This document shows, piece by piece, positions 1 through 64,000 of a DNA stretch of 64,000 nt (positions are counted from its first letter, which is position 1; each line of letters starts with the position of its first letter). The stretch covers positions 9,247 to 73,246 of the forward strand of contig JAFGMW010000095.1 in the NCBI GenBank assembly GCA_016927275.1, given 5' to 3'. The position numbers were made by a program, and so were the translations under genes. The notes beneath the pieces were generated by a model, which was not told the origin of the DNA, did no database searches, and worked only from the letters and a program-made list of their open reading frames with translations. This DNA comes from Pseudomonadota bacterium. Its GTDB lineage: Bacteria > UBA10199 > 2-02-FULL-44-16 > JAAZCA01.

Positions 1-245
1 CAGGCCGGTTTTTTGCGTGATTCGCAACAGGAGAAGAGACTCGAAGGGGAAAGCTCTCTGCCGACTATTCCAAACCACCTTGCTCGCGTGCCTCTTTAGG
101 GCATGCGGCCCCGGAAAGCAAGCTGTTCCTCAGGCCGCGCCGGGGACATTTCCCTGACACGCCCTTATCGGCGGGGCCCTGTGGAAGTTGCTCGATATTT
201 AAAGATGCTTGTTTTTCATGGCCTATTCCACTAGAGATCGGGCCC

Positions 246-1475
246 ATGCCACATGGAAAACAGCCGCAGAAGGACATACCCGAGCTCGGACAGCATCCGG
301 TCGAGACCGTGCCGCAGAGTTTTACCTCGCTGGGCCTCGGCGGCAAGATCTTGGACTCGATAAAACGCGTGGGATTCGAGAACCCCACGCCCATACAGTC
401 CGCGGTGATCCCGCCGGCTCTGGCGGGCCGCGACGTGATCGGGCTCGCGCAGACCGGATCGGGCAAGACCGCCGCCTTCGTGATCCCCATCGCCTCCCGG
501 CTCGAGCACGGCAAGGGGCTGCGCGGCCTCATCGTCTGCCCCACGCGCGAGATCGCGCTGCAGACCAAGGCGTTCCTCGACCTCTTCGGCAGGCCGCACC
601 GACTTTCCACCGTCTGCGTGATCGGCGGCGTGAAGATGGGGCCTCAGATCAAGGAGCTCAAGGACGGGCCGGACATCGTGGTGGCCACGCCCGGCAGGCT
701 CGTGGACCACATGCAGCGCGGGAACGTCCGCCTGAACGCGGTCGAGGAGCTGGTGCTGGACGAGGCGGACCACATGCTGGACCTGGGCTTCCTCCCCCAG
801 CTCAACAGGATACTCGAGAAGATCCCCAAGAGGCGCCACACCATGATGTTCTCCGCCACCATGCCCCCGTCGATAGAGAGGCTGGCCCGCCTGCACCTCG
901 ATGACCCGTTGCGCATAGACATACTCCCCGAGGGGCGCGCGGCCGAGGGGATAGAGCACCGCCTCTACATGGTGGACGAGTACGACAAGAAGAGGTGCCT
1001 GCTGGCGCTCATACACCAGGAGCTCGGCAGCACCCTGGTCTTCACCCGCCGCAAGATCGACGCGGACTGGCTCTGCCGGGTGCTGGAGAAGGAGGGGCAG
1101 CCGGTCACCAACATCCACTCCGACCGCACGCAGAGGGAGCGGACGGACGCGCTCGCCGGCTTCCGCGGGGGCGAGCACCGGATACTCGTCGCGACCGACA
1201 TCGCCTCGCGCGGGCTGGACATCCCCGGCATCGAGCACATCGTGAACTTCGACATCCCCCAGACGGTCGAGGAGTACATCCACCGCGCGGGACGCACCGC
1301 GCGCATGGACGCCAAGGGGCTGGTCTCCACGATCGCCACCTGGCTCGACAAGGAGATGGTGGCAAAGATCGAGGAGACGATCCGGCAGCCGCTCCCCCGC
1401 TGCACCGTGGCCGGCGTGGCCCCCTACCTCGAGGTCAAGGCCAGGTATCTCAGCAGGCGCGCGAGGCGCAGATAA
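246..1475 (+). CDS. DEAD-box ATP-dependent RNA helicase (RhlE/DeaD-like)
   Basis: Q-motif region, Walker A AQTGSGKT, DEAD box (LVLDEADHMLDLGF), SAT, HRAGRTAR motifs present in translation; 409 aa. Confidence 0.9.
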   Translation: MPHGKQPQKDIPELGQHPVETVPQSFTSLGLGGKILDSIKRVGFENPTPIQSAVIPPALAGRDVIGLAQTGSGKTAAFVIPIASRLEHGKGLRGLIVCPTREIALQTKAFLDLFGRPHRLSTVCVIGGVKMGPQIKELKDGPDIVVATPGRLVDHMQRGNVRLNAVEELVLDEADHMLDLGFLPQLNRILEKIPKRRHTMMFSATMPPSIERLARLHLDDPLRIDILPEGRAAEGIEHRLYMVDEYDKKRCLLALIHQELGSTLVFTRRKIDADWLCRVLEKEGQPVTNIHSDRTQRERTDALAGFRGGEHRILVATDIASRGLDIPGIEHIVNFDIPQTVEEYIHRAGRTARMDAKGLVSTIATWLDKEMVAKIEETIRQPLPRCTVAGVAPYLEVKARYLSRRARRR

Positions 1476-1484
1476 ACGATCCCC

Positions 1485-1823
1485 ATGGCGAACGCATGGC
1501 ACGTCTACATGATCGAGTGCAGCGACGGCACCCTCTACACCGGGGTGACGCTCGACCTGGGCCGCAGGCTCAGGGAGCACAACGCGGGCTCCGGCTCGAA
1601 ATACACCAGATCGCGCAGGCCGGTGCGGCTCGTCCACAGCGAGGCCAGGCGCGGCCGCGCCTCCGCCCAGAGGCGCGAGGCGGCCATCAAGGCGCTGACC
1701 CGCGGGGAGAAGATGCTCCTCTGCCGTGATAATTCCGTGGACACCGGTCGCCGATGCCAATATCATCGTCGGACTTCAGCGGTCCGTATGAAAAACAGAA
1801 AGTCCCATGAGGGGGTTATATGA
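1485..1823 (+). CDS. GIY-YIG nuclease family protein (YhbQ/UPF0213-like)
   Basis: N-terminal WHVYMIECSDGTLYTGVTLDLGRRLREHN matches GIY-YIG catalytic module; small size; 3' end overlaps next gene by 4 nt. Confidence 0.75.
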   Translation: MANAWHVYMIECSDGTLYTGVTLDLGRRLREHNAGSGSKYTRSRRPVRLVHSEARRGRASAQRREAAIKALTRGEKMLLCRDNSVDTGRRCQYHRRTSAVRMKNRKSHEGVI

Positions 1824-2926
1824 AGAAGAGCGTGGTGATGATCCTGCTGGTTCTCACGGCCGCGGCCGCATCGGCCGCGACCATCGGCGTGCAGAAGCTC
1901 GCCGGGAAACTCGGCGAGGCCGGGGGGCTTCTCATATTGACCGACGAGCGCTGCAAGGACTGCGACACCGGCCGCATCGAGTCGGCATTGAAAGTCGCCT
2001 TCCCGGAGAGCCCGGTCTCCGTCGTCGACTACGGCCAGCGCAGGGGCAGGAAGCTCTACGAGAGCGAGGGGGTGGAAAAACTGCCGGCGGCCCTCATCCC
2101 CAGGGCCTACTCCGAGAAGGAGAGCTTCAAGCGATTCGAGCGCTTCGCCAAATTGGGCAAGGACTATTACCTCCTATCCACAGGGGGAAAGTTCGACCCC
2201 AAGGCCGAGATCTGCGACAACGGGAAGGACGACAACGGCGACGGGCTGGTCGACTGCGAAGACCCGGCCTGCAAGGCCGACTGGCGCTGCATGGAGAAGC
2301 GCGACAGGCCCGACGTGGACGTGTTCGTGATGTCCCACTGCCCGTTCGGCACCCAGATAGAGAAGGGGCTGCTGCCGGTGTGGGACCTCTTCGGCGACAA
2401 GATCGATCTCAACATCCGCTTCGTGGGCTACGCCATGCACGGCAAGAGGGAGGTCGACGAGCAGCTCAAGCAGCACTGCGTGGCCGCTCAGGGCAAGGGC
2501 AAGTTCAGGAAATACCTCGAGTGCTTCCTCAGGGACGGCGCGGAGAGCGACAGGTGCGACAAGGAGGCCAAAGTCGACGCGGCAGCGCTCGCCGCATGCA
2601 TCAGGGAGACCGACAGGCGCCTGGGCGTGACCGCGGGCCTCGAGGACAAATCGAAGTGGATGGGCCGCTTCCCGCCCTTCCCCATCGACGCCGAGCTCGG
2701 GGAGAAATACGGCGTGCGCGGCTCCCCCACCGTCGTGATCAACGACGCGGTGGTCCAGTCGGGCCGCAGCCCCAAGGCGCTCCGCGACGCGATCTGCATG
2801 GGTTTCAAGGAAAAGCCCGAGGAGTGCGCAAAGGAGATGGACGACTCGACCCCCTCGCCCGGCTTCGGCCTGAGCAAGGGCGCCGGCCCGGGCGGCAAGG
2901 CTTCCGCCGCGAAGTGCGGCGACTGA
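1820..2926 (+). CDS. secreted thioredoxin-fold protein (DsbA/GILT-like) with Asp-rich Ca-binding-like insert
   Basis: N-terminal signal peptide (MKKSVVMILLVLTAAAASAA); VFVMSHCPFGTQ thioredoxin-like active-site region; DNGKDDNGDGLVDCEDPAC Asp/Gly-rich motif; many Cys. Confidence 0.5.
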   Translation: MKKSVVMILLVLTAAAASAATIGVQKLAGKLGEAGGLLILTDERCKDCDTGRIESALKVAFPESPVSVVDYGQRRGRKLYESEGVEKLPAALIPRAYSEKESFKRFERFAKLGKDYYLLSTGGKFDPKAEICDNGKDDNGDGLVDCEDPACKADWRCMEKRDRPDVDVFVMSHCPFGTQIEKGLLPVWDLFGDKIDLNIRFVGYAMHGKREVDEQLKQHCVAAQGKGKFRKYLECFLRDGAESDRCDKEAKVDAAALAACIRETDRRLGVTAGLEDKSKWMGRFPPFPIDAELGEKYGVRGSPTVVINDAVVQSGRSPKALRDAICMGFKEKPEECAKEMDDSTPSPGFGLSKGAGPGGKASAAKCGD

Positions 2927-2932
2927 GCCGAC

Positions 2933-4627
2933 TCACGCGAAGAGAGCCTGCACCGTCCTTGCGAGATCTTCGTCGGAAGACCTGCCTATCGCGACCCGGC
3001 TCCCGGGCATCTGCATGACCCTCGCGATCATCGCAAGGATGTCCACGTGGACGTCCTTGAGGTCCGCCGGGGAGACGAGGAGAAAGACCTGGTTCACCGG
3101 CCTGCCGTCAGGCGCGTCCCAGTAGATGCCCGACCTCGACCTCCCGAACGCCACGATCGGCTCGACCACGCCCTCCATCCTCACGTGCGGGAGCGCGACC
3201 CCGCAGCCCACCGCGGTGCCGTACTCCTCCTCGCGCCTGATGGCCTCGTCCGCTATCCTCTCCTCCATACCGGGCCCGAGCCTGACCGCCGCCCTGCGGG
3301 CCAGCTCCCTGATGGCGCCCGCGCGGTCCTGAGCCGCCAGCGCCGGTATCACCATGTCGCCCGCCAGATAGCCCGATACGCGGACCGCCGCCCTGCGGCC
3401 CAGAGCCCGGCGCATCCACGGCCCGGCCACCAGCGAAGAGAACACGGCGCTGAACACGATCGCCACGAAGACCGTGTCGTTTATGATCCCGCTCTCGAGC
3501 GCCAGATACGCCACCACGACCTCCATCATCCCGCCGGGCGTGTGCGCGATCGAGATGATGCGCCTGTTGAGGCGAGGCACCCTGGTCAGCGAGACTCCGA
3601 TCCACGCGCCCACATACCGTCCCGCGATCCCGATTGCGCACATGAAGACCACGAGGAAGAGGTCGAACCCCTTCACGAAATCGATCTTGAGCCCTATGCT
3701 CGCGAAGAAGAGCGGCACGAAGATCGCGTGGACCATCTGGGATATGATGTTGCGCGACTCCTCGGAGAGGCTCTTGGCCTCCCCTATCATTACCCCCGCT
3801 ATGAAGAATCCGAACAGGGCGTGGATCCCCAGCCCCTGCGTTATCGCGCCGAACAGAAGCGCCAGCAGGCACGCGAAGGTCAGCGACGAGCCCGGCTCCG
3901 GCATCTGCCTGCGCCTGAGCGCGCCGAGGGCCGCCGCCGAGAGATAGCGGCCCGCGGTGAGCGCCAGGGCCGCGAACCCGACCGTGGCCGCGAAGATTAT
4001 GAAAACGCCCTTCACGCTCACCGCAGCCTGCGAGAATAGGCCGAGGACTATGGTGAAGAGCACCCATCCCACGATGTCGTTCACGGCGAGCGCGGACATG
4101 ATGAGGAATCCCAGATCGGCCTTGAGGAGATTCAGGTCGCGCAGGATCCTCGCCGCCACCGGCATCGCGCTTATGGTCATGACCGTGGCCATGAACAGCG
4201 CAAACAGTATCCGGTGGTCCGCATCGACGAGATAGTGCGCGGGGAGGAAGAGGCACGGCACGAACGCGATGAGCATGGGGATGACGATGTCGGAGAAGGC
4301 GATCACCAGCGCGTTGCCCCTCTGCCGCCACGCCACCGAGAAGTCTATCTCGAGCCCGGTGTCGAGGAGCAGAAACAGAACCCCGATCCAGGCCATGGTC
4401 TCGAGCATGTTCATCTGCAGGACATCGGCGGGGAAAATCGCCGCATGCACGCCGGGCAGAAAGCGGCCGAGTATCGTGGGCCCGAGCACCACGCCCACGA
4501 GCAGCTCGCCGGTCAGGGCCGGCTGCCCCCTCCTGCGGAGGAACTCCCCCAGCCCCCGGGTGAGCGCGAGCAGGACGAGGACCTGGATCAGAAAGAGAAA
4601 GATGTGCGTCTCGTCCAGGTAGTGCAC
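2933..4627 (-). CDS. monovalent cation:proton antiporter (CPA family) fused to C-terminal PTS EIIA(Ntr/Fru)-type regulatory domain
   Basis: Multiple TM helices throughout N-terminal 400 aa typical of Na+/H+ exchangers; C-terminal ~150 aa with EIIA-2 signature (GVALPHVRMEGVVEPIVAFGRS...VFLLVSP). Confidence 0.8.
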   Translation of the reverse strand: MHYLDETHIFLFLIQVLVLLALTRGLGEFLRRRGQPALTGELLVGVVLGPTILGRFLPGVHAAIFPADVLQMNMLETMAWIGVLFLLLDTGLEIDFSVAWRQRGNALVIAFSDIVIPMLIAFVPCLFLPAHYLVDADHRILFALFMATVMTISAMPVAARILRDLNLLKADLGFLIMSALAVNDIVGWVLFTIVLGLFSQAAVSVKGVFIIFAATVGFAALALTAGRYLSAAALGALRRRQMPEPGSSLTFACLLALLFGAITQGLGIHALFGFFIAGVMIGEAKSLSEESRNIISQMVHAIFVPLFFASIGLKIDFVKGFDLFLVVFMCAIGIAGRYVGAWIGVSLTRVPRLNRRIISIAHTPGGMMEVVVAYLALESGIINDTVFVAIVFSAVFSSLVAGPWMRRALGRRAAVRVSGYLAGDMVIPALAAQDRAGAIRELARRAAVRLGPGMEERIADEAIRREEEYGTAVGCGVALPHVRMEGVVEPIVAFGRSRSGIYWDAPDGRPVNQVFLLVSPADLKDVHVDILAMIARVMQMPGSRVAIGRSSDEDLARTVQALFA

Positions 4628-4642
4628 GGCAGAAGCCCCCCT

Positions 4643-5725
4643 TCACCTCACCGGATGATGCGCGGTCTCGCTGAGCATCGACGACGGGATCTTCTCCACG
4701 ATGTTGAGCCCGATCGACCTCGTGATGAAGGCGCCCCCAAGCACCATCCACAGGTACGTGGTGAAGAACCGCCACAGCACTATGAAGACCCCCAGCAGGT
4801 GCGTCGGCACGTAGGCGGCGAACATTATGTAGGAGCCGCCCTCCGCCACCCCGGACCCGCCGGGCGTGGGCGTGAAATAGAGGAAGAAGTAGAGCACGAA
4901 CTGGATCATCACCACCACCAGCGGCGATATCATGAAGCCCAGCCCCGCGAGGATCGCGTACGCTATTAGGTAATTGGCGGCCATCGACAGCAGCGTGAGC
5001 GCCACCACGGCGAGGATCGTCTTCCTGCGGTATTTCAAAAAGCTCTTGAGGCAGGCGACGAAGTCGTCGATCCACGTGTCCATCTTCTTCTCGATCGTCT
5101 CCGCGTAGCGGGAGAGGATTTTCCACTTCGCCGCCCTCAGCCGCACCCGGCGGATCAGCCTCTCGATCTTCCGCGGATTGTGGAACGCGTACGCCAAAAA
5201 GACCACGGCCAGCGATATGACGGCCGCGATCGAGTAGAAGAACTTCCTCAGATAGACGTTCTCTATGAGATCGCCGCGGAAATAGATTATCGAAGGTGCG
5301 GCCACCGCTATCACGAGGAGCACGAGGAAGCCGCGGACGAGCGCGATGGTGAGCGCCTTGCCGAAGGGCACCCCCTTCTTGGTTAGCATGTATATCATGA
5401 GCGGCTCGCCGCCGGTCACAGTGGGCGATATCGAAGAGAGGAACCAGTAGGAGAGAACGGTCTCGACCGCGTAGAGGAACCCTATCCTCGTCTCAGCGGC
5501 CGCCGCGAGGACCTTTATTATGACCGCGTTCAGCGATATCATGGCCGCCCCGAGAATCAGGGCGAGCAGCAGGTAGGAGGAGTTCATCTCCCTGATCGCG
5601 TGCCAGGTCTCAGGCCCCGCAGTCTTGGCGATCACCAGGCCTATGATGAATATGGTGATGGCGCAGAAGATCAGAAACAGCCTCTTGATCGACGCGCCTT
5701 TTTTTTTGGCCGGCCCCTTGTGCAT
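4643..5725 (-). CDS. UPF0104/flippase-like (LPG-synthase TM-like) integral membrane protein
   Basis: Polytopic membrane protein with conserved TPTPGGSGVAEGG motif; start chosen at internal ATG (MHKGPAKKK) rather than table start 5800. Confidence 0.65.
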   Translation of the reverse strand: MHKGPAKKKGASIKRLFLIFCAITIFIIGLVIAKTAGPETWHAIREMNSSYLLLALILGAAMISLNAVIIKVLAAAAETRIGFLYAVETVLSYWFLSSISPTVTGGEPLMIYMLTKKGVPFGKALTIALVRGFLVLLVIAVAAPSIIYFRGDLIENVYLRKFFYSIAAVISLAVVFLAYAFHNPRKIERLIRRVRLRAAKWKILSRYAETIEKKMDTWIDDFVACLKSFLKYRRKTILAVVALTLLSMAANYLIAYAILAGLGFMISPLVVVMIQFVLYFFLYFTPTPGGSGVAEGGSYIMFAAYVPTHLLGVFIVLWRFFTTYLWMVLGGAFITRSIGLNIVEKIPSSMLSETAHHPVR

Positions 5726-5955
5726 CCCGCGCCTTCCCCCTTTGAGTTTTGATACACCATCGGGCAGCAGATGACAATCGTCCGCAACGCGGCGGCGCAT
5801 CTGCCGGCAAACGGCCGCACGGCAAGGGTTGCAGGGCGGAGGCCCCGGGCGGCGGCGGGGGAAATTTGCCCTTGTTTTCGGAGGGGCCCCCGGATATACA
5901 GCTTCGCAATATTCAGATATCTTTACGTTTTTTTGTCTCAGGAGGAAGCGAAGAC

Positions 5956-7140
5956 ATGGATAAGAAAAAAGGGGGCTGCCCCGGAAAGGCCAAATACCTC
6001 TCAGGGAAGAGGATCCTCCCTGAGCCGATCAGCGGCGCCACCAGCATCACAGAGCTCATCGACAACATGGACGCCTACAACGGGGGGAGGCTCCGGACAG
6101 CGTGCCACCTGATGAGGGACCGCTACTCGAAGGACGACGTGACCGTGGGGCTGTCGCTGGCCGGCGCGCTCACCCCTGCGGGGCTGGGGCCCTCCTCGGT
6201 CATCCCGCTCATGAACCACGGCTTCGTGGACTGGATCTCCGCCACAGGCGCCAACATGTACCACGACATCCACTACGCGTTCGACCTGCCGCTCTTCCGG
6301 GGCAGCCACAACGTGGACGACGCGGACCTGCGGGCCAAGGGCGTGACCCGCATCTACGACATCCTCTTCGACTACGAGGACGTGCTCATGGAGACCGACC
6401 GCAGGCTCCGCGAGATGCTGGTGCGGCCCGAGTTCCAGAAGGAGATGGGCACGCGGGAGTTCTACCACCACCTCGGCAGGCTGCTGGACGAATACGAGAG
6501 GAAGAACAGCCTGGGCCAAGTGAGCATCGTGGCGGCCGCATACCGCAACGGCATCCCGATCTTCACCTCATCCCCCGGCGACTCCACCATCGGCATGAAC
6601 GTGGCCGGCGTGGAGCTTCTGGCCGAGGCCTCGGGGCTCCTCAATAAATTCAGGCTCAAGATAAACCCGAGCATCGACGTGAACGACTCGACCGCCATCA
6701 TCCTCAACGCGAAGCGCTACGAGAAGGGGAAGACCGGCGTGATCCTCATCGGCGGCGGGAGCCCCAAGAACTTCATGCTCCAGACCGAACCGCAGATCCA
6801 GGAAGTGCTCATGATCCCGGAGATGGGCCAGGACTACGACATCAACATAACCGACGCCAGGCCCGACACCGGAGGCCTCTCGGGCGCCCCGCCCTCCGAG
6901 GCCGCGAGCTGGGGCAAGATCGACCCGAACCAGCTCGACGAGACGGTGACCGCCTACCTGGACGTGACCGCGGCATTCCCGATGATGGTCGCTTACACCA
7001 TACAGACGACCAGGCCCAAGAAACAGAAGAGGCTCTACGACAGGGGCGAGGAGCTGCGCAAGAAGCTCATAGAGTCGTATCTGGAGAACAACAAGGAAGT
7101 GGAACACCTGCGCGGCCTCATAAGGAAACTCGGGTCATAG
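5956..7140 (+). CDS. deoxyhypusine synthase-like protein (homospermidine synthase family)
   Basis: DHS-family features (ITELIDNMDAYNGGRLRTA, SLAGALTPAGLG, SSPGDSTIGMN, ILIGGGSPKN); start set at ATG 5956 preceded by GGAGGA RBS; adjacent decarboxylase. Confidence 0.75.
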   Translation: MDKKKGGCPGKAKYLSGKRILPEPISGATSITELIDNMDAYNGGRLRTACHLMRDRYSKDDVTVGLSLAGALTPAGLGPSSVIPLMNHGFVDWISATGANMYHDIHYAFDLPLFRGSHNVDDADLRAKGVTRIYDILFDYEDVLMETDRRLREMLVRPEFQKEMGTREFYHHLGRLLDEYERKNSLGQVSIVAAAYRNGIPIFTSSPGDSTIGMNVAGVELLAEASGLLNKFRLKINPSIDVNDSTAIILNAKRYEKGKTGVILIGGGSPKNFMLQTEPQIQEVLMIPEMGQDYDINITDARPDTGGLSGAPPSEAASWGKIDPNQLDETVTAYLDVTAAFPMMVAYTIQTTRPKKQKRLYDRGEELRKKLIESYLENNKEVEHLRGLIRKLGS

Positions 7141-7152
7141 AGGGGGGAAGAG

Positions 7153-8286
7153 ATGAAAGACAGGCTCCTGGAGCTGGCGAAGCACCACGGCACTCCCCTC
7201 TTCGTAGTGGACCACGAGAGGATAAGGGAGAACTACCGGGCGTTCAAGAAACACCTGCCGCGAGTGCAGTGCTACTACGCGGTGAAAGCGAACTCCAACC
7301 AGGAGATCATAAAGACCCTCTTCAAGGAGGGGGCGAGCTTCGACGTGGCCTCCTACAACGAGTTCATGCAGGTCTACGAGTACCTCGTCCTCTTCGAGGA
7401 GAAGGAGAAGGAGTTCTACATCTGGGACAAGATCATCTTCTCCAACACCATCAAGGACAGGGGCACGCTGCAGAAGATAAAGAAATACAAGCCCCTGATG
7501 ACCTACGACAACAGGGACGAACTCAAGAAGATAAAGGAGCACTGCGAGAGCGCGGGGCTGGTGCTGCGCCTCAAGGTCCCGGACACCGGCTCCCAGGTGG
7601 AGATGGGATCGAAGTTCGGGGCGGAGCCGGCCGACGCGGCGAACCTTATAAAGGAGGCGTTCGACCTGGGGCTCTCGGTCGAGGGGCTCTCCTTCCACGT
7701 GGGCAGCCAGTGCGTAAATTTCGACAACTACGTGGCCGCCCTCCAGCTCGCCTCGGAGATCTTCCACGACTCGCGCAAGAAGGGCTACAAGTTTAACATA
7801 GTCGACCTCGGCGGCGGATTCCCCGCGCCCTACGACGCGCAGGTCCCGGAATTCGCGAGGCTCGCGGAGATCATCGGTTCGGAGTGCGCGAGGCTCTTCC
7901 CGAAGGACGCGGAGATAATCGCGGAGCCGGGCAGGTTCATGGTCGCGACCGCGGCGACGCTCGTGGCCGAGATCATCGGCAAGGCGCGCCGCGACGGCAA
8001 GGTCTTCTACCACATCAACGACGGCGTCTATCACACCTTCTCGGGCGTGGTCTTCGACCACTGGATCCCGAACTTCCACGCCTTCCGGGAGGGGAAGACC
8101 GAGGTCTGCGCGGTGGTCGGCCCCACCTGCGACAGCTTCGACAAGATATCTCTCTCCGAGCAGCTGCCCGCCGACCTCCAGATCGGCGATTTCCTCTACA
8201 CCGGAAACATCGGCGCGTACAGCGTGGCGTCGTCGACGAAGTTCAACGGCTTCGACGGCGCGAAGATCCTGCATATAAACAATTGA
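7153..8286 (+). CDS. PLP-dependent group IV decarboxylase (ornithine/lysine/arginine decarboxylase family)
   Basis: YYAVKANSN (PLP-Lys motif), GASFDVAS, HVGSQC, GGGFP, CDSFD motifs of Orn/DAP/Arg decarboxylase family 2. Confidence 0.8.
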   Translation: MKDRLLELAKHHGTPLFVVDHERIRENYRAFKKHLPRVQCYYAVKANSNQEIIKTLFKEGASFDVASYNEFMQVYEYLVLFEEKEKEFYIWDKIIFSNTIKDRGTLQKIKKYKPLMTYDNRDELKKIKEHCESAGLVLRLKVPDTGSQVEMGSKFGAEPADAANLIKEAFDLGLSVEGLSFHVGSQCVNFDNYVAALQLASEIFHDSRKKGYKFNIVDLGGGFPAPYDAQVPEFARLAEIIGSECARLFPKDAEIIAEPGRFMVATAATLVAEIIGKARRDGKVFYHINDGVYHTFSGVVFDHWIPNFHAFREGKTEVCAVVGPTCDSFDKISLSEQLPADLQIGDFLYTGNIGAYSVASSTKFNGFDGAKILHINN

Positions 8287-8313
8287 AACGGCGGTGAACA
8301 ATAAGGAGGTCGT

Positions 8314-8739
8314 ATGAAGAAGACGGTGATATGCTTGGCAGTTCTCGCGTCCCTGCTCGCCCTCGCTCTGGCCGCCCATGCCCGCGCTGAGTGCAAGGTC
8401 GGCTCAAAGGCGCAGGTTCTCTGGAAGGGGAGCTGGTATCCGGCCTCGGTAAAGAAGATGAAGGGCGATCAGGCATACATCCACTATGACGGTTACAATA
8501 ACTCCTGGGACGAGTGGGTAAGCCCGGAGCGGATCAAGTGCACAGTCGCCGCCGCCGCGACGGCCAAACCCGCCTCGTTCTCGGAGGGCGACGCGGTATC
8601 GATCAAGTGGAAGGGCACATGGTACGATGCCCACGTGATCGGCGTGAATAAGAAAAAGGACTCCTGGAAGATCCACTACGACGGTTACAACAGCTCCTGG
8701 GACGAGTGGGTGGGTGCGGATCGCATCAGGACGAAGTGA
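8314..8739 (+). CDS. secreted protein with two tandem Tudor/Agenet-like (SH3-fold) repeats
   Basis: Signal peptide; two ~50-aa repeats (VLWKGSWYPASV...IHYDGYNNSWDEWVSPERI / IKWKGTWYDAHV...IHYDGYNSSWDEWVGADRI); RBS AAGGAGG upstream. Confidence 0.55.
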   Translation: MKKTVICLAVLASLLALALAAHARAECKVGSKAQVLWKGSWYPASVKKMKGDQAYIHYDGYNNSWDEWVSPERIKCTVAAAATAKPASFSEGDAVSIKWKGTWYDAHVIGVNKKKDSWKIHYDGYNSSWDEWVGADRIRTK

Positions 8740-8783
8740 TCCCTTTCCCCTTGGACGGTGCACCACCTTGCCCTGAAAGAAGA

Positions 8784-8818
8784 GACCGGCGGCGCATTGA
8801 GCGCCGCCGGTCTTTTTT
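8784..8818. terminator. bidirectional rho-independent terminator between convergent genes
   Basis: Perfect hairpin gaccggcggcgc-attga-gcgccgccggtc followed by T6; A-run on other side. Confidence 0.7.
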
Positions 8819-8837
8819 CCGTCACAAGAGAAACTGA

Positions 8838-10961
8838 TCAGGGCAACGGGTAGAATGTCGACCCCATGAACCCCAGCGCATCCTTGGTCGCCCCCGTGAT
8901 AGTGGCGGCCGGGCTGCACGTAGCAGGCGCTGTGAAAGTGCACGACGTAATACCTGCTGCAGAGCCGTTGAAGATATAGGTAAGACCGTTAGTGGGTGTC
9001 CAGTACTGAGGTGCGCCGAGTGCGATGTCGTCGAACCCGTCGTTGTTGAAATCGACTCCACCGCTCAGCCCTAGGCTCAAGAGATCAAAGTTGGCAATGT
9101 TTCCGAGGATCTTGGTGTCGGCCTGCGCATCGGTAAGAGCCGCCGCAAGATTCTTTCCTAGAAAAACGTATGCTGCGCCGGGATCTGCAGCAGGTGTAGC
9201 TGTAAAGCCACCGATCAATAAATCGTCTTTGCCGTCGCCGTCGACATCTCCTGCGGCAGTGAGCGTGTTGCCGAACTTGTCGTCGTTTCCGCTGGTTTCA
9301 GAAATGACCGTCGACGCAGAAGCCGGGGTAAGCGTGGTGCCTGCCAGCACATTTCCCGGGAATACGTAGACTTTGCCGGCATTGACGACCGGCTCGCCCA
9401 CCATCACATCCGCGATGCCGTCGCCGTCCACGTCGCCTGCGCCAGCGACGGTGTTGCCGAATTTGACCGTTCCGGTGATGATCGCGTCGGCAGCCGCAGC
9501 ATTACGCGTGGCTGCAAGGGCCGCGGCGCCGTAGAAAACGTAGGCGCGGTTCTTGTCCGACCCGACGACGATGTCATCGAGGCCGTCGCCGTTCACGTCG
9601 CCCGCTCCGTCGAGCATCATCCCCAGGACATCGCCGGATTGGCCAGCAATCGACTGGGTAGCATTCGCCACGTCGAGCGCGCCCGCAAGGGAAGCGCCGC
9701 CCGCAAAGATGTGCACACTGCCGTCGCCGCCGGTCAGCGGGGCAGCGACGATCACATCGTCGTACCAGTCTCCGTTCATGTCGCCAGCACCTGCGACCGA
9801 ATAGCCGAGGTCGTCGTTGCCTGCTGCGCCCATGCTGATAGTGGCGAGGGCGTCCGATGCGTCGAGCGTGCCGGTGAGGCCAGTTCCGCCTGCAAAGAGA
9901 TAAGCCTTGCCTTTGCGGGTACCCGATGTCTGCGGCGCACCCACGATGAAGTCCTCGTAGCCGTCGCCGTTCACGTCGCCCACCATCTTATTCGACACAG
10001 CCAGGTAATCGTGCTGCGCACCCGCGAACGACGCGCCAGGAGCACATGCGGCCGAGAGGTCGCAGGTCGGAATGCCCGTAGCTGTCCCGTAGAAGATGTA
10101 GAGCTTGCCGTCGCGCGTCAAAGAACCGGCATAGAGCGCACCCACGAGCAGGTCCGCATACCCGTCTCCGTCTATGTCGTTCCTGGTCAGCGTCGTGAAC
10201 GATGCGCCGGCGACCGCCGTTCCGGAGGCATAGACTGTGTGCGTAGTGCGATACCCGAGCCGCGCGTCAGGCGTGAAGAGGACGGATGTGCCGTCTGCCG
10301 CCCAGGCGTACGCCCCCGCGACCGCGGTGCCGGCGCCGTCCTTCAGCTCTATCGCAGCCTCGAAGTCCTGCTGTGCCGCAGCGTCGGTGATCGGTGTGTC
10401 CGGGATATACTTCACCTTCACAGAGCGCGGGATCGGAGCTGCCGTGAACTCGATCTCCGTGCCGTCCAGTTTTACGAGCTTGCCCGTGGCGCCGGGGGCG
10501 ACCCCGCCGGCCGTTGTGAAGATTGCCGTGAAACCCTCGAACGCCGTACCAGTTGCGTAGTTGATCGCCTGTGAGAGGCAGGCAGCATACTGCGTGCCTG
10601 CAGCGAGGTCCGCTGCCGGATCGAGCACGCATTCGGTCATGTTCGGACAGCTGATCGATGCGGCAACAGCCCCAGCAGGGTTACAGACCGTATCGTCGTA
10701 GGCGTCCTTGGCCGTCTGAGCTGCCGCTGCGGGGACCGGCGTGATGAAGAAGCTCGTGCCGGTGACGGTGGCGGTGCTCACCATCTGGTTGAACGTGTAG
10801 GAAAAGCTGCTGTCCACCGGGACGTCCTTACTGCCGCCGATCGTGTTGAGGGATACCGTATCGCTCGGAGTCCCCCCTCCCCCGCCGCATCCAGCGACTG
10901 CTGCCGCGACGACCGCCGCTGCCCCCAAGACCGCCAGAAAAGCCCTGCCACGAATCTTCAT
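8838..10961 (-). CDS. FG-GAP/integrin-alpha-like beta-propeller repeat lipoprotein
   Basis: Lipoprotein signal (MKIRGRAFLAVLGAAAVVAAAVAGC); repeated DxNGDGxxDhhhGAP calcium-binding blades (DVNGDGYEDFIVGAP, DMNGDWYDDVIVAAP, DVDGDGIADVMVGEP, DVDGDGKDDLLIGG, DFNNDGFDDIALGAP); start moved to internal ATG with RBS. Confidence 0.75.
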   Translation of the reverse strand: MKIRGRAFLAVLGAAAVVAAAVAGCGGGGGTPSDTVSLNTIGGSKDVPVDSSFSYTFNQMVSTATVTGTSFFITPVPAAAAQTAKDAYDDTVCNPAGAVAASISCPNMTECVLDPAADLAAGTQYAACLSQAINYATGTAFEGFTAIFTTAGGVAPGATGKLVKLDGTEIEFTAAPIPRSVKVKYIPDTPITDAAAQQDFEAAIELKDGAGTAVAGAYAWAADGTSVLFTPDARLGYRTTHTVYASGTAVAGASFTTLTRNDIDGDGYADLLVGALYAGSLTRDGKLYIFYGTATGIPTCDLSAACAPGASFAGAQHDYLAVSNKMVGDVNGDGYEDFIVGAPQTSGTRKGKAYLFAGGTGLTGTLDASDALATISMGAAGNDDLGYSVAGAGDMNGDWYDDVIVAAPLTGGDGSVHIFAGGASLAGALDVANATQSIAGQSGDVLGMMLDGAGDVNGDGLDDIVVGSDKNRAYVFYGAAALAATRNAAAADAIITGTVKFGNTVAGAGDVDGDGIADVMVGEPVVNAGKVYVFPGNVLAGTTLTPASASTVISETSGNDDKFGNTLTAAGDVDGDGKDDLLIGGFTATPAADPGAAYVFLGKNLAAALTDAQADTKILGNIANFDLLSLGLSGGVDFNNDGFDDIALGAPQYWTPTNGLTYIFNGSAAGITSCTFTAPATCSPAATITGATKDALGFMGSTFYPLP

Positions 10962-11087
10962 ATTACCTCCCCGGAAGGAATATATTGCGTTAGCGGCGAA
11001 CCTGCTGAACTGATATTTCTTACTAATAGCGCACCCCCTGCAAGTCAACCTTTCAAAAAACGGGACGACAAAGAAATTGTTTCGCCG

Positions 11088-12293
11088 TTAAAGGCTGATG
11101 TCCCTGACCGCGTTCCAGAAGATCGAGCGCGCTGGGTTTCTCCCTGACCCGCCGGCCTGCGCGAGCTCGCCGTTCTCCAGGACCACGATGTCGTAGCCGC
11201 GGTACCGCATGCAGTAAGAGGTGTAATAGCCCATGAACGTCCCGTAATGACCGACAGCCCCGCTGTCGTCGTAGATGCCGAGGCCGTATGAGACCGGCCA
11301 GGTCTCTATCTGTCCGTCCTTCATCTGCAGCCTCTCCTGCTGGGCTTCGGGGCTGATGAGCTCCCCCTCCTCGAGCGCCTTCGCCCAGATGAGAATATCG
11401 CCTATGGTGGAGATCAATCCCCCGGCGGCCCAGGCCCAGCCGGGGTTCATCGACAGAGAGAGGTCTGCGACCTGCCCGTCAGCCATGAGATATCCGCGGG
11501 CGAACGGCTCGGGCATCGCCGGGCTGTCGGGAAGCGAGGTGTCGTGCATGCCGAGGGGCTGAAGCAAACGGCTATTGACCTCGCTCGCATAGGAGTTCCC
11601 CGTCACCTGCTCGATGATGATCCCCTGGAGGATGAAGTTGGTGTTGCAGTATTCAAACTGCGTGTCCGGCGCGTACGGGGCCGGGTCGACGCTCTCTGCG
11701 CTCCACCTGAGCATCTCCACCGGGTCGACCTGCTCCAGCGGGTGCCCGGCGAATATCGTTGCCCCCTCCTGCGTGGCCAGGGAGTCCACCATCCCGCTGC
11801 GCATCTCGAGGATGTTGCGCAGCGTCATCGTCTCGCCGTAAGGGATTGTGAAGCCTAGATGGCCGGGGGCGAACCATCGGGCGATTATCCCGTCTATCGT
11901 GTCGTCGAGGCTGAGCTTCCCCTCGTCGACCAGCTGGAGGATGATTGTGGCTGTGAAGGTCTTGGTGACGCTGGCGATGCGGAAGAAGCGGTCGATCGCC
12001 ATCGGCTCGCCCTCCGCCGCGCCGTTGCCCGAGGCGTCCGCAATCTGCTGAGGGAGTGCCGCTGAACCGCATGCGCCGTACCATGTGGACCCGTTCGGGG
12101 CGCGCACGCCCATCACCGCCCCCGGGATCTCGAGCTCCTCCACCGACCGGCAGAGCGACTGATCGAGCTTCAGCGCCATTATCTGGTTGAAGCCGGAGCC
12201 TTCCCCCAAGCGGCACGAAACAATGCCGGCCGCGAGAAGGCCGCCCAGGAGAACGCCGAGGACCCTTGAAATACACAGGCCGCGTCTCTTCAT
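11088..12293 (-). CDS. beta-lactamase-family serine hydrolase (class C/PBP-like) lipoprotein
   Basis: SxxK active-site motif (ASVTKTFTATIILQL); lipoprotein-type signal (LLAAGIVSC); start set at internal ATG. Confidence 0.75.
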   Translation of the reverse strand: MKRRGLCISRVLGVLLGGLLAAGIVSCRLGEGSGFNQIMALKLDQSLCRSVEELEIPGAVMGVRAPNGSTWYGACGSAALPQQIADASGNGAAEGEPMAIDRFFRIASVTKTFTATIILQLVDEGKLSLDDTIDGIIARWFAPGHLGFTIPYGETMTLRNILEMRSGMVDSLATQEGATIFAGHPLEQVDPVEMLRWSAESVDPAPYAPDTQFEYCNTNFILQGIIIEQVTGNSYASEVNSRLLQPLGMHDTSLPDSPAMPEPFARGYLMADGQVADLSLSMNPGWAWAAGGLISTIGDILIWAKALEEGELISPEAQQERLQMKDGQIETWPVSYGLGIYDDSGAVGHYGTFMGYYTSYCMRYRGYDIVVLENGELAQAGGSGRNPARSIFWNAVRDISL

Positions 12294-12341
12294 ATCGGTC
12301 CTCTTAGCACGAATCCCGGGCCGTTGAAAACCCAACCATGT

Positions 12342-12411
12342 CCCCCCGTCGGACAGAGCCCCTGTCAGACGGAGCAAAAAACCCCTGGAGCCCCTGTCAG
12401 ACGGAGCAAAA
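12342..12411. repeat. three tandem copies (~32-bp period) of motif CCCCTGTCAGACGGAGCAAAA upstream of the hydrolase gene
   Basis: Two exact 21-bp copies at 12359-12379 and 12391-12411 plus a degenerate copy at 12342-12359; same core recurs as an inverted repeat at 15892-15950. Confidence 0.7.
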
Positions 12412-12581
12412 TGAATCAGCTTCTAACATATGGATATTATTAATAAATAAGGTTCGTTCACTCTCCTCAAGGCCCTGATCGGAAGCTGCCACTGTAAAAT
12501 CCCTTGAAAATCAGGATTTTCGTACTAGCATCCCTTCCACAATTTACAGCCACCACGAAACGAGGTCGGCAGGGAGGAAAC

Positions 12582-12776
12582 ATGGCTAACAGGGATACAC
12601 GGAACACCGGCAGGGCCAGCACTTTTCTGAACGTATCCGACGACAAGGTGTACGAGGCGATCAGGAAGCGCGCCTATGAGCTGTATTGCAAGAGGGGCCA
12701 CGCGAACGGCAACGACATGAAGGACTGGCTCGAGGCCGAGAGGCAGGTCAAGAAGGAGATGAACCTCGCGCGCTAG
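12582..12776 (+). CDS. DUF2934-family small protein
   Basis: KVYEAIRKRAYELYCKRGHANGNDMKDWLEAERQV matches DUF2934; start at ATG with AGGGAGGA RBS rather than upstream table start. Confidence 0.55.
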   Translation: MANRDTRNTGRASTFLNVSDDKVYEAIRKRAYELYCKRGHANGNDMKDWLEAERQVKKEMNLAR

Positions 12777-12806
12777 ATCGCGGGCTCGTCGATTTGAAAT
12801 GTTCGA

Positions 12807-12839
12807 ACAGGGAGGGGGATGCCCCTCCCTGTTTTTTTT
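12807..12839 (+). terminator. rho-independent terminator after DUF2934 gene
   Basis: acagggaggggg-atg-cccctccctgt hairpin followed by T8. Confidence 0.7.
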
Positions 12840-12870
12840 GCGTGAGATCATCGCGCCGGGAGAAAAAGAC

Positions 12871-14829
12871 ATGCCCGTCACCTGGAAGAGGACAGAGCTG
12901 GACGAGATGGACTGCATGCTCCGCGAGGCGTGGGAGCACAACGCACTCCACATGAACGAGGTTTCGGGCAGACCGCTGGCCCACGCCGACGGCGACGACC
13001 TCGACGGCGACGGCAACCGGGGCGAGCGCATCACCGTCTCAGAGACGGTGGGATACAAGCTCTTCATGGAACTCCTGATGGCGACGATGGCCCGAACGAG
13101 CGGCGACGCCGAACTCGAAACCAGGGCGATGGAGAATTTCGACAGGGCGTGGGGATGGGCGGAGCGGAACATGCAGCGCAGCGCCCTCGCATCTGCGTAC
13201 GATCCGGTCGCCGGGGCGCTCGTCCCGATACCGGAAGGCAAGCGCGACTCGCTCCTCGCGTGGCGATACGTGCCGGGCGCCGGGGTGATCCACCACGCAA
13301 AGAATCGTTCCGACGGCATCTTCATAGACGGCCTCGACGGCGCCCCCGACGGCGACCTCTTCACCGCCGCCTCGCTGAGATTGGCGGCGGTGCTCTGGCC
13401 CGAACGACAGGATTACCTCGCGGCGGCGGAGGATATCGCGGTGGACATCCGCGCAAAATACGTGGCCGAGATCGGCGGCGAGCCGTATCTGTTGGGCGGC
13501 GACGAGTTCGTGCGGATATCCGGCATCAATCCCTCGTACTCGTTCGAGGCGGTCTACGACATGATGGGCGAGCTCGACCCCTCTCACGCGGCCGACTGGC
13601 AGAGGCTCAAGCAGAGCTCCATGAAGGCGGCGGTGGCCGGCGCCGACTCCACGCTATCGGCCGGCGGACCCTACATGTCGAACGGCAGGACGATAGGCTT
13701 CAGGGCGAGGCGGATAGAGGGCAGCTCGAACATGCCGCCGAACTGGCTCACATACGACGGCTCGGGGTTCGGCGACAACGAGTGGTTCGATCCCATCGAC
13801 TGGATATCGGGCTGGGACGGGCTGCGCACCCTCTGGATGAAGGCCGCCTACTTTCTCTACGACGGGAACGAGGCTGCGCGCAGGTATCTGCAGGACGACG
13901 CCGGAACGAAGGAGGACTTCGGTCCCTACGGGTTCCTGAAGAATCATCTCCTGAAACACGGCAGGCTGCCGGCCGGCTTCGGCATAGACGGCTCCTCCTC
14001 AGGGCCCGAGCTCTCGGTGATGAACCTCACCGAACCCAACGCCTTTTCGCTCGGCATCTATCTCGGCTTCTTCTACGCGGCCGGCGACATCGAGGCCGCA
14101 TCCAGGATGCTGGGCGGGCTCGTCGACTCGTATCACACGCAGCAGGTCCCCGGGCCGATCGGTATCGGCGAAGGGACCTTCGCCGAGGTCCGCACCGAGG
14201 GCGACCTGGACTACTTCGGGGACTGCTGGGCCTGGTTCGGCATGGCGATGGCCCGCGGGGCGGTCGAGGACCTCTTCGGCCTCTACAGGGAGTGGCGCGC
14301 GGAGAACGTCATGCCGCCCGCTTCTCCCGCCCCCCTACTCCCCTCTTATTTCGAGGTGAAGCCGGGCGGGATGGAATTCGCGCGCGGCATGGACCTGATG
14401 AAATCGAACATGTGGATCTCGGCGTTCGACGGCTGCTCGAGAAAGCTCTTCGGCGGCTACGCCTGCGAGGGCCGCGCGAAGGAGTGGTATCTCGGCGGCG
14501 TGGGGATAGGGCTGGGGCGAAACCCCGCGTGGGGCATCGAGAGGGAATACGACGGGCTCTTCATCGACGCCCCGGGCGCGCAGGGCCGCGTGAAGATCGA
14601 GCTGCACACCGACCGCCGCATCTACGTTCACGAGGCGTCGGCATCCAACGCCGCCTCCATGTACGTCCCGTTCACCGCCTTCAGGGAAGAGATCGATTAC
14701 GCGCCGAAGGGCAGAAGCTTCGATCCGAAGGTGGATCGCGTGGGCAAGATCCAGGTGATCGGCCTGGGAGCGACCGCCGACGGGGAGGTGGAGTTCGTCC
14801 TCAAGGAAATCCGCGCAGTGAAGAAATAG
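12871..14829 (+). CDS. hypothetical protein, possibly (alpha/alpha)6-barrel glycoside-hydrolase-like
   Basis: 653-aa ORF with good coding character, Trp/Gly/Asp-rich segments reminiscent of glycoside hydrolases; no signal peptide; start placed after the upstream terminator. Confidence 0.45.
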   Translation: MPVTWKRTELDEMDCMLREAWEHNALHMNEVSGRPLAHADGDDLDGDGNRGERITVSETVGYKLFMELLMATMARTSGDAELETRAMENFDRAWGWAERNMQRSALASAYDPVAGALVPIPEGKRDSLLAWRYVPGAGVIHHAKNRSDGIFIDGLDGAPDGDLFTAASLRLAAVLWPERQDYLAAAEDIAVDIRAKYVAEIGGEPYLLGGDEFVRISGINPSYSFEAVYDMMGELDPSHAADWQRLKQSSMKAAVAGADSTLSAGGPYMSNGRTIGFRARRIEGSSNMPPNWLTYDGSGFGDNEWFDPIDWISGWDGLRTLWMKAAYFLYDGNEAARRYLQDDAGTKEDFGPYGFLKNHLLKHGRLPAGFGIDGSSSGPELSVMNLTEPNAFSLGIYLGFFYAAGDIEAASRMLGGLVDSYHTQQVPGPIGIGEGTFAEVRTEGDLDYFGDCWAWFGMAMARGAVEDLFGLYREWRAENVMPPASPAPLLPSYFEVKPGGMEFARGMDLMKSNMWISAFDGCSRKLFGGYACEGRAKEWYLGGVGIGLGRNPAWGIEREYDGLFIDAPGAQGRVKIELHTDRRIYVHEASASNAASMYVPFTAFREEIDYAPKGRSFDPKVDRVGKIQVIGLGATADGEVEFVLKEIRAVKK

Positions 14830-14849
14830 ATCCCCGGCTATTCAAATTT

Positions 14850-15782
14850 TCACGGACAGTTCGGGCCGACGGTCATGTGTAACTTCGTGCCCGCGGAGCA
14901 GCGGCGCAGGCCGATCGAGTCGTCGTATGCGTAGCCGTACACGGTCTTCTTGCACGCGGTGTGGATGTGTTCCACGTAGCCGGTGCCCACCACGGGGCCC
15001 GCCCTGCACTCCTCGGCGCCTATTGGCGGCGTGGGGCAGCAGTAGATCACCGGAGGGTCCGTGTCCTCGCCAAGACCCAGCCCTCCGTATGTGGGATAGT
15101 TGAATTTCTTGCAGGGCGAATAGCAACCGATAACAGGGGCGCCGGCGTCCTCCTTCACCCTGAGGTCTTCGTCAGCATACTCCGGAAAGACCGTGCCCCC
15201 CTGCCCCGCGCTCAAGTCGTCGGCGGTCGGACACTCCGCAAGGCTCAGGGCCGCGCAGTCCACGGCAGAACAGGGCTGACCCTGGTCGTCCAGCGTGTCG
15301 CCGGTGACCGCCACGGTGAACGGGAATGTGTATCCGTCCACGGCGCTCGAGTTCCAGTAGGTGTCGATCATCCTGTCCCCCTGCGGGGTGAATCCGCACT
15401 GTGTCTCATCCGCCAGCGTGCAGCCCCATGTCGCCTCGATCTTGGAGTCCACAGGCGGCGGGCAACCGCCGGCCGGGCACGGGTCGGAGCTCTGGCCGAT
15501 CTCGCAGTTCTCGCCGCTCGCGTCGCAGCCCTTCTTGGGCCAGAACCTGGTGGAGGCCTGGCCAGCCTCCGGGATATCGTAATCGTGATATGCGCCCGGC
15601 TCGATCTTCACAACATCGGGGGTCGAGGCCGGCATGTTCTGCTGCTGTATCCAGATGGCGTAGGCGCAGCTGTTGGTGACCCTCAGCCGCTTCGTCTGGG
15701 TGTCGTCGCCGCCCCCTCCGCCCCCCCCTCCGCACCCGCAGAGAAGAGCCACAGCCAGCGCCAGGCACAGCTTCTTATTCAT
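14850..15782 (-). CDS. thaumatin-like (PR-5 family) lipoprotein
   Basis: Lipobox LAVALLCGC; RVTNSCAYAIWI..FWPKKGCDASGENC..16 Cys pattern resembling thaumatin/osmotin fold; start at internal ATG (MNKK). Confidence 0.6.
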   Translation of the reverse strand: MNKKLCLALAVALLCGCGGGGGGGGDDTQTKRLRVTNSCAYAIWIQQQNMPASTPDVVKIEPGAYHDYDIPEAGQASTRFWPKKGCDASGENCEIGQSSDPCPAGGCPPPVDSKIEATWGCTLADETQCGFTPQGDRMIDTYWNSSAVDGYTFPFTVAVTGDTLDDQGQPCSAVDCAALSLAECPTADDLSAGQGGTVFPEYADEDLRVKEDAGAPVIGCYSPCKKFNYPTYGGLGLGEDTDPPVIYCCPTPPIGAEECRAGPVVGTGYVEHIHTACKKTVYGYAYDDSIGLRRCSAGTKLHMTVGPNCP

Positions 15783-15891
15783 AGATTCCCCCTCGTCGTT
15801 CCCGCGCTTATCGCATTGCGGGGGGTCCCAGGTCAAACGGATAGAGTCAACGGGCGATCCTGCCCGAGCCGACACAGACAAGCGTCAAAGC

Positions 15892-15950
15892 GTCAGACGG
15901 AGCAAAGTTAACTCATTGATCTTATTGTTTTTTATCTTGCTCCGTCTGAC
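15892..15950. promoter_or_regulatory. inverted repeat GTCAGACGGAGCAA-N31(AT-rich)-TTGCTCCGTCTGAC in divergent promoter region
   Basis: Perfect 14-bp inverted half-sites flanking an AT-rich spacer between divergent lipoprotein genes; followed by tandem AGCTCGTGTGAC x2. Confidence 0.55.
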
Positions 15951-16034
15951 AGCTCGTGTGACAGCTCGTGTCCATGAACCGAATTGACAACCCTCTCGAT
16001 CAGGAACATTATCCCCCACTAAAAGGAGGTGCGT

Positions 16035-17141
16035 ATGCGCACTTTTGGCAGGGGTATCGTGGCAATGGGTGCTGCATTGGTTCTGCTGTTCGGTCTGGCC
16101 GCATGCGGCGGAGGTGGCGGCACGCCTACGCCTACTGAGCCGACCGCGACCTACGGCGGGGCCGCGACCGCGGGGGACATCTTCGTGATCAAGATGGACT
16201 ATCCGGCAGTCGGCAAGGCGACCATCACGCGCTCTGAGACCGACGGCACGCTCGTGGGGTCGAAGGAGATGAGCTACACGGCCAACGGCACCCGCTATAC
16301 ATTCACCGACGAGGACAGCAATTCGTTCGAGGCTCTCATGGTCGCGGACACCATGCTCACCATGTTTCTGCCGGCCACTGACGAGAAGGACATCATCGTT
16401 GCGGTCATAGTGGATCCGGACATGACTTCGACCGCAGAGGCGGCCGCCATCCTGAAGAACCACGACTACATCCTCACGCAGTTCAGGCACGACGAGAAGG
16501 GCGTGAAATGGGTCTGGTCGAACGTGGACGCGGACGGCGTGGTTACGGGCCATAAAGCCAATGAAGGGAATACCCTGCCCTACGACCTCGATGACGTTGA
16601 CACGACCAATAACTTCGACCCCGGCATGGACGTGGACAACCTCGTGTACAACGCGGAGACGAGCGGCTTCACGCTCACGGTGGGCGACGAGATATGGACA
16701 TACTATTTCACGGAGTCCGGGCTGGGCGTCATCGACAAGGGGCCGGACAAGGGCATCCGCTTCAACATGATCAAGCCCGCGACATATGATCCGACCGGCA
16801 TGGTTGCAGTAGGAGACATCTACGACACGCTGTTTTACGGCCGCCGGTCCGAGACTGAGGAGGGAACGACGCAGGGAACGATAACGGTCACGGCTGTCAC
16901 GGCGAATTCCTTCACGGTCGACGTGGACAACGGCAGGGATCCTGTGATGACGGGCATCGTGATCACGGCCGACCTGAGCGATCTGTGGCGCGGCTTCTAC
17001 CGGCTGCCCGCCACCATAGATGCGGTGCCCCAGAACGCGGTGGTCCAGCTCGTCGGCTCGGACGCCATGATCTTTGCAGGCAAGGCCCCGGCCGCCAATC
17101 CGTGGCAATACGAATACGGCATCGGCGTAAAGCGGAAGTAA
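16035..17141 (+). CDS. hypothetical lipoprotein
   Basis: ATG with AAGGAGG RBS 5 nt upstream; lipobox LLFGLAAC followed by Gly/Thr/Pro linker. Confidence 0.6.
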   Translation: MRTFGRGIVAMGAALVLLFGLAACGGGGGTPTPTEPTATYGGAATAGDIFVIKMDYPAVGKATITRSETDGTLVGSKEMSYTANGTRYTFTDEDSNSFEALMVADTMLTMFLPATDEKDIIVAVIVDPDMTSTAEAAAILKNHDYILTQFRHDEKGVKWVWSNVDADGVVTGHKANEGNTLPYDLDDVDTTNNFDPGMDVDNLVYNAETSGFTLTVGDEIWTYYFTESGLGVIDKGPDKGIRFNMIKPATYDPTGMVAVGDIYDTLFYGRRSETEEGTTQGTITVTAVTANSFTVDVDNGRDPVMTGIVITADLSDLWRGFYRLPATIDAVPQNAVVQLVGSDAMIFAGKAPAANPWQYEYGIGVKRK

Positions 17142-17187
17142 GACCAACTAATCATTTTCAAAGGCGGAACCCGGAAAAGGGGGTAAT

Positions 17188-17619
17188 ATGAAGAAGCTTT
17201 TGGCGATGCTGGTGGCAGCGGCGTTCGCTCTGCCTGTGCTCGCGCAGGCGGAGAAGTGCAAAGAGCCGGAGAAGACGGATCTGAAGGCCGGCATGAAGGT
17301 CGTGGCGCAGTGGCAGGGCGACAGCTGGTGGCTGGCGAAGATCGACTCGATCGGCAAAAACGGCCTCATCGACGTGACCTACTCCGACAACACCAGGGGA
17401 AGGAACAAAAGGCAGGATCAGGTCGCGCGCTACATCTACTCCGACACCAGCGCCCCGCCCTGCTTCAAGGAGGGCGACAAGGTCGTGGCGCAGTGGAAGG
17501 GCGACAACTGGTGGAAGGCCCGCATCGACAGGATAGAGGGCGACAAGGCGAAGATCACCTACACCGACGGGGAGAAGGGCACGCGCAAGCTCACGGAGAT
17601 GGTCCGCGACCCGTGGTGA
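17188..17619 (+). CDS. secreted protein with two tandem Tudor/Agenet-like repeats (paralogue of 8314-8739)
   Basis: Signal peptide; repeats VVAQWQGDSWWLAKIDSI...DVTYSD / VVAQWKGDNWWKARIDRI...KITYTD. Confidence 0.55.
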   Translation: MKKLLAMLVAAAFALPVLAQAEKCKEPEKTDLKAGMKVVAQWQGDSWWLAKIDSIGKNGLIDVTYSDNTRGRNKRQDQVARYIYSDTSAPPCFKEGDKVVAQWKGDNWWKARIDRIEGDKAKITYTDGEKGTRKLTEMVRDPW

Positions 17620-17634
17620 CGGGAAAATATGCAC

Positions 17635-17668
17635 AAAAAAACCCTGCCGATGCGGCAGGGTTTTTTTC
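17635..17668 (+). terminator. rho-independent terminator
   Basis: aaaaaaaccctgccg-atg-cggcagggtttttttc. Confidence 0.75.
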
Positions 17669-17818
17669 ACGACGATCCAAATCAGGCTGTCGGATAATAT
17701 TTTGACACATCGGGTAAAGTTTAACCCAGCCAGACTCGGCCGATGCCTGTCGAAACTATATTTTCTTTATAAATCAATGTGATAAAAGCTAACGCGCACT
17801 TGCAACCCGCTCTGCAGA

Positions 17819-17834
17819 TGGCATGCTATTTGCT
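17819..17834 (+). promoter_or_regulatory. candidate sigma-54 (-24/-12) promoter
   Basis: TGGCATGCTATTTGCT matches TGGCAC-N5-TTGCW consensus; ~60 nt upstream of the delta-60 lipoprotein start in an AT-rich intergenic region. Confidence 0.45.
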
Positions 17835-17892
17835 CATCATTGTTGTTGTGCTGTAACTCTTGTTTGGGTAGTCATCTCCCGTGAGGGAAAGG

Positions 17893-19590
17893 ATGAAAAA
17901 GTGTCTTCTACATAGAGCGATGATTTTGATGGCCGTAGTGCCGCTTGCATACGTACTGGCGGCCGGATGCGGTTCAGGCAGCCTCGATTATTTCGGAGAC
18001 GGCAGCGGCTTGGAGCAACCCCCTGAGGGGCCCTCGCCGCCTGTCCCGCCACGTACCCCTGTGGTGCTCTCGCTCTCTGCGACTCCGTGGACTCTCGAGA
18101 ACAGCATAGAGTGGAGGGTGGTATCCGGCGACGCGGACTCCTTCAATCTCGCATGGCAAGTGGACGAGGAGGCCAGCGCCTCAGTGATTGCTTTGTCCGA
18201 GGCCGCCGGAGAGATCGAGGACGTGTCCTCTCCTTTTGTGCATGACGGCCTGTCCAACAACGGCGTGGAATACTGCTACAGGATCGTCCCCGTCTTTGAC
18301 GGCGAAAAGGGCGACACCTCCGACGAGGTCTGCGCCATGCCCGACACCGTAGGAATTCCGGACGACTCCTTCGGGGCCGAAGGAGTGATCACGGACGATC
18401 TGGGCGGCGGCCTCGATGAAATCGGCTACGCGGTCGGGCACGACGCCTCAGGCAGGGCGCTGGTCGCAGGCTATGAGTTCAACGCGGCCCTGGGTTCGAA
18501 GATGGCGCTGTGGCGCTTTCTTTCCGACGGATCGCCCGATGCCGGCTTCGGCGCAGGAGGCCTTGCCAGCTACGACGTAGGCAAGCCCGACAGGATCTGG
18601 GACGGCAATGCCCTTGCGATAGACGCGAGCGGCAGGGTGATCGTGCCCGGGTTCATCAACGACGCTCCCCTTGTGAACACCGCGACGATCTGGAGATACG
18701 GCCCCGACGGGGCGCTGGACGCAACTTTCGACGGCGACGGAATCTATCGGTTTGCCAATCCGCACGAGGGCGGGAGGGGAAATTACGACTGGATGTACGA
18801 CGTCAAGGTCGATCCGAGCGGGAGGATAGTGATCGCGGGCATCAGCTTCTTCGCAGCCGACTGGCTGCTGCACATGAGCATCTGGAGGCTGCTCGACGAC
18901 GGCACGGTCGATCCCGCGTTCAACGGCGGCGTGCCCGTGGATTACATAAATCCCGGCAGCGGGAGCGACTACGGCTTTGCGCTTGAGCTCGATGCGGATG
19001 GAAGGATAGTGATCGGCGGTTCCAGCATGGAAGGAGGCTGGCCCAGGGGAAGGGTTGCGCTCTGGAGATACCTCGACGACGGCACGCCGGACCCCTCGTT
19101 CAACGGCGGCACACCGATCATAATGACCAGGGTCGCCGGGGACACGGACGACGCGATCAGGGCGCTTGTGATCGATGCGGAGGAAAGGATCCTCGCAGCG
19201 GGGTCGAGGGACAACGCAAGTGGCGGCAAGGACCTCTGCATCTGGAGATTCCTCGAAGACGGGTCGCTCGATCCGGCCTTCGGCGCCGCCGGGGAGATCA
19301 GGTATGACGCAGGCGCAGCAAACGAGGACATCGCCTATGGGATCGCAGAGGACGTGCACGGCAGGATAGTGGTCGGCGGAGAGATGGGCGAAAAGGCGGT
19401 GGTCCACCGCTACCTCGAAGATGGGTCGCTGGACCCGGCCTTCGGAGAGGGCGGAGTCTATGAGTATGATAAAAGCGGCGACGACGCTGCCGGCGGCATT
19501 ACGATAGATTCCCGCGGCAGGATCCTTACCACGGGCCACATCAAGGGCCCGGGCGGCAATCTCGACATGGCGGTCTGGAGACTCAAGTAG
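17893..19590 (+). CDS. delta-60-type repeat domain lipoprotein
   Basis: Lipobox VLAAGC; >=7 repeats of ~55-60 aa built around [LIV]WR[FYL]xxDGSxDxxF(G/N)GG(G) (ALWRFLSDGSPDAGFGAGG, IWRYGPDGALDATFDGDG, IWRLLDDGTVDPAFNGG, LWRYLDDGTPDPSFNGG, IWRFLEDGSLDPAFGAAG, HRYLEDGSLDPAFGEGG). Confidence 0.65.
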   Translation: MKKCLLHRAMILMAVVPLAYVLAAGCGSGSLDYFGDGSGLEQPPEGPSPPVPPRTPVVLSLSATPWTLENSIEWRVVSGDADSFNLAWQVDEEASASVIALSEAAGEIEDVSSPFVHDGLSNNGVEYCYRIVPVFDGEKGDTSDEVCAMPDTVGIPDDSFGAEGVITDDLGGGLDEIGYAVGHDASGRALVAGYEFNAALGSKMALWRFLSDGSPDAGFGAGGLASYDVGKPDRIWDGNALAIDASGRVIVPGFINDAPLVNTATIWRYGPDGALDATFDGDGIYRFANPHEGGRGNYDWMYDVKVDPSGRIVIAGISFFAADWLLHMSIWRLLDDGTVDPAFNGGVPVDYINPGSGSDYGFALELDADGRIVIGGSSMEGGWPRGRVALWRYLDDGTPDPSFNGGTPIIMTRVAGDTDDAIRALVIDAEERILAAGSRDNASGGKDLCIWRFLEDGSLDPAFGAAGEIRYDAGAANEDIAYGIAEDVHGRIVVGGEMGEKAVVHRYLEDGSLDPAFGEGGVYEYDKSGDDAAGGITIDSRGRILTTGHIKGPGGNLDMAVWRLK

Positions 19591-19727
19591 CGCAGCTCAA
19601 ATCCGTCTCAGAACGCGAACCCTATCTCGGTCACGAGGCAGTTGAAGTGGAGCCAGCCGGCGGTTCGGCGCTTTCTTTCCCTGCGATTGTCGGCTATAGA
19701 TGCTGCATCAATAAAAAGGGGGTCATT

Positions 19728-20651
19728 ATGAAGCGTTTCGTTTCCATCATCGCGATCATCTTTGTGGCTGCGCTCTCAGGCGGATGCGGAGGCGGGGGCG
19801 AAGGGCCGGCCCCGGGGGACACGACCACAATCTCCGGAACTCTCGTTGAGGGCGCCGTGGACCCGGTGGGATCGGCCTCGGCAAAAGTCGCCCAGGCAAA
19901 GGCAGCGGGCGACCCCCTCGTCGGATACCAGCTCTACTGCGTCACGTTCTCCACCCCGCCGCTTGGCGCAGCCGGGACCTCGGGCGCTGACGGCTCTGTG
20001 ACCCTCACGATCGACGCCGCGAGCGCCACTTTCGGGTGCTTCATCCTCGATCCGGCCGGAGCCAGCGTCGCCACGCTCATATTCGTAAACGACGACGCCA
20101 GCTCGTTCGGCCAGACGGTCACGGCCAGCGGGACGGTGGGCCTCGGGCAGATCAACGTGCAGCTCGACACCGGCGCGGCCCGGGTGACCGTGCCGAGCGG
20201 CGTCACGATCAGCCCCACGCCCGCTAGCGCGGAGTGCCCGGAAGGGACGTGGCTGACCGATGAATTCGCACAGGCCCCGAGCTGCCCCATAGGACAAAAG
20301 ACGAAGAGCACGGTCTGGATGGTGAAGAAGCCTGACGGCAAATACGAAGCGAGCTTCACGACCTACAATGTCGGCATCTACGAGACATGCAGCATCGGGA
20401 GCAAGAGCGGCATGGCGGTCGAGACAGCGGGCAACGTGGCGAGCTTCTCCTTCCCGTTCTCCTTCGAGTCAGACGACCCGTGCTACGACGAGAAGATAGC
20501 GACGCTCATAGTCACGACGAACGAGGAGTGCACACAGGGCGAGGCATCCATTGCGGTCGACAACTGCGGTTCCTGCGATCCGGACACCATATGCAACGAC
20601 TGCGGCTCGGAGACCTGCGTAGTCACGGGCATACAAGTCACGAGAGAGTGA
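19728..20651 (+). CDS. hypothetical Cys-rich lipoprotein
   Basis: Lipobox AALSGGC with poly-Gly linker; Cys-rich C-terminal region; RBS upstream of ATG. Confidence 0.55.
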   Translation: MKRFVSIIAIIFVAALSGGCGGGGEGPAPGDTTTISGTLVEGAVDPVGSASAKVAQAKAAGDPLVGYQLYCVTFSTPPLGAAGTSGADGSVTLTIDAASATFGCFILDPAGASVATLIFVNDDASSFGQTVTASGTVGLGQINVQLDTGAARVTVPSGVTISPTPASAECPEGTWLTDEFAQAPSCPIGQKTKSTVWMVKKPDGKYEASFTTYNVGIYETCSIGSKSGMAVETAGNVASFSFPFSFESDDPCYDEKIATLIVTTNEECTQGEASIAVDNCGSCDPDTICNDCGSETCVVTGIQVTRE

Positions 20652-20973
20652 CACAGGCTGCCGCGCAGTTGCCGCCCATCCGCAACATATTTATAACAAA
20701 GGGGTTTTTCCAGGGGTCGCCCCGCTGCCGGCGGTTCGGGGTGATCATGGCATTTTTTTGACACTCCTGTTGGCCCTTTTGAGAGTTTTCTGAATTTTAA
20801 AAAAGGTGTCAAAACTCAGGCTGTAAAAGGGTCAAATTTGCCTCATGCATGCGGATTTCGTCACTTTTTTATCCATTAATTCCAATTAGTTACCCAGCCA
20901 ACATTTTTCGAGGTGCTTGGTCTGATAAATGCACGGATAAAGGGTTGGAACCAGATTTTCCACGGGGGGGACT

Positions 20974-23900
20974 ATGAGGAGCGGAGTTCGCCATGTCGTT
21001 CCGGCGATATTTGCTCTTGTATTGCTGGTTCAGTCGATATCGGCGGCGCCGCCCGCTTTTGTCATAGCCGAGCCTGAAGCGCACGACTACGGGAGCGTCA
21101 GGGTGGGCGACTTGTCGGAGGCCGTGCGCATAACGGTCACAAACACCGGCGAAAGATCTGCGCGGATAAATTCAATTAGGTTTGCGGAGCGCCTCAACTT
21201 CTCGATCGTTGAGGAGAGCTCCACCTGCCTGGTCGGACTCAAACTGCCGGGCGGAGGCTCCACCTGCGTCATAGACATCGTATTCGGCCCCGTCGAGTCA
21301 GGCGACCTTGCCGACACGTTGACCGTGGGCACCAACCGCGGCAGGCCGAAGATCTCCTTGAGCGGAAAGGGCCTGGCCCCCGACGCGCTCATCGAGCCGG
21401 CGTCCAGGGATTTTCTCGATCAGCCGATCGGCAAGCCGAGCGCGGCGCAGGCGTTCAAGGTCACCAACACAGGGGACGCCGATTTGCATGTCTCGGCAAT
21501 CGACATCGCCGGACCCGATTCCTCGGATTTTGCGCTGATGAGCGAAACGTGCGTGGGTGAAGCGATCGCGCCCCTCGACAGCTGCAATTTTGAAATCGTC
21601 TTCACGCCAAGAGGTCTCGGTCCGCGGAGCGCGCAGGCCGAGATATCGGATGACGCGGTCTCCGGGAGTCCGCAGATAGTCCCCTTGAGCGGCAACGGCA
21701 TAGCGGACGTGAGCCTGGCCCCTTCGGCGCACGACTTCGGAGACCGGCCGATCGGCGAGAGGAGCCCGGCGCATGAGTTCGTCGTGACCAACGGCGGCGC
21801 CGCGGACGTGAACATATCCCTGGTTGCCGTCTCCGGCGACCACCCGGCCGACTTCGCAATACAGGCGGACGGCTGCACCGGCGAGAGCCTCGCGCCGGAA
21901 GAGACCTGCAGCATCATAGCGGACTTTTCACCGGCCGGCGTGGGCGGAAGAAGCGCCCTGCTCGAGGTCCATCACGATTCCGCGGCCGCAAGCCCCCTGG
22001 TCTCGGCGCTCCTCGGCACCGGCACTTCGGGCGACGTGAGCGTCACCCCCGCAGCGGTGAGCTTTCCCGATCAGCTCATTCTGACCGGCAGCGCCCCTGT
22101 CACAGTGACCGTGGAAAATACGGGGGCCGTCGATCTCACCGTAGGCGCCCTGGCGATCGGAGGGGTCGACGCTTCGGAGTTCGGCCTGGAGAGCGACCTG
22201 TGCTCCGGCCAAACGCTCGGGCCGGCGGTCACCTGCACCTTTGATGCGGTATTCGCGCCCGCGACCGTCGGCGTCAAGGATGCGCGCGTCGACATCCCCA
22301 ACGACGTGATCGTCGTCACCGTCGGATTGACAGGCGAAGGCGTGGCCCCAGACGCTGCGGCGGAGCCGGGCGAGCTCGCTTTCGGCGATCAGCCTGTGGG
22401 CAGGCCGAGCCCGCTGCTCACCGTGACGGTGACCAACACCGGCGGCGCCGACCTGAACGTCTCGTCCGTATCGATAGCCGGCGCGGACGCGGCGGACTTC
22501 GCGATATCCAGAAACACATGCCTGGGCGCTCCCGTGGCGCCGGCCGGCACGTGCACCTTCGCGGTCGGATTCACGCCGGGCAGCCTCGGGGAAAAGGAGG
22601 CGCAGGCCGAGGTCGCGGACGACGCGATATCCGGCAGCCCCCAGATCGTATCGCTCAGCGGCAACGGGATTTCGGACGTGAATCTCAATCCAGCGGACTA
22701 TGATTTCGGCGAACAGCTCGTCGGGACAAGCGACACCAGGACCTTCGTGCTCACGAACGTCGGCGGGGCGGACCTGACGATAGCGACCATAGTCCCGGCC
22801 GGGCCCTCTGCCGCCGACTATACGATCCCGGATGCGGGCGACGGCTGTTCCGGCGCAACGGTCGCGCAGGACGACACATGCTCGTTCGACGTCGAGTTCT
22901 CGCCCGGCGGCGTGGGCGGCAGGCAGGCGCATGTGGAGATAACAAGCGACGCCGCATCGGGCAGCCCCGATACTCTGCCCCTCTTCGGGACCGGCATAGC
23001 GTCCGACGTGGCGATCTTCCCCATGAACATCGATTTCGGCGATCAGCTCGTCGGCAGCGAAAGCGATCCGCAGGAGATCACGGCGACCAATACCGGCGAG
23101 GCGGTTCTCAACGTCGACACAGTCATGCTGGCCGGTGCCGATGCGGGCGATTTCGAAATCTCCATTGACGGCTGCACAGGCAGCAGCGTCATGCCTTCGC
23201 TGTCCTGCTCGGTCACCGTGGTCTTCAGACCTTTACTCGTGGGCGACAAGACAGCGCAGGTCGAGATATACGACGACGCGATATCCGGAAGCCCTCAGAC
23301 CGTGCCGCTCGGCGGCAAGGGCGTGCCTCCCATGCCTTCCGTGAGGCTCGTGCCTGTGAGCGTCAACTTCGGCAGCCAGGAGGTCGGCACCACAGGCCCG
23401 CCGCAGTTGATAACCCTCACCAACAGCGGAATGGCGCCGCTCAACATAACCGCGATCACGGCCAGCGGCGAATTCAGCCAGACCAACGACTGCCCCGCAG
23501 CGCTGGCGGCCGGAGCCGACTGCACGATAAGCGCCTCGTTCAGCCCGAGCAGCGAAGGCGCCAAGGCCGGCGCAATCGAGGTGACAGACGATGCGGCCGA
23601 CAGCCCTCAGAGGGTCGCGCTCAGCGGCACGGGCAGCGCGGCGCCGGTGTCCGCAAACCTCTCGATCACAAAGGCGGTGGCGCCCGACACGGCGCAGTGC
23701 AGGATCGACGTGACCTGCACCATCGTGGTGACGAACACCGGGAGCAGCGCTGCGGAAAACGTCGTCGTCATGGATACGATGCCGGGCGGACTGGCATTTG
23801 TTTCGGCATCGGCAAGCCAAGGGGCGTGCGAATCCGGCGAAGCGTCATGCAGCCTCGGAAGGCTCAATGCAAGCGACAGCGCCTCAGTCGCCGTCGTCGT

Positions 23901-24162
23901 GAGGCCGACCGCTGCCGGCACGATCACGAACACGGCGACCGCCTCCAGCGATTCGATATCTCAACCGGTGAGCGCCTCGGCGGTCCTCACCGTGAACGAC
24001 GTAGACTGCGGCGGCGACGGAGGCGGCGGAGGATGCTCCCTTGCGCGTGAGACGCCTCGACCGCGAGACAGGGTCCTCTCTGGAATCCTGGCATCGATGG
24101 CCGCGATCGGCGCGCTTCTCGCTCTGCACTTCGCACGCGCGAGAGGCCGCTCAAACCCGTAA
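20974..24162 (+). CDS. large cell-surface protein with ~9 tandem ASH/choice-of-anchor-D Ig-like domains, a DUF11-type domain and a C-terminal Cys-TM-basic anchor
   Basis: Signal peptide; ~95-aa repeats (DFG..PIG..S....VTNTGxADLxVSxV.I.G.DxxDF......C.G..L.P...C.F.V.F.P...G...A...I.DDAxSGSPQxVxLSGxG); DUF11-like segment (LSITKAVAPD...TNTATASSD); C-terminus CGGDGGGGGCSLARETPRPRDRVLSGILASMAAIGALLALHFARARGRSNP. Confidence 0.7.
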   Translation: MRSGVRHVVPAIFALVLLVQSISAAPPAFVIAEPEAHDYGSVRVGDLSEAVRITVTNTGERSARINSIRFAERLNFSIVEESSTCLVGLKLPGGGSTCVIDIVFGPVESGDLADTLTVGTNRGRPKISLSGKGLAPDALIEPASRDFLDQPIGKPSAAQAFKVTNTGDADLHVSAIDIAGPDSSDFALMSETCVGEAIAPLDSCNFEIVFTPRGLGPRSAQAEISDDAVSGSPQIVPLSGNGIADVSLAPSAHDFGDRPIGERSPAHEFVVTNGGAADVNISLVAVSGDHPADFAIQADGCTGESLAPEETCSIIADFSPAGVGGRSALLEVHHDSAAASPLVSALLGTGTSGDVSVTPAAVSFPDQLILTGSAPVTVTVENTGAVDLTVGALAIGGVDASEFGLESDLCSGQTLGPAVTCTFDAVFAPATVGVKDARVDIPNDVIVVTVGLTGEGVAPDAAAEPGELAFGDQPVGRPSPLLTVTVTNTGGADLNVSSVSIAGADAADFAISRNTCLGAPVAPAGTCTFAVGFTPGSLGEKEAQAEVADDAISGSPQIVSLSGNGISDVNLNPADYDFGEQLVGTSDTRTFVLTNVGGADLTIATIVPAGPSAADYTIPDAGDGCSGATVAQDDTCSFDVEFSPGGVGGRQAHVEITSDAASGSPDTLPLFGTGIASDVAIFPMNIDFGDQLVGSESDPQEITATNTGEAVLNVDTVMLAGADAGDFEISIDGCTGSSVMPSLSCSVTVVFRPLLVGDKTAQVEIYDDAISGSPQTVPLGGKGVPPMPSVRLVPVSVNFGSQEVGTTGPPQLITLTNSGMAPLNITAITASGEFSQTNDCPAALAAGADCTISASFSPSSEGAKAGAIEVTDDAADSPQRVALSGTGSAAPVSANLSITKAVAPDTAQCRIDVTCTIVVTNTGSSAAENVVVMDTMPGGLAFVSASASQGACESGEASCSLGRLNASDSASVAVVVRPTAAGTITNTATASSDSISQPVSASAVLTVNDVDCGGDGGGGGCSLARETPRPRDRVLSGILASMAAIGALLALHFARARGRSNP

Positions 24163-24460
24163 AACCCACCTGGGACCCTGATCCTCGCCTCTGCCCCGGC
24201 GTCAGAGAAATTGACGACAACCAGGTGCCTCTTCCGGCCCTTGTCCCAGCACCATGCGATCAGGTTGTTGCAGGTCTCGTTTCCTGGCCAGGCGTCGAAA
24301 CCGAATGAGCCGATCGCGCCCCACTCCTCCTTCGGCACCGTCGCGAGCGTGACCGCGCGCCCGTGTTTCGCAAAGAGCTCCTCGAGCCAGACCCATGTGC
24401 TGATCTCGTAGATGATCGGTGCCTTCGGCCACGCGGCCATATCTTACCCGCTGTTTCCTT

Positions 24461-27187
<2,727 letters not shown>

Positions 27188-27443
27188 AGGAGCCTCCGGT
27201 TTTTCCCATCAGGAGGGCGACCATATACGATCCCACGATCGAGACAAGGGCATAGGCCACGACCGCCGTGACCGACTGTGTCGCCAGGATGAGGACGACT
27301 CGTCAGGACATTATCCGACGGCAGATACGACAGCAGGTGCTTGAGGAGCATCGGCGAAATGCTGTTGTCACATATATAAATTCTGGTTACCTTGCAACGA
27401 TCAAAGGGCAGGACGGACAGCATTCCGGATTCGGGAGGTCTGA

Positions 27444-28238
27444 ATGGATATCGGCAGCATACTCATCTTCGCAATGCTGGTGTTTACGACCGTCATCGTC
27501 GTGATCGCGATCAGGGCGGGACGGCGGCTGGGGTATGCTGCCCACCTGCGCATGAAGGATGAGAAGGAATCGCAGGTCTCCGCGATTTCCGCCGCCATCC
27601 TGGGCCTTCTGGCCTTCATCCTGGCCTTCACATTCGGGATGGTCTACGAGCGGTACGAGACCCGCAAGGCGCTGGTGCGCGACGATGCCGGCGCGATCCG
27701 CACGGCCTATGCGCGCTCCGATTTCCTGGCAGAGCCGGACCGCGACGAGGCGAGAAGGCTCTTTCAGGAGTACGTGGACCTTCGCGTGGCCGCGGTCAGG
27801 TCGCGCGACATCGATCAGGTGAAGGAGTCCATGACCCGCTCGGAGCAGATCCAGCGCAGGCTCTGGGAGCTCGCAGTCGTGAACGCCCGCAAGGACATGA
27901 ACTCTGACATCGGCGCCCTTTATGTCGAATCGCTCAACGAACTGATCGGACTTCACTGGCAGAGGGTCGCCATCGGGCTGCAGGCCCGGATTCCCCTCGG
28001 CATCTGGGCGGTGCTCTATCTCCTGGTCATCCTCAGCATGCTCGGGGTGGGCTACCAGGCAGGCGTCTCGGGCTCTGCAAAAAAATCATGGGCAACGCCT
28101 ATCCTGGCCGTCTCATTCTCCATCGTGATCACGCTGATCGCATCGCTGGACCGGCCGAACAGCAGGTTCATCAGGGTCCCCCAGCAGCCGCTGATGGACC
28201 TGCAGACATCGCTGGCCGTGGACGCCGAGGCTCACTGA
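27444..28238 (+). CDS. DUF4239-like membrane protein
   Basis: TM helices at both ends with soluble coiled middle; resembles DUF4239/bestrophin-like architecture. Confidence 0.45.
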   Translation: MDIGSILIFAMLVFTTVIVVIAIRAGRRLGYAAHLRMKDEKESQVSAISAAILGLLAFILAFTFGMVYERYETRKALVRDDAGAIRTAYARSDFLAEPDRDEARRLFQEYVDLRVAAVRSRDIDQVKESMTRSEQIQRRLWELAVVNARKDMNSDIGALYVESLNELIGLHWQRVAIGLQARIPLGIWAVLYLLVILSMLGVGYQAGVSGSAKKSWATPILAVSFSIVITLIASLDRPNSRFIRVPQQPLMDLQTSLAVDAEAH

Positions 28239-28630
28239 GCCGGCTCCGGCGAATCAATGGACTTGCGATACCCTAGGAGGGTCTTGGGGAAGAGGAATTT
28301 GAGCTGAAAGATCATTGACCATTCCGCCTCAGAGCGCGGTTTCCGGACGAAATAGAACCCCTGCGCCTGCAGATCTAGGGTGAGCCGCTTTGTGCGAACG
28401 ATCTTCCCAAAGCCGCCGCCCGCAGGCACCATCCAGCGATCGCCCATGGGGAGTTTCCAGTTGGCCGAAAGGAACGGGGCCGTCGTGAGATACCAGCCAT
28501 TCGGGAGATTGTAATTGAGGAAGGTCTGCAGCAGGAACTGGTTGACGCTCGCCCTGTCGTCGTAGCCTGCAAAGGACCACAGGTTGTACATCAGAAAGCC
28601 CAGGACCCAGTTGCCCGGCGAGGCCACCAT
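28232..28630 (-). pseudogene. C-terminal remnant of an outer-membrane beta-barrel transporter (MetA-pathway/phenol-degradation-like family)
   Basis: 132-aa ORF with alternating aromatic/hydrophobic beta-strand pattern (YNLPNGWYLTTAPFLSANWKLP...GFYFVRKP) and no N-terminal signal or barrel front half; in-frame stop immediately upstream. Confidence 0.35.
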
Positions 28631-28754
28631 GGCGACCGAAGGCCCTGCGCGAGAAGAGGATCTTCGATTTCAACTGGGAGCGCTATACCGGGCGCCACCA
28701 CTCACACTGGTGGCGGGCCCACAATCGCAAGCCCGAGGGCGCCTGCGAATACGC

Positions 28755-28862
28755 CTCGTGAATCGTCATCCCTTTTCAAAGTAGTCGCCCGTCTCCGTAT
28801 CGATCACGACGACGTCGCCCGGCTTGATAAAAAGCGGCACCCTGAAGACCGACCCGTTGTCG
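28755..28862 (-). pseudogene. C-terminal fragment of elongation factor P (efp remnant)
   Basis: Minus-strand translation RTYVDNGSVFRVPLFIKPGDVVVIDTETGDYFEKG* aligns with the EF-P C-terminal OB domain (..VPLFI.EGD...VDTRTGEY...); upstream in-frame sequence is not EF-P-like and lacks a start. Confidence 0.5.
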
Positions 28863-28943
28863 ACATATGTCCGACTCGGATCTGGGTGGCGTTTATCATG
28901 GGCGCGTTCTCACCACATCCTCCGTACCTTGTAAAGAGGAGCA

Positions 28944-29960
28944 TCAGGACGGGCGGGGCTCTCCCTGCCCGCGCAGCAGGCGTCGGCGCAGCGCCTCCAG
29001 ATCGTCGGCGAGCGGCGCCTCGAACGCGAGCTTTGCGCCGGTGAACGGGTGCCTGATCCCGAGCCTGAAGGCGTGAAGCGCAAGGCGGGGAGCCGCCCGC
29101 CGGGCCGCAGGCGGCGCGTACAGATCGTCGCCGAGGATCGGATAGCCCTTCTCGCTCAGGTGAATGCGAACCTGATGGGTCCGGCCGGTCTCCAGGCTCG
29201 CCTCGACGAGCGACGCATTCCTGCCGAGGCGCTCGAGAAGCCTCAGGTGCGTAACGGCCTCCCTGGCGCCGTCTTCGCCCTCATCCGCGGAACTGCCGCG
29301 GAGGCCGTCGCCCCGGTTGCGCACCAGCTGTGTCCGCACGGTGCACGGCTCCTTTGGGAATGAGCCGCTGACCAGCGCGAGGTAGCTTCGCTCCACCCTG
29401 TGGTGAAAGAGGATCTCCTTGATGCGGCGCCGGCACTCCTCGGTCAGCGCCACCATCATCAGGCCCGAGGTCGGCTCGTCGAGGCGATGGACCGGAAAGG
29501 CCGCTCCGAGAAGATGCCGGACCGCGCCGACGACGCTTTTGACGTCGCGCCGGCCAACAGCGGACACCGACATCATCCCGGGCGGCTTGTACACCACGAC
29601 CATGTGCGGGTCGCGGTGGATGATGGCGAGGTCGCGATTAGGCCGGATGCGCGGCGCGCTGCGCTGCACGACCACGCGCGCGACGTCCACCTCCCGTCCA
29701 CCGTCCGCTGTGGGGACGCCGCAGTACAGGACCTTGCCCGAATCGAGCAGATTTCGCGCTTCCCTGTTCGTGAGCTTGAGCGACCGCAGCAGGTCGATCA
29801 GGCGGGGCGCCGCAGGCCGACCGTCACCCTCACCCCGCTGCCGGCTCGAATTGTGGGGATGCCTTTTCAATGCGATATCTGTACACCCCGAGAAGCGACC
29901 AGCGCAAGGGCTGCGTGGGCATCGGCAGATGAGGGGAATCCCCCTTCCTGCCTGCTTCAA
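28944..29960 (-). CDS. RluA-family pseudouridine synthase (S4 domain + catalytic HRLDxxTSG)
   Basis: HRLDEPTSGLMMVAL catalytic motif, S4-like LIDLLRSLKLTNREARNLLDSGKV; true start uncertain (first ~45 aa of table ORF look non-coding). Confidence 0.8.
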   Translation of the reverse strand: MKQAGRGIPLICRCPRSPCAGRFSGCTDIALKRHPHNSSRQRGEGDGRPAAPRLIDLLRSLKLTNREARNLLDSGKVLYCGVPTADGGREVDVARVVVQRSAPRIRPNRDLAIIHRDPHMVVVYKPPGMMSVSAVGRRDVKSVVGAVRHLLGAAFPVHRLDEPTSGLMMVALTEECRRRIKEILFHHRVERSYLALVSGSFPKEPCTVRTQLVRNRGDGLRGSSADEGEDGAREAVTHLRLLERLGRNASLVEASLETGRTHQVRIHLSEKGYPILGDDLYAPPAARRAAPRLALHAFRLGIRHPFTGAKLAFEAPLADDLEALRRRLLRGQGEPRPS

Positions 29961-30075
29961 ACTGACCGATTTTCAGGGGGATGGAATGATTGTTGCCAAT
30001 CTCCATCAAAACGCGTACATACCTTCTCACATAGTCAGAGATTGCCCTATAACAGAAACCTGAGGAGGAGATCGT

Positions 30076-30270
30076 ATGGATACCGGCACCGTCAAGTTTT
30101 ACAATGAAGCGAAGGGTTTTGGATTCATCACTCCGGACAACGGCGGAAAAGATCTTTACGTGCACTCCACCGCCGTGCAGAACGGGCCGATCAAGGAAGG
30201 CGACAAGGTCGAGTTCGAGATAGGCCAGGGTGAAAAAGGCCCTCGCGCTGAAAAGGTCAGCCGCAAATAA
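30076..30270 (+). CDS. cspA: cold-shock protein (CspA family)
   Basis: MDTGTVKFYNEAKGFGFITPDNGGKDLYVHSTAV... RNP1/RNP2 motifs; GAGGAGG RBS; long 5' UTR. Confidence 0.9.
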   Translation: MDTGTVKFYNEAKGFGFITPDNGGKDLYVHSTAVQNGPIKEGDKVEFEIGQGEKGPRAEKVSRK

Positions 30271-30326
30271 CGAGGCGATCGGACCTGACAGCGTGACATG
30301 GCGGGATCTGCCCCTTCTCCAAATCA

Positions 30327-30355
30327 AAAGCCCCCGGTTTCCCGGGGGCTTTTTG
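30327..30355 (+). terminator. rho-independent terminator (copy 1 of a duplicated terminator module)
   Basis: aaaagcccccgg-ttt-cccgggggctttttg followed by conserved GAGGCGGGCG. Confidence 0.75.
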
Positions 30356-30488
30356 AGGCGGGCGGCCTGTTGTACGATTTTATAACAGCCTGAGCGGAGA
30401 TAGCGGCATGAAAGCAGAGAACGCGGACCGTATAAAGGAAATGGACGGGGATGGTAATGTCGTCATAAGATGGCACAGAGATCTGAAC

Positions 30489-32510
30489 ATGAAGAAGACT
30501 GCCGGCCTGATCGGTGTATCCTTGATGATGGCGCTGCTTTTGTGCCTCATATCAGCCTGCGATCAAAATCCCTGCGTGATCAGTTACTGGGTCGCGACCG
30601 ACGGAAGCGACTCGGCCAGCGGTGACGAGGTACATCCCTTTCTCACCCTGGCGCATGCGCGGGATGTGATCCGCTCTCACAAGGATCGCGGCAGGTGCTC
30701 TATCAACGTGAACATCAAGGGGGGCACGTACAGGCTTGCCGAACCGCTGACCTTCAATGGCAGCGACTCCGGGGCCAAGGACGCGGAGATCACCTATCAG
30801 TCGGCCCCCGGAGAGGAGGTCGTGATCTCCGGCGCAGAGCAGGTGAGCGGCTGGACGCTCCATGACGCCGCACTGAACATCTGGAAGGCACAGGTGATCG
30901 CCGATACGATGCCTCGGCAGCTGTACGCGAACGGCCGGCGAGCGACGCGGGCCCGCACCCCGGACTATCCCAACTACTATTTCCCCGGCGATACGGGGTA
31001 CAAGTACTTCTATCTCATCGGCACCGACCCGCAGATCCCGCCGACATGGAGCAATCCGGCCCTGGTGGAGGCGGTCACCGTCACGCAGTGGAAGATGATG
31101 CGCTGCCCGGTCGCCGAGGTCATCGACAACATCGTCGACTATTCAGTGATCATGGCCACCCCCTGCTGGACGAACGCAAACGTCTTCCCCTATCCGTGGA
31201 ACTTTCATCTTTTGAGCTGGTGGGAGAACGCCTATGAGTTCCTCGACGAGCCCGGCGAGTGGTATCTGGACCCGGGCACGAAGACCCTCTATTACATCCC
31301 CCGCGCGGGCGAGGACATGGCCGCCGCCGAGGTTGAGCTGCCGGTGCTGGAAAAACTGGTGGATGCGGCAGGCGACGCCTCCTCACCCGTGAGCAATATC
31401 GGCTTCAAGGGCCTGAATTTCATGTACGCGACGTGGTATGGGCCCAACGGCGCCGATGGCTACGCCCTTGACCAGAGCGGCTTCCATCTGGTGGGGACCG
31501 ATCACTCTCCCAACATCATAGGACACGACCCGAACGCGGTGGGCATCCCGGGCAACGTGAGCTTCCTATACGCGCAGGACATCGCCTTCGAGGACAACGC
31601 CTTCGCCCACATGGGCGCGGTCGCGCTCAACTTCGGGACCGGAAGCCAAAACAACGAGATCGTGAACAACACCTTCACCGACACCTCCGCGGCTGCCATC
31701 CAGCTCGGCGGGATCGCTTTGCAGGATCATCACCCCGAGACGGACTCGCAGCTCACCAGGGACAACCGCATCGCAAACAACCTCATCGAGTACGCGGGAC
31801 AGGAGTTCTACGACGCCCCGGGGATCTACATCGGCTTCACGACGCGCTCCACGGTCGAGCACAACGACATAATGCACGTCCCCTGGTCGGGCATCGCCAT
31901 CGGATGGGGCTGGGGCCTGCTCGATCCGGGAGGCTTTCCGGGGCTGCCGCACGCGACGCAGTATGAATGGGGGGTCTACGACACGCCCTCCGCGGCGCAG
32001 GGAAATCAGATTCTCAACAATAAGATGCAGTATTTTCTCGAGAAACTCTGGGACGGCGGCGCCATCTACACCACCGGCTTTCAGGGGACCTCGTTGGCGG
32101 ACGGCCAGGTCATCTCGGGCAACGTGGCGATGAACAAGCGCCCGGAGGCGGGCGGCAATACGTTCTATACCGATGGCGGCAGCCGTTACGTCACTCTCAA
32201 GGAAAACGTATCGCTGGGCAACCCGCAGGGGTTTGTGGACTTCGGTCCGTGCCTCAAGGACTCCTCATTCCCCGAGCTCTGCCTCACCACGGGCATCGTG
32301 CCGTACGGCGCCGACATGGGTGGATGCGTGCCGTACGGGGATCTGGTTTTTGAAAGCAACTACCTGCGCGATCATCTGGATTTCTACGACATCTGCACGA
32401 ACGATTACTACCCGGGCGCCCCCTTCAACATGACATTCATCGACAACGTGAAGGTGTCGAACGCAAGCGAGGTGCCGGCATCGATCATCGAAGCTGCCGG
32501 ATGCCTGTGA
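30489..32510 (+). CDS. right-handed parallel beta-helix repeat lipoprotein (pectin-lyase-fold; possible glycan hydrolase/lyase)
   Basis: Lipobox LLLCLISAC; periodic N/G/D-rich beta-helix rungs (NNEIVNNTFTD, NRIANNLIEYAG, GNQILNNKMQY, SGNVAMNKRPE). Confidence 0.6.
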   Translation: MKKTAGLIGVSLMMALLLCLISACDQNPCVISYWVATDGSDSASGDEVHPFLTLAHARDVIRSHKDRGRCSINVNIKGGTYRLAEPLTFNGSDSGAKDAEITYQSAPGEEVVISGAEQVSGWTLHDAALNIWKAQVIADTMPRQLYANGRRATRARTPDYPNYYFPGDTGYKYFYLIGTDPQIPPTWSNPALVEAVTVTQWKMMRCPVAEVIDNIVDYSVIMATPCWTNANVFPYPWNFHLLSWWENAYEFLDEPGEWYLDPGTKTLYYIPRAGEDMAAAEVELPVLEKLVDAAGDASSPVSNIGFKGLNFMYATWYGPNGADGYALDQSGFHLVGTDHSPNIIGHDPNAVGIPGNVSFLYAQDIAFEDNAFAHMGAVALNFGTGSQNNEIVNNTFTDTSAAAIQLGGIALQDHHPETDSQLTRDNRIANNLIEYAGQEFYDAPGIYIGFTTRSTVEHNDIMHVPWSGIAIGWGWGLLDPGGFPGLPHATQYEWGVYDTPSAAQGNQILNNKMQYFLEKLWDGGAIYTTGFQGTSLADGQVISGNVAMNKRPEAGGNTFYTDGGSRYVTLKENVSLGNPQGFVDFGPCLKDSSFPELCLTTGIVPYGADMGGCVPYGDLVFESNYLRDHLDFYDICTNDYYPGAPFNMTFIDNVKVSNASEVPASIIEAAGCL

Positions 32511-32554
32511 CTGAACGCATGGCAGGCCCGGATGAGGCGTCTTGAAAAACATGA

Positions 32555-32857
32555 GTGGCGCTCTACCAGACGACGGGTCAGGGCAGCGGCAACAGGTTCA
32601 ACGTGCTGGCCCTCTCAGGAAGCTGGCGCGAGATGGGCAGGCAGTACGGCATCCTGGCCAATGCGGAGATCAACCGGTTCTACGATACCGTGGTCGCCGA
32701 TTACCTGATGGCCGGGCACGGCGTGCCGATGTTCCCAGATTATAGCGTCTACCAGGTAGTGGCGCTGCCTGCGGACAGGACGATCTGGCTCAGGACCCCT
32801 GGCCTCTCGGGATGGGAGAAGGTGAATCTCGGCGCCCTGTTCACCGCTTCACCCTGA
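32555..32857 (+). CDS. hypothetical small protein
   Basis: 100-aa ORF with moderate coding character; no recognisable family. Confidence 0.3.
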   Translation: MALYQTTGQGSGNRFNVLALSGSWREMGRQYGILANAEINRFYDTVVADYLMAGHGVPMFPDYSVYQVVALPADRTIWLRTPGLSGWEKVNLGALFTASP

Positions 32858-32876
32858 ACGGTGCTGTTCCGTTCAA

Positions 32877-32907
32877 AAGAAACCCCCCGTTCCCCGGGGC
32901 TTTTTGA
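32877..32907 (+). terminator. rho-independent terminator (copy 2 of the duplicated terminator module)
   Basis: aaaagaaaccccccg-tt-ccccggggctttttg followed by GAGGCGGGCG, near-identical to 30327-30360. Confidence 0.7.
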
Positions 32908-32968
32908 GGCGGGCGCTTTATCGCATGATTTTAGAATCTACCCAAGCAGCCTCGATTGACATGGTCCT

Positions 32969-33451
32969 TCAGCGTCGGATGACCCTCTTCGGATAACTGC
33001 CGTCCTCAAAATGCTTCTCGATCCAGCCGTTCTTCACGTTCTCCCGGGCATCGAAGTGCGACACGTATGGCTTGATGTCGATGAGCGGCGTCTCGTCGAG
33101 GATATCGACCTCCCCGAAGACGACCACGCCATCCTCCACCTTCAGGAGGCGCACGACCGAAAGGCCGATGTGGTTCGGCCTGTTTGGGCTGCGGATGGCG
33201 AAGATGCCGTGCTCCTCATCCTCAAGGAAGGGACGGCCGCGAAGCTTCGCCTCCTTGGCCCTGTTGAAGTGACAGATCAGGATCGCATGGGAAAATCCAT
33301 CGAGGTCTTTGAGGCCGTCCCAGTATTCAGGGAACAGCTCCGCGCGGCCCGTAACGTCGTCTTTGAAGCGGCCCTGGATCGGCATGCCGCTCGGCTCGTC
33401 GTAGGGGGTGCGGATGATGCCGATGGGGTGAATCGTTATGGCGTCGGTCAT
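32969..33451 (-). CDS. tsaA: TsaA/YaeB-family tRNA methyltransferase-like protein
   Basis: ITIHPIGIIRTPYDEPSGMPIQG...GFSHAILICHFN..PNHIGLSVVRLL signature of YaeB/TsaA family; start set at internal ATG. Confidence 0.7.
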   Translation of the reverse strand: MTDAITIHPIGIIRTPYDEPSGMPIQGRFKDDVTGRAELFPEYWDGLKDLDGFSHAILICHFNRAKEAKLRGRPFLEDEEHGIFAIRSPNRPNHIGLSVVRLLKVEDGVVVFGEVDILDETPLIDIKPYVSHFDARENVKNGWIEKHFEDGSYPKRVIRR

Positions 33452-33661
33452 GCCCATCCCATCGCATCGAAGCAAGGGAAGGTCAACCGTTCTGACACGA
33501 CATCGAACCTGCCACCTGCAGATACCTGATGAACCGACGATGACGCTCCGACCGGGGTCTCCCAGGTGTATATGCGGAAGGCTCAAGCGGGACGCGGGCC
33601 AGAGAGGCCCTGAAACTGGAGAACCCCTGCCTGCCCGCCAAAGCGTTACTCTCGCGAATGA

Positions 33662-33862
33662 TCAGGGCCTCTCTCTGTAAGCCTCTTTGCGGTGGGAAGC
33701 TGCGATCATCGATACGACCTTTGTCTCTTCGTCGATTATGTAGAAAAAGCGCCAGTCGCCTACGCGATAACGCCATGTGGCCGGATGCCAATCCCTGAGG
33801 CGCTTGATGTTGGAGCCAAAGTGAGGCTCATTCTTCAATTGCGGACAAACATGCTCCTGCAA
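33662..33862 (-). CDS. RelE/ParE-family type II toxin (start uncertain; possibly N-terminally degraded)
   Basis: C-terminal NIKRLRDWHPATWRYRVGDWRFFYIIDEETKVVSMIAASHRKEAY matches RelE/ParE core; in-frame upstream 45 codons (to a TGA near 34000) are toxin-like (AIKRRIIA...) but contain no ATG/GTG; table start is TTG. Confidence 0.6.
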   Translation of the reverse strand: MQEHVCPQLKNEPHFGSNIKRLRDWHPATWRYRVGDWRFFYIIDEETKVVSMIAASHRKEAYRERP

Positions 33863-34155
33863 TTTCTCCTCAAGGATGCCCTTGCGATGCCTTGCAATGA
33901 TCCGGCGTTTTATTGCACGATCGATGCCAGATATGGACTGAAAAATACCGTGAGGAATTGAGGGGATTTGACGCTGGACAACAGTGATTGTGCACAGGGC
34001 TGTTCAGTTTTGTGTTGCAGTGTTCAGACTTATGAATCCCATATATATCTAACACTTATCATTGCTCCGTCCGACGGGGATATGTATGACGGGGATGTGA
34101 CGCGGTTTCGCCTATCGCCGAAATTTGATATAAGTCCGGCTGAAGGGAGCGAACA

Positions 34156-35364
34156 ATGAACAAAATACTCCTATCGATCATGTCGGTTATATTCATGTGC
34201 GCCTGCAGCTCAGGGGGCTTCAGTCAGGCCGACCTCCAGGAGATCCTCGATGCGGAATGGCAGGCGTACTCAGCCGGCAAAACAAATTTCGGCGGCGGGC
34301 TCGCCATGCAGATAATCTCGCCCAGGGGCGACTATTTCATATCCACAGGGATGGGAGAGGGCATGAGCAGGTCTCATCGCTTTCGCGCGGCCAGCGTCAC
34401 GAAGACCTTCACCGCCGCCGGCATAATGCTGCTCGAGCAGCGCGGGAAGCTCGATATCGAGCATTACATCACGGACAATATTCCGGGAACGACTTCGTCG
34501 TACGTTCCGGACGCCGCCGAATACGACATCCCGAACAAGGGCCGGATCACCATCAGAATGCTCCTCATGCATCGCGCCGGCGTATTCGACCTGACAAATC
34601 AGGACATCGTAGAAAACGACGCCTCCCGGTCGGAGCCCTACGTCAACGGCAATTACATCGAGTACACGCTTGCCGGGGACGGCGGTCATCAGTTCACATT
34701 CGACGAACTCTTCGGCGTCATATCGAGGGACGACCAGGTCGGCTTCGACGGCGCGCCTGATTCGCAGTACAGGTATTCGGACACGGGATATTCATTGCTC
34801 GCGCTGATTCTCGAGCGGGTCTCCGGAAAGTCCTACGTTGATTTTATCCGCGATGAATTTCTGACTCCAAACTGCCTCGACGATACGACCCTTCCGTGGG
34901 AGGGGACGGATAAGACCCTGCCTGATCCTTTCGTATCCGGCTATATGTGGATGAACGACGAGCTCTCGGACGTGACCCTCTCCAACATGTCGGCATTCGT
35001 CGGGAACGGCAACATCATCACGACGCCCCTTGACCTCGCGACGTGGTGCCAAAGGCTTTTCCACGGGGAGGCCGGCCTCACGAGCGAGACGGTTGCAGCG
35101 ATGATGGACGGCCTCCCGAGCATCGGCACGTCGACATACGGCCTCGGCATCGAGCATATGGAATCGGTGGGCTACGGGCACGGAGGTGCACAGGAAGGGT
35201 ATCTTACGGAAATGCGCTACAAGCCCGATTCGGACGTCTGCTACGTGCTGATGTCGAACGTCTGGGACTGCGAGAGCTGCCCTGCGAGCCTGAGCTCGCT
35301 CGGGACAGAGCTCTCGACGATCGTCGGGATATCGAAGAAGGTCCTCGCGAAGATGGGTTATTGA
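34156..35364 (+). CDS. beta-lactamase-family serine hydrolase lipoprotein (paralogue of 11088-12293)
   Basis: Lipobox FMCACSSGG; SxxK motif ASVTKTFTAAGIMLL. Confidence 0.75.
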   Translation: MNKILLSIMSVIFMCACSSGGFSQADLQEILDAEWQAYSAGKTNFGGGLAMQIISPRGDYFISTGMGEGMSRSHRFRAASVTKTFTAAGIMLLEQRGKLDIEHYITDNIPGTTSSYVPDAAEYDIPNKGRITIRMLLMHRAGVFDLTNQDIVENDASRSEPYVNGNYIEYTLAGDGGHQFTFDELFGVISRDDQVGFDGAPDSQYRYSDTGYSLLALILERVSGKSYVDFIRDEFLTPNCLDDTTLPWEGTDKTLPDPFVSGYMWMNDELSDVTLSNMSAFVGNGNIITTPLDLATWCQRLFHGEAGLTSETVAAMMDGLPSIGTSTYGLGIEHMESVGYGHGGAQEGYLTEMRYKPDSDVCYVLMSNVWDCESCPASLSSLGTELSTIVGISKKVLAKMGY

Positions 35365-35421
35365 CTATCTCATTTCAAAAACTATCATGACATCAACTCA
35401 CGCGTTTCCATCACCTGCTGA

Positions 35422-35465
35422 CAACCCCAAAAAAATACCGCCGGTTGGGGGTATTTTTTGGGGTG
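35422..35465. terminator. bidirectional terminator hairpin between convergent genes
   Basis: caaccccaaaaaaatacc-gccgg-ttgggggtattttttggggtg palindrome with U-runs on both strands. Confidence 0.6.
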
Positions 35466-35516
35466 CTTTAAGGGACAATTTGCGAACCTATTCCCCATGG
35501 ACGTCCTTTTATGGGC

Positions 35517-36278
35517 CTATCTTTCAGCAACGACGAGCATTTCGAAATCATCGCTGGTCAGCTTGTCGTTTCTTGAAAACGCTCCGAGCTTTGCACCAAA
35601 GATATCGATCTTCTTGAACCCGAGCGTCTTGAGAAGCCATGTTATCTCGCTTGGCACGTAATAACGCTCGTTGCACTGCAACTCTTTTTTATTGCCCAAA
35701 TCATCCTCGAGCACAACGGTGTTATGGTCACGGAAAGTCATAAGATCAAATGAGCAGTCCTTACACTGGGACTGGCCTTCTTTCTGTGCCGACTCATAGA
35801 ATTCATTGACAGAATGAAACAGCGGGAACAGTCCGTTTAATGTGGTGAAGATGAACTTGCCTTTGTCTTTCAGCGCCTTTGTTGCGTTCCTGAGGATCTC
35901 AAAGTTCATCTCATCTGTCTCCATGAGAGAAAACCCGCCTTCGCACAGCATGATTGCCAGATCAAATTCACCGTCAAAGGAAAGATCGCGGGCGTCCTGT
36001 ATTTGGAAGTCAATGGTCAATCCTGACTCCTGTGCCTTTTCCCTTGCCCATTTGATCTGGTTCTCGGAAAGATCGACTCCGGTCACACTATATCCTCTTT
36101 TTTTCAACTCAATCGAGTGGCGGCCGGTGCCGCAACCGATGTCTATGATCTTTAACGATTTATCGCGGGCTATCTCCTGTTCAATAAAATCGCACTCGCC
36201 CATAGTGCCCTGGACAAAACACTCGTTGTCGTATTTGTGTGCGTAATTTTCATATAACCTTTCATACCACTGTTTCAT
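35517..36278 (-). CDS. class I SAM-dependent methyltransferase (markedly lower GC than surroundings)
   Basis: Motif I IIDIGCGTGRHS, post-I VTGVDLS; start at internal ATG (MKQWYERLY) with AGAGGT RBS; AT-rich codon usage contrasts with neighbours. Confidence 0.8.
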   Translation of the reverse strand: MKQWYERLYENYAHKYDNECFVQGTMGECDFIEQEIARDKSLKIIDIGCGTGRHSIELKKRGYSVTGVDLSENQIKWAREKAQESGLTIDFQIQDARDLSFDGEFDLAIMLCEGGFSLMETDEMNFEILRNATKALKDKGKFIFTTLNGLFPLFHSVNEFYESAQKEGQSQCKDCSFDLMTFRDHNTVVLEDDLGNKKELQCNERYYVPSEITWLLKTLGFKKIDIFGAKLGAFSRNDKLTSDDFEMLVVAER

Positions 36279-36420
36279 ATTTTTACCTCTTCGTGTAGAT
36301 AACCTCATTGGCCGATTGTTATCAAATTAAAAAAGTTTTCATGCAGTGACCCGAAAAAGGGGACGGCCCCCGGTGGAAAATGAGTTGAAATCATTCCGAT
36401 CGGAAAATGTCTTCTGCTCA

Positions 36421-36459
36421 AAAGAAAGGCGGGAGGGGTGATCCCTCCCGCCTTTCTTT
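36421..36459 (-). terminator. hairpin terminator immediately 3' of tRNA-His
   Basis: aaaggcgggagggg-tgat-cccctcccgccttt flanked by A/T runs. Confidence 0.6.
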
Positions 36460-36536
36460 TGGGGTGGCTAGTGGGATTTGAACCCACGACCCTCTGAGCC
36501 ACAGTCAGATGCGCTAGCCGCTGCGCCATAGCCACC
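36460..36536 (-). tRNA. tRNA-His (anticodon GTG) with G-1 and encoded CCA
   Basis: Minus-strand sequence GGTGGCTATGGCGCAGCGGCTAGCGCATCTGACTGTGGCTCAGAGGGTCGTGGGTTCAAATCCCACTAGCCACCCCA folds as cloverleaf; anticodon loop CTGTGGC; extra 5' G pairing with discriminator C is His-specific. Confidence 0.85.
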
Positions 36537-36547
36537 ATCTTTAAAAA

Positions 36548-36580
36548 CAAATTCCAAATTCCAAATTCCAAATCCCAAAT
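36548..36580. repeat. tandem heptamer repeat (AAATTCC)x3-4 upstream of tRNA-His
   Basis: caaattccaaattccaaattccaaatcccaaat; related motif recurs at 36740-36775. Confidence 0.7.
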
Positions 36581-36597
36581 AAAATTGAAAACCAAAA

Positions 36598-36731
36598 CTG
36601 GTGGGATTTGCCCACTCCGTTGCCGCCCTCCTGCGCTTACCTCCGGTAAGCTCCAGCGGGTCCTCGACGCCGCCTATGATTTTTCGACATTCGAAAAATC
36701 ATGCGGTCGTCGGGACTGCGCCATAGCCACC
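36598..36731 (-). pseudogene. partial tRNA-His duplicate / tRNA-like remnant interrupted by a ~95-nt structured insert
   Basis: Minus strand begins GGTGGCTATGGCGCAG (identical to tRNA-His 5' acceptor+D arm) and ends ..GGAGTGGGCAAATCCCACCAG (T-arm-like), but acceptor 3' strand and anticodon arm are replaced; contains perfect palindrome ATGATTTTTCGA-cat-TCGAAAAATCAT (36676-36702) and hairpin GCTTACC-gga-GGTAAGC; flank (ctgcgccatagccaccRtctttaaaaacaaattccaaat) duplicated. Confidence 0.45.
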
Positions 36732-36790
36732 GTCTTTAAAACAAATTCCAAATCCCAAGCACCAAATTCCAAACAATACTGAACCCAGTG

Positions 36791-36850
36791 CACCAGTCAC
36801 GAGTCACCAGTCACGAGTCACGAGTCACGAGTCACGAGTCACGAGTCACG
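36791..36850. repeat. tandem octamer repeat array (CAGTCACGAG/GTCACGAG)x7, member of the dispersed GTGACTSG repeat family
   Basis: caccagtcacgagtcaccagtcacgagtcacgagtcacgagtcacgagtcacgagtcacgg. Confidence 0.8.
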
Positions 36851-36989
36851 GCTTTCAAGGGCTGCCCTAATTAGCCAATCCGGTCGGCTTTGTCCACGAT
36901 TTATTGGCCTCGAATTCCATAGAAATTCAAGCTCTTGACAGCATATCAGAACCTGATAAGGAGTTGGAAATTCATCACAAGGGGGGCTC

Positions 36990-37778
36990 ATGAAAAGGAT
37001 TTTCGTTGTAGCGATCGCGGCGCTCGCAGCCATGGCGTTTGCCGCAAGGGACGCATCGGCAATATCCAAGCAGTACCTGCCGAAGAAGTCGGGAGAAAAG
37101 ACCTTCACCGAGCAGGAAACGAAGATCGAGAAGGAGGCGGAGAAGGAGTCGAACCCGCGCCCCGAGTTCCCTGAAAAGGGCTGGCACAAGGGGGCATACA
37201 TCGCGGCGCACGGCGGCTTCATGCAGGCGACCAACGACCAGAACCTCGTCACCAACCGCAAGTTCGACGGGAGCATAATACCGGCGGTGGGCCTCACCTT
37301 CGGATGGGACATCGCCGACTGGATCGGCCCCATGCTGCAGATGACATACGGGATGGCCACCGACCAAGTGGGCGACGGATTGACCCCCGACACCCCGATC
37401 CAGGACGGCCGCGAGCACGCCCTCAACTTCTCGCTCTTCTGCAGGGCCACGCTCCCCTACTTCACTCGGGCCGGCTGGCAGCCGAACTCAGTCAAGTTCA
37501 TCCCGTACCTCAAGCTCGGCGGCACGGGCCACGCGCTCTACGTGCACGCCGACGGCAACGGCAACAAGGTCGGCGCCTGGGGCGGAGGCATCGGCGTGGG
37601 CGGCGGCGTGGAGTTCTTCATCTGGAAGGGGCTCTTCTTCGCCATCGACTTCACCGAGAACGTGATCTTCCAGCAGGCCTATTACAGGACCGTCAACAAC
37701 GTGCCGAACACCAAGGTGACCGACGGCGGCACGAAGTTCCAGGCCAACGTCCTGGGACTGCTCGGCTGGCACTTCTAG
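36990..37778 (+). CDS. outer-membrane beta-barrel protein (OmpW/OmpA-barrel-like)
   Basis: Signal peptide MKRIFVVAIAALAAMAFA; alternating beta-strand pattern; C-terminal aromatic signature ...LGLLGWHF. Confidence 0.6.
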   Translation: MKRIFVVAIAALAAMAFAARDASAISKQYLPKKSGEKTFTEQETKIEKEAEKESNPRPEFPEKGWHKGAYIAAHGGFMQATNDQNLVTNRKFDGSIIPAVGLTFGWDIADWIGPMLQMTYGMATDQVGDGLTPDTPIQDGREHALNFSLFCRATLPYFTRAGWQPNSVKFIPYLKLGGTGHALYVHADGNGNKVGAWGGGIGVGGGVEFFIWKGLFFAIDFTENVIFQQAYYRTVNNVPNTKVTDGGTKFQANVLGLLGWHF

Positions 37779-37796
37779 AGGGTCCCTCTCGACCGA

Positions 37797-37830
37797 TAAA
37801 AAAACCCCGGCATATGCCGGGGTTTTTTTG
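37797..37830 (+). terminator. rho-independent terminator
   Basis: aaaaaaaccccggcatatgccggggtttttttg. Confidence 0.8.
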
Positions 37831-37844
37831 CGATCGGGCATAGA

Positions 37845-38618
37845 CTACTCGCCGCCTGCCGCATCCTCGACCCTCGTGAGCCTGTAGACCTTGAACTCGT
37901 CCTTGTCCGGGCAGCCGTCGCCCTCGCACTCGATATCCCTGTACTGGCCCAGAAACTCCACGATGCCGTTGTACATCGCCACCGCCTCCCTCGCCTGCCC
38001 CCGGAGGATCTCCGGCATCCTGCCGGTGTCGGTCTTGAGATAGGACTTCCTCTCGGCGCACCCGCCCCCGCCGCCGATCTTCGCCATGCCGCAGAGATTG
38101 TCGAAGACCTCGTAGAACTCCTTGCCCAGCCGGTAGCCGACCCCCTTCGAGGAGCCGGAGCCCCTGATCCTCTCGATGTCGATTCCCAGGATGTTCGAGT
38201 CGCTGAATATGCCCGCGCCCTCCAGGTGCCCCACGACGTCGTGCTTCCAGTAGTCGGCGCTGAACTCCAGCTCGCTCGATAAAAGGCCGCCCACGGCCCC
38301 GTTTTCCTTCCACCTCTCCAGGACCTTCCCCGCCATCTTGAGCTTGTTGTAGAGGTTGAAGAACATCCTGATGCCGTCCGCCTTCGACGGCTCCATGATC
38401 CCTTTTTTCACGAACGCATCGACGACCACGTCCTGAAAATAGAGCGACGCCACGCCTCCTTCGACTCCCTCGTGAAGCGAGAAATCGTTACGGTCCAGTA
38501 TTCTGAACGGCGCCCGCTCGTCATGGCTCTTGAGAAAGCAACCGAGATCTTCGTCCTCGACAGCTATCTCCAGATAGCGGTCCACTATCCTGTTCACGCA
38601 GACATCTTTCGGCTCCAT
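37845..38618 (-). CDS. hypothetical protein (Cys-containing, possibly DUF3786-like)
   Basis: Start at internal ATG (MEPKDV) preceded by GAGGAGG; conserved-looking CEGDGCPDKDEF near C-terminus. Confidence 0.45.
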   Translation of the reverse strand: MEPKDVCVNRIVDRYLEIAVEDEDLGCFLKSHDERAPFRILDRNDFSLHEGVEGGVASLYFQDVVVDAFVKKGIMEPSKADGIRMFFNLYNKLKMAGKVLERWKENGAVGGLLSSELEFSADYWKHDVVGHLEGAGIFSDSNILGIDIERIRGSGSSKGVGYRLGKEFYEVFDNLCGMAKIGGGGGCAERKSYLKTDTGRMPEILRGQAREAVAMYNGIVEFLGQYRDIECEGDGCPDKDEFKVYRLTRVEDAAGGE

Positions 38619-38702
38619 GCGCACCTCCTCGCCGGCCGCCTGCAATAAAAAGGCCGGACGATTACTTTCTCGGCGCTGTCGAATATTTGTTGCGGGGTTT
38701 TT

Positions 38703-40091
38703 TCAGCCCACGCTCATGTACTCCCTGACCCTCAGCAAGACCCCGATATCATTGGCTTTTTTTCGGCAGGCCTCGATGTCCAGGCCGGGCAGGGCAACGA
38801 CGGTCACGACCACCTCGGGTATGCACCTCTTCGCCTCGAGGACGAAATCGAGCATGGCCGCGTAGGCCTTCTCGCCGAACCTCGAGGGGCAGATCGACGC
38901 ATGGGAGGCCGCATCGGCCGCGTTCATGGAGACCGACACGGAGTCTATGAGCCCGGCGAGTTCCGGGACCACGTTGCGGCCGTAGACGAGGTTGGCCAGC
39001 CCGTCGGTGTTGAGCCTCACCTTCTTCGCGCCGCGCTCCTTCATCCTGCGCGCGATGACCTTGAGCACCTCCAGCCTGAGCGTGGGCTCGCCGTACCCGC
39101 AGAACACCACCTCGTCGAACGTCTCAGGCTGTCCCACTGCCTGGAATATCTGCTCCACGTCCGGCTCGTGCTCGAGCTTGAGGTAGTAGCCCTTGACCTC
39201 GAAGTCGGTGAACTTGGGGCAGAAGGTGCACGCCATGTTGCAGCGGTTGGTGATGTTGAGATAGAGCGAGTTGCGTATCCTGTAGGCGATGCTCGTCTCC
39301 ATCTCGCAGCCGGGCAGCCCGAAGAGGCGCCTGGCGTTCAGCGTCGTGACGCGCGCGACGTCCTCGATCGCGACCTTCTTGATGCGCGCGATCTCCCCGG
39401 CCACCTCCGCCACGTACGCCGGCTCGTTGCGGCCGCCCCTGTGCGGCTCGGGCGCGAGATAGGGGCAGTCGGTCTCGAGAAGGATCCTCTCGAGCGGGAC
39501 CCCCGCCACGACCTCCCTGAGGACCTTCGCGTTGCGGAAGGTGACCACGCCCGGCACCGAGATGAAAAAACCCTCCTTCACGATGCGCCTGGCGAGGGCG
39601 AGGTCACCGGAGAAACAGTGGAACACGCAGCCCCTCTTCGGGGCGCCGGTCTCCTCGATCACCTTCATCGCCTCTTCGATCGCCTCGCGCGCGTGAATCA
39701 CCGCCGGCTTGTCGACGCGGATGGCGAGCTTCATCAGCTGGCGGAACCTGTGCGCCTGACTCTCGGGGTCGGAATGCCTGCGGAAGAAATCGAGACCGAT
39801 CTCTCCTATTGCCACACACTTCGGGTCCCGGGCCATAGCCTCTAGATCGGCGATCCACGAGTCGTCCATCTTGTCCGCATCGTTGGGGTGCACGCCCACC
39901 GTGGCGAAGAGCCTCGGGTCTGTCCGCGCCAGGTCCAGCGCCGCGCGGTTGCCCTCGAGGCCCGCGCCTGCGCCCACGAGCACGATCTGGGACAGACCGG
40001 CCTCCCAGGCGCGGGCGAGGACCTCCTCCCTGTCTTTTTCGAACTCCGGGAATGTGAGGTGGGCGTGGGTGTCGACGAGCTCGATCTTCAT
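38703..40091 (-). CDS. TatD-family hydrolase fused to a TatD-associated radical SAM domain
   Basis: N-terminal TatD signatures (LVDTHAHL, GEIGLDF, HCFSG, ETDCPYL); C-terminal ~200 aa with CNMACTFCP (CxxxCxxC) radical-SAM cluster motif. Confidence 0.75.
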   Translation of the reverse strand: MKIELVDTHAHLTFPEFEKDREEVLARAWEAGLSQIVLVGAGAGLEGNRAALDLARTDPRLFATVGVHPNDADKMDDSWIADLEAMARDPKCVAIGEIGLDFFRRHSDPESQAHRFRQLMKLAIRVDKPAVIHAREAIEEAMKVIEETGAPKRGCVFHCFSGDLALARRIVKEGFFISVPGVVTFRNAKVLREVVAGVPLERILLETDCPYLAPEPHRGGRNEPAYVAEVAGEIARIKKVAIEDVARVTTLNARRLFGLPGCEMETSIAYRIRNSLYLNITNRCNMACTFCPKFTDFEVKGYYLKLEHEPDVEQIFQAVGQPETFDEVVFCGYGEPTLRLEVLKVIARRMKERGAKKVRLNTDGLANLVYGRNVVPELAGLIDSVSVSMNAADAASHASICPSRFGEKAYAAMLDFVLEAKRCIPEVVVTVVALPGLDIEACRKKANDIGVLLRVREYMSVG

Positions 40092-40801
40092 CGCGTCCCT
40101 TCGGTGATCTCCTCCGGCTCGGCATGCCCTGCGGCGTCGCCGGCCAAGGCCGGGTTCTCCCTGTCGAATGCCTCCATGAGCCGCGAGAACAGGGAGACGA
40201 ACTCCTCCTCGCCCGAGGCGACGGCGAACTCATTCGCCTCCGACAAAAAACGCCTGCAAACCTCCAGCGCGGCGCCGCGGCGCATCAGCCCCTCGACGAG
40301 GGCGAGGTCTATGTTCTTCGCGGAGACGAACCCCTTGAACCCGTCGCCCATGGACCTGCCCAGCATATCCGCCGCCTTTCTCCTGTCGCCCTTCTTGAGA
40401 TAGGCGAGCCCCATCGTAGTGTACGCCTGATGGGCGAAGACAGGGTTGCCGGGGATGAGATCCAGGACCTTCTTCGCCTTGCGGACCGCCTGGTCGTACT
40501 CGGCGAACTGCTCTATGAGGAGCCTGGCCGAGATGATCTTGAGGGCCGGGTCCCTGGGCAGGAGCTTCTCAGCGCGCTCGTAGTGCTTCCAGGCGGTCTT
40601 GAACTCGCCCTGCACCTTGAAGAGCACGCCCATCACCGAGTGGTAGAGCGCGACTGCCGCGTCGTCGTCGGTGCGGGACATGGTCCCGGCGAGCAGCTTC
40701 TCCGCGTCGGCGTACTGCTTCGCGGCGATGAGCTCGAAGGCGCGGTAGCAGACGTCGCTCGCGCTTACCGGTATCGGGTCCTTCTTGTTGGGATCGATCA
40801 T
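40088..40801 (-). CDS. tetratricopeptide-repeat protein (translationally coupled to TatD-rSAM gene)
   Basis: TPR-like helical repeats; stop overlaps downstream start (ATGA). Confidence 0.65.
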   Translation of the reverse strand: MIDPNKKDPIPVSASDVCYRAFELIAAKQYADAEKLLAGTMSRTDDDAAVALYHSVMGVLFKVQGEFKTAWKHYERAEKLLPRDPALKIISARLLIEQFAEYDQAVRKAKKVLDLIPGNPVFAHQAYTTMGLAYLKKGDRRKAADMLGRSMGDGFKGFVSAKNIDLALVEGLMRRGAALEVCRRFLSEANEFAVASGEEEFVSLFSRLMEAFDRENPALAGDAAGHAEPEEITEGTR

Positions 40802-40815
40802 CGGACACCTCTTTT

Positions 40816-40887
40816 CGTGACTCGTAACTCGTGACTGGTAAAACCTTGTGTTTCACGCCAGTCACGAGTCACTAGTCACGAGTCACG
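40816..40887. repeat. inverted arrays of octamer repeats (CGTGACTCGTAACTCGTGACTGG ...17 nt... CCAGTCACGAGTCACTAGTCACGAGTCACG) forming a long hairpin
   Basis: Member of the dispersed GTGACTSG family; sits between IMPase stop and TPR start. Confidence 0.8.
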
Positions 40888-41658
40888 TTTCTTGAGCACT
40901 TGAATCATCCCCTCATGCAGCCTGCCGTTCGATGCCAGGATCTCCGTGCCGTACAGGTCGAAGGGCGATCCGTCGAACGCGGTCACCCTGCCCCCGGCCT
41001 CCGCTATGATGCAGGCGCCAGCCGCCATGTCCCACGGTTTCAAGAACATCTCCCAGAACCCGTCCACCCGGCCGCAGGCGACCCACGCCTGGTCGATCGA
41101 CGCGGAGCCGGGCCTGCGCACCGCCTGCGCCCTCCTCGCGAATCTGCCGAAGTTGTCGAGGTTCGTGAGCCCATCCTCCCTGTGCACGCTGTAGGCGAAG
41201 CCGGTGGCCAAAAGCGCCCTGTCCATGGACGCAGTGGCGGACACGGCTGTGCGACGGCCGTTGAGGCGCGCCCCCTGCCCCCTCTCAGCCGAGAAGATCT
41301 CGTCGCGGTTCGGGTCGTATATCACCCCCGATGTGATATCGCCGCCGACCTCCGACGCGATGGCGAGGCAGAATATCGGAATCCCGTGCGAGTAGTTGAT
41401 CGTCCCGTCGAGCGGATCGATTATCCAGCGGCGGCTCGCCTTTCCGGACGGACGCTCCCCCTCCTCGGCCAGGATGTCGTCGCCGGGAAAGCTCTTCCTC
41501 ATCTCGGAGACTATGAACTCCTCGCACATCCGGTCCACGTCGGTGACGATGTCCCACGCGTCCTTGTGCTCGACGCGCCTTTGCCCCCCCAGGTGCTCCA
41601 TCTGGATGCTGCCCGCGGCCCTGGCGATCTCCGATATCCTCTCCAGCTCCGATGTCAT
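40876..41658 (-). CDS. inositol monophosphatase family protein (SuhB-like)
   Basis: WIIDPLDGTINYSHGIPIFCLAIA and C-terminal WDMAAG motifs. Confidence 0.85.
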   Translation of the reverse strand: MTSELERISEIARAAGSIQMEHLGGQRRVEHKDAWDIVTDVDRMCEEFIVSEMRKSFPGDDILAEEGERPSGKASRRWIIDPLDGTINYSHGIPIFCLAIASEVGGDITSGVIYDPNRDEIFSAERGQGARLNGRRTAVSATASMDRALLATGFAYSVHREDGLTNLDNFGRFARRAQAVRRPGSASIDQAWVACGRVDGFWEMFLKPWDMAAGACIIAEAGGRVTAFDGSPFDLYGTEILASNGRLHEGMIQVLKKRDS

Positions 41659-41798
41659 AAGAATCCTTTGAATTTACAAGAAGATAGCACGCAGCAAGCC
41701 GGGAGGTCAAGCATGTCAGAATATCACCAGGAGTAAATTCGCCCCCTCACCCTCCCCTCTCCCTCGAGGGGAGAGGGTTAGGGAGAGGGTGGTCATTG

Positions 41799-42473
41799 TC
41801 ACAGTGCCCTCGCCACCGTGATTGCATCCACGCGGCCGGCTCCCGCCTTCATGAGGGCGCGGGCGCATTCGTTGATCGTGGCGCCGGTTGTCATGACGTC
41901 GTCGACCACGAGCAGCGATCTCCCCTCTATCTTCTTCGCGCGCCCCGCGTTCGCGGCGAACGCGCCCCTCACGTTCTCGATCCTCTCCTGCCTCCCCTGC
42001 CCCACCTGCCTCTCCACGCTGCGCACGCGGACGACGAGTCCGGGATCGAAGCGCATCCCGCAACCCCTCGCGAGCGCCCTCGCCAGCAGCGCCGGCGCGT
42101 TCGCTCCCCTGCCCACGACCCGGAGCCCCTGCATGGGCACGCAGGTGACCGCGTCGTGCGCGCCGATCTCGCCGAGCGCGCGCTCGAGCTCCCTTGCGAA
42201 GAACGGGAGCGCGAAGATCTCGCCCTCGTACTTGAGGGACCAGAGGGCGCGCCTCACCGGATCCTCATGGGCGAAACAGGAGCGGGCCCTCCCCACCCAG
42301 ACCCGCCACGGGAGGTCGATCAGCGCGTCAGAGGCAAGCCGGTTGAGCCTGGGCTCGCACCCTGCGCAGGCGGAGTGCGCCGAGCGGGAGCGCTCGCCGC
42401 ACAAGGGACACCGCGGGGGATAGAGGAGGTCGAGCGCCGATCGAACGATTCGCCTTGCGGGATGCCGTTTCAT
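41799..42473 (-). CDS. comF: ComF-family phosphoribosyltransferase-like protein
   Basis: N-terminal Cys4 zinc ribbon (CPLCGE...CAGCE), C-terminal PRTase motif LLVVDDVMTTGATI. Confidence 0.75.
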   Translation of the reverse strand: MKRHPARRIVRSALDLLYPPRCPLCGERSRSAHSACAGCEPRLNRLASDALIDLPWRVWVGRARSCFAHEDPVRRALWSLKYEGEIFALPFFARELERALGEIGAHDAVTCVPMQGLRVVGRGANAPALLARALARGCGMRFDPGLVVRVRSVERQVGQGRQERIENVRGAFAANAGRAKKIEGRSLLVVDDVMTTGATINECARALMKAGAGRVDAITVARAL

Positions 42474-42554
42474 CGCAAGAGGAGATCACACCAAAAAAAC
42501 GCCGCGCGCCAGAGGAATCTTCACACAGGACTCACAGCGGACCCGGACACGGTT

Positions 42555-44771
42555 TCACCGCCATGCCGGCATCGCGGCCGCGCCTGCGGAGAGGGCCCAG
42601 GAGCCGGAAGAAAAGACCGTCGGCTCCCAGTGCGAGATCGATCTTATCGGCCTGAGCTCCACCGCGACCACCCGCCTCTGGGCGAGCGACGCGTCCGCGA
42701 ACGACGACCACGCCTCCTCGCCGGTGCGAAGGTCCGCCCCGGAGACGCCGGCAAGGTGAGGCCGCCTCGCGAGAGCTCTCTGACCGTCGCTGATCTTGCC
42801 GTTGAACTGGTCCCTGACCGCCCTGCGGCTCCGCGGGATGCGCCCCTTCGATGCCTTGTGCGCAGCGTCGAAGAAATAGGAGCGGAGCCATATCATCAGT
42901 TCATGCACGGGAAGGCCAAAACTCCCCATCATCTCGTGGGCCCTCGTCATCGTGTCTCCGCCCGCGCAATAGAGCTGCATGGCGCCGCACCAGTCCCTGT
43001 CCTCGGCGAGGCGGCGCGCCGCGACCGCCACGGTGAGGGCCGCCCTGTAGGGGTGGCCCATCTTGATCGTCGCGCTGGCGCCCTCGAGCGCCTGCATATG
43101 GATGTTTTTCCCGGCCGGCATGCCTGCGGCCGCGGTCTCGATCGCGGTCTCGGGTTCGATCCCGGCGAGCACCCCGAGATATGCGAAGGCCACGGCGTTC
43201 CTCAGATCCATCCTGGCATTCGGCCGGTATTCCCCGCCCAGCCTGTCGGCGATCTGCTCCGCCATCTGCGATGCCGTGAGCGTCGGGGCCTCCGTGTCGA
43301 GCTTTGCCCTCTCCGCCTCCACGATCCCCTTCATCGAAGGGGCGTACCGGTTGAGCAGCTCCTGCGCGGCGGCTCCGCCGCGCCTGAGGCGCGCGATCGT
43401 GTGCTGCAGGTGGTAGAAGGAGAGCCTGGACTCCAGCGGGATGTCGTTGCCGAGCATGAGAACCATCCTGCCCATCTCGGCGATGTTCTGGAACTGCGCG
43501 TCCTCGATGAAAAGGGGGTCGCGGGCCTCCATGGCCTCGGCAAAGACCCTCTGGAGGATTCGCTCGATCGCCTCGGGCCTAAACTCCCCGCCCGCTTTAC
43601 TGGAGGCGGGGTCGGAGAGGATGTCGTCGACCCAGTGCTGCTTTGCACCGCCCGACAGCTCGCGGCGCAACTCATCGACGGTCCCGTCGAAGCCGACATC
43701 CTTCAGCCTCTCAGGTCCCCCATCGATCGCCTCCGATTCCGCCATCGCCCTTTCGAAAAACTCGAGTTTCTTGAAGTCCAGCCCCCTGTTGAACTCCGCG
43801 TCCCCGTTCCTGTGCAGATCCAGGAGGGTGCCCGCGTTTATGTCGAGCGTCACCGCGTCCTCGATGCTGCCGCTGTTCAGCTGGAGCGTGGAGATCATCG
43901 TCATCGCGGCCGCGTCCCTCCCCGGGCTTCCCCCGAACCACTTCAAAGCCTTGGCCGGATCGGTCAGCATCTGGCTGACCACGGCCGGGTAGTACGACGC
44001 GCAGTCGGAGAATATCTCGTAGACCCCGGCCTCGTCGAATCCGGCCCTGAGCGACATCATCATGAAGTCCACGAGACTCGAGAAACTCACGTCCGCCACG
44101 TGCCTGGCCACCGGCCTCCCGAATTGCGGCATCTCGTCCCCCAGGAGGAAGGCGGCCGATTGGGCCATTATCCTCATCCTGAAGAACTCCGGGTTCACAG
44201 CCCCCTCGTGGCGCCGCGCCTCCTCGAATCCCCGGAGCGACGAGTAGATCCAGGCGTAAGCCAGCCCCTCCGGATCCAGCGAGAGCCCCGACGCGATCGC
44301 GTGGACCTCCGCGTGCCCCCTCGGCAGCGCCGACCCCTCCGCATAACGGGCCATCGCCTCCGGCGCCGCTTTGGCGTCGCGGGCCATCGCGCCGACGTTG
44401 CCGTCGAACCTCAGATAGAGGATCTCCGAGAGTATCTTCGCGAACTCGTCGCGCTGCATGCGCAGGTCGACGAGGTCGGCGAGCGAAGGCATGTGCGGCT
44501 GGAACTCAGAGGTCTCGTCGAAGAGCGACGCGATGCCGGGGAGGGGCCGCATCAATGCGTTCACGTCGTGCAGATAGTCCCTCGGCGGCTCCCCGAGTAC
44601 GAACGGGTCCCAGGCGCCGTCGTCGGCCGCCGCCTCCGGACCGCGCGCGAGCACCGAACCGTCGAGGTCCAGGGCGCCGAGCATGAAGGACGGCCCGTCC
44701 TGAGGGGCTGCCGGCAGGATGTTCTCGTCAAAAGACCTGAAAGGATACTGCACGCGATAGGTGTCGGACAT
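42555..44771 (-). CDS. large hypothetical protein (738 aa, mainly alpha-helical)
   Basis: Long ORF with consistent codon usage; no recognisable motif. Confidence 0.5.
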   Translation of the reverse strand: MSDTYRVQYPFRSFDENILPAAPQDGPSFMLGALDLDGSVLARGPEAAADDGAWDPFVLGEPPRDYLHDVNALMRPLPGIASLFDETSEFQPHMPSLADLVDLRMQRDEFAKILSEILYLRFDGNVGAMARDAKAAPEAMARYAEGSALPRGHAEVHAIASGLSLDPEGLAYAWIYSSLRGFEEARRHEGAVNPEFFRMRIMAQSAAFLLGDEMPQFGRPVARHVADVSFSSLVDFMMMSLRAGFDEAGVYEIFSDCASYYPAVVSQMLTDPAKALKWFGGSPGRDAAAMTMISTLQLNSGSIEDAVTLDINAGTLLDLHRNGDAEFNRGLDFKKLEFFERAMAESEAIDGGPERLKDVGFDGTVDELRRELSGGAKQHWVDDILSDPASSKAGGEFRPEAIERILQRVFAEAMEARDPLFIEDAQFQNIAEMGRMVLMLGNDIPLESRLSFYHLQHTIARLRRGGAAAQELLNRYAPSMKGIVEAERAKLDTEAPTLTASQMAEQIADRLGGEYRPNARMDLRNAVAFAYLGVLAGIEPETAIETAAAGMPAGKNIHMQALEGASATIKMGHPYRAALTVAVAARRLAEDRDWCGAMQLYCAGGDTMTRAHEMMGSFGLPVHELMIWLRSYFFDAAHKASKGRIPRSRRAVRDQFNGKISDGQRALARRPHLAGVSGADLRTGEEAWSSFADASLAQRRVVAVELRPIRSISHWEPTVFSSGSWALSAGAAAMPAWR

Positions 44772-44847
44772 AGCGCCTCCCGATCAAGGTTGAAAGCCCG
44801 GCCCCATGTCTCGGCCGGACCGCAGAAATGTTGCCTGAAAAATTCGC

Positions 44848-45201
44848 TCAGCCGTTGATGCCCTTGAAGACCACCCTCGGCGCGTCGAACCAGAGCTTCT
44901 CGAGCTGGTAGTGTTCCCGGTCCGCCTGGTAGAAGACGTGGGTCACCACGTCGCCGTAATCCAGGAGCGCCCAGCGGCCCGAGCGCACCCCCTCCTCGCC
45001 GATCGGCCTTCGGCCGGCATCCTTGAGCCCCTCCTCTATCGCCTCGGCTATGGCCTGGACCTGCCGGTCGGAGCTCCCGCTCGCTATCACGAAGAAGTCG
45101 GTGAAGCTCGTGAGCTTTCGCAGGTCCAGCACGGCTATGTCCATCGCCTTGTGGTCGGAGGCGATCTTCGCGATCCTGCGCGCCAGCGTGCGAGTGGTCA
45201 T
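44848..45201 (-). CDS. rsfS: ribosomal silencing factor RsfS (Iojap)
   Basis: DIAVLDLRKLTSFTDFFVIASGSSDRQVQAIAE...WALLDYGDVVTHVF. Confidence 0.85.
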   Translation of the reverse strand: MTTRTLARRIAKIASDHKAMDIAVLDLRKLTSFTDFFVIASGSSDRQVQAIAEAIEEGLKDAGRRPIGEEGVRSGRWALLDYGDVVTHVFYQADREHYQLEKLWFDAPRVVFKGING

Positions 45202-46311
<1,110 letters not shown>

Positions 46312-46373
46312 CCTCGCAAGAAAAAACCCTCTGACGGGCAGAGGGTCTCTATTCAGACTAAGGCCCGCAGCGG

Positions 46374-46634
46374 CTACTTTGCGGCGGGCACCACGTTCGC
46401 GAACTTTCTGTCGTTGCGGCCGTTGGTGAAATTGAGGACGCCGTCCGCGGTGGCAAAGAGAGTGTAGTCCTTGCCGATCCCCACGTTCTCGCCCGGATGG
46501 ATCTTGGTGCCGCACTGCCTTATGATGATGTTGCCCGCGCGGACAAACTCGCCGCCGAAACGCTTCACCCCGCGGCGCTGGGCGTTGCTGTCGCGCCCGT
46601 TCTTCGCCGAACCTGCCGATTTTTTATGTGCCAT
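46374..46634 (-). CDS. rpmA: 50S ribosomal protein L27
   Basis: [52 protein letters not shown]. Confidence 0.9.
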
Positions 46635-46691
46635 GCTCTTATCCCACTTTCTCCGCTTCTTCGCTTCTTCGCTTCTCAGCCTCTCGGCTTC

Positions 46692-47003
46692 TTACGCATT
46701 TATCTTCGTGATCTTCAGCTCAGTGTACGGCTGGCGGTGGCCGACCTTCTTCTCGTAGCCCTTGCGCCTCTTCTTCTTGTAGACAAGGACCTTCTTGTCG
46801 CGCGCCTGGCGCACGATCGTGGCCTCGACCGATGCGCCCGAGAGGAGCGGCCGGCCGATCTTCGGCGTTCCGTTCCCGCCGATGAAGAGGACCTCGTCGA
46901 GCATGAGCGCCGCACCGGCCTCGCCGTCGAGTTTCTCGACCTTGAGGTTTGCGCCCTCGGTGACCTTGTACTGCTTTCCGCCTGTTTTGATGACTGCGTA
47001 CAC
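46692..47003 (-). CDS. rplU: 50S ribosomal protein L21
   Basis: MYAVIKTGGKQYKVTEGANLKVEKL...VLVYKKKRRKGYEKKVGHRQPYTELKITKI. Confidence 0.9.
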   Translation of the reverse strand: MYAVIKTGGKQYKVTEGANLKVEKLDGEAGAALMLDEVLFIGGNGTPKIGRPLLSGASVEATIVRQARDKKVLVYKKKRRKGYEKKVGHRQPYTELKITKINA

Positions 47004-47142
47004 GGGAAACTCCCTTATTAATCAATCAATTTGCCCTGAGGGGCGGGCATCTCTAGCCCATATTCCGCTTTCAAGTCAAGGTTTTTTAGAGAAACCGAGC
47101 AACAAACAAGCCTTGTCTGCCGAGAATCATAGTGGAGGCGTT

Positions 47143-47358
47143 GTGAAAACCCTTTTATTCCTTATATGTACGTGCCTGGCCCTCATCGCAGCACCGTGCT
47201 ATGCCCAGGAGAAAGAGAAATCGCCCGAGGAGCAGAAATCCCCGGTCCTGGCAGCCCTGCAGATGATAGCGGAGGGGACCACGATGCATGAGCGGACCGC
47301 CCCAAACGTGAGCTTCCACCTCGGCCCCACCAAGACCTTCATCACGATATCGTTTTGA
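47143..47358 (+). CDS. putative small secreted protein
   Basis: GTG start with GGAGG 5 nt upstream; signal peptide VKTLLFLICTCLALIAAPCYA; weak evidence. Confidence 0.25.
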   Translation: MKTLLFLICTCLALIAAPCYAQEKEKSPEEQKSPVLAALQMIAEGTTMHERTAPNVSFHLGPTKTFITISF

Positions 47359-47402
47359 GGGTTACCAGAAACAATCTGATAGTTACTGGTAGTTGTCCGG
47401 GT

Positions 47403-50400
47403 TTATGTGCCCGTGCGGAGCATCGCTGCGGCCGACATCATGGGCACCGCTGCGACCGAAGGCGCAAGCGGCCGGAAGGGCATCGCGAACGCAGGATTGA
47501 TCTCAGGGAGCATCGAATCCCTGTACATCACCGCACCGGTGGCCAGTGGAGACGGCTTGGGGCGCTTCTCGTGGCGGTCGAGGAAGTGGACGCGAGCGCG
47601 GCCGATTCCAAGGCCCTGCGCATGCTCGACAATGTCCTCGTCGAACTCCGCAAGCCTCGCGAATCCGCCGGCAGTATAGGCCCTCTCCACGAGCAGGTGC
47701 TCCCTGCCCTCTTCATCGCGCGTCACCTCGAGCATGCGCCTGGCCATCACCTCGCCGTCTATTATGTGGTTCGCCAGCTTGAACTGGCCCCACATAAGCT
47801 TGTTCAGCGGCTGGCCGCGACCGTTCGTCGAGTCTGCGTAGAGACTCGATAGCCGCTGGCAGGTCTCGGTTGGGATCATGCCGTGAAACGCGATCTTTTC
47901 CACCAGCCCGGTTATCTCGGTGAGCGCCGCCTTCTTCGCCGTCTTCACGCCCCTGGTGAGGCCGGTGACGAGGTTCTTGAGATCGACGCGGGCATTGGCA
48001 AAGAGGTCGCCGTAGGTCTCGCGTATCTGTGCGTACCCCTTCTCCATGATGTCGTGGAGCCGCTTCGCCTCCTCCATGTCCGCATCGCCGCTCTTCAGTT
48101 TCTCTGTCAGCGCACGCAGACCGTCCGGGAGCTCCTTGAATTCGCCGTCCGCTCCCGGCGTCGAGTTCACGTGCACGGCGAGCTGCCCTGCCGCCTGTCC
48201 CATCACAATGGCCTTCGCCTCGCTCTCGTCGACAGACTCGCCAGTGTTATGACGCAACTTCTTCCACTCCGTGCGCCAGCGCCCCACGAAATCAGGAGAA
48301 AACCCGAGCTGATCCCGCATCCTGTCGTATCGTTTCAGATAATGCAGATTACCTTCAAGGACAGGGCTCATGACGAGATCCGAGATCAGCGACCTGAGTA
48401 TCCGGACCCCTTCCTCATCCATGAACGACGCGGACTGGGCAAACAGGAGCAGAAGGCCCTTGTCGGAGAGGAATCCGCGGACTTCCTGCGCATGGCGCCA
48501 TTTCCTCGAGGACTCCCTGCCCTCCGGCTGCCCGTCCCTGAAGAGCAGGTCCACTGCCCTGTCGTCCCCGATCCTCTCGCGCAGGAATGCAAGGAGCGTC
48601 TTCTCGACACCTGACCTTAGGGCTGCCCGCGTATCGCCTTCCAGATCCCTGTGTGATCTGTAGAACTCCCTGCCCACCTCTTTCGGCAGCGAATCCAGCG
48701 CAGTCAGGGCCCTGAGCGTGCGAAGGGTGTTGCGCACGGACTTCCACTTGCCGGGATCGGTCGCCTCGAACACCCTGCTCATCACTTCTATCTTCTCGAA
48801 GGTCCAATCGCCAAGCATGTCCAGGACCGTCATGACCGAGTCGCGAAATCCGATGAAACCCGGTTGAGCGGCAAAGCCGCGCAGGTTGCGCGCGGCTTTC
48901 TCCGAAAAGCCCATGAGCTCCAGGTCCGCTACCCAGCTGCCGGACTCGAACCCGGCCTTGAAGAATCCGACAGAGGAGAGGTGATAAAAAGTCTGCTTAA
49001 AAACACCGGCGAAGCATTTCTTATCACTACAATTCCCCATGTACCATCTCAGGGATTTGTCAGCCGCACTGGCGACCGGACCCTCTGCCCTGAATTTTCT
49101 GGCCAGCAACCCATATATATGGGCCACAGATTTAATCACCCTTGTCGAATGGATTTTGTAGCTGTACCCGGGATTCAGAATCTCTATAATAGTTTGTGCG
49201 CCCTTGTAGACCTCAGGTGAGTTGTCTTCGAGTCTGTGAGCAAAGCGCGCATACGCTTCCAGGACATCCGCCACAACATCTTCCGACTGATTCCACTCCA
49301 GCATAAGTCCGCGCATTGCCGCAGCGCCTTCATGGATCTCCGGTGCTCCCTCCGCGAACTTCTTCAACAGCGCCGAATAGACACGGGCTGCCAGGCTCCG
49401 CACACGCTGTTCAGGGTACCTCATCAGACCGCGCAGGGCCTCGGCCTCGCGATAGAACTCGGGCGATGCCCCTGCAAACCTCTCTGAAAGCCTGACATAG
49501 GCATCCGCCGCTGTACCGCGCACATTCTGTTGAGGGTCCATCATCAGCCCGCGCAGGGCCGCAGCCTCCTCATAGACCTCGGGCGAACCCACCGCGAACT
49601 TCATGCACAGCCTCTCATAGCCATGAATCTCCGCATTTGTTCGCACCGCCCTTTCAGGATCTGTCATCAGCCTGCGCAGGAGAAAGGCGCCCATATGGAC
49701 GTCGGCCGAGTCCTCTTTGAATTTCGCCGACAGGATGCCATAGGTATAAGCTGCCTCGCTGCGCACATCCCATTCGGGATCTTTCATCAGCCTGCGCAAT
49801 TCCGAGGCGCCCAGCGCGACCTCGGCCGAACCCTCTGCGAATCTATCTGACAGCATTTGGTAGGCAAGGATGGCGCGGACGCGTACACCCTGTTCGGTGT
49901 CCGCCATCAGCCTGCGCAGGGCAGCCGCCTCTCTGCAGGTCTCGGGCGACGCGTCTGCGAACCTCTCCGAAAGCTTCCCGTAGGTACCGGCGGATCTGTT
50001 GAGCACATCGCCCTCGGGGTCCGTCATCAGCCTGCGCAGGGCCTCGGCCTCGCGATAGACTCCTGCAGAGCCCTGAACGAATTTCTTCGACAACATCTTG
50101 TAGGCCTCGGCTGCATCGTAACGCACACCGTCTTTGGCATCCCTCATGAGCATGCGCAGGGCCGCAGCGCCGAGATAGACCTCGGCAGAGCCCTCGATGA
50201 ACTTCTCCGACAGGGCCCCGTAGGTCCTGGCCGCAAACACGCGCTGGCCTTCCTTGTGGGAACGCATCACCCTGCGCAAAGCCTCGGCTTCGTTTATTAC
50301 CTCGGGCGGCTCCACCGCAGCCGCTGTCGACTTCGGGCGGAATAGGGAGCCGACCAGCCCGGCTATTCCGCTGAAAAAGGTCTCGACCGGCCCGGCCCGC

Positions 50401-50567
50401 ACGTAGGCGTCAACACCTCCCTCATCAAGCAGAGATGGATCGATCACGGAGGGCCGCGTATCGTCCTCTCTCGGACGCGCCAAAGGCCGCTCGGCCACTA
50501 TTTTCACGTCGTCGGACATCCCCCGACTCCTGTGCGCGCCCGGACGGGCGCGGGAAAGGTCGAACAT
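47403..50567 (-). CDS. large HEAT/PBS-lyase-like repeat protein with ~10 tandem 37-aa repeats
   Basis: Repeats of consensus EA[AE]ALRRLMxDPExxVRxxAAxAYxxLSE[RK]FAEGSPExY; underlying 111-bp DNA tandem repeats ~49230-50340 (antisense frame shows periodic HQPAQG); alternative start ATG 50519. Confidence 0.6.
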   Translation of the reverse strand: MFDLSRARPGAHRSRGMSDDVKIVAERPLARPREDDTRPSVIDPSLLDEGGVDAYVRAGPVETFFSGIAGLVGSLFRPKSTAAAVEPPEVINEAEALRRVMRSHKEGQRVFAARTYGALSEKFIEGSAEVYLGAAALRMLMRDAKDGVRYDAAEAYKMLSKKFVQGSAGVYREAEALRRLMTDPEGDVLNRSAGTYGKLSERFADASPETCREAAALRRLMADTEQGVRVRAILAYQMLSDRFAEGSAEVALGASELRRLMKDPEWDVRSEAAYTYGILSAKFKEDSADVHMGAFLLRRLMTDPERAVRTNAEIHGYERLCMKFAVGSPEVYEEAAALRGLMMDPQQNVRGTAADAYVRLSERFAGASPEFYREAEALRGLMRYPEQRVRSLAARVYSALLKKFAEGAPEIHEGAAAMRGLMLEWNQSEDVVADVLEAYARFAHRLEDNSPEVYKGAQTIIEILNPGYSYKIHSTRVIKSVAHIYGLLARKFRAEGPVASAADKSLRWYMGNCSDKKCFAGVFKQTFYHLSSVGFFKAGFESGSWVADLELMGFSEKAARNLRGFAAQPGFIGFRDSVMTVLDMLGDWTFEKIEVMSRVFEATDPGKWKSVRNTLRTLRALTALDSLPKEVGREFYRSHRDLEGDTRAALRSGVEKTLLAFLRERIGDDRAVDLLFRDGQPEGRESSRKWRHAQEVRGFLSDKGLLLLFAQSASFMDEEGVRILRSLISDLVMSPVLEGNLHYLKRYDRMRDQLGFSPDFVGRWRTEWKKLRHNTGESVDESEAKAIVMGQAAGQLAVHVNSTPGADGEFKELPDGLRALTEKLKSGDADMEEAKRLHDIMEKGYAQIRETYGDLFANARVDLKNLVTGLTRGVKTAKKAALTEITGLVEKIAFHGMIPTETCQRLSSLYADSTNGRGQPLNKLMWGQFKLANHIIDGEVMARRMLEVTRDEEGREHLLVERAYTAGGFARLAEFDEDIVEHAQGLGIGRARVHFLDRHEKRPKPSPLATGAVMYRDSMLPEINPAFAMPFRPLAPSVAAVPMMSAAAMLRTGT

Positions 50568-50686
50568 ATATGTTATCGGCGGAATTTTGAGGAAGTTGCG
50601 GGATTTGGGAGAGCTGAAAGCGGGGATGATATATTTAAGGATATCAATGAGTTAAATATTAAGGAGCGATGGGAATGCGAACCAAT

Positions 50687-50746
50687 GCGATGGTGAGGCG
50701 ATTAACTACTTCTCCACCACATCGAATTGATCGAGGCAACCCGCGG
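50687..50746. repeat. left copy of ~50-bp imperfect direct repeat (duplicate of the rng 3' end), overlapping the last codons (QFDVVEK*) of the AAA-ATPase gene
   Basis: gcgatggtgaggcgattaactacttctccaccacatcgaattgatc vs right copy gcgatgatgaggcgattttttacttctccatcacatcgaactgctc (~85% identity). Confidence 0.6.
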
Positions 50747-52067
50747 AATAGAGGGGAATGGAAAGCAATCCATATTTCAACGAAACCCCATCTGGCAATG
50801 TCACGTCATGATGTTCAAGATTCAGATTTCCGCCATAAATTCGCACGCCGAAATCAGCGCCGCTGCGGTAAAGGTATTGATGCAGCGATTTGAGGGCCCC
50901 GTGGCTCCCAGCCTTCACCTCCACCGGGATGAGCCGTTCGCCCCTCTGCAGGAGAAAATCCAGCTGGGAGGTCGTATCCTTCTCTTCCCGAATCCAGAAA
51001 TACGGCGTCACGCGATGATGCGCGTCCATCGCAAGCAGCTCCTGCCCCACAAATGCCTCGGCCAATCCGCCGCCGAACGCCGGATCCATCAACCGCTTCC
51101 GGACCTGATCTTCGGTGAGATTCAAGACATGCGTGCACAGCCCAATGTCGAGGTGCAGCGCCTTCGGCGCTGCCTTGGGCTTCTTCACAAGAGGCGCCAG
51201 AGTCCGCGTCGTGGGCCAGACGCGTTCGACGAGCATAGCCTCATGGAGAATGGAAAATGCATTTGAAATATCTTTAGATCGCGTCTGATCTTCGGAGAGA
51301 CGCGAATATTTGATGCGCACGCCGATCTGAAACGGGACACGATCCCAGACGAGTTTGAGATGCTCCACCTCGGAGCGCTTCGAGTACTTGACGAAGTCGT
51401 CATGAAAGGAAGAATGCAGCGCATCGTGGACGACCCGGACATCTTTGATGCTCTTCGTCTCCACATAGCGACCGACTGCCTCAGGCATACCGCCCACGGT
51501 CATATAGAGCGCCACCAGCCCCAGGAGTTTTTCATGCACAGGCTGAGGAATAGTGCGGCCGATGCGCTGGCCGCGCATCTCCTTCAGGATAAGGTCCTCG
51601 CCCAGCGCTTCAAGGAATTCCTCGAACGTCACAGGATACAGATACCGGAATTCGACCCTTCCCACCGGGAACGACCACCCTTCATCCTTCATGCGCACTT
51701 CGAGCAGCGAACCGGCTGCAATGACGTGGAGACCCGGCATCTCTTCGTAAAAATATCTTAGGAGTTTAATCGCAGATACGGAGTTCTGGATCTCATCGAT
51801 GAAAAGCAGAGTCTCGCCCGGAACGATGCGTTGATTGGTCACTCCTTCGATGCTCCGGACGATATCGCGGATATCGGAAACCTCGGCAAAGATGCGGCGA
51901 AGGGCGTCCTTTTCCAGATTCAACTCGATAAAACTGTTGAACTGCCCGGCAAATTGGTGGACCAGCGTCGTCTTCCCGGTCTGACGTGCACCGCGGATGA
52001 CCAAGGGCTTTCGGTGGGCCCCATTTTTCCATTCATTTAGTGATGCCTCCAGATGGCGTCTAAACAT
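50706..52067 (-). CDS. AAA+ ATPase with C-terminal DUF4143 domain
   Basis: Walker A GARQTGKT, Walker B LLFIDEIQ; DUF4143-like C-terminal half; GC lower than flanking chromosome. Confidence 0.75.
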   Translation of the reverse strand: MFRRHLEASLNEWKNGAHRKPLVIRGARQTGKTTLVHQFAGQFNSFIELNLEKDALRRIFAEVSDIRDIVRSIEGVTNQRIVPGETLLFIDEIQNSVSAIKLLRYFYEEMPGLHVIAAGSLLEVRMKDEGWSFPVGRVEFRYLYPVTFEEFLEALGEDLILKEMRGQRIGRTIPQPVHEKLLGLVALYMTVGGMPEAVGRYVETKSIKDVRVVHDALHSSFHDDFVKYSKRSEVEHLKLVWDRVPFQIGVRIKYSRLSEDQTRSKDISNAFSILHEAMLVERVWPTTRTLAPLVKKPKAAPKALHLDIGLCTHVLNLTEDQVRKRLMDPAFGGGLAEAFVGQELLAMDAHHRVTPYFWIREEKDTTSQLDFLLQRGERLIPVEVKAGSHGALKSLHQYLYRSGADFGVRIYGGNLNLEHHDVTLPDGVSLKYGLLSIPLYSAGCLDQFDVVEK

Positions 52068-52365
52068 GACAAAATACTACCAAAAGATGAGGTTCTTTAC
52101 AACGTAATTATTCCTATAGATGAGGTTCTTTTCACTTCTCCATCCTATAAACCGCTGCAAACAGCACTTTTCGCCGAAAACTGCCAACAGGATGACATAT
52201 TTCCAGTGTGGGGCGATTGTTTCCTGACGTCCCCGTGCGCAACATCATTCCAGCCGACATCATGGGCATGGTCGCGGCTGCAAGATGCACTCACGTCTTT
52301 TCGTTTGCTTCTCATGACGATTTGACATATATCAATTCTACCATTTTTTCCTCAAGGAGGTTTTT

Positions 52366-52920
52366 ATGAAAAGGATAGTAGTTTATTTTTCGATAGTTGG
52401 TCTGTTGGTGCTCGCAGCAAAACCTGTGCGAGCCGAATCTGGAGAAGAACCCGGCAAATATTATGTTTATGTTCAAGCAGTGAACAACGGGGCCCCATTC
52501 GGCTTGCAAGAGTGTGATATGAAGGCATTTTACTGCGAAGCGGCCAACCCAGACAACTGCTGGAGTGCAAAGACTTACACAAGCGATCAGGGGGGCGCGC
52601 GTTTTTGGTTCCAGAAAGTTTTTCAGGACAGAGAAATGGGATACAATATTTATATTACCGCTACCCCTAAGATGAGTTATCTTCTCTCCAGCAAGACCTC
52701 CCCGGATTTCCTTGTTGATGCAGATCATTCCCCATACTCGTCATGGGAATCGAGATTTATATTTTATTTTGGCAAACCGGTAATAAAAAGGCTGACGACT
52801 AAAGACATAGAGATGGTTGGCACCCCGCAAGACATGAAACAAATGGTTAAAGGAGAACCGCATAGCGGCGAAGCGCATATCGAACGGTCATTGCGCAAAG
52901 TCGTGCCTTTACAAAAATGA
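52366..52920 (+). CDS. hypothetical secreted protein (low-GC gene)
   Basis: Signal peptide MKRIVVYFSIVGLLVLAAKPVRA; AT-rich codon usage; AGGAGG RBS. Confidence 0.5.
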   Translation: MKRIVVYFSIVGLLVLAAKPVRAESGEEPGKYYVYVQAVNNGAPFGLQECDMKAFYCEAANPDNCWSAKTYTSDQGGARFWFQKVFQDREMGYNIYITATPKMSYLLSSKTSPDFLVDADHSPYSSWESRFIFYFGKPVIKRLTTKDIEMVGTPQDMKQMVKGEPHSGEAHIERSLRKVVPLQK

Positions 52921-53054
52921 TTTTGGATAATCCTGAGTTGTTTTATTGATGCCCAAACAAATGCCCCGTATTTAGGGGGCATTTGTCTTTAATCCGGCAC
53001 GATCCGGAATCGGCTGCTACAAGCACCCTTTCAAGGTTCGGCAAAGGGATTAAG

Positions 53055-53520
53055 TTATCTCATCAAGCCCCATAACATTTTGCTGATGGCCTCAAGGCGC
53101 GATTTGAGGGCGGCTGCCTCAACTGGCGTGAGCAGCCTGAAGGCGCGCATGAGGTCGATGCAAGCGCCTACTTCGGCCGAGCTGGCGCGGGCGATCGTAA
53201 AGAAGCGGAAAACACAGAGCTCAGAGAGCAGATTCAGATTGAGAAAACAGATTAAGAAAACGGCGCTCAGAACTCGCCCTACCATCGCCTTACCATCGCA
53301 CTATCATCGTTTGATCATCGAACTATCATCGTATCTGTTTTTTTACCGGGCAACGGCAAACGTGCATACAGCCGCGAACGCCGCCGTTTCTTTCAAATCG
53401 CGCTCGGGTCGCTCGCCGAAACCAGCGCAGCACTCGATCTTGCGCTTGCCTTCGGCCTCATCACCTCTGCTGCGCAGGACTCGCTCAAATCGCGGCTCCA
53501 ACTCGCATTCACGATGATTG
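53055..53520 (-). pseudogene. degraded four-helix-bundle protein gene (23S rRNA intervening-sequence protein family), frameshifted
   Basis: One frame gives C-terminal ..TIARASSAEVGACIDL...LEAISKMLWGLMR; another upstream frame gives ..LRSRGDEAEGKRKIECCAGFGERPERDLKETAAF resembling the family's N-terminal half; no single intact ORF. Confidence 0.35.
53281..53335. repeat. five tandem 11-bp iteron-like repeats (ACCATCGCCTT/ACCATCGCACT/ATCATCGTTTG/ATCATCGAACT/ATCATCGTATC)
   Basis: Direct inspection; located inside the islet next to the degraded four-helix-bundle gene. Confidence 0.6.
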
Positions 53521-53565
53521 AGGCCCTCCCATGAGCCTCAATCTTCTCTCTCAGCTCGGCTTTCG

Positions 53566-53598
53566 GTGTTTCGGTTCTCGGTGTCTCGGTTCTCGTCT
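53566..53598. repeat. tandem ~15-bp repeats (GTGTYTCGGTTCTCG)
   Basis: tttcggtgtttcggttctcggtgtctcggttctcg. Confidence 0.55.
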
Positions 53599-53677
53599 TT
53601 TCGAGGTACTCGGTGGAAGGGGAAGGCGATGAAACTGCGATGGTGCTGCGATGATACGGCGATGATGAGGCGATTTT

Positions 53678-55192
<1,515 letters not shown>

Positions 55193-55198
55193 AAAATT

Positions 55199-55227
55199 CC
55201 GTGACTGGTGACTGGTGACTGGCGTGA
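55199..55227. repeat. octamer repeat array (CCGTGACTGGTGACTGGTGACTGG) between rSAM/DUF2344 stop and rng start
   Basis: Member of GTGACTSG family. Confidence 0.75.
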
Positions 55228-55230
55228 TAC

Positions 55231-57753
55231 TCATTGCTTCCAGTCAACAGAGACCTTTCTGACCTCCAGGCGCCGGGCCTGATCCTCCGGGATGCCGAAG
55301 ACCCCCTGCAGGACCTCCGAGACCTTGAGCGCGGGGCGCCGCGAATTGAGCGTGAGCCTTAACACACCTGACTCCGACACGGCAAGCTCGTCGACGTACT
55401 CCCGAAGATCCACCGCGAGCGAGATCTCCTTGCGGACCCTGGAGAAAGGCAGCGGTTTATCCGACGCGAACAGCCCCAAAGCCGCTTCCCAGCCGACCGG
55501 CAGCGAGGAGGTCGCTGCCTCGTACATGGTCCTGTGAGTCGACTCCTCGATGGAGGGGTGCGACCCGTCGATTCGCACCGCGTCCAGGACCGCCATCCCC
55601 TCCGGCAGCCTCCCCTTCATGCTCTTTACGATCTCGACTGCATCGCGCTCTACCGCAAGCTCCACGTCGGCGAACTCGACCAGGCTCTCCACGCCGACGG
55701 GGACCGCCGGCCCCGCGGCGATGCGGGCCCTGGGGTGGAATCCCTGCGAGTAGGTCAGCGGGAGCCTGGATGCGCGGAAGCCCCGGCGGAGCGCGTCGAG
55801 CGCCTCGAGGTGGCCGAGGAACGCGGCCCGGCCGATTTTGCTGAACCGGATGCGATACCTGAAGACCGTGACTGGTGACCGGTGACTGGTGACTGGTAAT
55901 TCTGGACCAGAAATCTGTGACTGACCGCCAGTCACTAGTAACGAGTCACGAGTCACGGGTGTTATACGATTCACCAGCCCCCTCTTCGGATCGCATATGC
56001 CGCAGGCGGAGCAGGCCCCCCCCGCGCAGTCCTCGGTGGCGAAAAGCGCCGCGGCGCGCCGCCTCTCCCTCTCGAGAAAATCGCGCGAGGGGCCGGCGCC
56101 GAGGCCCTCCCACGGGAAAACGCAATCGTCCGGCCGCGCCTCGAGATACCGGTTCGGATCGATCCCCGCCTCGGCGAACGCATCCATCCAGAGCGCGATG
56201 TCGAGGCGCTCGTCCCAGCCGTCGAAGCGCGCGCCCTTTTTCATGGCGATCTCTATCGCGTCCGCGAGCTCCCCGCCGCCGCGCGAGAACACCCCCTCGA
56301 GAAAACTCATCCTGGCGCTGTGCCAGCGGTACTCGAGCCCCGGGCCGCGCAGCGTCCTCTTGAGCCTGCGCTGGATCCTCTCCGTCTCCTCGATCGATAT
56401 CTGCCCCTCCCACTGCAGCGGGGTGTGGGCCTTGGGCACAAAGGTGGAGGTGGAAACTGTGACCGTGGGCCTCCTGTGATGTTTTCTCCCTATGGCGAGG
56501 CAGCGGCGTGCGACCCTCTCGATCCCCTCGATCTCGGCCTCGGTCTCCCCGGGGAGGCCGATCATGAAGTAGAGCTTCACCGCCGAGAAGCCGCCGGCGA
56601 AGACCTTCTCGACCGACGAGTAGAGATCGTCGTCGGTGTTCCCCTTGTTCACGAAGCGACGCATCCGCTCGGTGGCGGCCTCGGGGGCCAGCGTGAACGA
56701 GCCTGCGCGGGCGCTCCCCATGGAGGCGACCACCCTTGGGGTGAGCGACTCGACCCTGAGGCTGGGGAGGGTGGCGTCCACCGAGAGCGCGCAGTCGCGC
56801 TGCACCGCCTCGAGCGCGCCCTCGAGCGGGGGCCAGTCGCCGATGGAGAGCGATAGGAACGAGAACTCCTCTTTGCCGCCGGCCTCTATCGCTTCGCAGG
56901 CGATCGACGCGGCCGCAGCGCCGGACCTCTGCCTCTGCGGGCGGTAAGTGTAGCCGGCCTGGCAGAATCTGCAGCCGCGCGTGCAGCCGCGCGCCGCCTC
57001 GACCGCGGCGCGCTCCTGCGTGGCCGCGTGGGCCACGACCTGTCTTGCAGGAAAAGGGATCGCATCCAGGTCTTCCACCCTGGCCATTCCCGGCGGCCGC
57101 GCTCCATCCGCATCGTGAATCGCGGGGACATAGACGCCTCTTATCGCGCTCAACGCCTCAAGCAGCCCGGCTCGATCTTGAATCGACCCCTTGACCTTTG
57201 ACCTTTCAGCTCTGAGCTCCCTGACTGCGCGTGCGATCTCTACGGCCGCCCGCTCGCCGTCGCCGATCACGATCGCGTCGAAGAACGGGGCCACGGGCAT
57301 GGGGTTGAACGCGCACGGCCCCCCTGCCACGACGACCGGATCGCCATCGCCCCTGTCGGAGGAGCGCAGCGGTACGCCGCCCAGCTCGAGGGCGGCCAGC
57401 GCGTTCGTGTAGGTGAGCTCATAGGCGAGGCTCACCCCCACGACGTCGAACTCCCGAAGGGTCCGCTGAGACTCGAGCGAGAAGAGGCCGATCCCCCGCC
57501 CCCTGAGCCCCTCCTCCATGTCCGGCCACGGCGAGAAGCACCTGTCCGCCAGCACCCCCTCCTCTGAATTGAGGAGGTGGTAGAGGATACAGACCCCCAG
57601 GTGGCTCATGCCGATCTCGTAAGCATCTGGAAATACAAGACAAAAACGGACATCGGCATCATCCCACCCCTTCGCGCGCGCGCCCACCTCGCCGCCCGCA
57701 TAGCGGTATGGGCGGGCCACAGAGGCAATGAGATCGCGTATTTCCGGGCGCAT
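55231..57753 (-). CDS. B12-binding-domain radical SAM protein (TIGR03960-like) continuous in-frame with a C-terminal DUF2344 (TIGR03936-like) domain
   Basis: CTRGCRFCQAGY radical-SAM motif; C-terminal region VFRYRIRFSKIGRAAFLGHLEALDALRRG.. matches DUF2344; the two parts are joined in-frame across the octamer repeat locus 55866-55958; no independent start codon for the DUF2344 part. Confidence 0.7.
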   Translation of the reverse strand: MRPEIRDLIASVARPYRYAGGEVGARAKGWDDADVRFCLVFPDAYEIGMSHLGVCILYHLLNSEEGVLADRCFSPWPDMEEGLRGRGIGLFSLESQRTLREFDVVGVSLAYELTYTNALAALELGGVPLRSSDRGDGDPVVVAGGPCAFNPMPVAPFFDAIVIGDGERAAVEIARAVRELRAERSKVKGSIQDRAGLLEALSAIRGVYVPAIHDADGARPPGMARVEDLDAIPFPARQVVAHAATQERAAVEAARGCTRGCRFCQAGYTYRPQRQRSGAAAASIACEAIEAGGKEEFSFLSLSIGDWPPLEGALEAVQRDCALSVDATLPSLRVESLTPRVVASMGSARAGSFTLAPEAATERMRRFVNKGNTDDDLYSSVEKVFAGGFSAVKLYFMIGLPGETEAEIEGIERVARRCLAIGRKHHRRPTVTVSTSTFVPKAHTPLQWEGQISIEETERIQRRLKRTLRGPGLEYRWHSARMSFLEGVFSRGGGELADAIEIAMKKGARFDGWDERLDIALWMDAFAEAGIDPNRYLEARPDDCVFPWEGLGAGPSRDFLERERRRAAALFATEDCAGGACSACGICDPKRGLVNRITPVTRDSLLVTGGQSQISGPELPVTSHRSPVTVFRYRIRFSKIGRAAFLGHLEALDALRRGFRASRLPLTYSQGFHPRARIAAGPAVPVGVESLVEFADVELAVERDAVEIVKSMKGRLPEGMAVLDAVRIDGSHPSIEESTHRTMYEAATSSLPVGWEAALGLFASDKPLPFSRVRKEISLAVDLREYVDELAVSESGVLRLTLNSRRPALKVSEVLQGVFGIPEDQARRLEVRKVSVDWKQ
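55866..55958. repeat. inverted octamer-repeat arrays (CCGTGACTGGTGACCGGTGACTGGTGACTGG ...31 nt... CCAGTCACTAGTAACGAGTCACGAGTCACGG) lying in-frame inside the rSAM-DUF2344 ORF
   Basis: Member of GTGACTSG family; translated as ..TPVTRDSLLVTGGQSQISGPELPVTSHRSPVT.. linker. Confidence 0.75.
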
Positions 57754-57925
57754 GGCCGCGCTTGTAGCAGAAAGGCCTCACCCCTGGCAACCGGCTTTCG
57801 GGAAAATCGCGGGCCAGGGGGATATTCCTGCTTGATAACCGGACCTGAAAAAAGTTAGCAACTGCGCTCCGCTTCCTCCGATAACAAAGGCCCCGGGGCA
57901 AAGACCCCTCACAGAGGACTGCTCA

Positions 57926-60900
57926 ATGGTGAGAATCAAAGACGGAGAAGGAAGGATAAGCACTATCCCGCCAGGACCCATGGGCGACGAGGCGGCGCAG
58001 CCTGCGAAAGCGCCGGAGAGCGGCCGGCCGAGGGACAGCTACGCCCCTCCCCACCGCGGCCCGAGGATCATCGGCTCCCGCCGCAAGACCGGCAGCGAGC
58101 GCATATTCGAGGAGAGATACAAGAGCGATTACGGGATGGAGTCGGTCTTCTTCCTCGCCCGTCAGATAGGCGCCGACGACCCGCTCGGCAAGCGCGAGAG
58201 CGAAGCGCGGCACGTCATGACCAGGGCGCTCAGGATGCTGCGCGACGAGGCGAAGAATCACGCCGAGGGCTGGAGGCCGGGCGACAGCATCATAGAGAGG
58301 GCGCTGAGGACCGGTTACCGCGAATACCACGGAAACTCCCCGATGTCCGGCGAGCTCTTCTACGTCTTCGACCATTTCAAGTGCCTCATCGAGGACGAGG
58401 CGGAGGAGCTGGGCGTGGCCGGCAAGCTGAGCCGCAAGAAGGCGGCGGCAAGGGAAAGGCTCGGCTCGCCCGAGGCGTTCGCCCGCCGGGCCCTGAGGGC
58501 GGTCGAGCTCGCGGGCCGCGCAGGCGTGATCGCGCAGGAGATGCCGGACGGCGCCGAGGGGGCGGAGGGCGCGATCGATCTCGCCACGGAGGCCGAGGCC
58601 CTCGCCGCAAAGCTGAAGGGGCTTGGGGGCGACACAAACTCCATCGCGCGCAGCCTGAAGAGGAGGGAGGCGCTCGAGGACGCCATGGTCGCGATGGAGC
58701 GCATCGAGGCGATCGAGGATGATATCTCGCTCGCATACCTGCGCTCCGGCGCCGGGGAGAACTCGAGGCTGGCAGGCTCGATGATCGGGGAGCGCGCGCC
58801 GGAGATCGACAGGTGGTTCGCGGAGAACGGGGCCCTGCTCAGGGCGGACCGGGCGTCGGTACAGGGCGCGCTCGAGAACTACGTGGCCCTGTGGCTTGCC
58901 GAGAACCAGGGGCGCCCAGCCGGGCGGATCGGGTTCTCGAGCCGTTCCCTCAGGGGCGCCGCGGCGTCGCTGCGCTCTTCGTTGATGGGCCCGGACGAAC
59001 TCGGCAGGACGAGCGACGCCCTCAAGAGGCTCGTCTGGGAGCTGGCGAGGGGCGTGCCGGGCGACGACGGCGAAGAGACGACCTCCTCCTCGATGGACTA
59101 CGGGCAGTTCGCGCAGTCGGTGGGAAAGGGCATAGTCGATTCGGCCCAGCGCTTCCGAGAATCGATCATCGACGGGACTGCCGAGGGGGCCCCGGTCTCG
59201 GAGGAGGAGCGCAGGAAGGCGGCCGACGCCTTCCACGGCCTCTTCATGCAGTACGCCATCGGCGCCGCAGCCGCGCACCCCGGCAGGGAGCTGAGGGATG
59301 CGCTGATCGAGAACGGGCTCGAGCCCGAGATCACGAACTCCATATACCGGAACCCGGCGCTCGCGGCGGCGTTCGGCACGGCCGCGATCGAGATGCTCTC
59401 GAGGTTCTTCTCGAAGGACGTGAGCGCCAGGCCATCCCCGCCGATCGAGGCCCTGGTGCCCGCATCGCTCGCGCCCGATGCGGCGCCTGCGCAGGCGCCG
59501 GCAGACGGTGAATACGTGGAATACTCCGACGGGATGGCCATGCGCGACTTCGTGCGAAGGATGCCCTTCACCGTCACGAAGGCGCTGGCGGCAAAGTTCA
59601 AGGAGGCCACGGGCTACCCGATCGACCGATTCCTCCTCTGGGGATCGAGGAGGGCCCACTCCGGCGAGATGAGCGAGGCGATGTGGTCTTTTCTCATCAA
59701 CGCAGCAGCAGATGAGGGCGGGCTGAGGGACCTCGTCCGCTCGTACCCGCCCGAGGGGCAGAGCCGGGAGGAGTGGTTCGACAAGGTCGCCGCGATGGGG
59801 ACGTTCGAGGAGCTGGCCGCCTTCGCGGCAAACAACAAGCCCGCTCGCTCGAACAGCTCCGACTGGGAGAGATACGTCGAGCACTGCGAGAAGACGGGGA
59901 TGCCGGAGGAGATAACGGTCGAGCCAAGGACGAAGGTGGCGCTCAGGGCCGTCATACCTGCGCTGGCCTTTCTCAAGGAAGAGGCTGCGAAATACGGGAT
60001 GGCGGTGGACGTGTGGGACTACCTCGCGGCGATATACCCCGCAGCGAGGAGGATGAGACAGTCCGCGAAGGACGGCGAGATAATCATCAAGGTCCCCTCG
60101 TTCATGGCGAGGACCGCGTTCCAGAACTGGAGCCTGGAGAGCTGGGCGCGCAGGATAAGCGCCGAAAATCTCATCATCAACGTGGTGAAGTCCACCGTAG
60201 AGAGGCACAGCGGCGGTCATGTCGAGCTGGCCGAGCGCTGGAACATGCGAAAGTACACCAAGCCGCTCGCCAACACAGACCCGGAACTGGAGCGGATGCT
60301 CACCGACTTCGGCGAATTCCTCCGCTTCGTCCGCGTGCTCGACAGCTCGGGCCTGATCGCGGACAAGAGCGGCAACCGGCTGAGCTACGCCCAGGAGCCT
60401 GTGCAGAGCAGGTTTGCCGCCCGGATAGAGTTCGACCACTCCACTTACCTGAAGGCGGACAAGCCCTACTTCCCCGACGACGAGAGGCTCTTCACCGAGG
60501 CCAAGAGGGGCATCTACAGGTCGGCGCTCGAGATCGCCGGCGAGTTCATAGGGAACCTCAAGCTCCTTCCGCGGAATACCGCGATAAAAAAGGCGGACGG
60601 GACCGAGGTCACCGCGGAGGACCTCGTCAGGGAGCTGGCCGAGTACGCCAGGCGGGAGAGCTACTACCGCTGGAGCCTGCGGCACAACGATTCGATCCCC
60701 TACGCCTCGGACGACTACAGGAAGGAGATCCGCGAGTTCTTCTCGGAACTGAGGAGATGGACCCGCGGGATCGTCTACAACTCCAACATACAGGGCACGA
60801 TCTTCACCGGCCACGGGCCCACGAGATTCGTTGCGGCGAGCAGGCTCGAGGGGCACAGGGCCGGCTTCGAGCGCAGCGCCCTGCCGGTCCTCTACTTCGA

Positions 60901-63900
60901 CGACCTCATGGAGGCCAGGAAGAGATTCGGGTGGGACGCGAAGCGCATTGAGGACCTGATCGCAATCCGCATCCTGGCCCACACCGCAATATCGTGGGGC
61001 GACCTCGAGCGGAGCAAGATCAGAAACACCGCCGCGCTCGAGGACGCGGTCAGGAAGGCTTGGACGGGCGACGCCGCCTCCCTGCGCAGGGCGGCTGCCG
61101 ACTACTCGCGCCTCGAGAAGGAGCCGCTCGGATACAACTTCGAAGGCGCCGAGGCGGGTCTTCGGATACTCAGGAGGTCCAACGGGGCGCACGCCGTCCG
61201 CAGGCCGATCCTCGCGGGCGCCCTCCCCTCTGTCTCCTGGAAGGAGCAGTGGCGCCGCCACGCGGTCGACATGGGCCTCTGCCCGCAGGCGACAGACCTG
61301 GCCGTCGCGGCGATGGAGCGTTACTTCGCCCGGGGCAAAAACCTGAACGTGTACTCAGAGGACGATCTCTCGGCCGCGGTCGAGGCGGAGCTCGCCTCTT
61401 CCGGCTGGACCATGCCCGGCATGGGCGCGGAGGAAACAGCGGGCTGCCTCGTCATCCACATAGGCTTCTTCCTGCCGACTCTGGGAGTGGCCGGAGAGAG
61501 CGATGCGGCGGCACCGGCGGAGAACGGCGACAGGCCGGAGATGATGGCGGCCAGGCAGGTGGCGCAGCGGTACATGGCCCCCTTCCCCCAGATGGTCCGA
61601 AGGGGTCTCAACGTCAAGACCAGGGTCCCGATACTCGAGGACCGCCTCCTGCAGCTCGCGACGCTAGCCGCCCTCGAGGACAAGGACGGGCATCTTTCTC
61701 CGCAGAGGGTCTTCATAGCGGCAAGGGCAATAATCGACGAGTACAACTCGAGCGCCGGCGAGCAGTCCCCGCTCAGCTCGGTGGCGGACGTGCGGATCGA
61801 CGGCTCGGGGCTCGCGGGAGAGAGGCTCGCGTCGTTTGCCGCATCGCGCGCCGCAGGCGCGGGAGGCGTCAACCTCACCGCGGTGAGGCACGCATACTTC
61901 AGGCTATACGACGACTTCATGAAGGGTCGCGAGATAGACGGCCAGAGGATGACGGAGGCCCTGACCGCATCTGCGGAAGGATCCCCAGTCTCCGAGGAAG
62001 AGATGACTCTTCTTGCGGAATTCATCGAACACCAGCGGCAGGCCATGATGTCGTGGAGGGCGGTCGTTCGGGACCCGAGGTCCGGCCTGGTCGCCCATCT
62101 CAGGCAGAACTACTCTTTCCAGGACGCGCGGGTCGACGTGACGATATTCGAGTCGTTCGCCCTCAGGCTCGCGGACGCGAGGATCGCGAGCGCCGCGGGG
62201 GCCGAGCCCGTGGAGATATCCTCCGGACTCGCAGCGCAGACGCTGGCCGCGGACATCGCGGCGAAGAACCAGTTGGCGGCCTTCATGAGGTCGACCCTCT
62301 CCTCATGGATGCAGGTTTCCGCCTCGCGCATCGGCGAGCACCTGGACCTGGTGAACATGGAGATGGCGGAGCTGGCCGGGAGCACCGGCGAGGTGCCGCC
62401 TTCGGGCAGGGCCCTCCTGGAGAGGGCGGCCGATCGCCTGGGCATCCCCGGCGCAGAGGCGGTACTGGCCGACGAGAGGACCCTCTTCCTCCTCGACGAA
62501 ATCCGCGGAACAAAGTCGCGCGAGGAGCCGCTTCTCAAGTCCGCGCAGCGCCTGAAGGCGGCCGCCGAGGAGAGGATAGCGGCCGAGCGCAGGCAGAGGC
62601 GCGAGATCGAGCTCACAGCCGCCGAGGACACAATAGCGGAGACGGCGGGGACCGCCGGGGGATTCGCATGGCGCATGGCCGAGGTCCTTTCGACCTGGCA
62701 GGCCATGAAGCCCCCCTCCGAACAGGACTACGACTCGCTCAACAGGATGGCCCACTCCATAGACTCTGAAGTCGCGAGGCTCAAGCCCATCGGAGAGTCG
62801 TTCCAGCCGCTCGAGGCGGCGATACGATCGGCGCAGTCGGTCATCGACGGGTACGGGGCCCACGATGAAAATCCATCGCTCGCGCTCTCGCTCCTCGAGA
62901 CAGGCCGCGACCTCCTCTGGAGGTCGACCTCGCTGCTCGCCGAGGCGTTCGACGAGGCGGTCCTGATCATGGACAGGATGGAGAGCGCGCGGAAGCTCGC
63001 CGAGGCGAACAGGGAGCGGCTGGCGTTCGAGCGCAGGCTCTCCGGCGAGCTGGCTAACGTCGATCGGATCATATCGGAGCTGGACCCCCTGATCTCCTCA
63101 GAGACCATTCTGGAAGGGGAGGCGCAGAAGATCATGGACGCTTCCGGCAGGATCTCATCGCTGTTCTCGGGGGACGGTCCCATCGATCCCTCGACCTTCG
63201 CCGATGCGGCAGAACAGGCACACAGGCACGCCGAATCGGCCGAAGCGATGGGAACTGGGAGCGGCGAGATCATATCCAGGATAGAGGCGCTGATCGGCGG
63301 CGCAGGTACAACGCCTCCGCGGATCAAAGAGGCGCTGGCCGGCCTCGAGGAGATCGCTTCATCTGCGAACGAGGACCAGTTCGACGAGATCGACGCGGCA
63401 ATGAAGTCCCTCGCCGAGAAGGCGGCCGGGGCCCGGCGCACCCTCGCGCAGATCAGCGCGACGATCGGGCGAATCGCAGAAGAGACTGCCCGGATGAAGG
63501 CGATACTCATCGGTGCGGAGTCGCGGCTGCCTGTATCGATGCTCGCCGCCATGCCGGATCCCCTCGAGGTTGAGGGGAAGGGGATAGAGGAGCGGATCCA
63601 CGAGTTCAACCGCGGCGAGAGCAGGAACGATCCCTTCAGGAGGCACGGCAGGGCGATAAGGGATCTGGCAGATAGCGCCATGGTCCTTTCGCTGGGCGAC
63701 GCGTCGCATCTGCTCTCCCGAAGGGAGGCGGCCAGCGTGGAGCAGTGGCTGAGAGGCCCCCGCGACACCTCGCTCACGCTCCAGGACGCCTTCGGTGCGA
63801 ACGTGAGGATCGACAAGGGGCTCATGGGCGCGAGGCTCGTGGCTGCGGCCGACCTCCCCGAAGGCCATCCTTTTGCGACGATGATCGAAAACCTGAGGAT

Positions 63901-64000
63901 GGCTATCTCCGGGAACACGAACGAGGCGCTGCTCATCTCGCTTCTCGCCAGGCCGGTCGCACGCGCCCTCCTCTCCGACCTCCTCGTCGCCCTCTCGGGC
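57926..64000 (+). CDS. giant hypothetical protein, N-terminal >2024 aa (ORF open to window end; not in supplied ORF table)
   Basis: Manual translation from ATG 57926 (MVRIKDGEGRISTIPPGPMGDEAAQ...) gives a stop-free, protein-like, alpha-helical A/E/R/L-rich sequence in one frame through position 64000; minus-strand ORFs over this span (57923-61261, 62728-63936) are low-complexity antisense artefacts. Confidence 0.65.
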   Translation, partial: MVRIKDGEGRISTIPPGPMGDEAAQPAKAPESGRPRDSYAPPHRGPRIIGSRRKTGSERIFEERYKSDYGMESVFFLARQIGADDPLGKRESEARHVMTRALRMLRDEAKNHAEGWRPGDSIIERALRTGYREYHGNSPMSGELFYVFDHFKCLIEDEAEELGVAGKLSRKKAAARERLGSPEAFARRALRAVELAGRAGVIAQEMPDGAEGAEGAIDLATEAEALAAKLKGLGGDTNSIARSLKRREALEDAMVAMERIEAIEDDISLAYLRSGAGENSRLAGSMIGERAPEIDRWFAENGALLRADRASVQGALENYVALWLAENQGRPAGRIGFSSRSLRGAAASLRSSLMGPDELGRTSDALKRLVWELARGVPGDDGEETTSSSMDYGQFAQSVGKGIVDSAQRFRESIIDGTAEGAPVSEEERRKAADAFHGLFMQYAIGAAAAHPGRELRDALIENGLEPEITNSIYRNPALAAAFGTAAIEMLSRFFSKDVSARPSPPIEALVPASLAPDAAPAQAPADGEYVEYSDGMAMRDFVRRMPFTVTKALAAKFKEATGYPIDRFLLWGSRRAHSGEMSEAMWSFLINAAADEGGLRDLVRSYPPEGQSREEWFDKVAAMGTFEELAAFAANNKPARSNSSDWERYVEHCEKTGMPEEITVEPRTKVALRAVIPALAFLKEEAAKYGMAVDVWDYLAAIYPAARRMRQSAKDGEIIIKVPSFMARTAFQNWSLESWARRISAENLIINVVKSTVERHSGGHVELAERWNMRKYTKPLANTDPELERMLTDFGEFLRFVRVLDSSGLIADKSGNRLSYAQEPVQSRFAARIEFDHSTYLKADKPYFPDDERLFTEAKRGIYRSALEIAGEFIGNLKLLPRNTAIKKADGTEVTAEDLVRELAEYARRESYYRWSLRHNDSIPYASDDYRKEIREFFSELRRWTRGIVYNSNIQGTIFTGHGPTRFVAASRLEGHRAGFERSALPVLYFDDLMEARKRFGWDAKRIEDLIAIRILAHTAISWGDLERSKIRNTAALEDAVRKAWTGDAASLRRAAADYSRLEKEPLGYNFEGAEAGLRILRRSNGAHAVRRPILAGALPSVSWKEQWRRHAVDMGLCPQATDLAVAAMERYFARGKNLNVYSEDDLSAAVEAELASSGWTMPGMGAEETAGCLVIHIGFFLPTLGVAGESDAAAPAENGDRPEMMAARQVAQRYMAPFPQMVRRGLNVKTRVPILEDRLLQLATLAALEDKDGHLSPQRVFIAARAIIDEYNSSAGEQSPLSSVADVRIDGSGLAGERLASFAASRAAGAGGVNLTAVRHAYFRLYDDFMKGREIDGQRMTEALTASAEGSPVSEEEMTLLAEFIEHQRQAMMSWRAVVRDPRSGLVAHLRQNYSFQDARVDVTIFESFALRLADARIASAAGAEPVEISSGLAAQTLAADIAAKNQLAAFMRSTLSSWMQVSASRIGEHLDLVNMEMAELAGSTGEVPPSGRALLERAADRLGIPGAEAVLADERTLFLLDEIRGTKSREEPLLKSAQRLKAAAEERIAAERRQRREIELTAAEDTIAETAGTAGGFAWRMAEVLSTWQAMKPPSEQDYDSLNRMAHSIDSEVARLKPIGESFQPLEAAIRSAQSVIDGYGAHDENPSLALSLLETGRDLLWRSTSLLAEAFDEAVLIMDRMESARKLAEANRERLAFERRLSGELANVDRIISELDPLISSETILEGEAQKIMDASGRISSLFSGDGPIDPSTFADAAEQAHRHAESAEAMGTGSGEIISRIEALIGGAGTTPPRIKEALAGLEEIASSANEDQFDEIDAAMKSLAEKAAGARRTLAQISATIGRIAEETARMKAILIGAESRLPVSMLAAMPDPLEVEGKGIEERIHEFNRGESRNDPFRRHGRAIRDLADSAMVLSLGDASHLLSRREAASVEQWLRGPRDTSLTLQDAFGANVRIDKGLMGARLVAAADLPEGHPFATMIENLRMAISGNTNEALLISLLARPVARALLSDLLVALSG

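Follow-up and report, generated by a model that had tools for sequence, protein, structure and literature searches.

The analysed window, a stretch of 64 kb of DNA, contains five loci of dispersed tandem arrays with the heptamer GTGACTS as unit, and these arrays represent a new case of a kind of repeat known from other bacteria. All five loci were confirmed at the coordinates first given. They very probably belong to the heptanucleotide SSR class (STRR or long-SSR). The overall reading, whose chances appear evenly balanced, is that slippage-generated heptanucleotide SSRs occupy operon spacers and act in cis on mRNA. A first-pass annotation had taken the repeats for an unknown kind, but intergenic heptanucleotide arrays, including convergent inverted pairs conserved in position between species, have been published (PMC4692102, PMC4679880, PMC2700814). 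With up to one mismatch allowed, GTGACTSGTGAC had 23 matches, every one inside the five loci, against an expectation from shuffles of 0.36 ± 0.58; 23 matches were reached in 0 of 100 shuffles. The unit had been described as an octamer (GTGACTSG), but Tandem Repeats Finder gave a period of 7, the eighth base being the first base of the next unit. The period-7 intervals were 36791-36850 (8.6 copies), 40815-40841, 40860-40887, 46228-46254, 55201-55222, 55868-55897, and 55930-55957, and the copy number across the loci ranged from 3 to 8.6. Opposed arrays make up three of the five loci, and the other two are single arrays. Flanking sequences are unrelated among the five loci, which therefore do not derive from a segmental duplication. 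The earlier view of a dispersed repeat family at gene boundaries, distinct from REP/BIME, CRISPR, and transposon ends and with one locus in frame between two protein domains, was upheld.

The gene string concerned consists of a radical-SAM fusion gene, rng, rplU, rpmA, obg, and rsfS, then comF-like, suhB-like, TPR, and tatD-rSAM genes. The single array at 36791-36850, which reads (CGAGTCA)n on the plus strand, lies 140 nt upstream of a plus-strand outer-membrane-protein gene (ATG at 36990) and, viewed on the minus strand, directly upstream of a duplicated tRNA-His leader. This outer-membrane-protein gene is the only plus-strand gene adjoining an array, and SAGTCAC reads in its own sense too. 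All other arrays are given here in the sense of minus-strand genes. At the suhB/TPR junction, the 5′ arm of the hairpin, (GTGACTS)4 at 40858-40887, contains the TGA stop of the suhB-like gene (ORF 40876-41658, ending ...KKRDS*), and the 3′ arm, (SAGTCAC)3 at 40815-40839, is followed by AAAAGAGGTGTCCG and then by the ATG of the TPR gene (40801). At the rpmA/obg junction, the 5′ arm at 46275-46311 is degenerate (GTAACAC, GTAACAT, GTGACAA, GTGACCG, and GTGACC), and the 3′ arm at 46227-46254, (GTCACSA)4 followed by GG, ends 7 nt before the obg ATG (46221); a strong Shine-Dalgarno sequence is absent. The rpmA intrinsic terminator (AGACCCTCTGCCCGTCAGAGGGTTTTTTCT, 46319-46348) is located immediately upstream of this hairpin, and the same terminator occurs in the relatives L123, L124, L125, and L209. 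The second single array, (CCAGTCA)3 at 55199-55222, is located downstream of the stop of the radical-SAM fusion gene (55231), with its end 8 nt short of the rng ATG (55192).

The remaining pair is located inside the radical-SAM fusion gene itself, an ORF of 840 aa (55231-57753, minus strand) with a TIGR03960 radical SAM domain at aa 8-590 and a TIGR03936 domain at aa 632-835, where the repeats encode a linker at about aa 599-631. The 5′ arm of this linker hairpin (55928-55958) consists of GTGACTC, GTGACTC, GTTACTA, and GTGACTG, and the G>T exchange in the third unit turns the single in-frame TGA into TTA. The 3′ arm (55866-55897; four units of CCAGTCA or CCGGTCA) is translated into ...PVTSHRSPVT directly before the TIGR03936 domain (FRYRIRFSK...). 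An NCBI protein from a ‘Proteobacteria bacterium’ MAG matches the ORF product at 100% identity, and homologues are as a rule fused as well, with lengths of 815-870 aa.

Hairpins of 25-30 bp had been anticipated at three loci, and this was borne out, with 26-32 base pairs each. The linker pair (55866-55896 and 55928-55958) has arms of 31 nt that are 84% complementary and 31 nt apart; the suhB/TPR pair (40815-40838 and 40858-40881) has arms of 24 nt that are 92% complementary and 19 nt apart; and in the rpmA/obg pair the second arm is degenerate. Folding of the sense RNA gave -44.0 kcal/mol for the linker (z = -5.1 relative to shuffles), -45.9 kcal/mol for suhB/TPR (z = -5.7), and -31.8 kcal/mol for rpmA/obg (z = -2.8). 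The sense RNA of the single array at 36791-36850 was less structured than shuffles (z = +1.68), and that of the array at 55199-55222 was unstructured (z = +1.87). A consistent G-U asymmetry between sense and antisense folding energies was absent, the sense strand folding better in 5 of 10 hairpins, and the energies therefore do not separate RNA-level from DNA-level pairing.

In syntenic relatives, whose fusion proteins are 56-69% identical to that of the window, short-period arrays, often with other units, are present at the corresponding junctions (fusion linker, rng, obg, and TPR gene). The linker contains (ACGAGTC)4.4 in L123 and L124, (GATCACC/GATCCCC)9.9 in L125, and 11.9 copies in L207. 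The rng leader contains (TCACGAG)3.7 in L124, (CACGAAT)4.6 in L207, and inverted 9-mer arrays in L123 and L125, and the leader of the TPR gene (CGGGTCA)4.7 in L124 and (ACGAAAT)2.7 in L123. Hairpins precede obg in the window, L125, and L123, with three different units that each follow the same rpmA terminator. In the two closest relatives the arrays are lost or only remnants persist (in L122 the linker is degenerate and the rng array missing; in L209 one CGAGTCACGA unit precedes obg), and the arrays are therefore dispensable. The rule of a stop-rich 5′ arm and an open 3′ arm fails for other units, since the arms in L125 lack stops and its rng 9-mer pair has the opposite order.

A lineage-specific family had also been suggested as a possibility, but a scan of species-representative genomes found GTGACNN heptamer arrays in many phyla and, among the matches listed, these were often likewise paired as GTGAC...GTCAC a short distance upstream of start codons. 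The cross-phylum sample comprised, among the matches listed, at least 20 unique pairs of this order versus 1 of the opposite order, with arm spacers of 16-86 nt as compared to 19-31 nt in the window. Of the single GTGACNN arrays among the matches listed, 42 had a long ORF starting within 60 nt on their GTCAC-sense side as compared to 24 on the other side, and the distance from array to ORF start had its mode at 7 nt. Acidobacterial pairs of different species have the loop-proximal motif TTTAACTT in common, and Scytonema carries GTGACCA and GTCACTG arrays.

Short tandemly repeated repetitive (STRR) heptamers were reportedly described by Mazel and colleagues in 1990 from heterocystous cyanobacteria. 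Like GTGACTS they are tandem heptamers at many dispersed intergenic loci, and each genome contains several unit families; the reverse complements of STRR1 and STRR3, ACTGGGG and ACTGTTG, each differ at one position from ACTGGTG, which is GTGACTG rotated. However, unit and host phylum differ, and inverted pairing dominates in the window. STRRs can also lie inside a functional gene at a place that tolerates extra length, reportedly in a variable helix of the RNase P RNA (Vioque, 1997, cited in PMC2858038), which resembles the GTGACTS pair in the protein linker. The Xanthomonas GGGAATC and Nostoc GGGGA(C/T)T repeats are dispersed tandem heptamers, typically of about four units, with a strong non-coding bias and 70-75 convergent, stem-loop capable pairs of arrays on opposite strands per genome; the G-rich strand is in antisense orientation where a repeat precedes an ORF and in sense orientation where it follows one, most repeats lie between the same genes in two species while varying in length and sequence, and most of the Xanthomonas repeats are transcribed (Rehm et al., 2015; PMC4692102). 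GTGACTS shares the dispersed tandem heptamers and convergent stem-loop pairs, but it lacks a G3-4 tract, so that G-quadruplex or i-motif formation is inapplicable, its host is an uncultured delta-proteobacterium-like lineage, and one of its pairs forms an in-frame part of a protein linker.

TAACTGA direct repeats of marine Beggiatoaceae and some Cyanobacteria and Bacteroidetes, which are patchily distributed, occur in 2-6 copies a few nucleotides upstream of the start codons of housekeeping genes, including ribosomal-protein genes, in spacers with few canonical ribosome-binding sites, and they were suggested to play a part in translation (MacGregor, 2015; PMC4679880). The position close upstream of housekeeping-gene starts is common to GTGACTS; however, the TAACTGA sense strand is the stop-rich orientation (TAA, TGA) and all but 1 of 170 sets are direct, whereas in the window the sense strand beside the ATG is stop-free and three of five loci are inverted pairs. 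Geobacter metallireducens, of a lineage related to that of the window (Desulfuromonadales), possesses three classes of 3-5 tandem units of 7-9 nt, arranged as opposite-strand pairs at variable distance in intergenic spacers of biosynthetic and housekeeping operons (one between proB and proA), and these families are genome-specific and absent from a sister species (Aklujkar et al., 2009; PMC2700814). Their consensus sequences (GTTGCTYN, TCTCCGTS[Y], and MTYCTGA) differ from GTGACTS. In the relative L182, an array matching the class 3 consensus MTYCTGA was found upstream of the fusion gene.

The repeats themselves, their folds, gene context, and orientation rules, and their recurrence in relatives at matching junctions are observed, whereas their origin and action are inferred. 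The preferred reading of cis-acting SSRs is supported by the stable hairpins, the unstructured single arrays, the short distances to the obg and rng starts, the occupied junctions in relatives, the pair and orientation biases across phyla, and the removal of the in-frame TGA from the linker; against it stand the missing folding asymmetry, the losses in L122 and L209, the failure of the arm rule for other units, and the search of Rehm et al. for a gene-regulatory role of the Xanthomonas repeats, which found none (PMC4692102). Under this reading, the arrays would arise and turn over by replication slippage, with the inverted copy created by template switching, and would lie in transcribed spacers of the conserved housekeeping gene string. 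Paired arrays would form the imperfect hairpins in mRNA between cistrons, long enough to be substrates of a double-strand RNase (RNase III type) or decay barriers. The sense-strand 5′ arm, (GUGACUS)n, has UGA in all three frames, which would stop any incoming ribosome, and at the suhB-like gene it provides the stop codon. Neither stop nor start codons occur in the 3′ arm, (SAGUCAC)n, which ends 7-8 nt before the ATG of obg and 4 nt before the Shine-Dalgarno sequence of the TPR gene; the hairpin would therefore set the accessibility of the downstream initiation region, and might be melted by a ribosome terminating upstream. In the SAGUCAC sense, single arrays would provide an unusually unstructured, C-rich leader directly before the ATG. 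The arrays probably modulate processing or translation, although a cis effect on mRNA rather than none is itself given at best an even chance. To our knowledge, the hmw repeat of Haemophilus influenzae is the one leader-borne heptamer array whose mechanism has been worked out by experiment. This (ATCTTTC)n 5′-UTR repeat likewise forms a long hairpin, which is processed by RNase III and sets expression of the downstream gene (PMC12721329), but it is a phase-variable single-locus family that precedes an adhesin, and in its hairpin the repeat pairs with a G-rich non-repeat sequence as the opposite arm.

It is less probable, yet a sizeable possibility, that the arrays are microsatellite-like products of polymerase slippage tolerated in spacers, with any hairpin being incidental and with orientation and pair arrangement resulting solely from purifying selection that removes false GTG starts and stops close to genuine starts. 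The losses in L122 and L209, the free variation of units and copy numbers between relatives, and the lack of folding asymmetry are consistent with such a by-product, as is the failure of Rehm et al. to find a gene-regulatory role for the Xanthomonas repeats (PMC4692102); moreover, in many prokaryotes heptanucleotide repeats outnumber every other class of long SSR, which was attributed to slippage (Mrazek, 2007, as summarized in PMC4679880 and PMC4692102). However, at least five lineages with fusion proteins only 56-64% identical to that of the window have arrays at these same four junctions, hairpin arms stay 84-92% complementary, the hairpin upstream of obg recurs with three unrelated unit sequences, and separate loci of one genome share a unit variant, which within-array slippage does not explain. 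Improbable is a function at the DNA level, with the units as iterated binding sites for a nucleoid-associated protein or global regulator or, in a variant, as cruciform or non-B DNA. Iterated short units on opposite strands are indeed reminiscent of cooperative binding sites, the unit families are specific to each genome, and 24, 21, and 8 such pairs in G. metallireducens were read as sites for IHF/HU or global regulators (Aklujkar et al., 2009; PMC2700814). Copy number and spacer length are variable, though, one pair is inside a coding linker, the arrays abut start codons with no promoter-like site found adjoining an array at any locus, array orientation is correlated with that of the downstream gene, and a 7-bp period places successive units on different helix faces. 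The operator arrays for a dimeric regulator suggested in the first-pass annotation are a poor fit in view of the variable copy number and spacer length, the pair in the coding linker, and the position at start codons instead of promoter-like sites, and nothing was found pointing to its other proposals, a recombination or partition site family.

REP, BIME, and REPIN sequences of enterobacteria and pseudomonads are transcribed and have known or proposed roles in local regulation and as barriers to mRNA decay. They resemble GTGACTS as dispersed extragenic imperfect palindromes in operons that form hairpin doublets and genome-specific sequence families. A REPIN-like origin, in which non-autonomous doublets are copied to new sites by a trans-acting enzyme (RAYT-like or other) that some genomes keep and others have lost, with decay of the arrays after the loss, would accommodate the extragenic, inverted, hairpin-forming arrangement, the genome-specific unit variants common to several loci, the decayed remnants in L122 and L209, and the TTTAACTT motif of acidobacterial pairs, but it is considered even more improbable than binding sites. 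A REP is a RAYT-mobilised unit of fixed length (about 35 nt) with a conserved GTAG head, whereas GTGACTS arrays vary by whole units and lack such a head, loops and flanks of the window copies are unrelated, and copies occupy orthologous positions instead of new insertion sites; a scan of 20 window ORFs, which covers part of the 64 kb, reported no transposase family. Least probable is a set of contingency loci in which changes in heptamer copy number switch adjacent genes on and off, as heptamer SSRs do at hmw (PMC12721329) and as a frame-shifting 7-nt unit would permit, since the adjacent genes (obg, rng, suhB-like, and the radical-SAM fusion) are housekeeping and not surface or antigen genes. 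Furthermore, copy number is the same in every array of two near-identical contigs of one relative (1 SNP in 16 kb), and the window is identical to an independent Logan assembly over 9.7 kb.

Five loci spread over 19 kb of the window carry arrays of the unit GTGACTS (S = G or C; SAGTCAC in the reverse complement). Single arrays were found at 36791–36850, on the leader side of tRNA-His, and at 55199–55222, in the leader of rng, and pairs of opposed arrays at 40815–40887, between a suhB-like gene and a TPR protein gene, at 46227–46311, between rpmA and obg, and at 55866–55958, in the coding linker of a radical-SAM fusion gene. The first-pass annotation had located these loci exactly and had called them a dispersed family, which agrees with the mutually different flanks of the five loci. 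The octamer that it had named as repeat unit has to be replaced by a heptamer: Tandem Repeats Finder returned a period of 7 at each array, with 3.1–8.6 head-to-tail copies over the five loci. The correction matters because the arrays, with a heptamer unit, belong to a repeat class that is already known. With up to one mismatch allowed, GTGACTSGTGAC matched 23 times in the window, all 23 within the five loci, compared to 0.36 ± 0.58 matches expected from shuffled sequences, and none of 100 shuffles reached 23. Four of the five loci are situated in spacers and the remaining one in a hypervariable inter-domain linker. The contig L121 from Logan matches the window exactly over 9.7 kb and thus carries no information on copy number at strain level.

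Between 57.7 and 38.7 kb, housekeeping genes form a single minus-strand string, which begins with the TIGR03960 + TIGR03936 radical-SAM fusion and rng, continues after an inserted block with rplU, rpmA, obg, rsfS, an unknown 738-aa gene and a comF-like phosphoribosyltransferase gene, and ends with the suhB-like inositol monophosphatase gene, the TPR protein gene and a TatD-radical-SAM fusion. The suhB-like/TPR, rpmA/obg and fusion/rng junctions are occupied by arrays, as expected from the earlier observation that the loci lie at gene boundaries. Read in the sense of the genes, the paired loci all have the arrangement 5'-(GTGACTS)n - loop - (SAGTCAC)n-3'. Since 7 and 3 have no common divisor, TGA occurs in every reading frame of the first arm; stop and start codons are both absent from the second. 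The suhB-like gene terminates at a TGA within the first arm (...KKRDS*), and 4 nt separate the end of the second arm at this locus from the Shine-Dalgarno sequence of the TPR gene. Upstream of the obg array, the intrinsic terminator of rpmA forms a hairpin of its own; the obg hairpin comes after it and stops 7 nt short of the obg ATG. A single (CCAGTCA)3 array occupies the 38-nt gap between the stop codon of the fusion and the ATG of rng and ends 8 nt before the latter. The array at 36791–36850 reads (CGAGTCA)n on the plus strand, which is the sense of its sole plus-strand neighbor gene. The stop-free array orientation also affects annotation, as it pushes ORF calls upstream of the true start: the calls for rng and obg were overextended through this arm by 14 and 20 spurious codons (MSITPVTSHQSRNF..., ...VTSHQSR...). 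In the vicinity of the arrays, 20 ORFs were scanned against Pfam and NCBIfam, which revealed no nucleic-acid-binding candidate and no transposase family.

The arms of the linker pair (55866–55896 and 55928–55958) are 31 nt long with a complementarity of 84%, and those of the suhB-like/TPR pair (40815–40838 and 40858–40881) 24 nt with 92%, whereas the second arm of the rpmA/obg pair (46227–46254 and 46275–46311) is degenerate. Computed folding of the sense RNA supported the predicted hairpins at these three of the five loci, with 26–32 base pairs each and folding energies of −44.0 kcal/mol (z −5.1) for the linker, −45.9 kcal/mol (z −5.7) for suhB-like/TPR and −31.8 kcal/mol (z −2.8) for rpmA/obg. 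In contrast, the two single arrays, folded in the sense of the downstream gene, had less structure than nearly all shuffles (z +1.9 for rng and +1.7 for 36791–36850). A comparison of sense and antisense folding energies, which exploits the asymmetry of G-U pairs, gave mixed results with no consistent asymmetry and did not separate pairing at the RNA level from pairing at the DNA level. The three repeat hairpins were absent from an intrinsic-terminator scan based on a GC-rich stem directly followed by a U run, and promoter and terminator scans found nothing associated with the arrays. At the gathering score, Rfam 15 assigned no family to the arrays, tRNA-His being the sole passing match, and a permissive search produced sub-threshold chance matches of the hairpins to miRNA precursor models.

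The pair in the fusion gene (840 aa; 55231–57753, minus strand) indeed lies in frame between two domains, as had been noted previously, and encodes approximately 33 residues between aa 8–590 and aa 632–835. The ORF is identical to an NCBI protein from a "Proteobacteria bacterium" MAG, its homologs within the lineage are as a rule fused (815–870 aa), and the downstream (TIGR03936) domain lacks a separate start codon. In the 5' arm, TGA would fall in frame in just one unit; this unit has the sequence GTTACTA, not GTGACTA, and thus gives TTA, so that the reading frame is kept through the hairpin. Seven-nt arrays in stop-free orientation are found in the TIGR03960-TIGR03936 linker of at least eight lineages. 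Metagenomic fusion genes that are distant homologs (34–46% identical) carry at the linker position (CGAAACC)5.9 (L130, 9841–9881), (CAGAAGT)5.3 (L161, 3571–3607) or 4.1 copies of a 14-mer (L141, 9773–9829), and in L141 and L161 a second array is present in a variable loop near residue 160–205. Judged from these sequences, short-period repeats seem to have landed or expanded in this linker repeatedly. As each 7-nt unit shifts the frame by +1, there is a small chance that stop-free arrays serve as spacers with an adjustable frame and thereby aid the fusion of neighboring genes.

Syntenic contigs were retrieved via homologs of the fusion, which are 69% (L122), 64% (L209), 62% (L125/L126 and L207), 60% (L123) and 56% (L124) identical. 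Arrays occur between the same genes in the window and in L123, L124, L125, L207 and L209, their position being conserved while length and sequence vary. The fusion linker contains (ACGAGTC)4.4 in L123 and L124, (GATCACC/GATCCCC)9.9 in L125 and 11.9 copies in L207, and the rng leader (TCACGAG)3.7 in L124, (CACGAAT)4.6 in L207 and inverted 9-mer arrays in L123 and L125. In the obg leader, inverted GGGATCA / GATCACC arrays (L125), inverted 8-mers (L123) and a single (CTTTYAA)4.3 array (L124) were found, in the window and its relatives always downstream of the conserved rpmA terminator, and the hairpin upstream of obg is thereby built from three different units in the window, L125 and L123. The leader of the TPR gene has (CGGGTCA)4.7 in L124 and (ACGAAAT)2.7 in L123. 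The rplU-rpmA spacer of the window holds an 8-nt array, (GAAGCGAA)3.5, in gene sense (46649–46676), and L124, L125 and L209 have inverted short-period arrays of other units there. In the two closest relatives arrays are nearly absent: L122 has a degenerate linker remnant and an rng gene that overlaps the fusion gene, and in L209 the linker is non-repetitive and one CGAGTCACGA unit precedes the obg ATG. The presence of arrays at the same sites in lineages of 56–64% and of 34–46% identity indicates that they are old there, and that they expand, switch unit and decay. Between L125 and L126, the one strain pair compared (1 SNP in 16 kb), there were 0 copy-number differences in the arrays. An interpretation of L207 as a split fusion was rejected, as adjacent genes are fragmented too and the interruptions were taken as assembly frameshifts. 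Contig L208 was uninformative due to a poly-G run right behind the gene and the contig end.

Every structural feature examined fits heptanucleotide SSR (long SSR / STRR) arrays, including at least three tandem 7-nt copies, dispersal of the same unit between unrelated flanks, and a non-coding bias near ORF ends. The window arrays are thus a further case of a known heptanucleotide repeat class that lacks an explained function. The initial view that they are neither REP/BIME nor CRISPR elements holds, but they are not of an unknown kind, since published heptamer arrays match them. REP, BIME and REPIN elements are fixed imperfect palindromes of ~35 nt with a conserved GTAG head, whereas the window copies lack this head, differ from one another by complete 7-nt units and have loops that are not related. 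For the RAYT (Y1 transposase) that accompanies such elements, 20 ORFs within these 64 kb of genome were scanned, with no transposase family reported among them. CRISPR arrays, with repeats of 24–48 nt and unique spacers, differ from contiguous 7-mers without spacers, and integron attC sites were rejected because the arrays are flanked by core genes whose synteny is conserved.

The history of dispersed heptamer arrays goes back to 1990, with the cyanobacterial STRR heptamers as prototype. To our knowledge, neither a function nor a generating mechanism has been established for those of cyanobacteria, Xanthomonas, Beggiatoaceae and Geobacter, and the only heptamer-array mechanism worked out experimentally is that of the Haemophilus hmw leader. 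This (ATCTTTC)n leader forms a long hairpin, is processed by RNase III and sets expression (PMC12721329). According to the summary of Mrazek's work in PMC4679880, no class of long SSR is more common than the heptanucleotide repeats. Xanthomonas genomes contain ~185 GGGAATC arrays each, in 70–75 cases as convergent pairs on opposite strands, with the G-rich strand antisense upstream and sense downstream of ORFs; the majority of arrays have the same neighbor genes in two species, with varying length and sequence, most are transcribed, and Rehm et al. found no function (PMC4692102). The window shares with them the closely spaced convergent arrays (at three of five loci) and the same inter-gene positions in related genomes with varying length and sequence, but GTGACTS has no G run, unlike the G-quadruplex repeats of Xanthomonas and Nostoc with a G3–G4 tract per unit. 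TAACTGA arrays directly upstream of start codons occur in Beggiatoaceae, Cyanobacteria and Bacteroidetes (MacGregor, PMC4679880). The window arrays likewise adjoin the ATG (7–8 nt), but their unit differs, and their sense strand is the stop-free orientation whereas that of TAACTGA contains stops. Spacers of Geobacter metallireducens contain 24, 21 and 8 opposite-strand pairs of tandem 8-, 8/9- and 7-nt units, respectively, which Aklujkar et al. took for sites of unknown global regulators (PMC2700814). They share with the window three to five tandem 7–9-nt units in intergenic opposite-strand pairs at variable distance; since GTGACTS differs from their consensus sequences GTTGCTYN, TCTCCGTS[Y] and MTYCTGA, they are sites of the same kind but of another family (PMC2700814). 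In L182, the array ATTCTGA ATACTGA CTCCTGA ATTCTGA just upstream of the fusion gene (7867–7896) fits the MTYCTGA consensus of the class 3 paired sites of G. metallireducens (PMC2700814).

The first-pass annotation had considered a lineage-specific family, which is contradicted by a search with four GTGACNN units in which each species was represented by one genome: at least 120 loci in many phyla carry arrays. The matches listed include Acidobacteriota (many of them Pyrinomonadaceae), Planctomycetota, Verrucomicrobiota, Bacteroidota, Chloroflexota and Cyanobacteria (Scytonema, Anabaena) as well as Dialister, Streptomyces, Geobacter argillaceus and others. Among the matches listed, 20 unique pairs (18 loci) have the order GTGAC..GTCAC and one the opposite, counts that are not independent because many pairs stem from related Acidobacteria, although at least five phyla contribute. 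For single arrays among the matches listed, the start of a long ORF is no more than 60 nt away in 42 cases on the GTCAC-sense side versus 24 on the other side, and the distance to the ORF start has its mode at 7 nt. The GTGACRR/YYGTCAC pairs of Pyrinomonadaceae and relatives (L003, L009, L028, L073, L087, L099, L108) have a loop-proximal motif, (A)AGTTAAAG ... CTTTAACTT, in common between different species, and several of the acidobacterial pairs end 7 nt upstream of an ATG. By their sequences, these look closer to a coherent element family than the window copies, whose loops are unrelated.

We see about an even chance that the arrays are heptanucleotide SSRs that were generated by slippage, lie in operon spacers that are transcribed, and have a cis effect on the mRNA. 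The analysis shows the sequence of the arrays, their folds and gene context, the rules of orientation and the recurrence at the same positions, whereas transcription, processing and any effect on expression are inferred. Paired arrays would form intercistronic hairpins of 26–32 bp, possibly serving as processing or stability elements, and these would gate the initiation region downstream; at the suhB-like gene, the hairpin would be melted by the terminating ribosome. Single arrays would provide unstructured, C-rich leaders free of starts and stops. The main rival, which is possible but clearly less probable, regards the arrays as junk that is tolerated and subject to no selection other than that against spurious starts and stops. 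Their loss in L122 and L209, the inconsistent sense/antisense folding asymmetry and the constant copy number in the near-identical contigs L125 and L126 speak for such neutrality, but the reoccupation of the same junctions across deep divergence, the maintained complementarity of the arms and the unit variant common to separate loci of one genome argue against it.

Three other explanations fit worse than both cis action on mRNA and tolerated junk: binding sites for a regulator at the DNA level appear unlikely, REPIN-like mobility somewhat more so, and phase variation is most improbable, as the neighboring genes are housekeeping rather than surface or antigen genes and the single strain pair L125 and L126 differs in no copy number. 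Anti-Shine-Dalgarno mimicry, considered because GAUCACC of L125 equals the 3' tail of the 16S rRNA and GGUGA of the 5' arm resembles a Shine-Dalgarno sequence, fails across unit variants. Three-frame stops as a universal purpose were rejected too, since the L125 arms lack stops and one L125 pair is reversed in order. Beyond cis action within this lineage, there is a small chance that convergent GTGAC-type pairs and their 7–9-nt analogs are cross-phylum cis elements kept by a trans-acting partner. Such a partner might be a protein that binds or processes RNA, or an enzyme generating or copying arrays; genomes rich in arrays would have it, and their array-poor sisters would have lost it, which would explain the unit variant common to separate loci, the continued occupation of the junctions and the remnants in close relatives.

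The window and its syntenic relatives represent a compact comparative case for heptamer arrays, in which four housekeeping junctions carry arrays across deep divergence while units turn over between lineages, orientation and pair order follow clear rules, one in-frame pair is kept, and sister lineages have lost arrays. This set makes the function of heptamer arrays approachable by experiment.

Further repeats surround tRNA-His (36460–36535, minus strand). The first 17 nt of this gene and ~65 nt of its leader are duplicated ~185 nt upstream with 84% identity (36505–36600 and 36690–36790, minus strand). The duplicate contains a second heptamer family, (GGAATTT/GGGATTT)n, visible on the plus strand as CAAATTC at 36548–36580 and 36742–36773, whose GGAATTT unit resembles the GGGGATT repeats of Nostoc. 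It is followed by ~120 nt ending in the T-arm-like GTGGGCAAATCCCAC. ARAGORN called no tRNA at the duplicate, which may represent a degraded copy of the tRNA or the scar of a past integration. Immediately 3' of tRNA-His, an inverted repeat with perfect 19-bp arms and a loop of 5 nt (CAAAAGAAAGGCGGGAGGG / CCCTCCCGCCTTTCTTTTG; 36419–36461) is probably the terminator of the tRNA.

Between rng and rplU, a block of ~6.7 kb with a lower G + C content (0.51–0.59 over 47403–53500) is inserted relative to L123, L124 and L125. It encodes a 1054-aa HEAT-repeat protein, whose gene has an internal 120-nt tandem duplication (49399–49624), an AAA_14/DUF4143 ATPase and small ORFs without family; L209 has a HEAT-repeat protein at the corresponding place. 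Directly 3' of rng, two opposed arrays of five 11-nt units each (ATCGCCnnnnn ... GGCGATGAnnn) lie ~290 nt apart (53274–53331 and 53624–53674). Between them are a 7/8-nt array in gene sense, (GAGAACC / GAGACACC)n at 53555–53595, and then a short hairpin. The 11-nt arrays differ in kind from the heptamer arrays, and their period, which equals one turn of the helix, suggests repeated binding sites for a protein or pairing of RNA over a long range. Their position and unit are conserved in the 64% identical relative L209 (about 14040–14100 and 14265–14324).

Follow-up and report, generated by a model that had tools for sequence, protein, structure and literature searches.

A tandem-heptamer hairpin as the probable translated interdomain tether of a fused radical SAM and DUF2344 gene

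In the window, i.e., the whole 64,000-nucleotide stretch of DNA analyzed here, a gene of 840 codons was found on the minus strand, and its product was identical to an NCBI-annotated protein (P0001). The gene encodes two domains separated by a linker that coincides with an inverted repeat, and similar repeats occur elsewhere in the window. The features considered below were as follows:

55231..57753, minus strand: fused radical SAM and DUF2344 gene, 840 codons, with an ATG start and a TGA stop at 55231-55233
55984..57732, minus strand: TIGR03960 B12-binding-type radical SAM part, residues 8-590 (profile match)
57191..57206, minus strand: mini heptamer array in the radical SAM part, AAGGTCA x2.3 in gene orientation, encoding a KVKGS insertion
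56962..56985, minus strand: codons of the CxxxCxxC radical SAM cluster motif (CTRGCRFC; C257, C261, C264; translation)
55861..55983, minus strand: interdomain linker, residues 591-631, with a sequence unconserved among orthologues (alignment A1)
55928..55958, minus strand: 5' arm of the linker hairpin, in gene orientation CC GTGACTC GTGACTC GTTACTA GTGACTG G, encoding PVTRDSLLVTG
55940..55940, minus strand: base change in the third unit of the 5' arm (mRNA T for canonical G), by which an in-frame TGA becomes TTA
55897..55927, minus strand: hairpin loop, 31 nt, unlike the loops of the other hairpins of the window
55866..55896, minus strand: 3' arm of the linker hairpin, in gene orientation CCAGTCA CCAGTCA CCGGTCA CCAGTCA CGG, in the stop-free orientation, encoding PVTSHRSPVT
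55249..55860, minus strand: TIGR03936/DUF2344 domain, residues 632-835 (profile match)
55199..55222, minus strand: single heptamer arm with the sequence (CCAGTCA)x3 CGG, located in the spacer (38 nt) from the stop of the fused gene to the likely start of rng
53678..55192, minus strand: rng, Rne/Rng-family RNase, likely ATG at 55192, directly downstream of the fused gene
46228-46310: hairpin copy between rpmA and obg
40815-40887: hairpin copy between an inositol monophosphatase gene (its TGA within the 5' arm of the hairpin) and a TPR gene

Both parts of the protein scored above the curated NCBIfam cut-offs, with 560.9 bits for TIGR03960 (residues 8-590, cut-off 462.3) and 134.8 bits for TIGR03936, fused to it in frame (residues 632-835, cut-off 71.9). 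Pfam matches were obtained for Radical_SAM_N2 (PF19864; residues 53-210, E = 1.7e-53), Radical_SAM (PF04055; residues 254-411, E = 4.6e-15) and DUF2344, and the CTRGCRFC columns (residues 257-264) were invariant across alignment A1. Sequence search for relatives with solved structures gave marginal radical SAM matches only; the structural matches of the radical SAM part detected with Foldseek were MgmA, AprD4, CysS, TokK and MiaB. In the AlphaFold model of the whole fusion (pLDDT 86.9, pTM 0.88), both domains were confident, and pLDDT fell below 50 in two segments only, namely, residues 604-626, encoded by the hairpin, and residues 186-188, located in the mini heptamer array; larger heptamer arrays were present in orthologues at the variable region matching the latter. 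The locus 55231-57753 is one gene, in which a TIGR03960 radical SAM enzyme and its partner domain, TIGR03936/DUF2344, are joined covalently. The downstream RNase matched TIGR00757 with 520.7 bits and the RNase G equivalog model with 565.6 bits, slightly below the cut-off of 594. A longer rng ORF starting at 55234 would translate the heptamer arm of the spacer, whereas the family match begins only at residue 16 of that ORF; the orthologous proteins are 504-509 aa long. Thus, an earlier note on this DNA, made from the sequence alone, was correct as to the 840-aa frame and its ATG start, the motif CTRGCRFCQAG, the B12-type radical SAM and DUF2344 domains, and the RNase G neighbor, with the reservation that the score of the latter lies below the equivalog cut-off.

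The inverted repeat 55866-55958 that the earlier note had placed between the domains was found there, with 31-nt arms (84% complementary) and a 31-nt loop; it spans codons 599-630 and falls precisely between the matches of the two domains, and only 5 nt separate the end of the 3' arm from the conserved RYR motif that opens the DUF2344 match. The 93-nt hairpin folds at -44 kcal/mol (z = -5.3 against shuffled controls). Each arm consists of about four tandem heptamers, GTGACTS in the 5' arm and, inverted, SAGTCAC in the 3' arm; TRF gave a period of 7 with 4.3 and 4.0 copies, so the unit is a heptamer and not the octamer previously described. Chance would give 0.13 occurrences of GTGACNNGTGAC in the window, where 21 were counted.

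The orientation of the repeat determines whether it can be read. Pure (GTGACTC)n contains TGA in all frames, the canonical 5' arm meeting it in every frame within three units, whereas (GAGTCAC)n is stop-free. When the canonical unit 3 was restored in silico, a stop appeared at codon 605. Through the actual hairpin, one of the six frames was open, and this was the frame of the gene, the other five being closed by stops, which agrees with the claim that the repeat is stop-free there. Equally, the DUF2344 part lacks an ATG or GTG of its own, as had been stated: even with TTG counted, no in-frame start was found between the 3' arm and codon 688, i.e., 56 codons into DUF2344. No Shine-Dalgarno-like sequence followed the 3' arm, and scans revealed no promoter-like site in the linker region, so that neither an internal promoter nor an internal start for DUF2344 was found. 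No terminator-like site was detected at the hairpin, which has no U-tract and is flanked on its 3' side by GGUCUUCAGGUAUCGC, and an Rfam search of the window returned a single tRNA and no known RNA family at the hairpin.

The linker copy belongs to a hairpin family that is otherwise intercistronic in the window. The sister copies form strong stem-loops (-46 kcal/mol) between operon cistrons, with the upstream stop falling within or beside the 5' arm and 6-14 nt separating the 3' arm from the start that follows. The loops of the three full hairpins were mutually unrelated, and no flanking target-site duplication was seen at the hairpin junctions of the window. The single arm in the spacer before rng repeats the linker 3' arm in direct orientation (24 nt, 96%), and in this way the DUF2344 coding part is flanked by the arm on either side; the same arrangement was found in the orthologous locus L084. 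The gene order fusion-rng-(rplU-rpmA-obg) was common to orthologues.

Nearly all of the best 120 homologues were fusions of about 800-870 aa (803-871 aa), with three lacking DUF2344 and three being shorter fragments. Among distant species representatives, 58 of 79 carried the fusion with an open linker and 16 were split. Fusion is consequently the commonest state of the family and cannot be called unusual. Linkers similar in length to that of the window were present in orthologues with 55-69% identity, and 8 of 11 carried short tandem arrays, which were heptameric in seven and belonged to several different units; such arrays also occupied the linkers of Nitrospirota and Methylomirabilis. The judgment of the earlier note that both a repeat translated inside a fused gene and a repeat separating two genes would be unusual was therefore half right, since the fusion is ordinary and the linker repeat recurs in the clade as well as in other phyla. 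In the same spot just before DUF2344, (GAGTCAC)x4 was 86-100% regular in orthologues of only 55-60% protein identity, while in the closest orthologue, L081, the array was decayed. Occupancy of the linker was far above what would be expected if about 15 arrays per 100 kb were placed at random. When 12 clade linkers were folded against shuffles, four were strongly structured (z < -3), and six had z >= -0.7, their arrays having no inverted partner. In the relative L212 (57% identity), the two parts were encoded by overlapping genes, DUF2344 began at an ordinary ATG, and the linker was entirely absent; the split relatives in general had a clear ATG and Shine-Dalgarno sequence for DUF2344. An orthologue with its own DUF2344 start, which was to have spoken against an unusual junction, thus exists, although the window gene is not thereby split.

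The array density was 12.5 per 100 kb, compared with 2.2 in distant taxa, and most arrays comprised about 3-5 units. Similar arrays also flank 23S-rRNA-IVS four-helix-bundle genes. The element was present in many free-living lineages with 46-76% G+C. On other contigs, GAGTCAC arrays were found in frame in DnaE, an AddA-like helicase, a class-III aminotransferase, a MeaB-mutase fusion, TrmD and a Wzy-like protein; in the DnaE copy, the TGA position of the 5' arm was mutated, as in the window linker. Among metagenomic GAGTCAC arrays, about 18 of 81 had a long-ORF start no more than 20 nt from the CACGG end. A literature search on GAGTCAC arrays and SHESRVT peptides found nothing relevant.

Taken together, it is probable that the locus is one fused gene whose junction is a copy of a lineage-wide heptamer hairpin family, tolerated there and translated as a tether. 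The ribosome would read straight through the -44 kcal/mol stem, as the open frame suggests, and produce a disordered linker of about 32 residues rich in Ser, Thr, Pro and His. Such a copy could be tolerated because the tether would have no sequence requirement, and both parts presumably function as separate polypeptides in some relatives; the 5' arm would have been made frame-compatible by the one substitution that removes the canonical TGA. The hairpin itself appears to be a passenger without a selected role of its own. Of the two alternatives offered earlier, this is the first, i.e., one fused gene with the repeat in its linker, translated as about 30 aa, and it is favored by the sole open frame, the removed TGA and the absence of a DUF2344 start, as well as by the fused orthologues with repeat-built linkers of similar length and the coincidence of the low-confidence AlphaFold loop with the repeat. 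L212, split and without a linker, indicates that the tether is dispensable.

Three observations speak against the passenger model. The regularity of the arrays (86-100%) despite protein divergence requires either continuing homogenization or re-insertion, or else selection on the array, and the over-occupancy of the linker fits a permissive site and equally a preferred or useful one. A pure passenger model does not explain the direct arm repeat flanking the DUF2344 part.

A different view, which we consider improbable but the strongest of the competitors, is that the hairpin is selected on the mRNA, either as a pause at the domain boundary that aids folding or cluster loading of the radical SAM part, or as a site of RNase III or RNase E/G processing or stability that tunes DUF2344-rng expression. 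The stem is much stronger than expected from shuffles (-44 kcal/mol, z = -5.3), and the arrays are kept at the linker site across diverged orthologues. Translational coupling or processing would be compatible with the layout of the sister hairpins at cistron junctions, a long-ORF start lies nearby (<=20 nt) in about 18 of 81 metagenomic arrays, and, by analogy, Correia hairpins are documented to be cleaved by RNase III (PMC10969869). However, strong folding in only 4 of 12 clade linkers means that RNA structure is not the conserved feature, and a conserved linker RNA structure was rejected on this ground; the array of L081 is decayed and L212 is linker-free. In addition, cleavage within a fused ORF would leave non-stop upstream and start-less downstream fragments, and the hairpin shows neither a U-tract or terminator signature nor an Rfam match.

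In a bolder form, to which we likewise give only a small chance, (GTGACTS)n-loop-(SAGTCAC)n-GG hairpins would be a widespread, undescribed and portable bacterial junction module, in which the 5' arm stops all frames, the next start follows the stop-free 3' arm at a distance of a few bases, and the stem couples or processes the cistrons. Such a module could switch TIGR03960/TIGR03936 between split and fused states by the TGA base change or by 7-nt slippage, and would be retained for the expression of DUF2344 and rng rather than as junk.

Slippage has also to be weighed as phase variation, in which a 7-nt shift of the frame would uncouple DUF2344, and possibly rng, in a subpopulation. The unit is not divisible by three, two arrays of about four units lie inside the ORF (codons 599-630), relatives include fused and split states, and heptanucleotide switching is known in Haemophilus, which offers an analogy. 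This is nevertheless quite unlikely: four units are few for a high slippage rate, variant units break up the arrays, all of the 11 other orthologue genes keep the frame, and the gene is of a conserved housekeeping type and not a surface or restriction gene. The homologue P0044 (717 aa) is frameshifted exactly after the linker arrays; however, its contig, L091, also carries fragmented CPSase and rng genes, an indel error of the assembly is the most likely cause of the shift, and P0044 was discarded as evidence.

Somewhat less probable still is the second alternative of the earlier note, two genes spaced apart by the repeat; DUF2344 would then be translated from a non-canonical start or by reinitiation. 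Other members of this hairpin family in the window lie between cistrons, and L212 as well as 16 of 79 distant species encode the two parts as separate genes, but the junction contains neither a stop nor a start: the stop of the canonical arm has been mutated away, the first ATG, GTG or TTG lies 56 codons into DUF2344, and the Shine-Dalgarno-like sequence and start codon that split relatives possess are both missing. An assembly or sequencing artefact creating a false open frame can be practically dismissed, for although short repeats are error-prone, the source is a metagenome-assembled genome and L091 shows such errors, the linker is open and repeat-filled in ten independent orthologue assemblies, the flanking domains are in phase, and the neighboring genes of the window are intact.

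If the repeat is translated as a tether, peptides of the SHESRVT or PVTSH type in such proteins should be annotated as translated repeat DNA. Tandem heptamer hairpins are usually described as intergenic, whereas here one protein tether appears to have been colonized repeatedly, in several phyla and by different units. Heptamer arrays also lie in essential genes such as dnaE and trmD, where they survive only in the stop-free orientation or with the TGA edited. This provides a simple rule for where such repeat DNA can live, and a natural marker of structurally permissive sites.

The partner domain offers a lead on function. The predicted fold of DUF2344 is that of TruA-type pseudouridine synthases, with 13-14% identity to TruA and no match to Pfam PseudoU_synth even at E <= 10; the relationship is one of shared fold only, and DUF2344 is not claimed to be a pseudouridine synthase. 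The literature searched on the function of TIGR03960/DUF2344 contained nothing relevant. A testable functional lead is given by the TruA-like fold together with the neighboring genes, one of RNase G/E type and, in orthologues, those for L21, L27 and Obg: the whole fusion protein probably acts on RNA, and tRNA or rRNA may be the substrate that this widespread, uncharacterized radical SAM enzyme modifies.

Compared with known repeats, the element resembles the Rickettsia palindromic elements (RPE) and other intragenic MITE-like palindromes, such as ERIC and the Coxiella QMITE (PMC10969869), in being a palindrome of about 100 nt that lies in frame in unrelated housekeeping genes and probably contributes an extra translated peptide at a structurally permissive place. 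It shares with MITE and RPE elements the terminal inverted repeats (31-nt arms) and the in-frame intragenic copies, and differs from them in that tandem heptamer arrays take the place of one unique inverted repeat as arms, no internal sequence is common to the loops of the three window hairpins, target-site duplications are not evident, many free-living lineages carry it, and one orientation has stops in all frames and would need editing before translation. As heptameric simple sequence repeats, the arrays have head-to-tail 7-nt units in dispersed copies far above chance, and they resemble the STRR of Nostoc and Calothrix and the GGGNATC repeats of Xanthomonas and Nostoc (PMC4692102), which are likewise dispersed tandem heptamers, mostly of about 3-5 units, located mostly between co-directional ORFs, near stop or start codons. 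In contrast to those, the unit GAGTCAC/GTGACTC has no G-runs and thus lacks the G-quadruplex potential of the GGGNATC class, and arrays often come in pairs that form inverted arms. Moreover, the published STRR and GGGNATC repeats are reported to be under-represented in ORFs (PMC4692102), whereas the window copy and several copies in other organisms lie in coding sequence and are predicted to be translated. The sister copies of the window are similar to REP and Correia-type hairpins (PMC10969869) as strong intercistronic stem-loops, and RNase III cuts Correia-element hairpins in mRNAs (PMC10969869); the linker copy differs from these by its position inside an ORF and by a structure that is unconserved among orthologue linkers. 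In Desulfuromonadales and Geobacteraceae, the corresponding linker is an ordinary acidic or proline-rich one of about 30 aa without DNA repeats. At the level of the protein family, the gene is the same as other NCBI-annotated TIGR03960/TIGR03936 fusions, and what is special here is only the DNA that encodes the tether.

The fused radical SAM–DUF2344 gene and the repeats within it were located as follows:
55231–57753, minus strand: fused ORF of 840 codons with an ATG start
55866–55958: inverted repeat, two 31-nt arms, 84% complementary, spaced by 31 nt
57191–57206: mini heptamer array (AAGGTCA × 2.3) encoding residues 186–188

The 840-codon frame described in the earlier note was recovered with both of its parts, residues 8–590 matching TIGR03960 (B12-binding radical SAM; 560.9 bits, cut-off 462.3) and residues 632–835 matching TIGR03936 (radical SAM-associated protein; Pfam DUF2344; 134.8 bits, cut-off 71.9), and the radical SAM cluster motif CTRGCRFC reported there lies at residues 257–264. 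A protein identical to the 840-aa product is already present in NCBI. The same note called both of its readings unusual, but the fusion itself is not: almost all 120 top homologues were ~800–870 aa long and had all three Pfam domains (three lacked DUF2344 and three were shorter fragments), and among 79 distant species representatives the two parts shared one open frame in 58, were split in 16, and had an undetectable second part in 5. The fused state is thus the normal one in the TIGR03960/TIGR03936 family.

The 93-nt repeat corresponds to codons 599–630 and takes up precisely the interval from one domain match to the other, at the junction where it had been claimed to lie. Tandem Repeats Finder revealed period 7 in both arms (4.3 and 4.0 copies), so the unit is the heptamer GTGACTS and not an octamer as first described; GTGACNNGTGAC occurred 21 times in the window versus 0.13 expected. 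Only one of the six frames through the 93 nt is open, namely the gene's own, which had been noted as stop-free. Three units of pure (GTGACTC)n or (GTGACTG)n suffice to put a TGA into all frames, whereas (GAGTCAC)n or (CAGTCAC)n, the reverse orientation, has no stop at all. The 5′ arm in the fused gene has the stop-carrying orientation, and its third unit is GTTACTA in place of the canonical GTGACTC, so that the codons read TCG TTA and not TCG TGA; restoring the canonical unit creates a stop at codon 605 (substituted base at 55940). In the AlphaFold model of the whole protein, built with 27 homologues (pLDDT 86.9, pTM 0.88), pLDDT was below 50 only in residues 604–626, encoded by the hairpin, and 186–188; thus, the residues encoded by repeats were exactly the segments not modelled as ordered.

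The explanation we consider likely is that of a single gene: a lineage-wide heptamer-array element would have landed or arisen in the sequence-tolerant tether between the domains, its hairpin copy would have been retained only in a frame-compatible form, and this copy would be translated as a disordered linker. Ribosomes would be expected to translate through the stem, and the element presumably has no function of its own.

The linker was present in clade orthologues. Linker DNA was taken from eleven of them (55–69% protein identity), eight of which had TRF-detectable tandem arrays, with heptamers among the arrays in seven of the eight; the other three had decayed arrays or other hairpins. The arrays in clade loci and in more distant relatives were as follows:
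(GAGTCAC)×4, just 5′ of the DUF2344 start: L083, L084, L085, L086, and L090
(GATCACC)×4 and (CCCCGAT)×5, linker: L082
Inverted (CGAACGA) arms, linker: L001
Period-9 array, linker: L087
Heptamer arrays, linker, Nitrospirota: L011 (AGAAGTC) and L034 (CACGATC)
Heptamer array, linker, Methylomirabilis: L035 (CCCGACA)

The arrays in the clade, Nitrospirota and Methylomirabilis linkers indicate that the tether is a recurrent sink for short repeats; the linkers of Desulfuromonadales and Geobacteraceae are plain and ~30 aa long. The closest orthologue, L081 (69% identity), has a decayed array and L212 (57% identity) has no linker, so the tether is dispensable and free to vary. In several orthologues, heptamer arrays were also observed in a second variable region of the fused gene (alignment columns ~200–250, after Radical_SAM_N2; L001 4557–4709, L082 4531–4566, and L089 4517–4681), where the units ACCGGGG, TTCCCGG, CGAAGGG and GGACCGG give insertions of 20–40 aa; the window retains only the 2.3-unit remnant there. 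A second kind of repeat, hairpins translating as PPLCKGRLGGV, PPVSKGGMGG or PPFSKGGHGG, is translated in the fused-gene linker of several lineages (L089, L011, L035, and the homologous protein P0051).

An mRNA-level role of the hairpin, for example as a pause or processing site, is unlikely. Only four of the 12 clade linkers folded much better than shuffles (the window, with z −3.9 in this 12-linker test, L001, L081, and L089), but six had arrays without an inverted partner (z ≥ −0.7), and RNA structure is not a conserved feature of the linkers. The lack of an inverted partner fits with the stops that an arm in the inverted orientation would bring. Phase variation through 7-nt slippage is very improbable: P0044, the sole frameshifted homologue and the candidate evidence for it, lies on L091 (contig_38124, sample ERZ25039462), where numerous genes are disrupted (CPSase and rng besides the radical SAM–DUF2344 fusion), and its frameshift was therefore taken as an assembly error. 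L091 seems to be rich in assembly indels, which makes its frameshifted proteins unfit as biological evidence.

There is slightly less to be said for two genes, the second with an odd start, the alternative that the earlier note had set beside a repeat in the linker of a fused gene. In L212, the radical SAM gene does end in TAA and DUF2344 has its own ATG, 17 nt upstream of that end and after a GGGGTG Shine-Dalgarno-like sequence, but the genes overlap there, with no intergenic gap. In the window, no in-frame ATG, GTG or TTG was found past the hairpin before codon 688, 56 codons into DUF2344, in line with the reported lack of an ATG or GTG of its own, and scanning gave neither a promoter-like site in the region nor, at the hairpin, a terminator-like one. 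Together with the sole open frame and the edited TGA, this points to one gene. An artefact is practically out of the question.

Several relatives of the linker hairpin were found in the window, the full hairpins being intercistronic. These and other repeat features were as follows:
36463–36535, minus strand: tRNA gene
36791–36850: GAGTCAC array, 8.6 units, after a duplication of the tRNA end
40815–40887: full hairpin (−46 kcal/mol) between the inositol-monophosphatase gene and a TPR gene
46228–46310: full hairpin between rpmA and obg
53235–53261 and 53555–53595: arrays, periods 13 and 7/8/15
53274–53331 versus 53624–53674: inverted array pair, period 11/22
55199–55222: single arm in the spacer from the fused-gene stop to the likely rng start

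The window elements had constant polarity, (GTGACTS)n, loop, (SAGTCAC)n, GG, 6–14 nt and start codon, with mutually unrelated loops; the TGA stop of the inositol-monophosphatase gene falls within the 5′ arm of its hairpin. The density of period-7 arrays per 100 kb was 12.5 in the window and 17.3 in the eleven close orthologue loci, 6–8 times that in 79 distant-taxon loci (2.2). An Rfam search gave no family match for the element. The 5′ end of the tRNA gene, with its upstream CAAATTC heptamer array, is duplicated ~190 nt off (36710–36775). At 53055–53680, 3′ of rng, inverted pairs of short tandem arrays of several kinds flank two 23S-rRNA-intervening-sequence (four-helix-bundle) gene fragments, one on each strand (Pfam PF05635, E 6e-6 and 5e-8, in each case slightly below the gathering score); the 11-nt unit GCGATGATACT of an array 3′ of rng recurs in L086 and L088, likewise downstream of rng.

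The exact 23-mer (GAGTCAC)3GG was found in at least 120 metagenome contigs (46–76% G+C), most arrays having three to five units among the matches listed, and in about 18 of 81 arrays the CACGG end lay no more than 20 nt from the start of a long ORF. Several known genes include translated, in-frame GAGTCAC arrays or full hairpins (contigs L121 2390–2570, L125, L098, L148, L164, and L100; 46–58% G+C), namely, those for DNA polymerase III alpha (DnaE), a UvrD/AddA-like helicase-nuclease, a class-III aminotransferase, a MeaB–methylmalonyl-CoA-mutase fusion, TrmD, and a Wzy-type protein. The DnaE copy sits between the PHP and polymerase domains, and the third unit of its 5′ arm is GTCGCTC, so that TGA is again removed.

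The neighbour claimed as RNase G is an Rne/Rng-family RNase directly downstream of the fused gene (TIGR00757, 520.7 bits), but its RNase G equivalog score of 565.6 is slightly below the cut-off of 594. This gene was directly downstream in all 12 related loci retrieved by protein look-up; rplU and rpmA followed it in most of the longer loci, and obg in several. The L27 and Obg genes come directly after the RNase gene in most orthologues and lie intact ~7 kb downstream in the window. The longest rng ORF (53678–55234) has its ATG at 55234 and would translate the heptamer arm (MSITPVTSHQSRNF...); since the family match begins at residue 16 and orthologues are 504–509 aa long, the true start is probably the ATG at 55192, 6 nt past the arm. 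Arrays or hairpins were also observed at the fused gene/rng junction of orthologues (L083 6458–6548, L085 3467–3557, L082 6522–6550, and L089 6605–6648), for example, inverted period-9 GCAAGCAAC arms spanning the stop codon, the 5′ arm being translated as a C-terminal extension, e.g., ASNASNVNNASNA.

The DUF2344 domain modelled alone reached pLDDT 95.9 and had no sequence-level match to pseudouridine synthase families; the N-terminal part of the fused protein is similar in fold to B12-dependent radical SAM methylases and MiaB. This fold likeness and the neighbouring RNase G/E-type, L27 and Obg genes suggest that the fused protein may be an RNA-modifying enzyme.

Against a pure passenger speak the (GAGTCAC)×4 arrays, still 86–100% regular at this one position although the genomes have only 55–60% protein identity, the linker carrying arrays far more often than random placement predicts, and the heptamer arm present as a direct repeat on either side of the DUF2344-coding segment, in the window (55199–55222 and 55866–55889; 24 nt, 96%) and in L084 (5812–5842 and 6586–6611). 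The flanking arms may reflect local array spread or be a recombination substrate.

A literature search found no paper on GAGTCAC arrays or the peptides encoded by them, nor on the function of the TIGR03960/TIGR03936 enzyme family, of which the protein encoded in the window is an ordinary member. Two MITE features that were tested, target-site duplication and a conserved core, are lacking in the linker hairpin. Intragenic palindromes, among them the Rickettsia palindromic elements, are inserted in frame and translated (PMC10969869), and the linker hairpin behaves like them, being in frame and presumably translated. In cyanobacteria and Xanthomonas, the heptameric repeats positioned near ORF ends (PMC4692102) are similar in unit length, copy number (about four units per arm in the window hairpin, three to five for the majority of arrays) and position, whereas the linker element lacks G-runs, is paired into hairpins and is probably translated.

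Follow-up and report, generated by a model that had tools for sequence, protein, structure and literature searches.

A giant, mostly helical protein of 2681 residues founds a small, unannotated family in an uncultured deltaproteobacteria-like clade

Results

The locus comprises a giant open reading frame that runs off the 3' end of the window (the whole stretch of DNA analysed, 64,000 nt), an adjoining radical SAM/DUF2344-rng gene pair and, farther upstream, a gene encoding a HEAT-repeat protein (Table 1).

Table 1. Features of the giant-protein locus in window coordinates.
Feature	Position	Strand	Basis
1038-aa HEAT-repeat protein, putative co-regulated partner	47403..50519	-	Pfam HEAT matches
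Second sigma-28-like element, GCAAC-N15-GCCGATAA, upstream of HEAT gene	50573..50599	-	
rng, following the rSAM/DUF2344 gene	53678-55234		same arrangement as in relatives
B12-binding radical SAM (rSAM)/DUF2344 fusion (TIGR03960 + TIGR03936), synteny anchor	55231..57753	-	Pfam, NCBIfam
Promoter-like element, TAGCAAC-N16-CGATAA	57856..57884	+	exact in 8/9 family loci
Shine-Dalgarno-like AGAGGA, 7 nt before ATG 57926	57913..57918	+	read from sequence
Giant-protein CDS, first 2025 of 2681 codons	57926..64000	+	open frame, GC3 0.87; continues past window end
N-terminal segment, ~aa 1-68: start motif MVRIKDGEG, then Gly/Pro/Arg-rich stretch	57926..58129	+	family N-termini
Family-defining core, aa 618-1308	59777..61849	+	AlphaFold2: predicted helical domains, few beta-hairpins
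Signature block EP-x23-G-x3-D-x2-[DE]-[YF]-h-x2-I-x-P (ITVEPRT...DVWDYLAAIYP)	59921..60039	+	alignment block
Central coiled-coil-like region, aa ~1651-1950	62876..63775	+	periodicity; weak profile matches

A preliminary description of this DNA had proposed a giant gene running off the window in a continuous frame from ATG 57926. Translation confirmed 2025 codons with zero stops up to position 64000; the remaining five frames contained 7-71 stops over the same span. The contig extension it had advised reached the end of the gene: the public contig L001 matches the window without a single difference along all 6075 nt (L001 3678-9752) and carries a TGA stop at 11721-11723, after 2681 codons. The same 2681-aa protein is deposited as NCBI MBN1283449.1, 'MAG: hypothetical protein JXA24_06740 [Proteobacteria bacterium]'. 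The GC content at the three codon positions was 0.63/0.49/0.87 in the giant frame, compared with 0.67/0.51/0.83 in the rSAM gene and 0.63/0.39/0.93 in rng, and GC3 stayed within 0.82-0.92 across all 600-nt slices. The suggested comparison of GC3 with the antisense frames also bore out the view that the overlapping minus-strand ORFs are artefacts. The longest of these (57923-61261, 1112 aa) occupies a frame with values of 0.87/0.49/0.63, so that its GC3 is far under the level of real genes, and Arg, Gly, Pro and Ser together account for 36-42% of the four large antisense ORFs. The gene was missing from the ORF table, as had been supposed, because the lister drops ORFs that run off the end of the source.

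Long spurious ORFs arise in high-GC DNA and six minus-strand ORFs of more than 150 aa overlap the giant frame; nevertheless, it is extremely improbable that the frame is a chance opening with the real gene antisense. This explanation was rejected on coding statistics, namely the stop-free run (2681 codons in full), the gene-like GC3 throughout, and the stops or wrong codon-position GC of the antisense frames, on the 44 homologues described below, with their conserved blocks and collinear architecture, and on the conserved promoter and Shine-Dalgarno sequence. The results show a real, expressed-looking gene on the chromosome, the 5' three-quarters of which occupy 57926-64000. An in-frame TAA lies at 57836 and no ATG, GTG or TTG occurs between it and ATG 57926, a start that is also the one called by NCBI and that fits the Shine-Dalgarno sequence, the motif M-x-[IVR]-[KDRN] at family N-termini and a promoter lying 41 nt before it. 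The Logan gene call, which places the start 18 codons downstream, is probably too short.

The preliminary description had placed the gene after the rSAM/DUF2344/rng cluster. The adjacency held and is conserved in relatives, but "after" did not, the giant gene being divergent from that operon. The arrangement was repeated in L002, L004, L033, L034 and L036, and the position beside the rSAM/DUF2344 gene was kept at giant-protein identities of 57, 55, 27 and ~21%, and also in P0011; its persistence down to ~21% points to vertical, core-like inheritance. At loci with a giant-protein identity of 55-57%, identity was 91% for rng, 90-94% for yajQ and 67-68% for the rSAM gene; the giant thus evolves much faster than the neighbouring genes. 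The related genome L039 (rng 76% identical) has non-homologous ORFs at the position of the giant. In several lineages yajQ and a MiaB-like gene adjoin, the yajQ adjacency not being universal. The GC and GC3 of the giant gene were identical to those of host genes. At 50706-53500, 6 kb off, is a variable region of low GC that encodes an AAA_14/DUF4143 ATPase.

A word search of 5.8 billion sequences returned 3 clusters, and an exhaustive HMMER search over 1.84 billion representatives returned 44 relatives. E was below 1e-10 for 41, almost all had a length of 2000-4400 aa, and the window protein was the top match of the family profile. All members that could be located came from MAGs whose labels read Deltaproteobacteria, Myxococcales, Proteobacteria or 'bacterium', and none was found in 2.9 million viral contigs. 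Pfam domains were absent from 15 diverse members. The family was defined operationally by the signature block within a core of ~690 aa, a length of more than 1900 aa, a G/P-rich N-terminus and a Met/Pro-rich C-terminal tail, and the window protein carries the signature at 59921 and fits at both termini. A search of GTDB genomes with the signature pattern gave 28 matches, 5 of which were true family loci. These results establish the 2681-aa protein as the founding member of a small unannotated family of giants confined to an uncultured deltaproteobacteria-like clade.

The full protein has a mass of 293 kDa, a pI of 5.8 and 6 Cys, and the proposal that it is Ala/Glu/Arg/Leu-rich and mostly helical was substantiated by the composition (Ala 14.9, Arg 9.6, Glu 9.4, Leu 9.1%), the core model described below and the heptads at aa 1651-1950. 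No matches were obtained in Pfam, NCBIfam, PHROGs, PADLOC or PDB sequences, nor were Walker A, HExxH, CxxC or RTX motifs found, in agreement with the earlier remark that an enzymatic motif is absent; GGxGxD motifs numbered 0 across the whole family. No signal peptide or convincing transmembrane segment was found, and the giant is an acidic, Cys-poor, soluble protein. Family N-termini begin M-x-[IVR]-[KDRN] and continue into G/P-rich sequence; the Gly/Pro/Arg-rich stretch of the window protein is probably disordered, and the Kyte-Doolittle maximum (12-aa window) over the first 40 aa is -0.09. Hydrophobicity at aa 1651-1950 had a periodicity of 3.5/3.6 residues (z = 7.3 and 3.4 vs shuffles), significant elsewhere only at aa 1-150, with z<2 in all other 150-aa windows. 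This central region is the least conserved stretch, with 24-30% invariant columns; Smc and fibrinogen were among the coiled-coil chains to which it gave weak profile matches (E 0.01-1).

An AlphaFold2 model of the core, which covers the 691 of 2681 residues modelled with confidence, had a pLDDT of 78 with 57% helix and 8% strand; an earlier model from 3 sequences was unusable (pLDDT 40.6). Compared with solved folds, enzymes included, and with viral folds, the core model gave zero matches. The structure prediction that had been advised thus yielded a core predicted to be mostly helical, with no match to a known fold. Profile-detectable tandem helical repeats or a solenoid fold (HEAT/ARM/TPR) were not found in the giant. 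Residues that are invariant or nearly so throughout the family are chiefly P, G, Y, W and A; the core also has beta-hairpins, and D, R, N and H are conserved at some of its positions.

Upstream of the giant gene, the element TAGCAAC-N16-CGATAA was exact in 8 of the 9 loci having upstream DNA, 31-88 nt before the start codon, and intergenic DNA outside the element was not conserved. Its -10 part, TCCGATAA at 57877-57884, matches the sigma-28 consensus GCCGATAA (PMC12784957) at 7 of 8 positions. For sigma-28 the -35 is TAAA (TCTAAAG) and precedes the extended -10 by 14-15 nt (PMC12784957). The -35 part here, TAGCAAC, is 14 nt upstream of the -10, a spacing equal to that of TCTAAAG in P. aeruginosa fliC, but it matches TCTAAAG at 3 of 7 positions and its GCAA half departs from the canonical TAAA, of which only AA is retained. 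No sigma-70-like site was detected in 57700-58000. We infer from sequence alone that the giant gene has a sigma-28-type promoter. The paralog L025 lacks the element, and GCCGATAA (8/8) also occurs at 165-172. No fliA, flgM or flagellar genes were seen in the 64-kb window and the short loci of relatives. In Bdellovibrio bacteriovorus, sigma-28 drives large non-flagellar regulons, and the FliA attack-phase element is TTAAG-N16-CCGATA (PMC3627812). The present element resembles it in the (T/G)CCGATAA -10, in the spacing to the -35 and in preceding large uncharacterised non-flagellar proteins, and differs in the -35, which here is TAGCAAC/GCAAC vs TAAA/TTAAG. The fixed position and letter-perfect promoter of a gene whose protein diverges to 21% point to an important, lineage-defining function.

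The HEAT gene likely starts at ATG 50519, with an AGGAG Shine-Dalgarno sequence, and not at ATG 50567. An orthologous GAAAC-N15-GCCGATAA precedes the same MSDDVK... start in L002 (102-128) and L004 (1074-1100). The HEAT protein ends in a Met/Pro-rich uncharged tail (...NPAFAMPFRPLAPSVAAVPMMSAAAMLRTGT) that ranked 2nd of 45 proteins (42 window genes and three L001-encoded proteins), the top 4 of which were the giant, the HEAT protein and two partners encoded downstream of the giant on L001. These partners are of 241 aa, with two RGRP AT-hook-like motifs (sub-threshold in Pfam, 16.3 vs 17.4 bits), and of 533 aa, the latter being conserved (L001_533 vs L034_777, E = 2e-50). In 39 giants the final 30 aa held 5.2 Met+Pro vs 2.0 expected (p = 1.5e-7). 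The tail of P0011 could be aligned with that of its neighbour (z = 10); in the window lineage the tails resemble one another in composition and could not be aligned (P0001 vs L001_241, z = -1.0; vs L001_533, z = 0.3).

Discussion

It is quite possible, and tentatively proposed, that the giant serves a sigma-28-like regulon as a non-enzymatic scaffold, docking via its terminal peptides. Since it has no homology to any characterised scaffold, this function is deduced from architecture. The protein would be large and modular, opening with a disordered Gly/Pro-rich N-terminus and the conserved helical core of novel fold, continuing through a fast-evolving central coiled coil that may serve as spacer or oligomerisation rod to helical C-terminal modules, SDP..LGWL and PEFA...LTGxExPW (LTGxDxPW), present in 1-4 copies in relatives, and closing with a flexible Gly/Pro/Ser/Ala linker bearing the short Met/Pro-rich hydrophobic tail. 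Transcription would proceed from the strictly conserved sigma-28 (FliA/WhiG)-type promoter, as it would for one or more further large helical proteins, the HEAT-repeat protein among them. The similar tails of the giant, the HEAT protein and the 241-aa and 533-aa partners could act as a shared docking peptide through which these proteins gather at a single receptor or assembly, and what results would be a phase-specific cellular structure of the lineage. The P/G/Y/W/A invariants, lack of motifs, fast divergence and lack of a fold match were counted in favour of a non-enzymatic function, although the core may contain an unrecognised active site.

The main rival, in our estimate rather doubtful, is that the giant and its tail-bearing neighbours are export substrates of a type III system (flagellar-type or other) or of a type IV or type I-like system that reads an unstructured N- or C-terminal signal; their role would then be extracellular, that of an effector, an adhesin or a structural element, for instance during a predatory/attack phase. 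The presumed disorder of the N-terminus, the few Cys, the sigma-28-type promoter and the signal-like tail suit export equally well. This promoter class drives late flagellar export substrates as well as the Bdellovibrio attack-phase regulon; a conserved short motif precedes the Gly/Pro/Ser-rich, probably disordered stretch with no Sec signal; 6 Cys in 2681 aa and a pI of 5.8 are in keeping; the family-wide uncharged tail behind a flexible linker is common to neighbours, as expected of a shared C-terminal export signal; and evolution is fast relative to the housekeeping neighbours. However, genes for T1SS ABC/MFP components, a T3SS, a T4SS coupling protein and flagella were absent from the 64-kb window and fetched loci, RTX repeats were not found, nor was any flagellin, hook or known effector domain (Pfam, NCBIfam), the tail matched none of the described secretion signals tested, and effectors less typically keep a stable place among housekeeping genes.

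It is improbable that the giant is an enzyme or nucleic-acid-handling machine with a catalytic domain too divergent for recognition, in one version tied to rng, rSAM/DUF2344, the MiaB-like protein, YajQ and the AT-hook-like partner. The conserved adjacency to rng-rSAM, joined in several lineages by yajQ and the MiaB-like gene, the RGRP motifs of the 241-aa ORF, and a core that mixes alpha/beta elements and has conserved polar D677, R782 and N1256 would favour such a role; yet the giant is divergent from rng-rSAM with a promoter of its own, lacks nucleotide- or metal-binding motifs and a fold match to any enzyme, evolves at a rate far above that of neighbouring enzymes, and is not universally adjacent to yajQ. 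That it is a mobile-element, phage or defence protein sitting in the chromosome (a polyvalent protein or giant defence effector) is very improbable and was largely refuted. Such elements often carry giant orphan proteins and a variable region with an ATPase lies nearby, but PHROG, PADLOC and the viral contigs gave nothing, GC and GC3 match the host, no integrase or transposase adjoins, and the place between housekeeping genes is conserved down to 21% identity.

It is conceivable though unlikely that the clade has an undescribed sigma-28-controlled sorting or assembly system, of which the giant, the HEAT protein and the downstream partners are the portion in view. In it the flexible Gly/Pro linker and Met/Pro-rich uncharged tail would be an address label, a new C-terminal targeting signal that sends a set of very large helical proteins either to export machinery of their own or to a phase-specific structure. 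The shared tails make a common docking or targeting signal a testable hypothesis and, if they are an address label, a new bacterial protein-sorting principle would follow; otherwise the family is a clean new structural-genomics target, with helical domains of no known fold and repeated modules. A whole uncultured clade devotes 6-13 kb of coding sequence to a protein for which curated families and solved folds contain no detectable relative, and the conserved sigma-28-type element is a handle for defining a regulon in unculturable organisms.

Among known systems, coiled-coil cytoskeletal or scaffold proteins (Scy/FilP of Streptomyces, Ccrp proteins, EzrA, SMC arms) differ in that coiled coil makes up only ~11% of the giant, which consists mostly of conserved, predicted globular helical domains and has no sequence homology to them. 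A Scy/FilP/Ccrp type, which is mostly heptad/hendecad coiled coil, was rejected on this ground, as was an SMC-like protein, since ATPase heads and Walker A are absent and the Smc coiled-coil match is weak (E = 0.31). An RTX/type I secretion substrate was rejected on the lack of GGxGxD in the whole family and of transporter genes at any fetched locus, and a flagellar axial or late export substrate on the lack of flagellar Pfam/NCBIfam domains and of flagellar genes in the window or loci. The C-terminal tip of SSB (DDDIPF) and the C-terminal peptide of FtsZ combine a flexible linker with a short C-terminal interaction peptide. The giant resembles these, and the C-terminal signals of T1SS and T4SS substrates, in its Gly/Pro/Ser/Ala-rich low-complexity linker followed by a short hydrophobic C-terminal peptide of conserved type, and in that several proteins of one locus or regulon share its tail type; unlike the SSB tip, the FtsZ peptide and RTX/T1SS signals, its tail is Met/Pro-rich and uncharged. 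HEAT/ARM alpha-solenoid giants are likewise large and all-helical, and the giant is co-located with a true HEAT-repeat protein that shares its promoter type and tail type.

Coding potential and extent of the giant gene

The frame opening at ATG 57926 contains 2025 codons without a stop up to the window end, and the remaining five frames of the same span contain 7 to 71 stops each. The GC contents of its three codon positions (0.63/0.49/0.87) agree with those of the two neighbouring genes of clear Pfam identity, radical SAM/DUF2344 (0.67/0.51/0.83) and rng (0.63/0.39/0.93), and third-position GC (GC3) was 0.82-0.92 in every 600-nt slice. The pattern is inverted in the 1112-aa antisense ORF (0.87/0.49/0.63), the GC3 of which lies far under that of real genes, and Arg+Gly+Pro+Ser make up 36-42% of the four large antisense ORFs. 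These statistics bear out the preliminary description, which had translated a continuous, protein-like frame from this ATG and dismissed the large minus-strand ORFs as antisense artefacts. It had also noted that the gene was missing from the supplied ORF table, as is now explained by the ORF lister, which drops ORFs without an end inside the source.

The in-frame stop preceding ATG 57926 is TAA at 57836, and the interval between them contains no other start codon. A Shine-Dalgarno-like AGAGGA lies 7 nt ahead of this ATG, which is well supported as the start. A longer 5' start in the gene calls of two related giants, P0002 and P0003, was rejected since it would overlap the conserved promoter described below; the seeming peptide conservation 5' of the ATG is DNA conservation. 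Extension past the window with the public Logan contig L001, identical over all 6075 nt, revealed TGA after 2681 codons. The full-length protein has a molecular mass of 293 kDa, a pI of 5.8 and only 6 Cys. The same 2681-aa sequence is already deposited on a 75.8-kb contig as GenBank MBN1283449.1, described only as 'MAG: hypothetical protein JXA24_06740 [Proteobacteria bacterium]'.

A family restricted to one uncultured clade

No match to the giant was found in Pfam, NCBIfam, PHROGs or PADLOC, or by phmmer among all PDB chains, and a 9-sequence profile against the PDB returned coiled-coil noise only (best E = 0.009). A word-indexed search of 5.8 billion clusters gave three, comprising the giant itself and relatives at 57% and 54% identity; a homologue search with the family alignment recovered the same three proteins only, and the GTDB genomes searched with the 3-sequence alignment yielded no relative. 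Exhaustive HMMER comparison of 1.84 billion representatives with a profile of aa 381-1500 identified 44 proteins, 41 of them at <1e-10 and almost all 2000-4400 aa in length. Fifteen diverse members contained no Pfam domain. These searches indicate a real, small orphan family.

A degenerate DNA pattern, made by hand from the signature block of the family core (ITVEPRT...G...D..DYLAAIYP), had 28 matches in GTDB species representatives, five of which were true family loci by tblastn, labelled Deltaproteobacteria bacterium, uncultured Myxococcales (two loci) and 'bacterium' (two paralogs). The MAG 'bacterium SO_2017_GW3_31' (L025 and L027) encodes two giant paralogs, 42% identical, with the conserved promoter element at one only. 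Other carriers of the family are the JXA24 assembly, GCA_964410765.1, co234_bin13 and a 1-Mb contig of ERZ21869602. For the RNase G encoded in the window, the best 120 relatives (at least 60% identical) all came from similarly labelled MAGs and none from a cultured organism. The family is confined to one uncultured clade.

Architecture of the giant protein

The N-terminus carries a conserved motif, M-x-[IVR]-[KDRN] (MVRIKDGEG in the giant), followed by about 60 Gly/Pro/Arg-rich residues; no hydrophobic signal sequence was detected there, nor a convincing transmembrane segment anywhere in the protein. An AlphaFold2 model of aa 618-1308, obtained with 25 diverse sequences in the alignment, had a pLDDT of 78.3 and a pTM of 0.46; a first model of aa 381-1500 from 3 close sequences only was discarded (pLDDT 40.6). 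The core model comprises 57% helix, 8% strand and several beta-hairpins, consistent with the helical protein anticipated earlier, and Foldseek found nothing at E<=1e-3 for it in PDB or BFVD. Since no relative in sequence or fold was found in the libraries searched, we rate the protein family as new.

Across 38 members, P, G, Y, W and A account for most of the invariant or almost invariant residues. Walker A, HExxH, CxxC and RTX motifs are absent, in keeping with the earlier statement that no enzymatic motif is recognizable. The central segment, aa 1651-1950, shows the hydrophobic periodicity of a coiled coil (3.5/3.6 residues; z = 7.3 and 3.4) and is the least conserved stretch. The giant resembles coiled-coil-rich scaffolds only in part, the coiled coil being about 11% of its length, and tests for membership in the SMC, HEAT/ARM, RTX and flagellar axial families were negative. 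Beyond the window lie helical C-terminal modules with the motifs SDP.L..LGWL and PEFA...LTGxExPW, present once in the giant and in up to four copies in longer relatives. The protein ends in a Gly/Pro/Ser/Ala-rich linker and a short tail of hydrophobic character, ...NPIRVPGLAAGSAAFAGARTMPPTLFMASARAFL. 'VRMxGLTxG' was also considered as encapsulin-cargo-like, a reading rejected for the lack of a neighbouring encapsulin shell gene and the excessive size of the protein.

Conserved position and rapid divergence

The giant gene adjoins the rSAM(TIGR03960)/DUF2344-rng operon, as described previously, but is divergent from it rather than placed after it. This layout is retained in relatives at 57, 55, 27 and about 21% identity and also at the locus of the related giant P0011. 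Compared with its two nearest relatives, the window lineage showed identities of 91% for rng, 90-94% for yajQ, 67-68% for rSAM and 55-57% for the giant; in more distant lineages the rSAM protein is 59% and 51% identical and the giant 27% and about 21%. The comparisons indicate that the giant gene is vertically inherited, fixed in position and fast evolving. In L039, from a related genome (rng 76% identical), the gene order of the window is kept, but ORFs rejected as family members for lack of homology occupy the giant's place; the gene is therefore not universal in the clade. A PDZ-S41 protease is also encoded on L039.

A conserved sigma-28-like promoter element

Alignment of the intergenic DNA of five loci, encoding proteins 21-57% identical to the window's giant, revealed one prominent conserved island, AAAAA..TAGCAAC-N16-CGATAA. 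In eight of the nine family loci with enough upstream DNA, the exact 13-base pattern precedes the start codon by 31-88 nt, the exception being the second paralog of one genome. Its 3' half, (T/G)CCGATAA, corresponds to the -10 consensus of sigma-28 promoters, for which TCTAAAG at -35 and GCCGATAA at -10 are reported (PMC12784957). The element thus has their -10 and spacing, but TAGCAAC in place of their -35 sequence. No sigma-70-like site was found in the intergenic region of the giant, and an ECF-sigma reading (AAC...CG) was rejected since the full CCGATAA -10 suits sigma-28 better. In Bdellovibrio, two-thirds of the promoters active in the attack phase are driven by the sigma-28-type TTAAG-N16-CCGATA, among them those of many non-flagellar and uncharacterised genes (PMC3627812); such a promoter therefore need not imply flagella. 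From the element and its further copies (see table) we infer a sigma-28-like regulon; no gene for the sigma factor was seen in the DNA examined.

Locations of the genes, element copies and other features discussed (window positions unless a contig is named)
Feature	Location	Strand	Remarks
Giant gene, part in window	57926-64000	+
Antisense ORF, 1112 aa	57923-61261	-
241-aa ORF	L001 11733-12458		beyond window end
533-aa ORF	L001 12472-14073		beyond window end
HEAT-repeat gene, 1038 aa	47403-50519	-	preceded by GCAAC-N15-GCCGATAA; two other lineages have the element at the orthologous position
HEAT ORF as called, 1054 aa	47403-50567	-
GC-rich palindrome GCGCCCGTCCGGGCGC	about 50536-50551		HEAT leader, between promoter and start
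Element GAGCAAC-N16-CGATAA	about 165-193	-	perfect GCCGATAA; third good copy, directed at window start
Weaker element copies	38667-38693; L039 18624-18650		upstream of unannotated gene by TatD-radical SAM fusion gene
TatD-family DNase-radical SAM fusion	38703-40091	-	462 aa
Same fusion in L039	L039 17142-18572		476 aa
738-aa protein gene	42555-44860	-	preceded by degenerate element GCAAC-N15-CCGAGAC
847-aa neighbour of P0011	L033 9372-11915		unannotated
Low-GC island	50706-53600		between HEAT gene and rng
AT-rich tandem repeat	36552-36585		adjoins tRNA-His
tRNA-His	36460-36535	-	only tRNA gene in window
Deoxyhypusine-synthase-like and Orn/DAP/Arg decarboxylase genes	5749-8286		adjoining

The HEAT gene probably starts at ATG 50519 (MSDDVK..., with AGGAG 7 nt upstream) and not at ATG 50567; the palindrome in its leader is conserved in the relatives L002 and L004. 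No ORF starts within the 164 nt between the third copy and the window edge, and Rfam at gathering threshold gave nothing near this copy, which could precede an extended leader or else a small RNA. The unusual TatD-radical SAM fusion is conserved in L039, and the gene directly downstream of it is preceded by the weak sigma-28-like element. The 738-aa protein has no Pfam match and an Ala/Met/Pro C-terminus without charge (...SGSWALSAGAAAMPAWR); it may be a further regulon member.

Downstream partners and shared tails

On L001 the giant is followed by the 241-aa ORF, the 533-aa ORF and yajQ, with spacings of 9, 13 and 34 nt. The two ORFs were rejected as paralogous fragments of the giant, there being no significant BLASTP match. 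The AT-hook-like motif RGRP occurs twice in the 241-aa ORF, with a Pfam AT_hook score of 16.3 bits, below the cutoff of 17.4. The gene immediately after that of giant P0007 (27% identical) encodes a homologue of the 533-aa protein (777 aa with internal repeats; E = 2e-50). Eight such neighbours of giants were compared with Pfam, and no family scored above threshold.

The last 30 residues of the 533-aa, HEAT, 241-aa and giant proteins contain 12, 9, 7 and 5 Met+Pro, the top four of 45 tails compared (those of 42 called window genes, the giant and the two ORFs), and all four tails are low in charge. Across 39 giants, Met+Pro averaged 5.2 in the last 30 residues vs 2.0 expected from the protein's own body (Wilcoxon p = 1.5e-7). 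In the window lineage the tail resemblance is compositional only, alignment being non-significant for the 241-aa (z = -1.0) and 533-aa (z = 0.3) proteins. The giant P0011 and its 847-aa neighbour have alignable tails (z = 10, 0/300 shuffles), which suggests that tails co-evolve within a locus. The N-terminus of this neighbour (MASINGTGGNGKAPP...), like its tail, mirrors that of the adjacent giant.

Proposed role

In MAGs, orphan proteins of giant size are not uncommon. This one is set apart from ordinary hypotheticals by the combination of core-like synteny, a promoter that is letter-perfect across orthologues as low as 21% identity, and a tail type common to the giant and to co-located, apparently co-regulated proteins. 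The linker-plus-tail design is reminiscent of the C-terminal peptides of SSB and FtsZ and to C-terminal secretion signals. It is tentatively proposed that the giant is a non-enzymatic modular scaffold of the sigma-28-like regulon, a reading that we regard as possible and somewhat short of probable. The coiled coil would space or oligomerise the conserved helical domains; the tethered C-terminal peptide, and perhaps the N-terminal motif, would dock the giant onto a common receptor or assembly, where it would be joined by its small partners and the HEAT protein.

Alternatively, the giant and the tail-bearing proteins could be exported through a system resembling type III, IV or I. The disordered N-terminus of the giant, its few Cys and acidic character, the sigma-28-type promoter, the signal-like tail and fast evolution are compatible with export, but no secretion gene was found in the DNA examined, which covers a small part of each genome, and we consider this route unlikely. 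The absence of the catalytic motifs sought leaves a cryptic enzyme quite improbable. The signature pattern had zero matches in 2.9 million viral contigs, tests for membership in phage polyvalent and defence families were negative, and an origin in mobile elements or defence is very improbable. With the codon statistics described, the chance that the open frame is not a gene is close to nil.

Other features of the window

The low-GC island has a GC content of 0.45-0.50 vs 0.62-0.70 around it; its genes are one for an AAA_14/DUF4143 ATPase and small ORFs lacking annotation. In L002 the equivalent slot is occupied by AAA_14/DUF4143 and DUF6036, in L004 by two 23S_rRNA_IVP genes; with such differing contents, it has the appearance of a hotspot for variable insertions. 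The tandem repeat beside tRNA-His consists of short CAAATTC-like units (TTCCAAATTCCAAATTCCAAATCCCAAAT) in a locally low-GC stretch. The deoxyhypusine-synthase-like and decarboxylase gene pair hints at synthesis of homospermidine or polyamines and has no relation to the giant.
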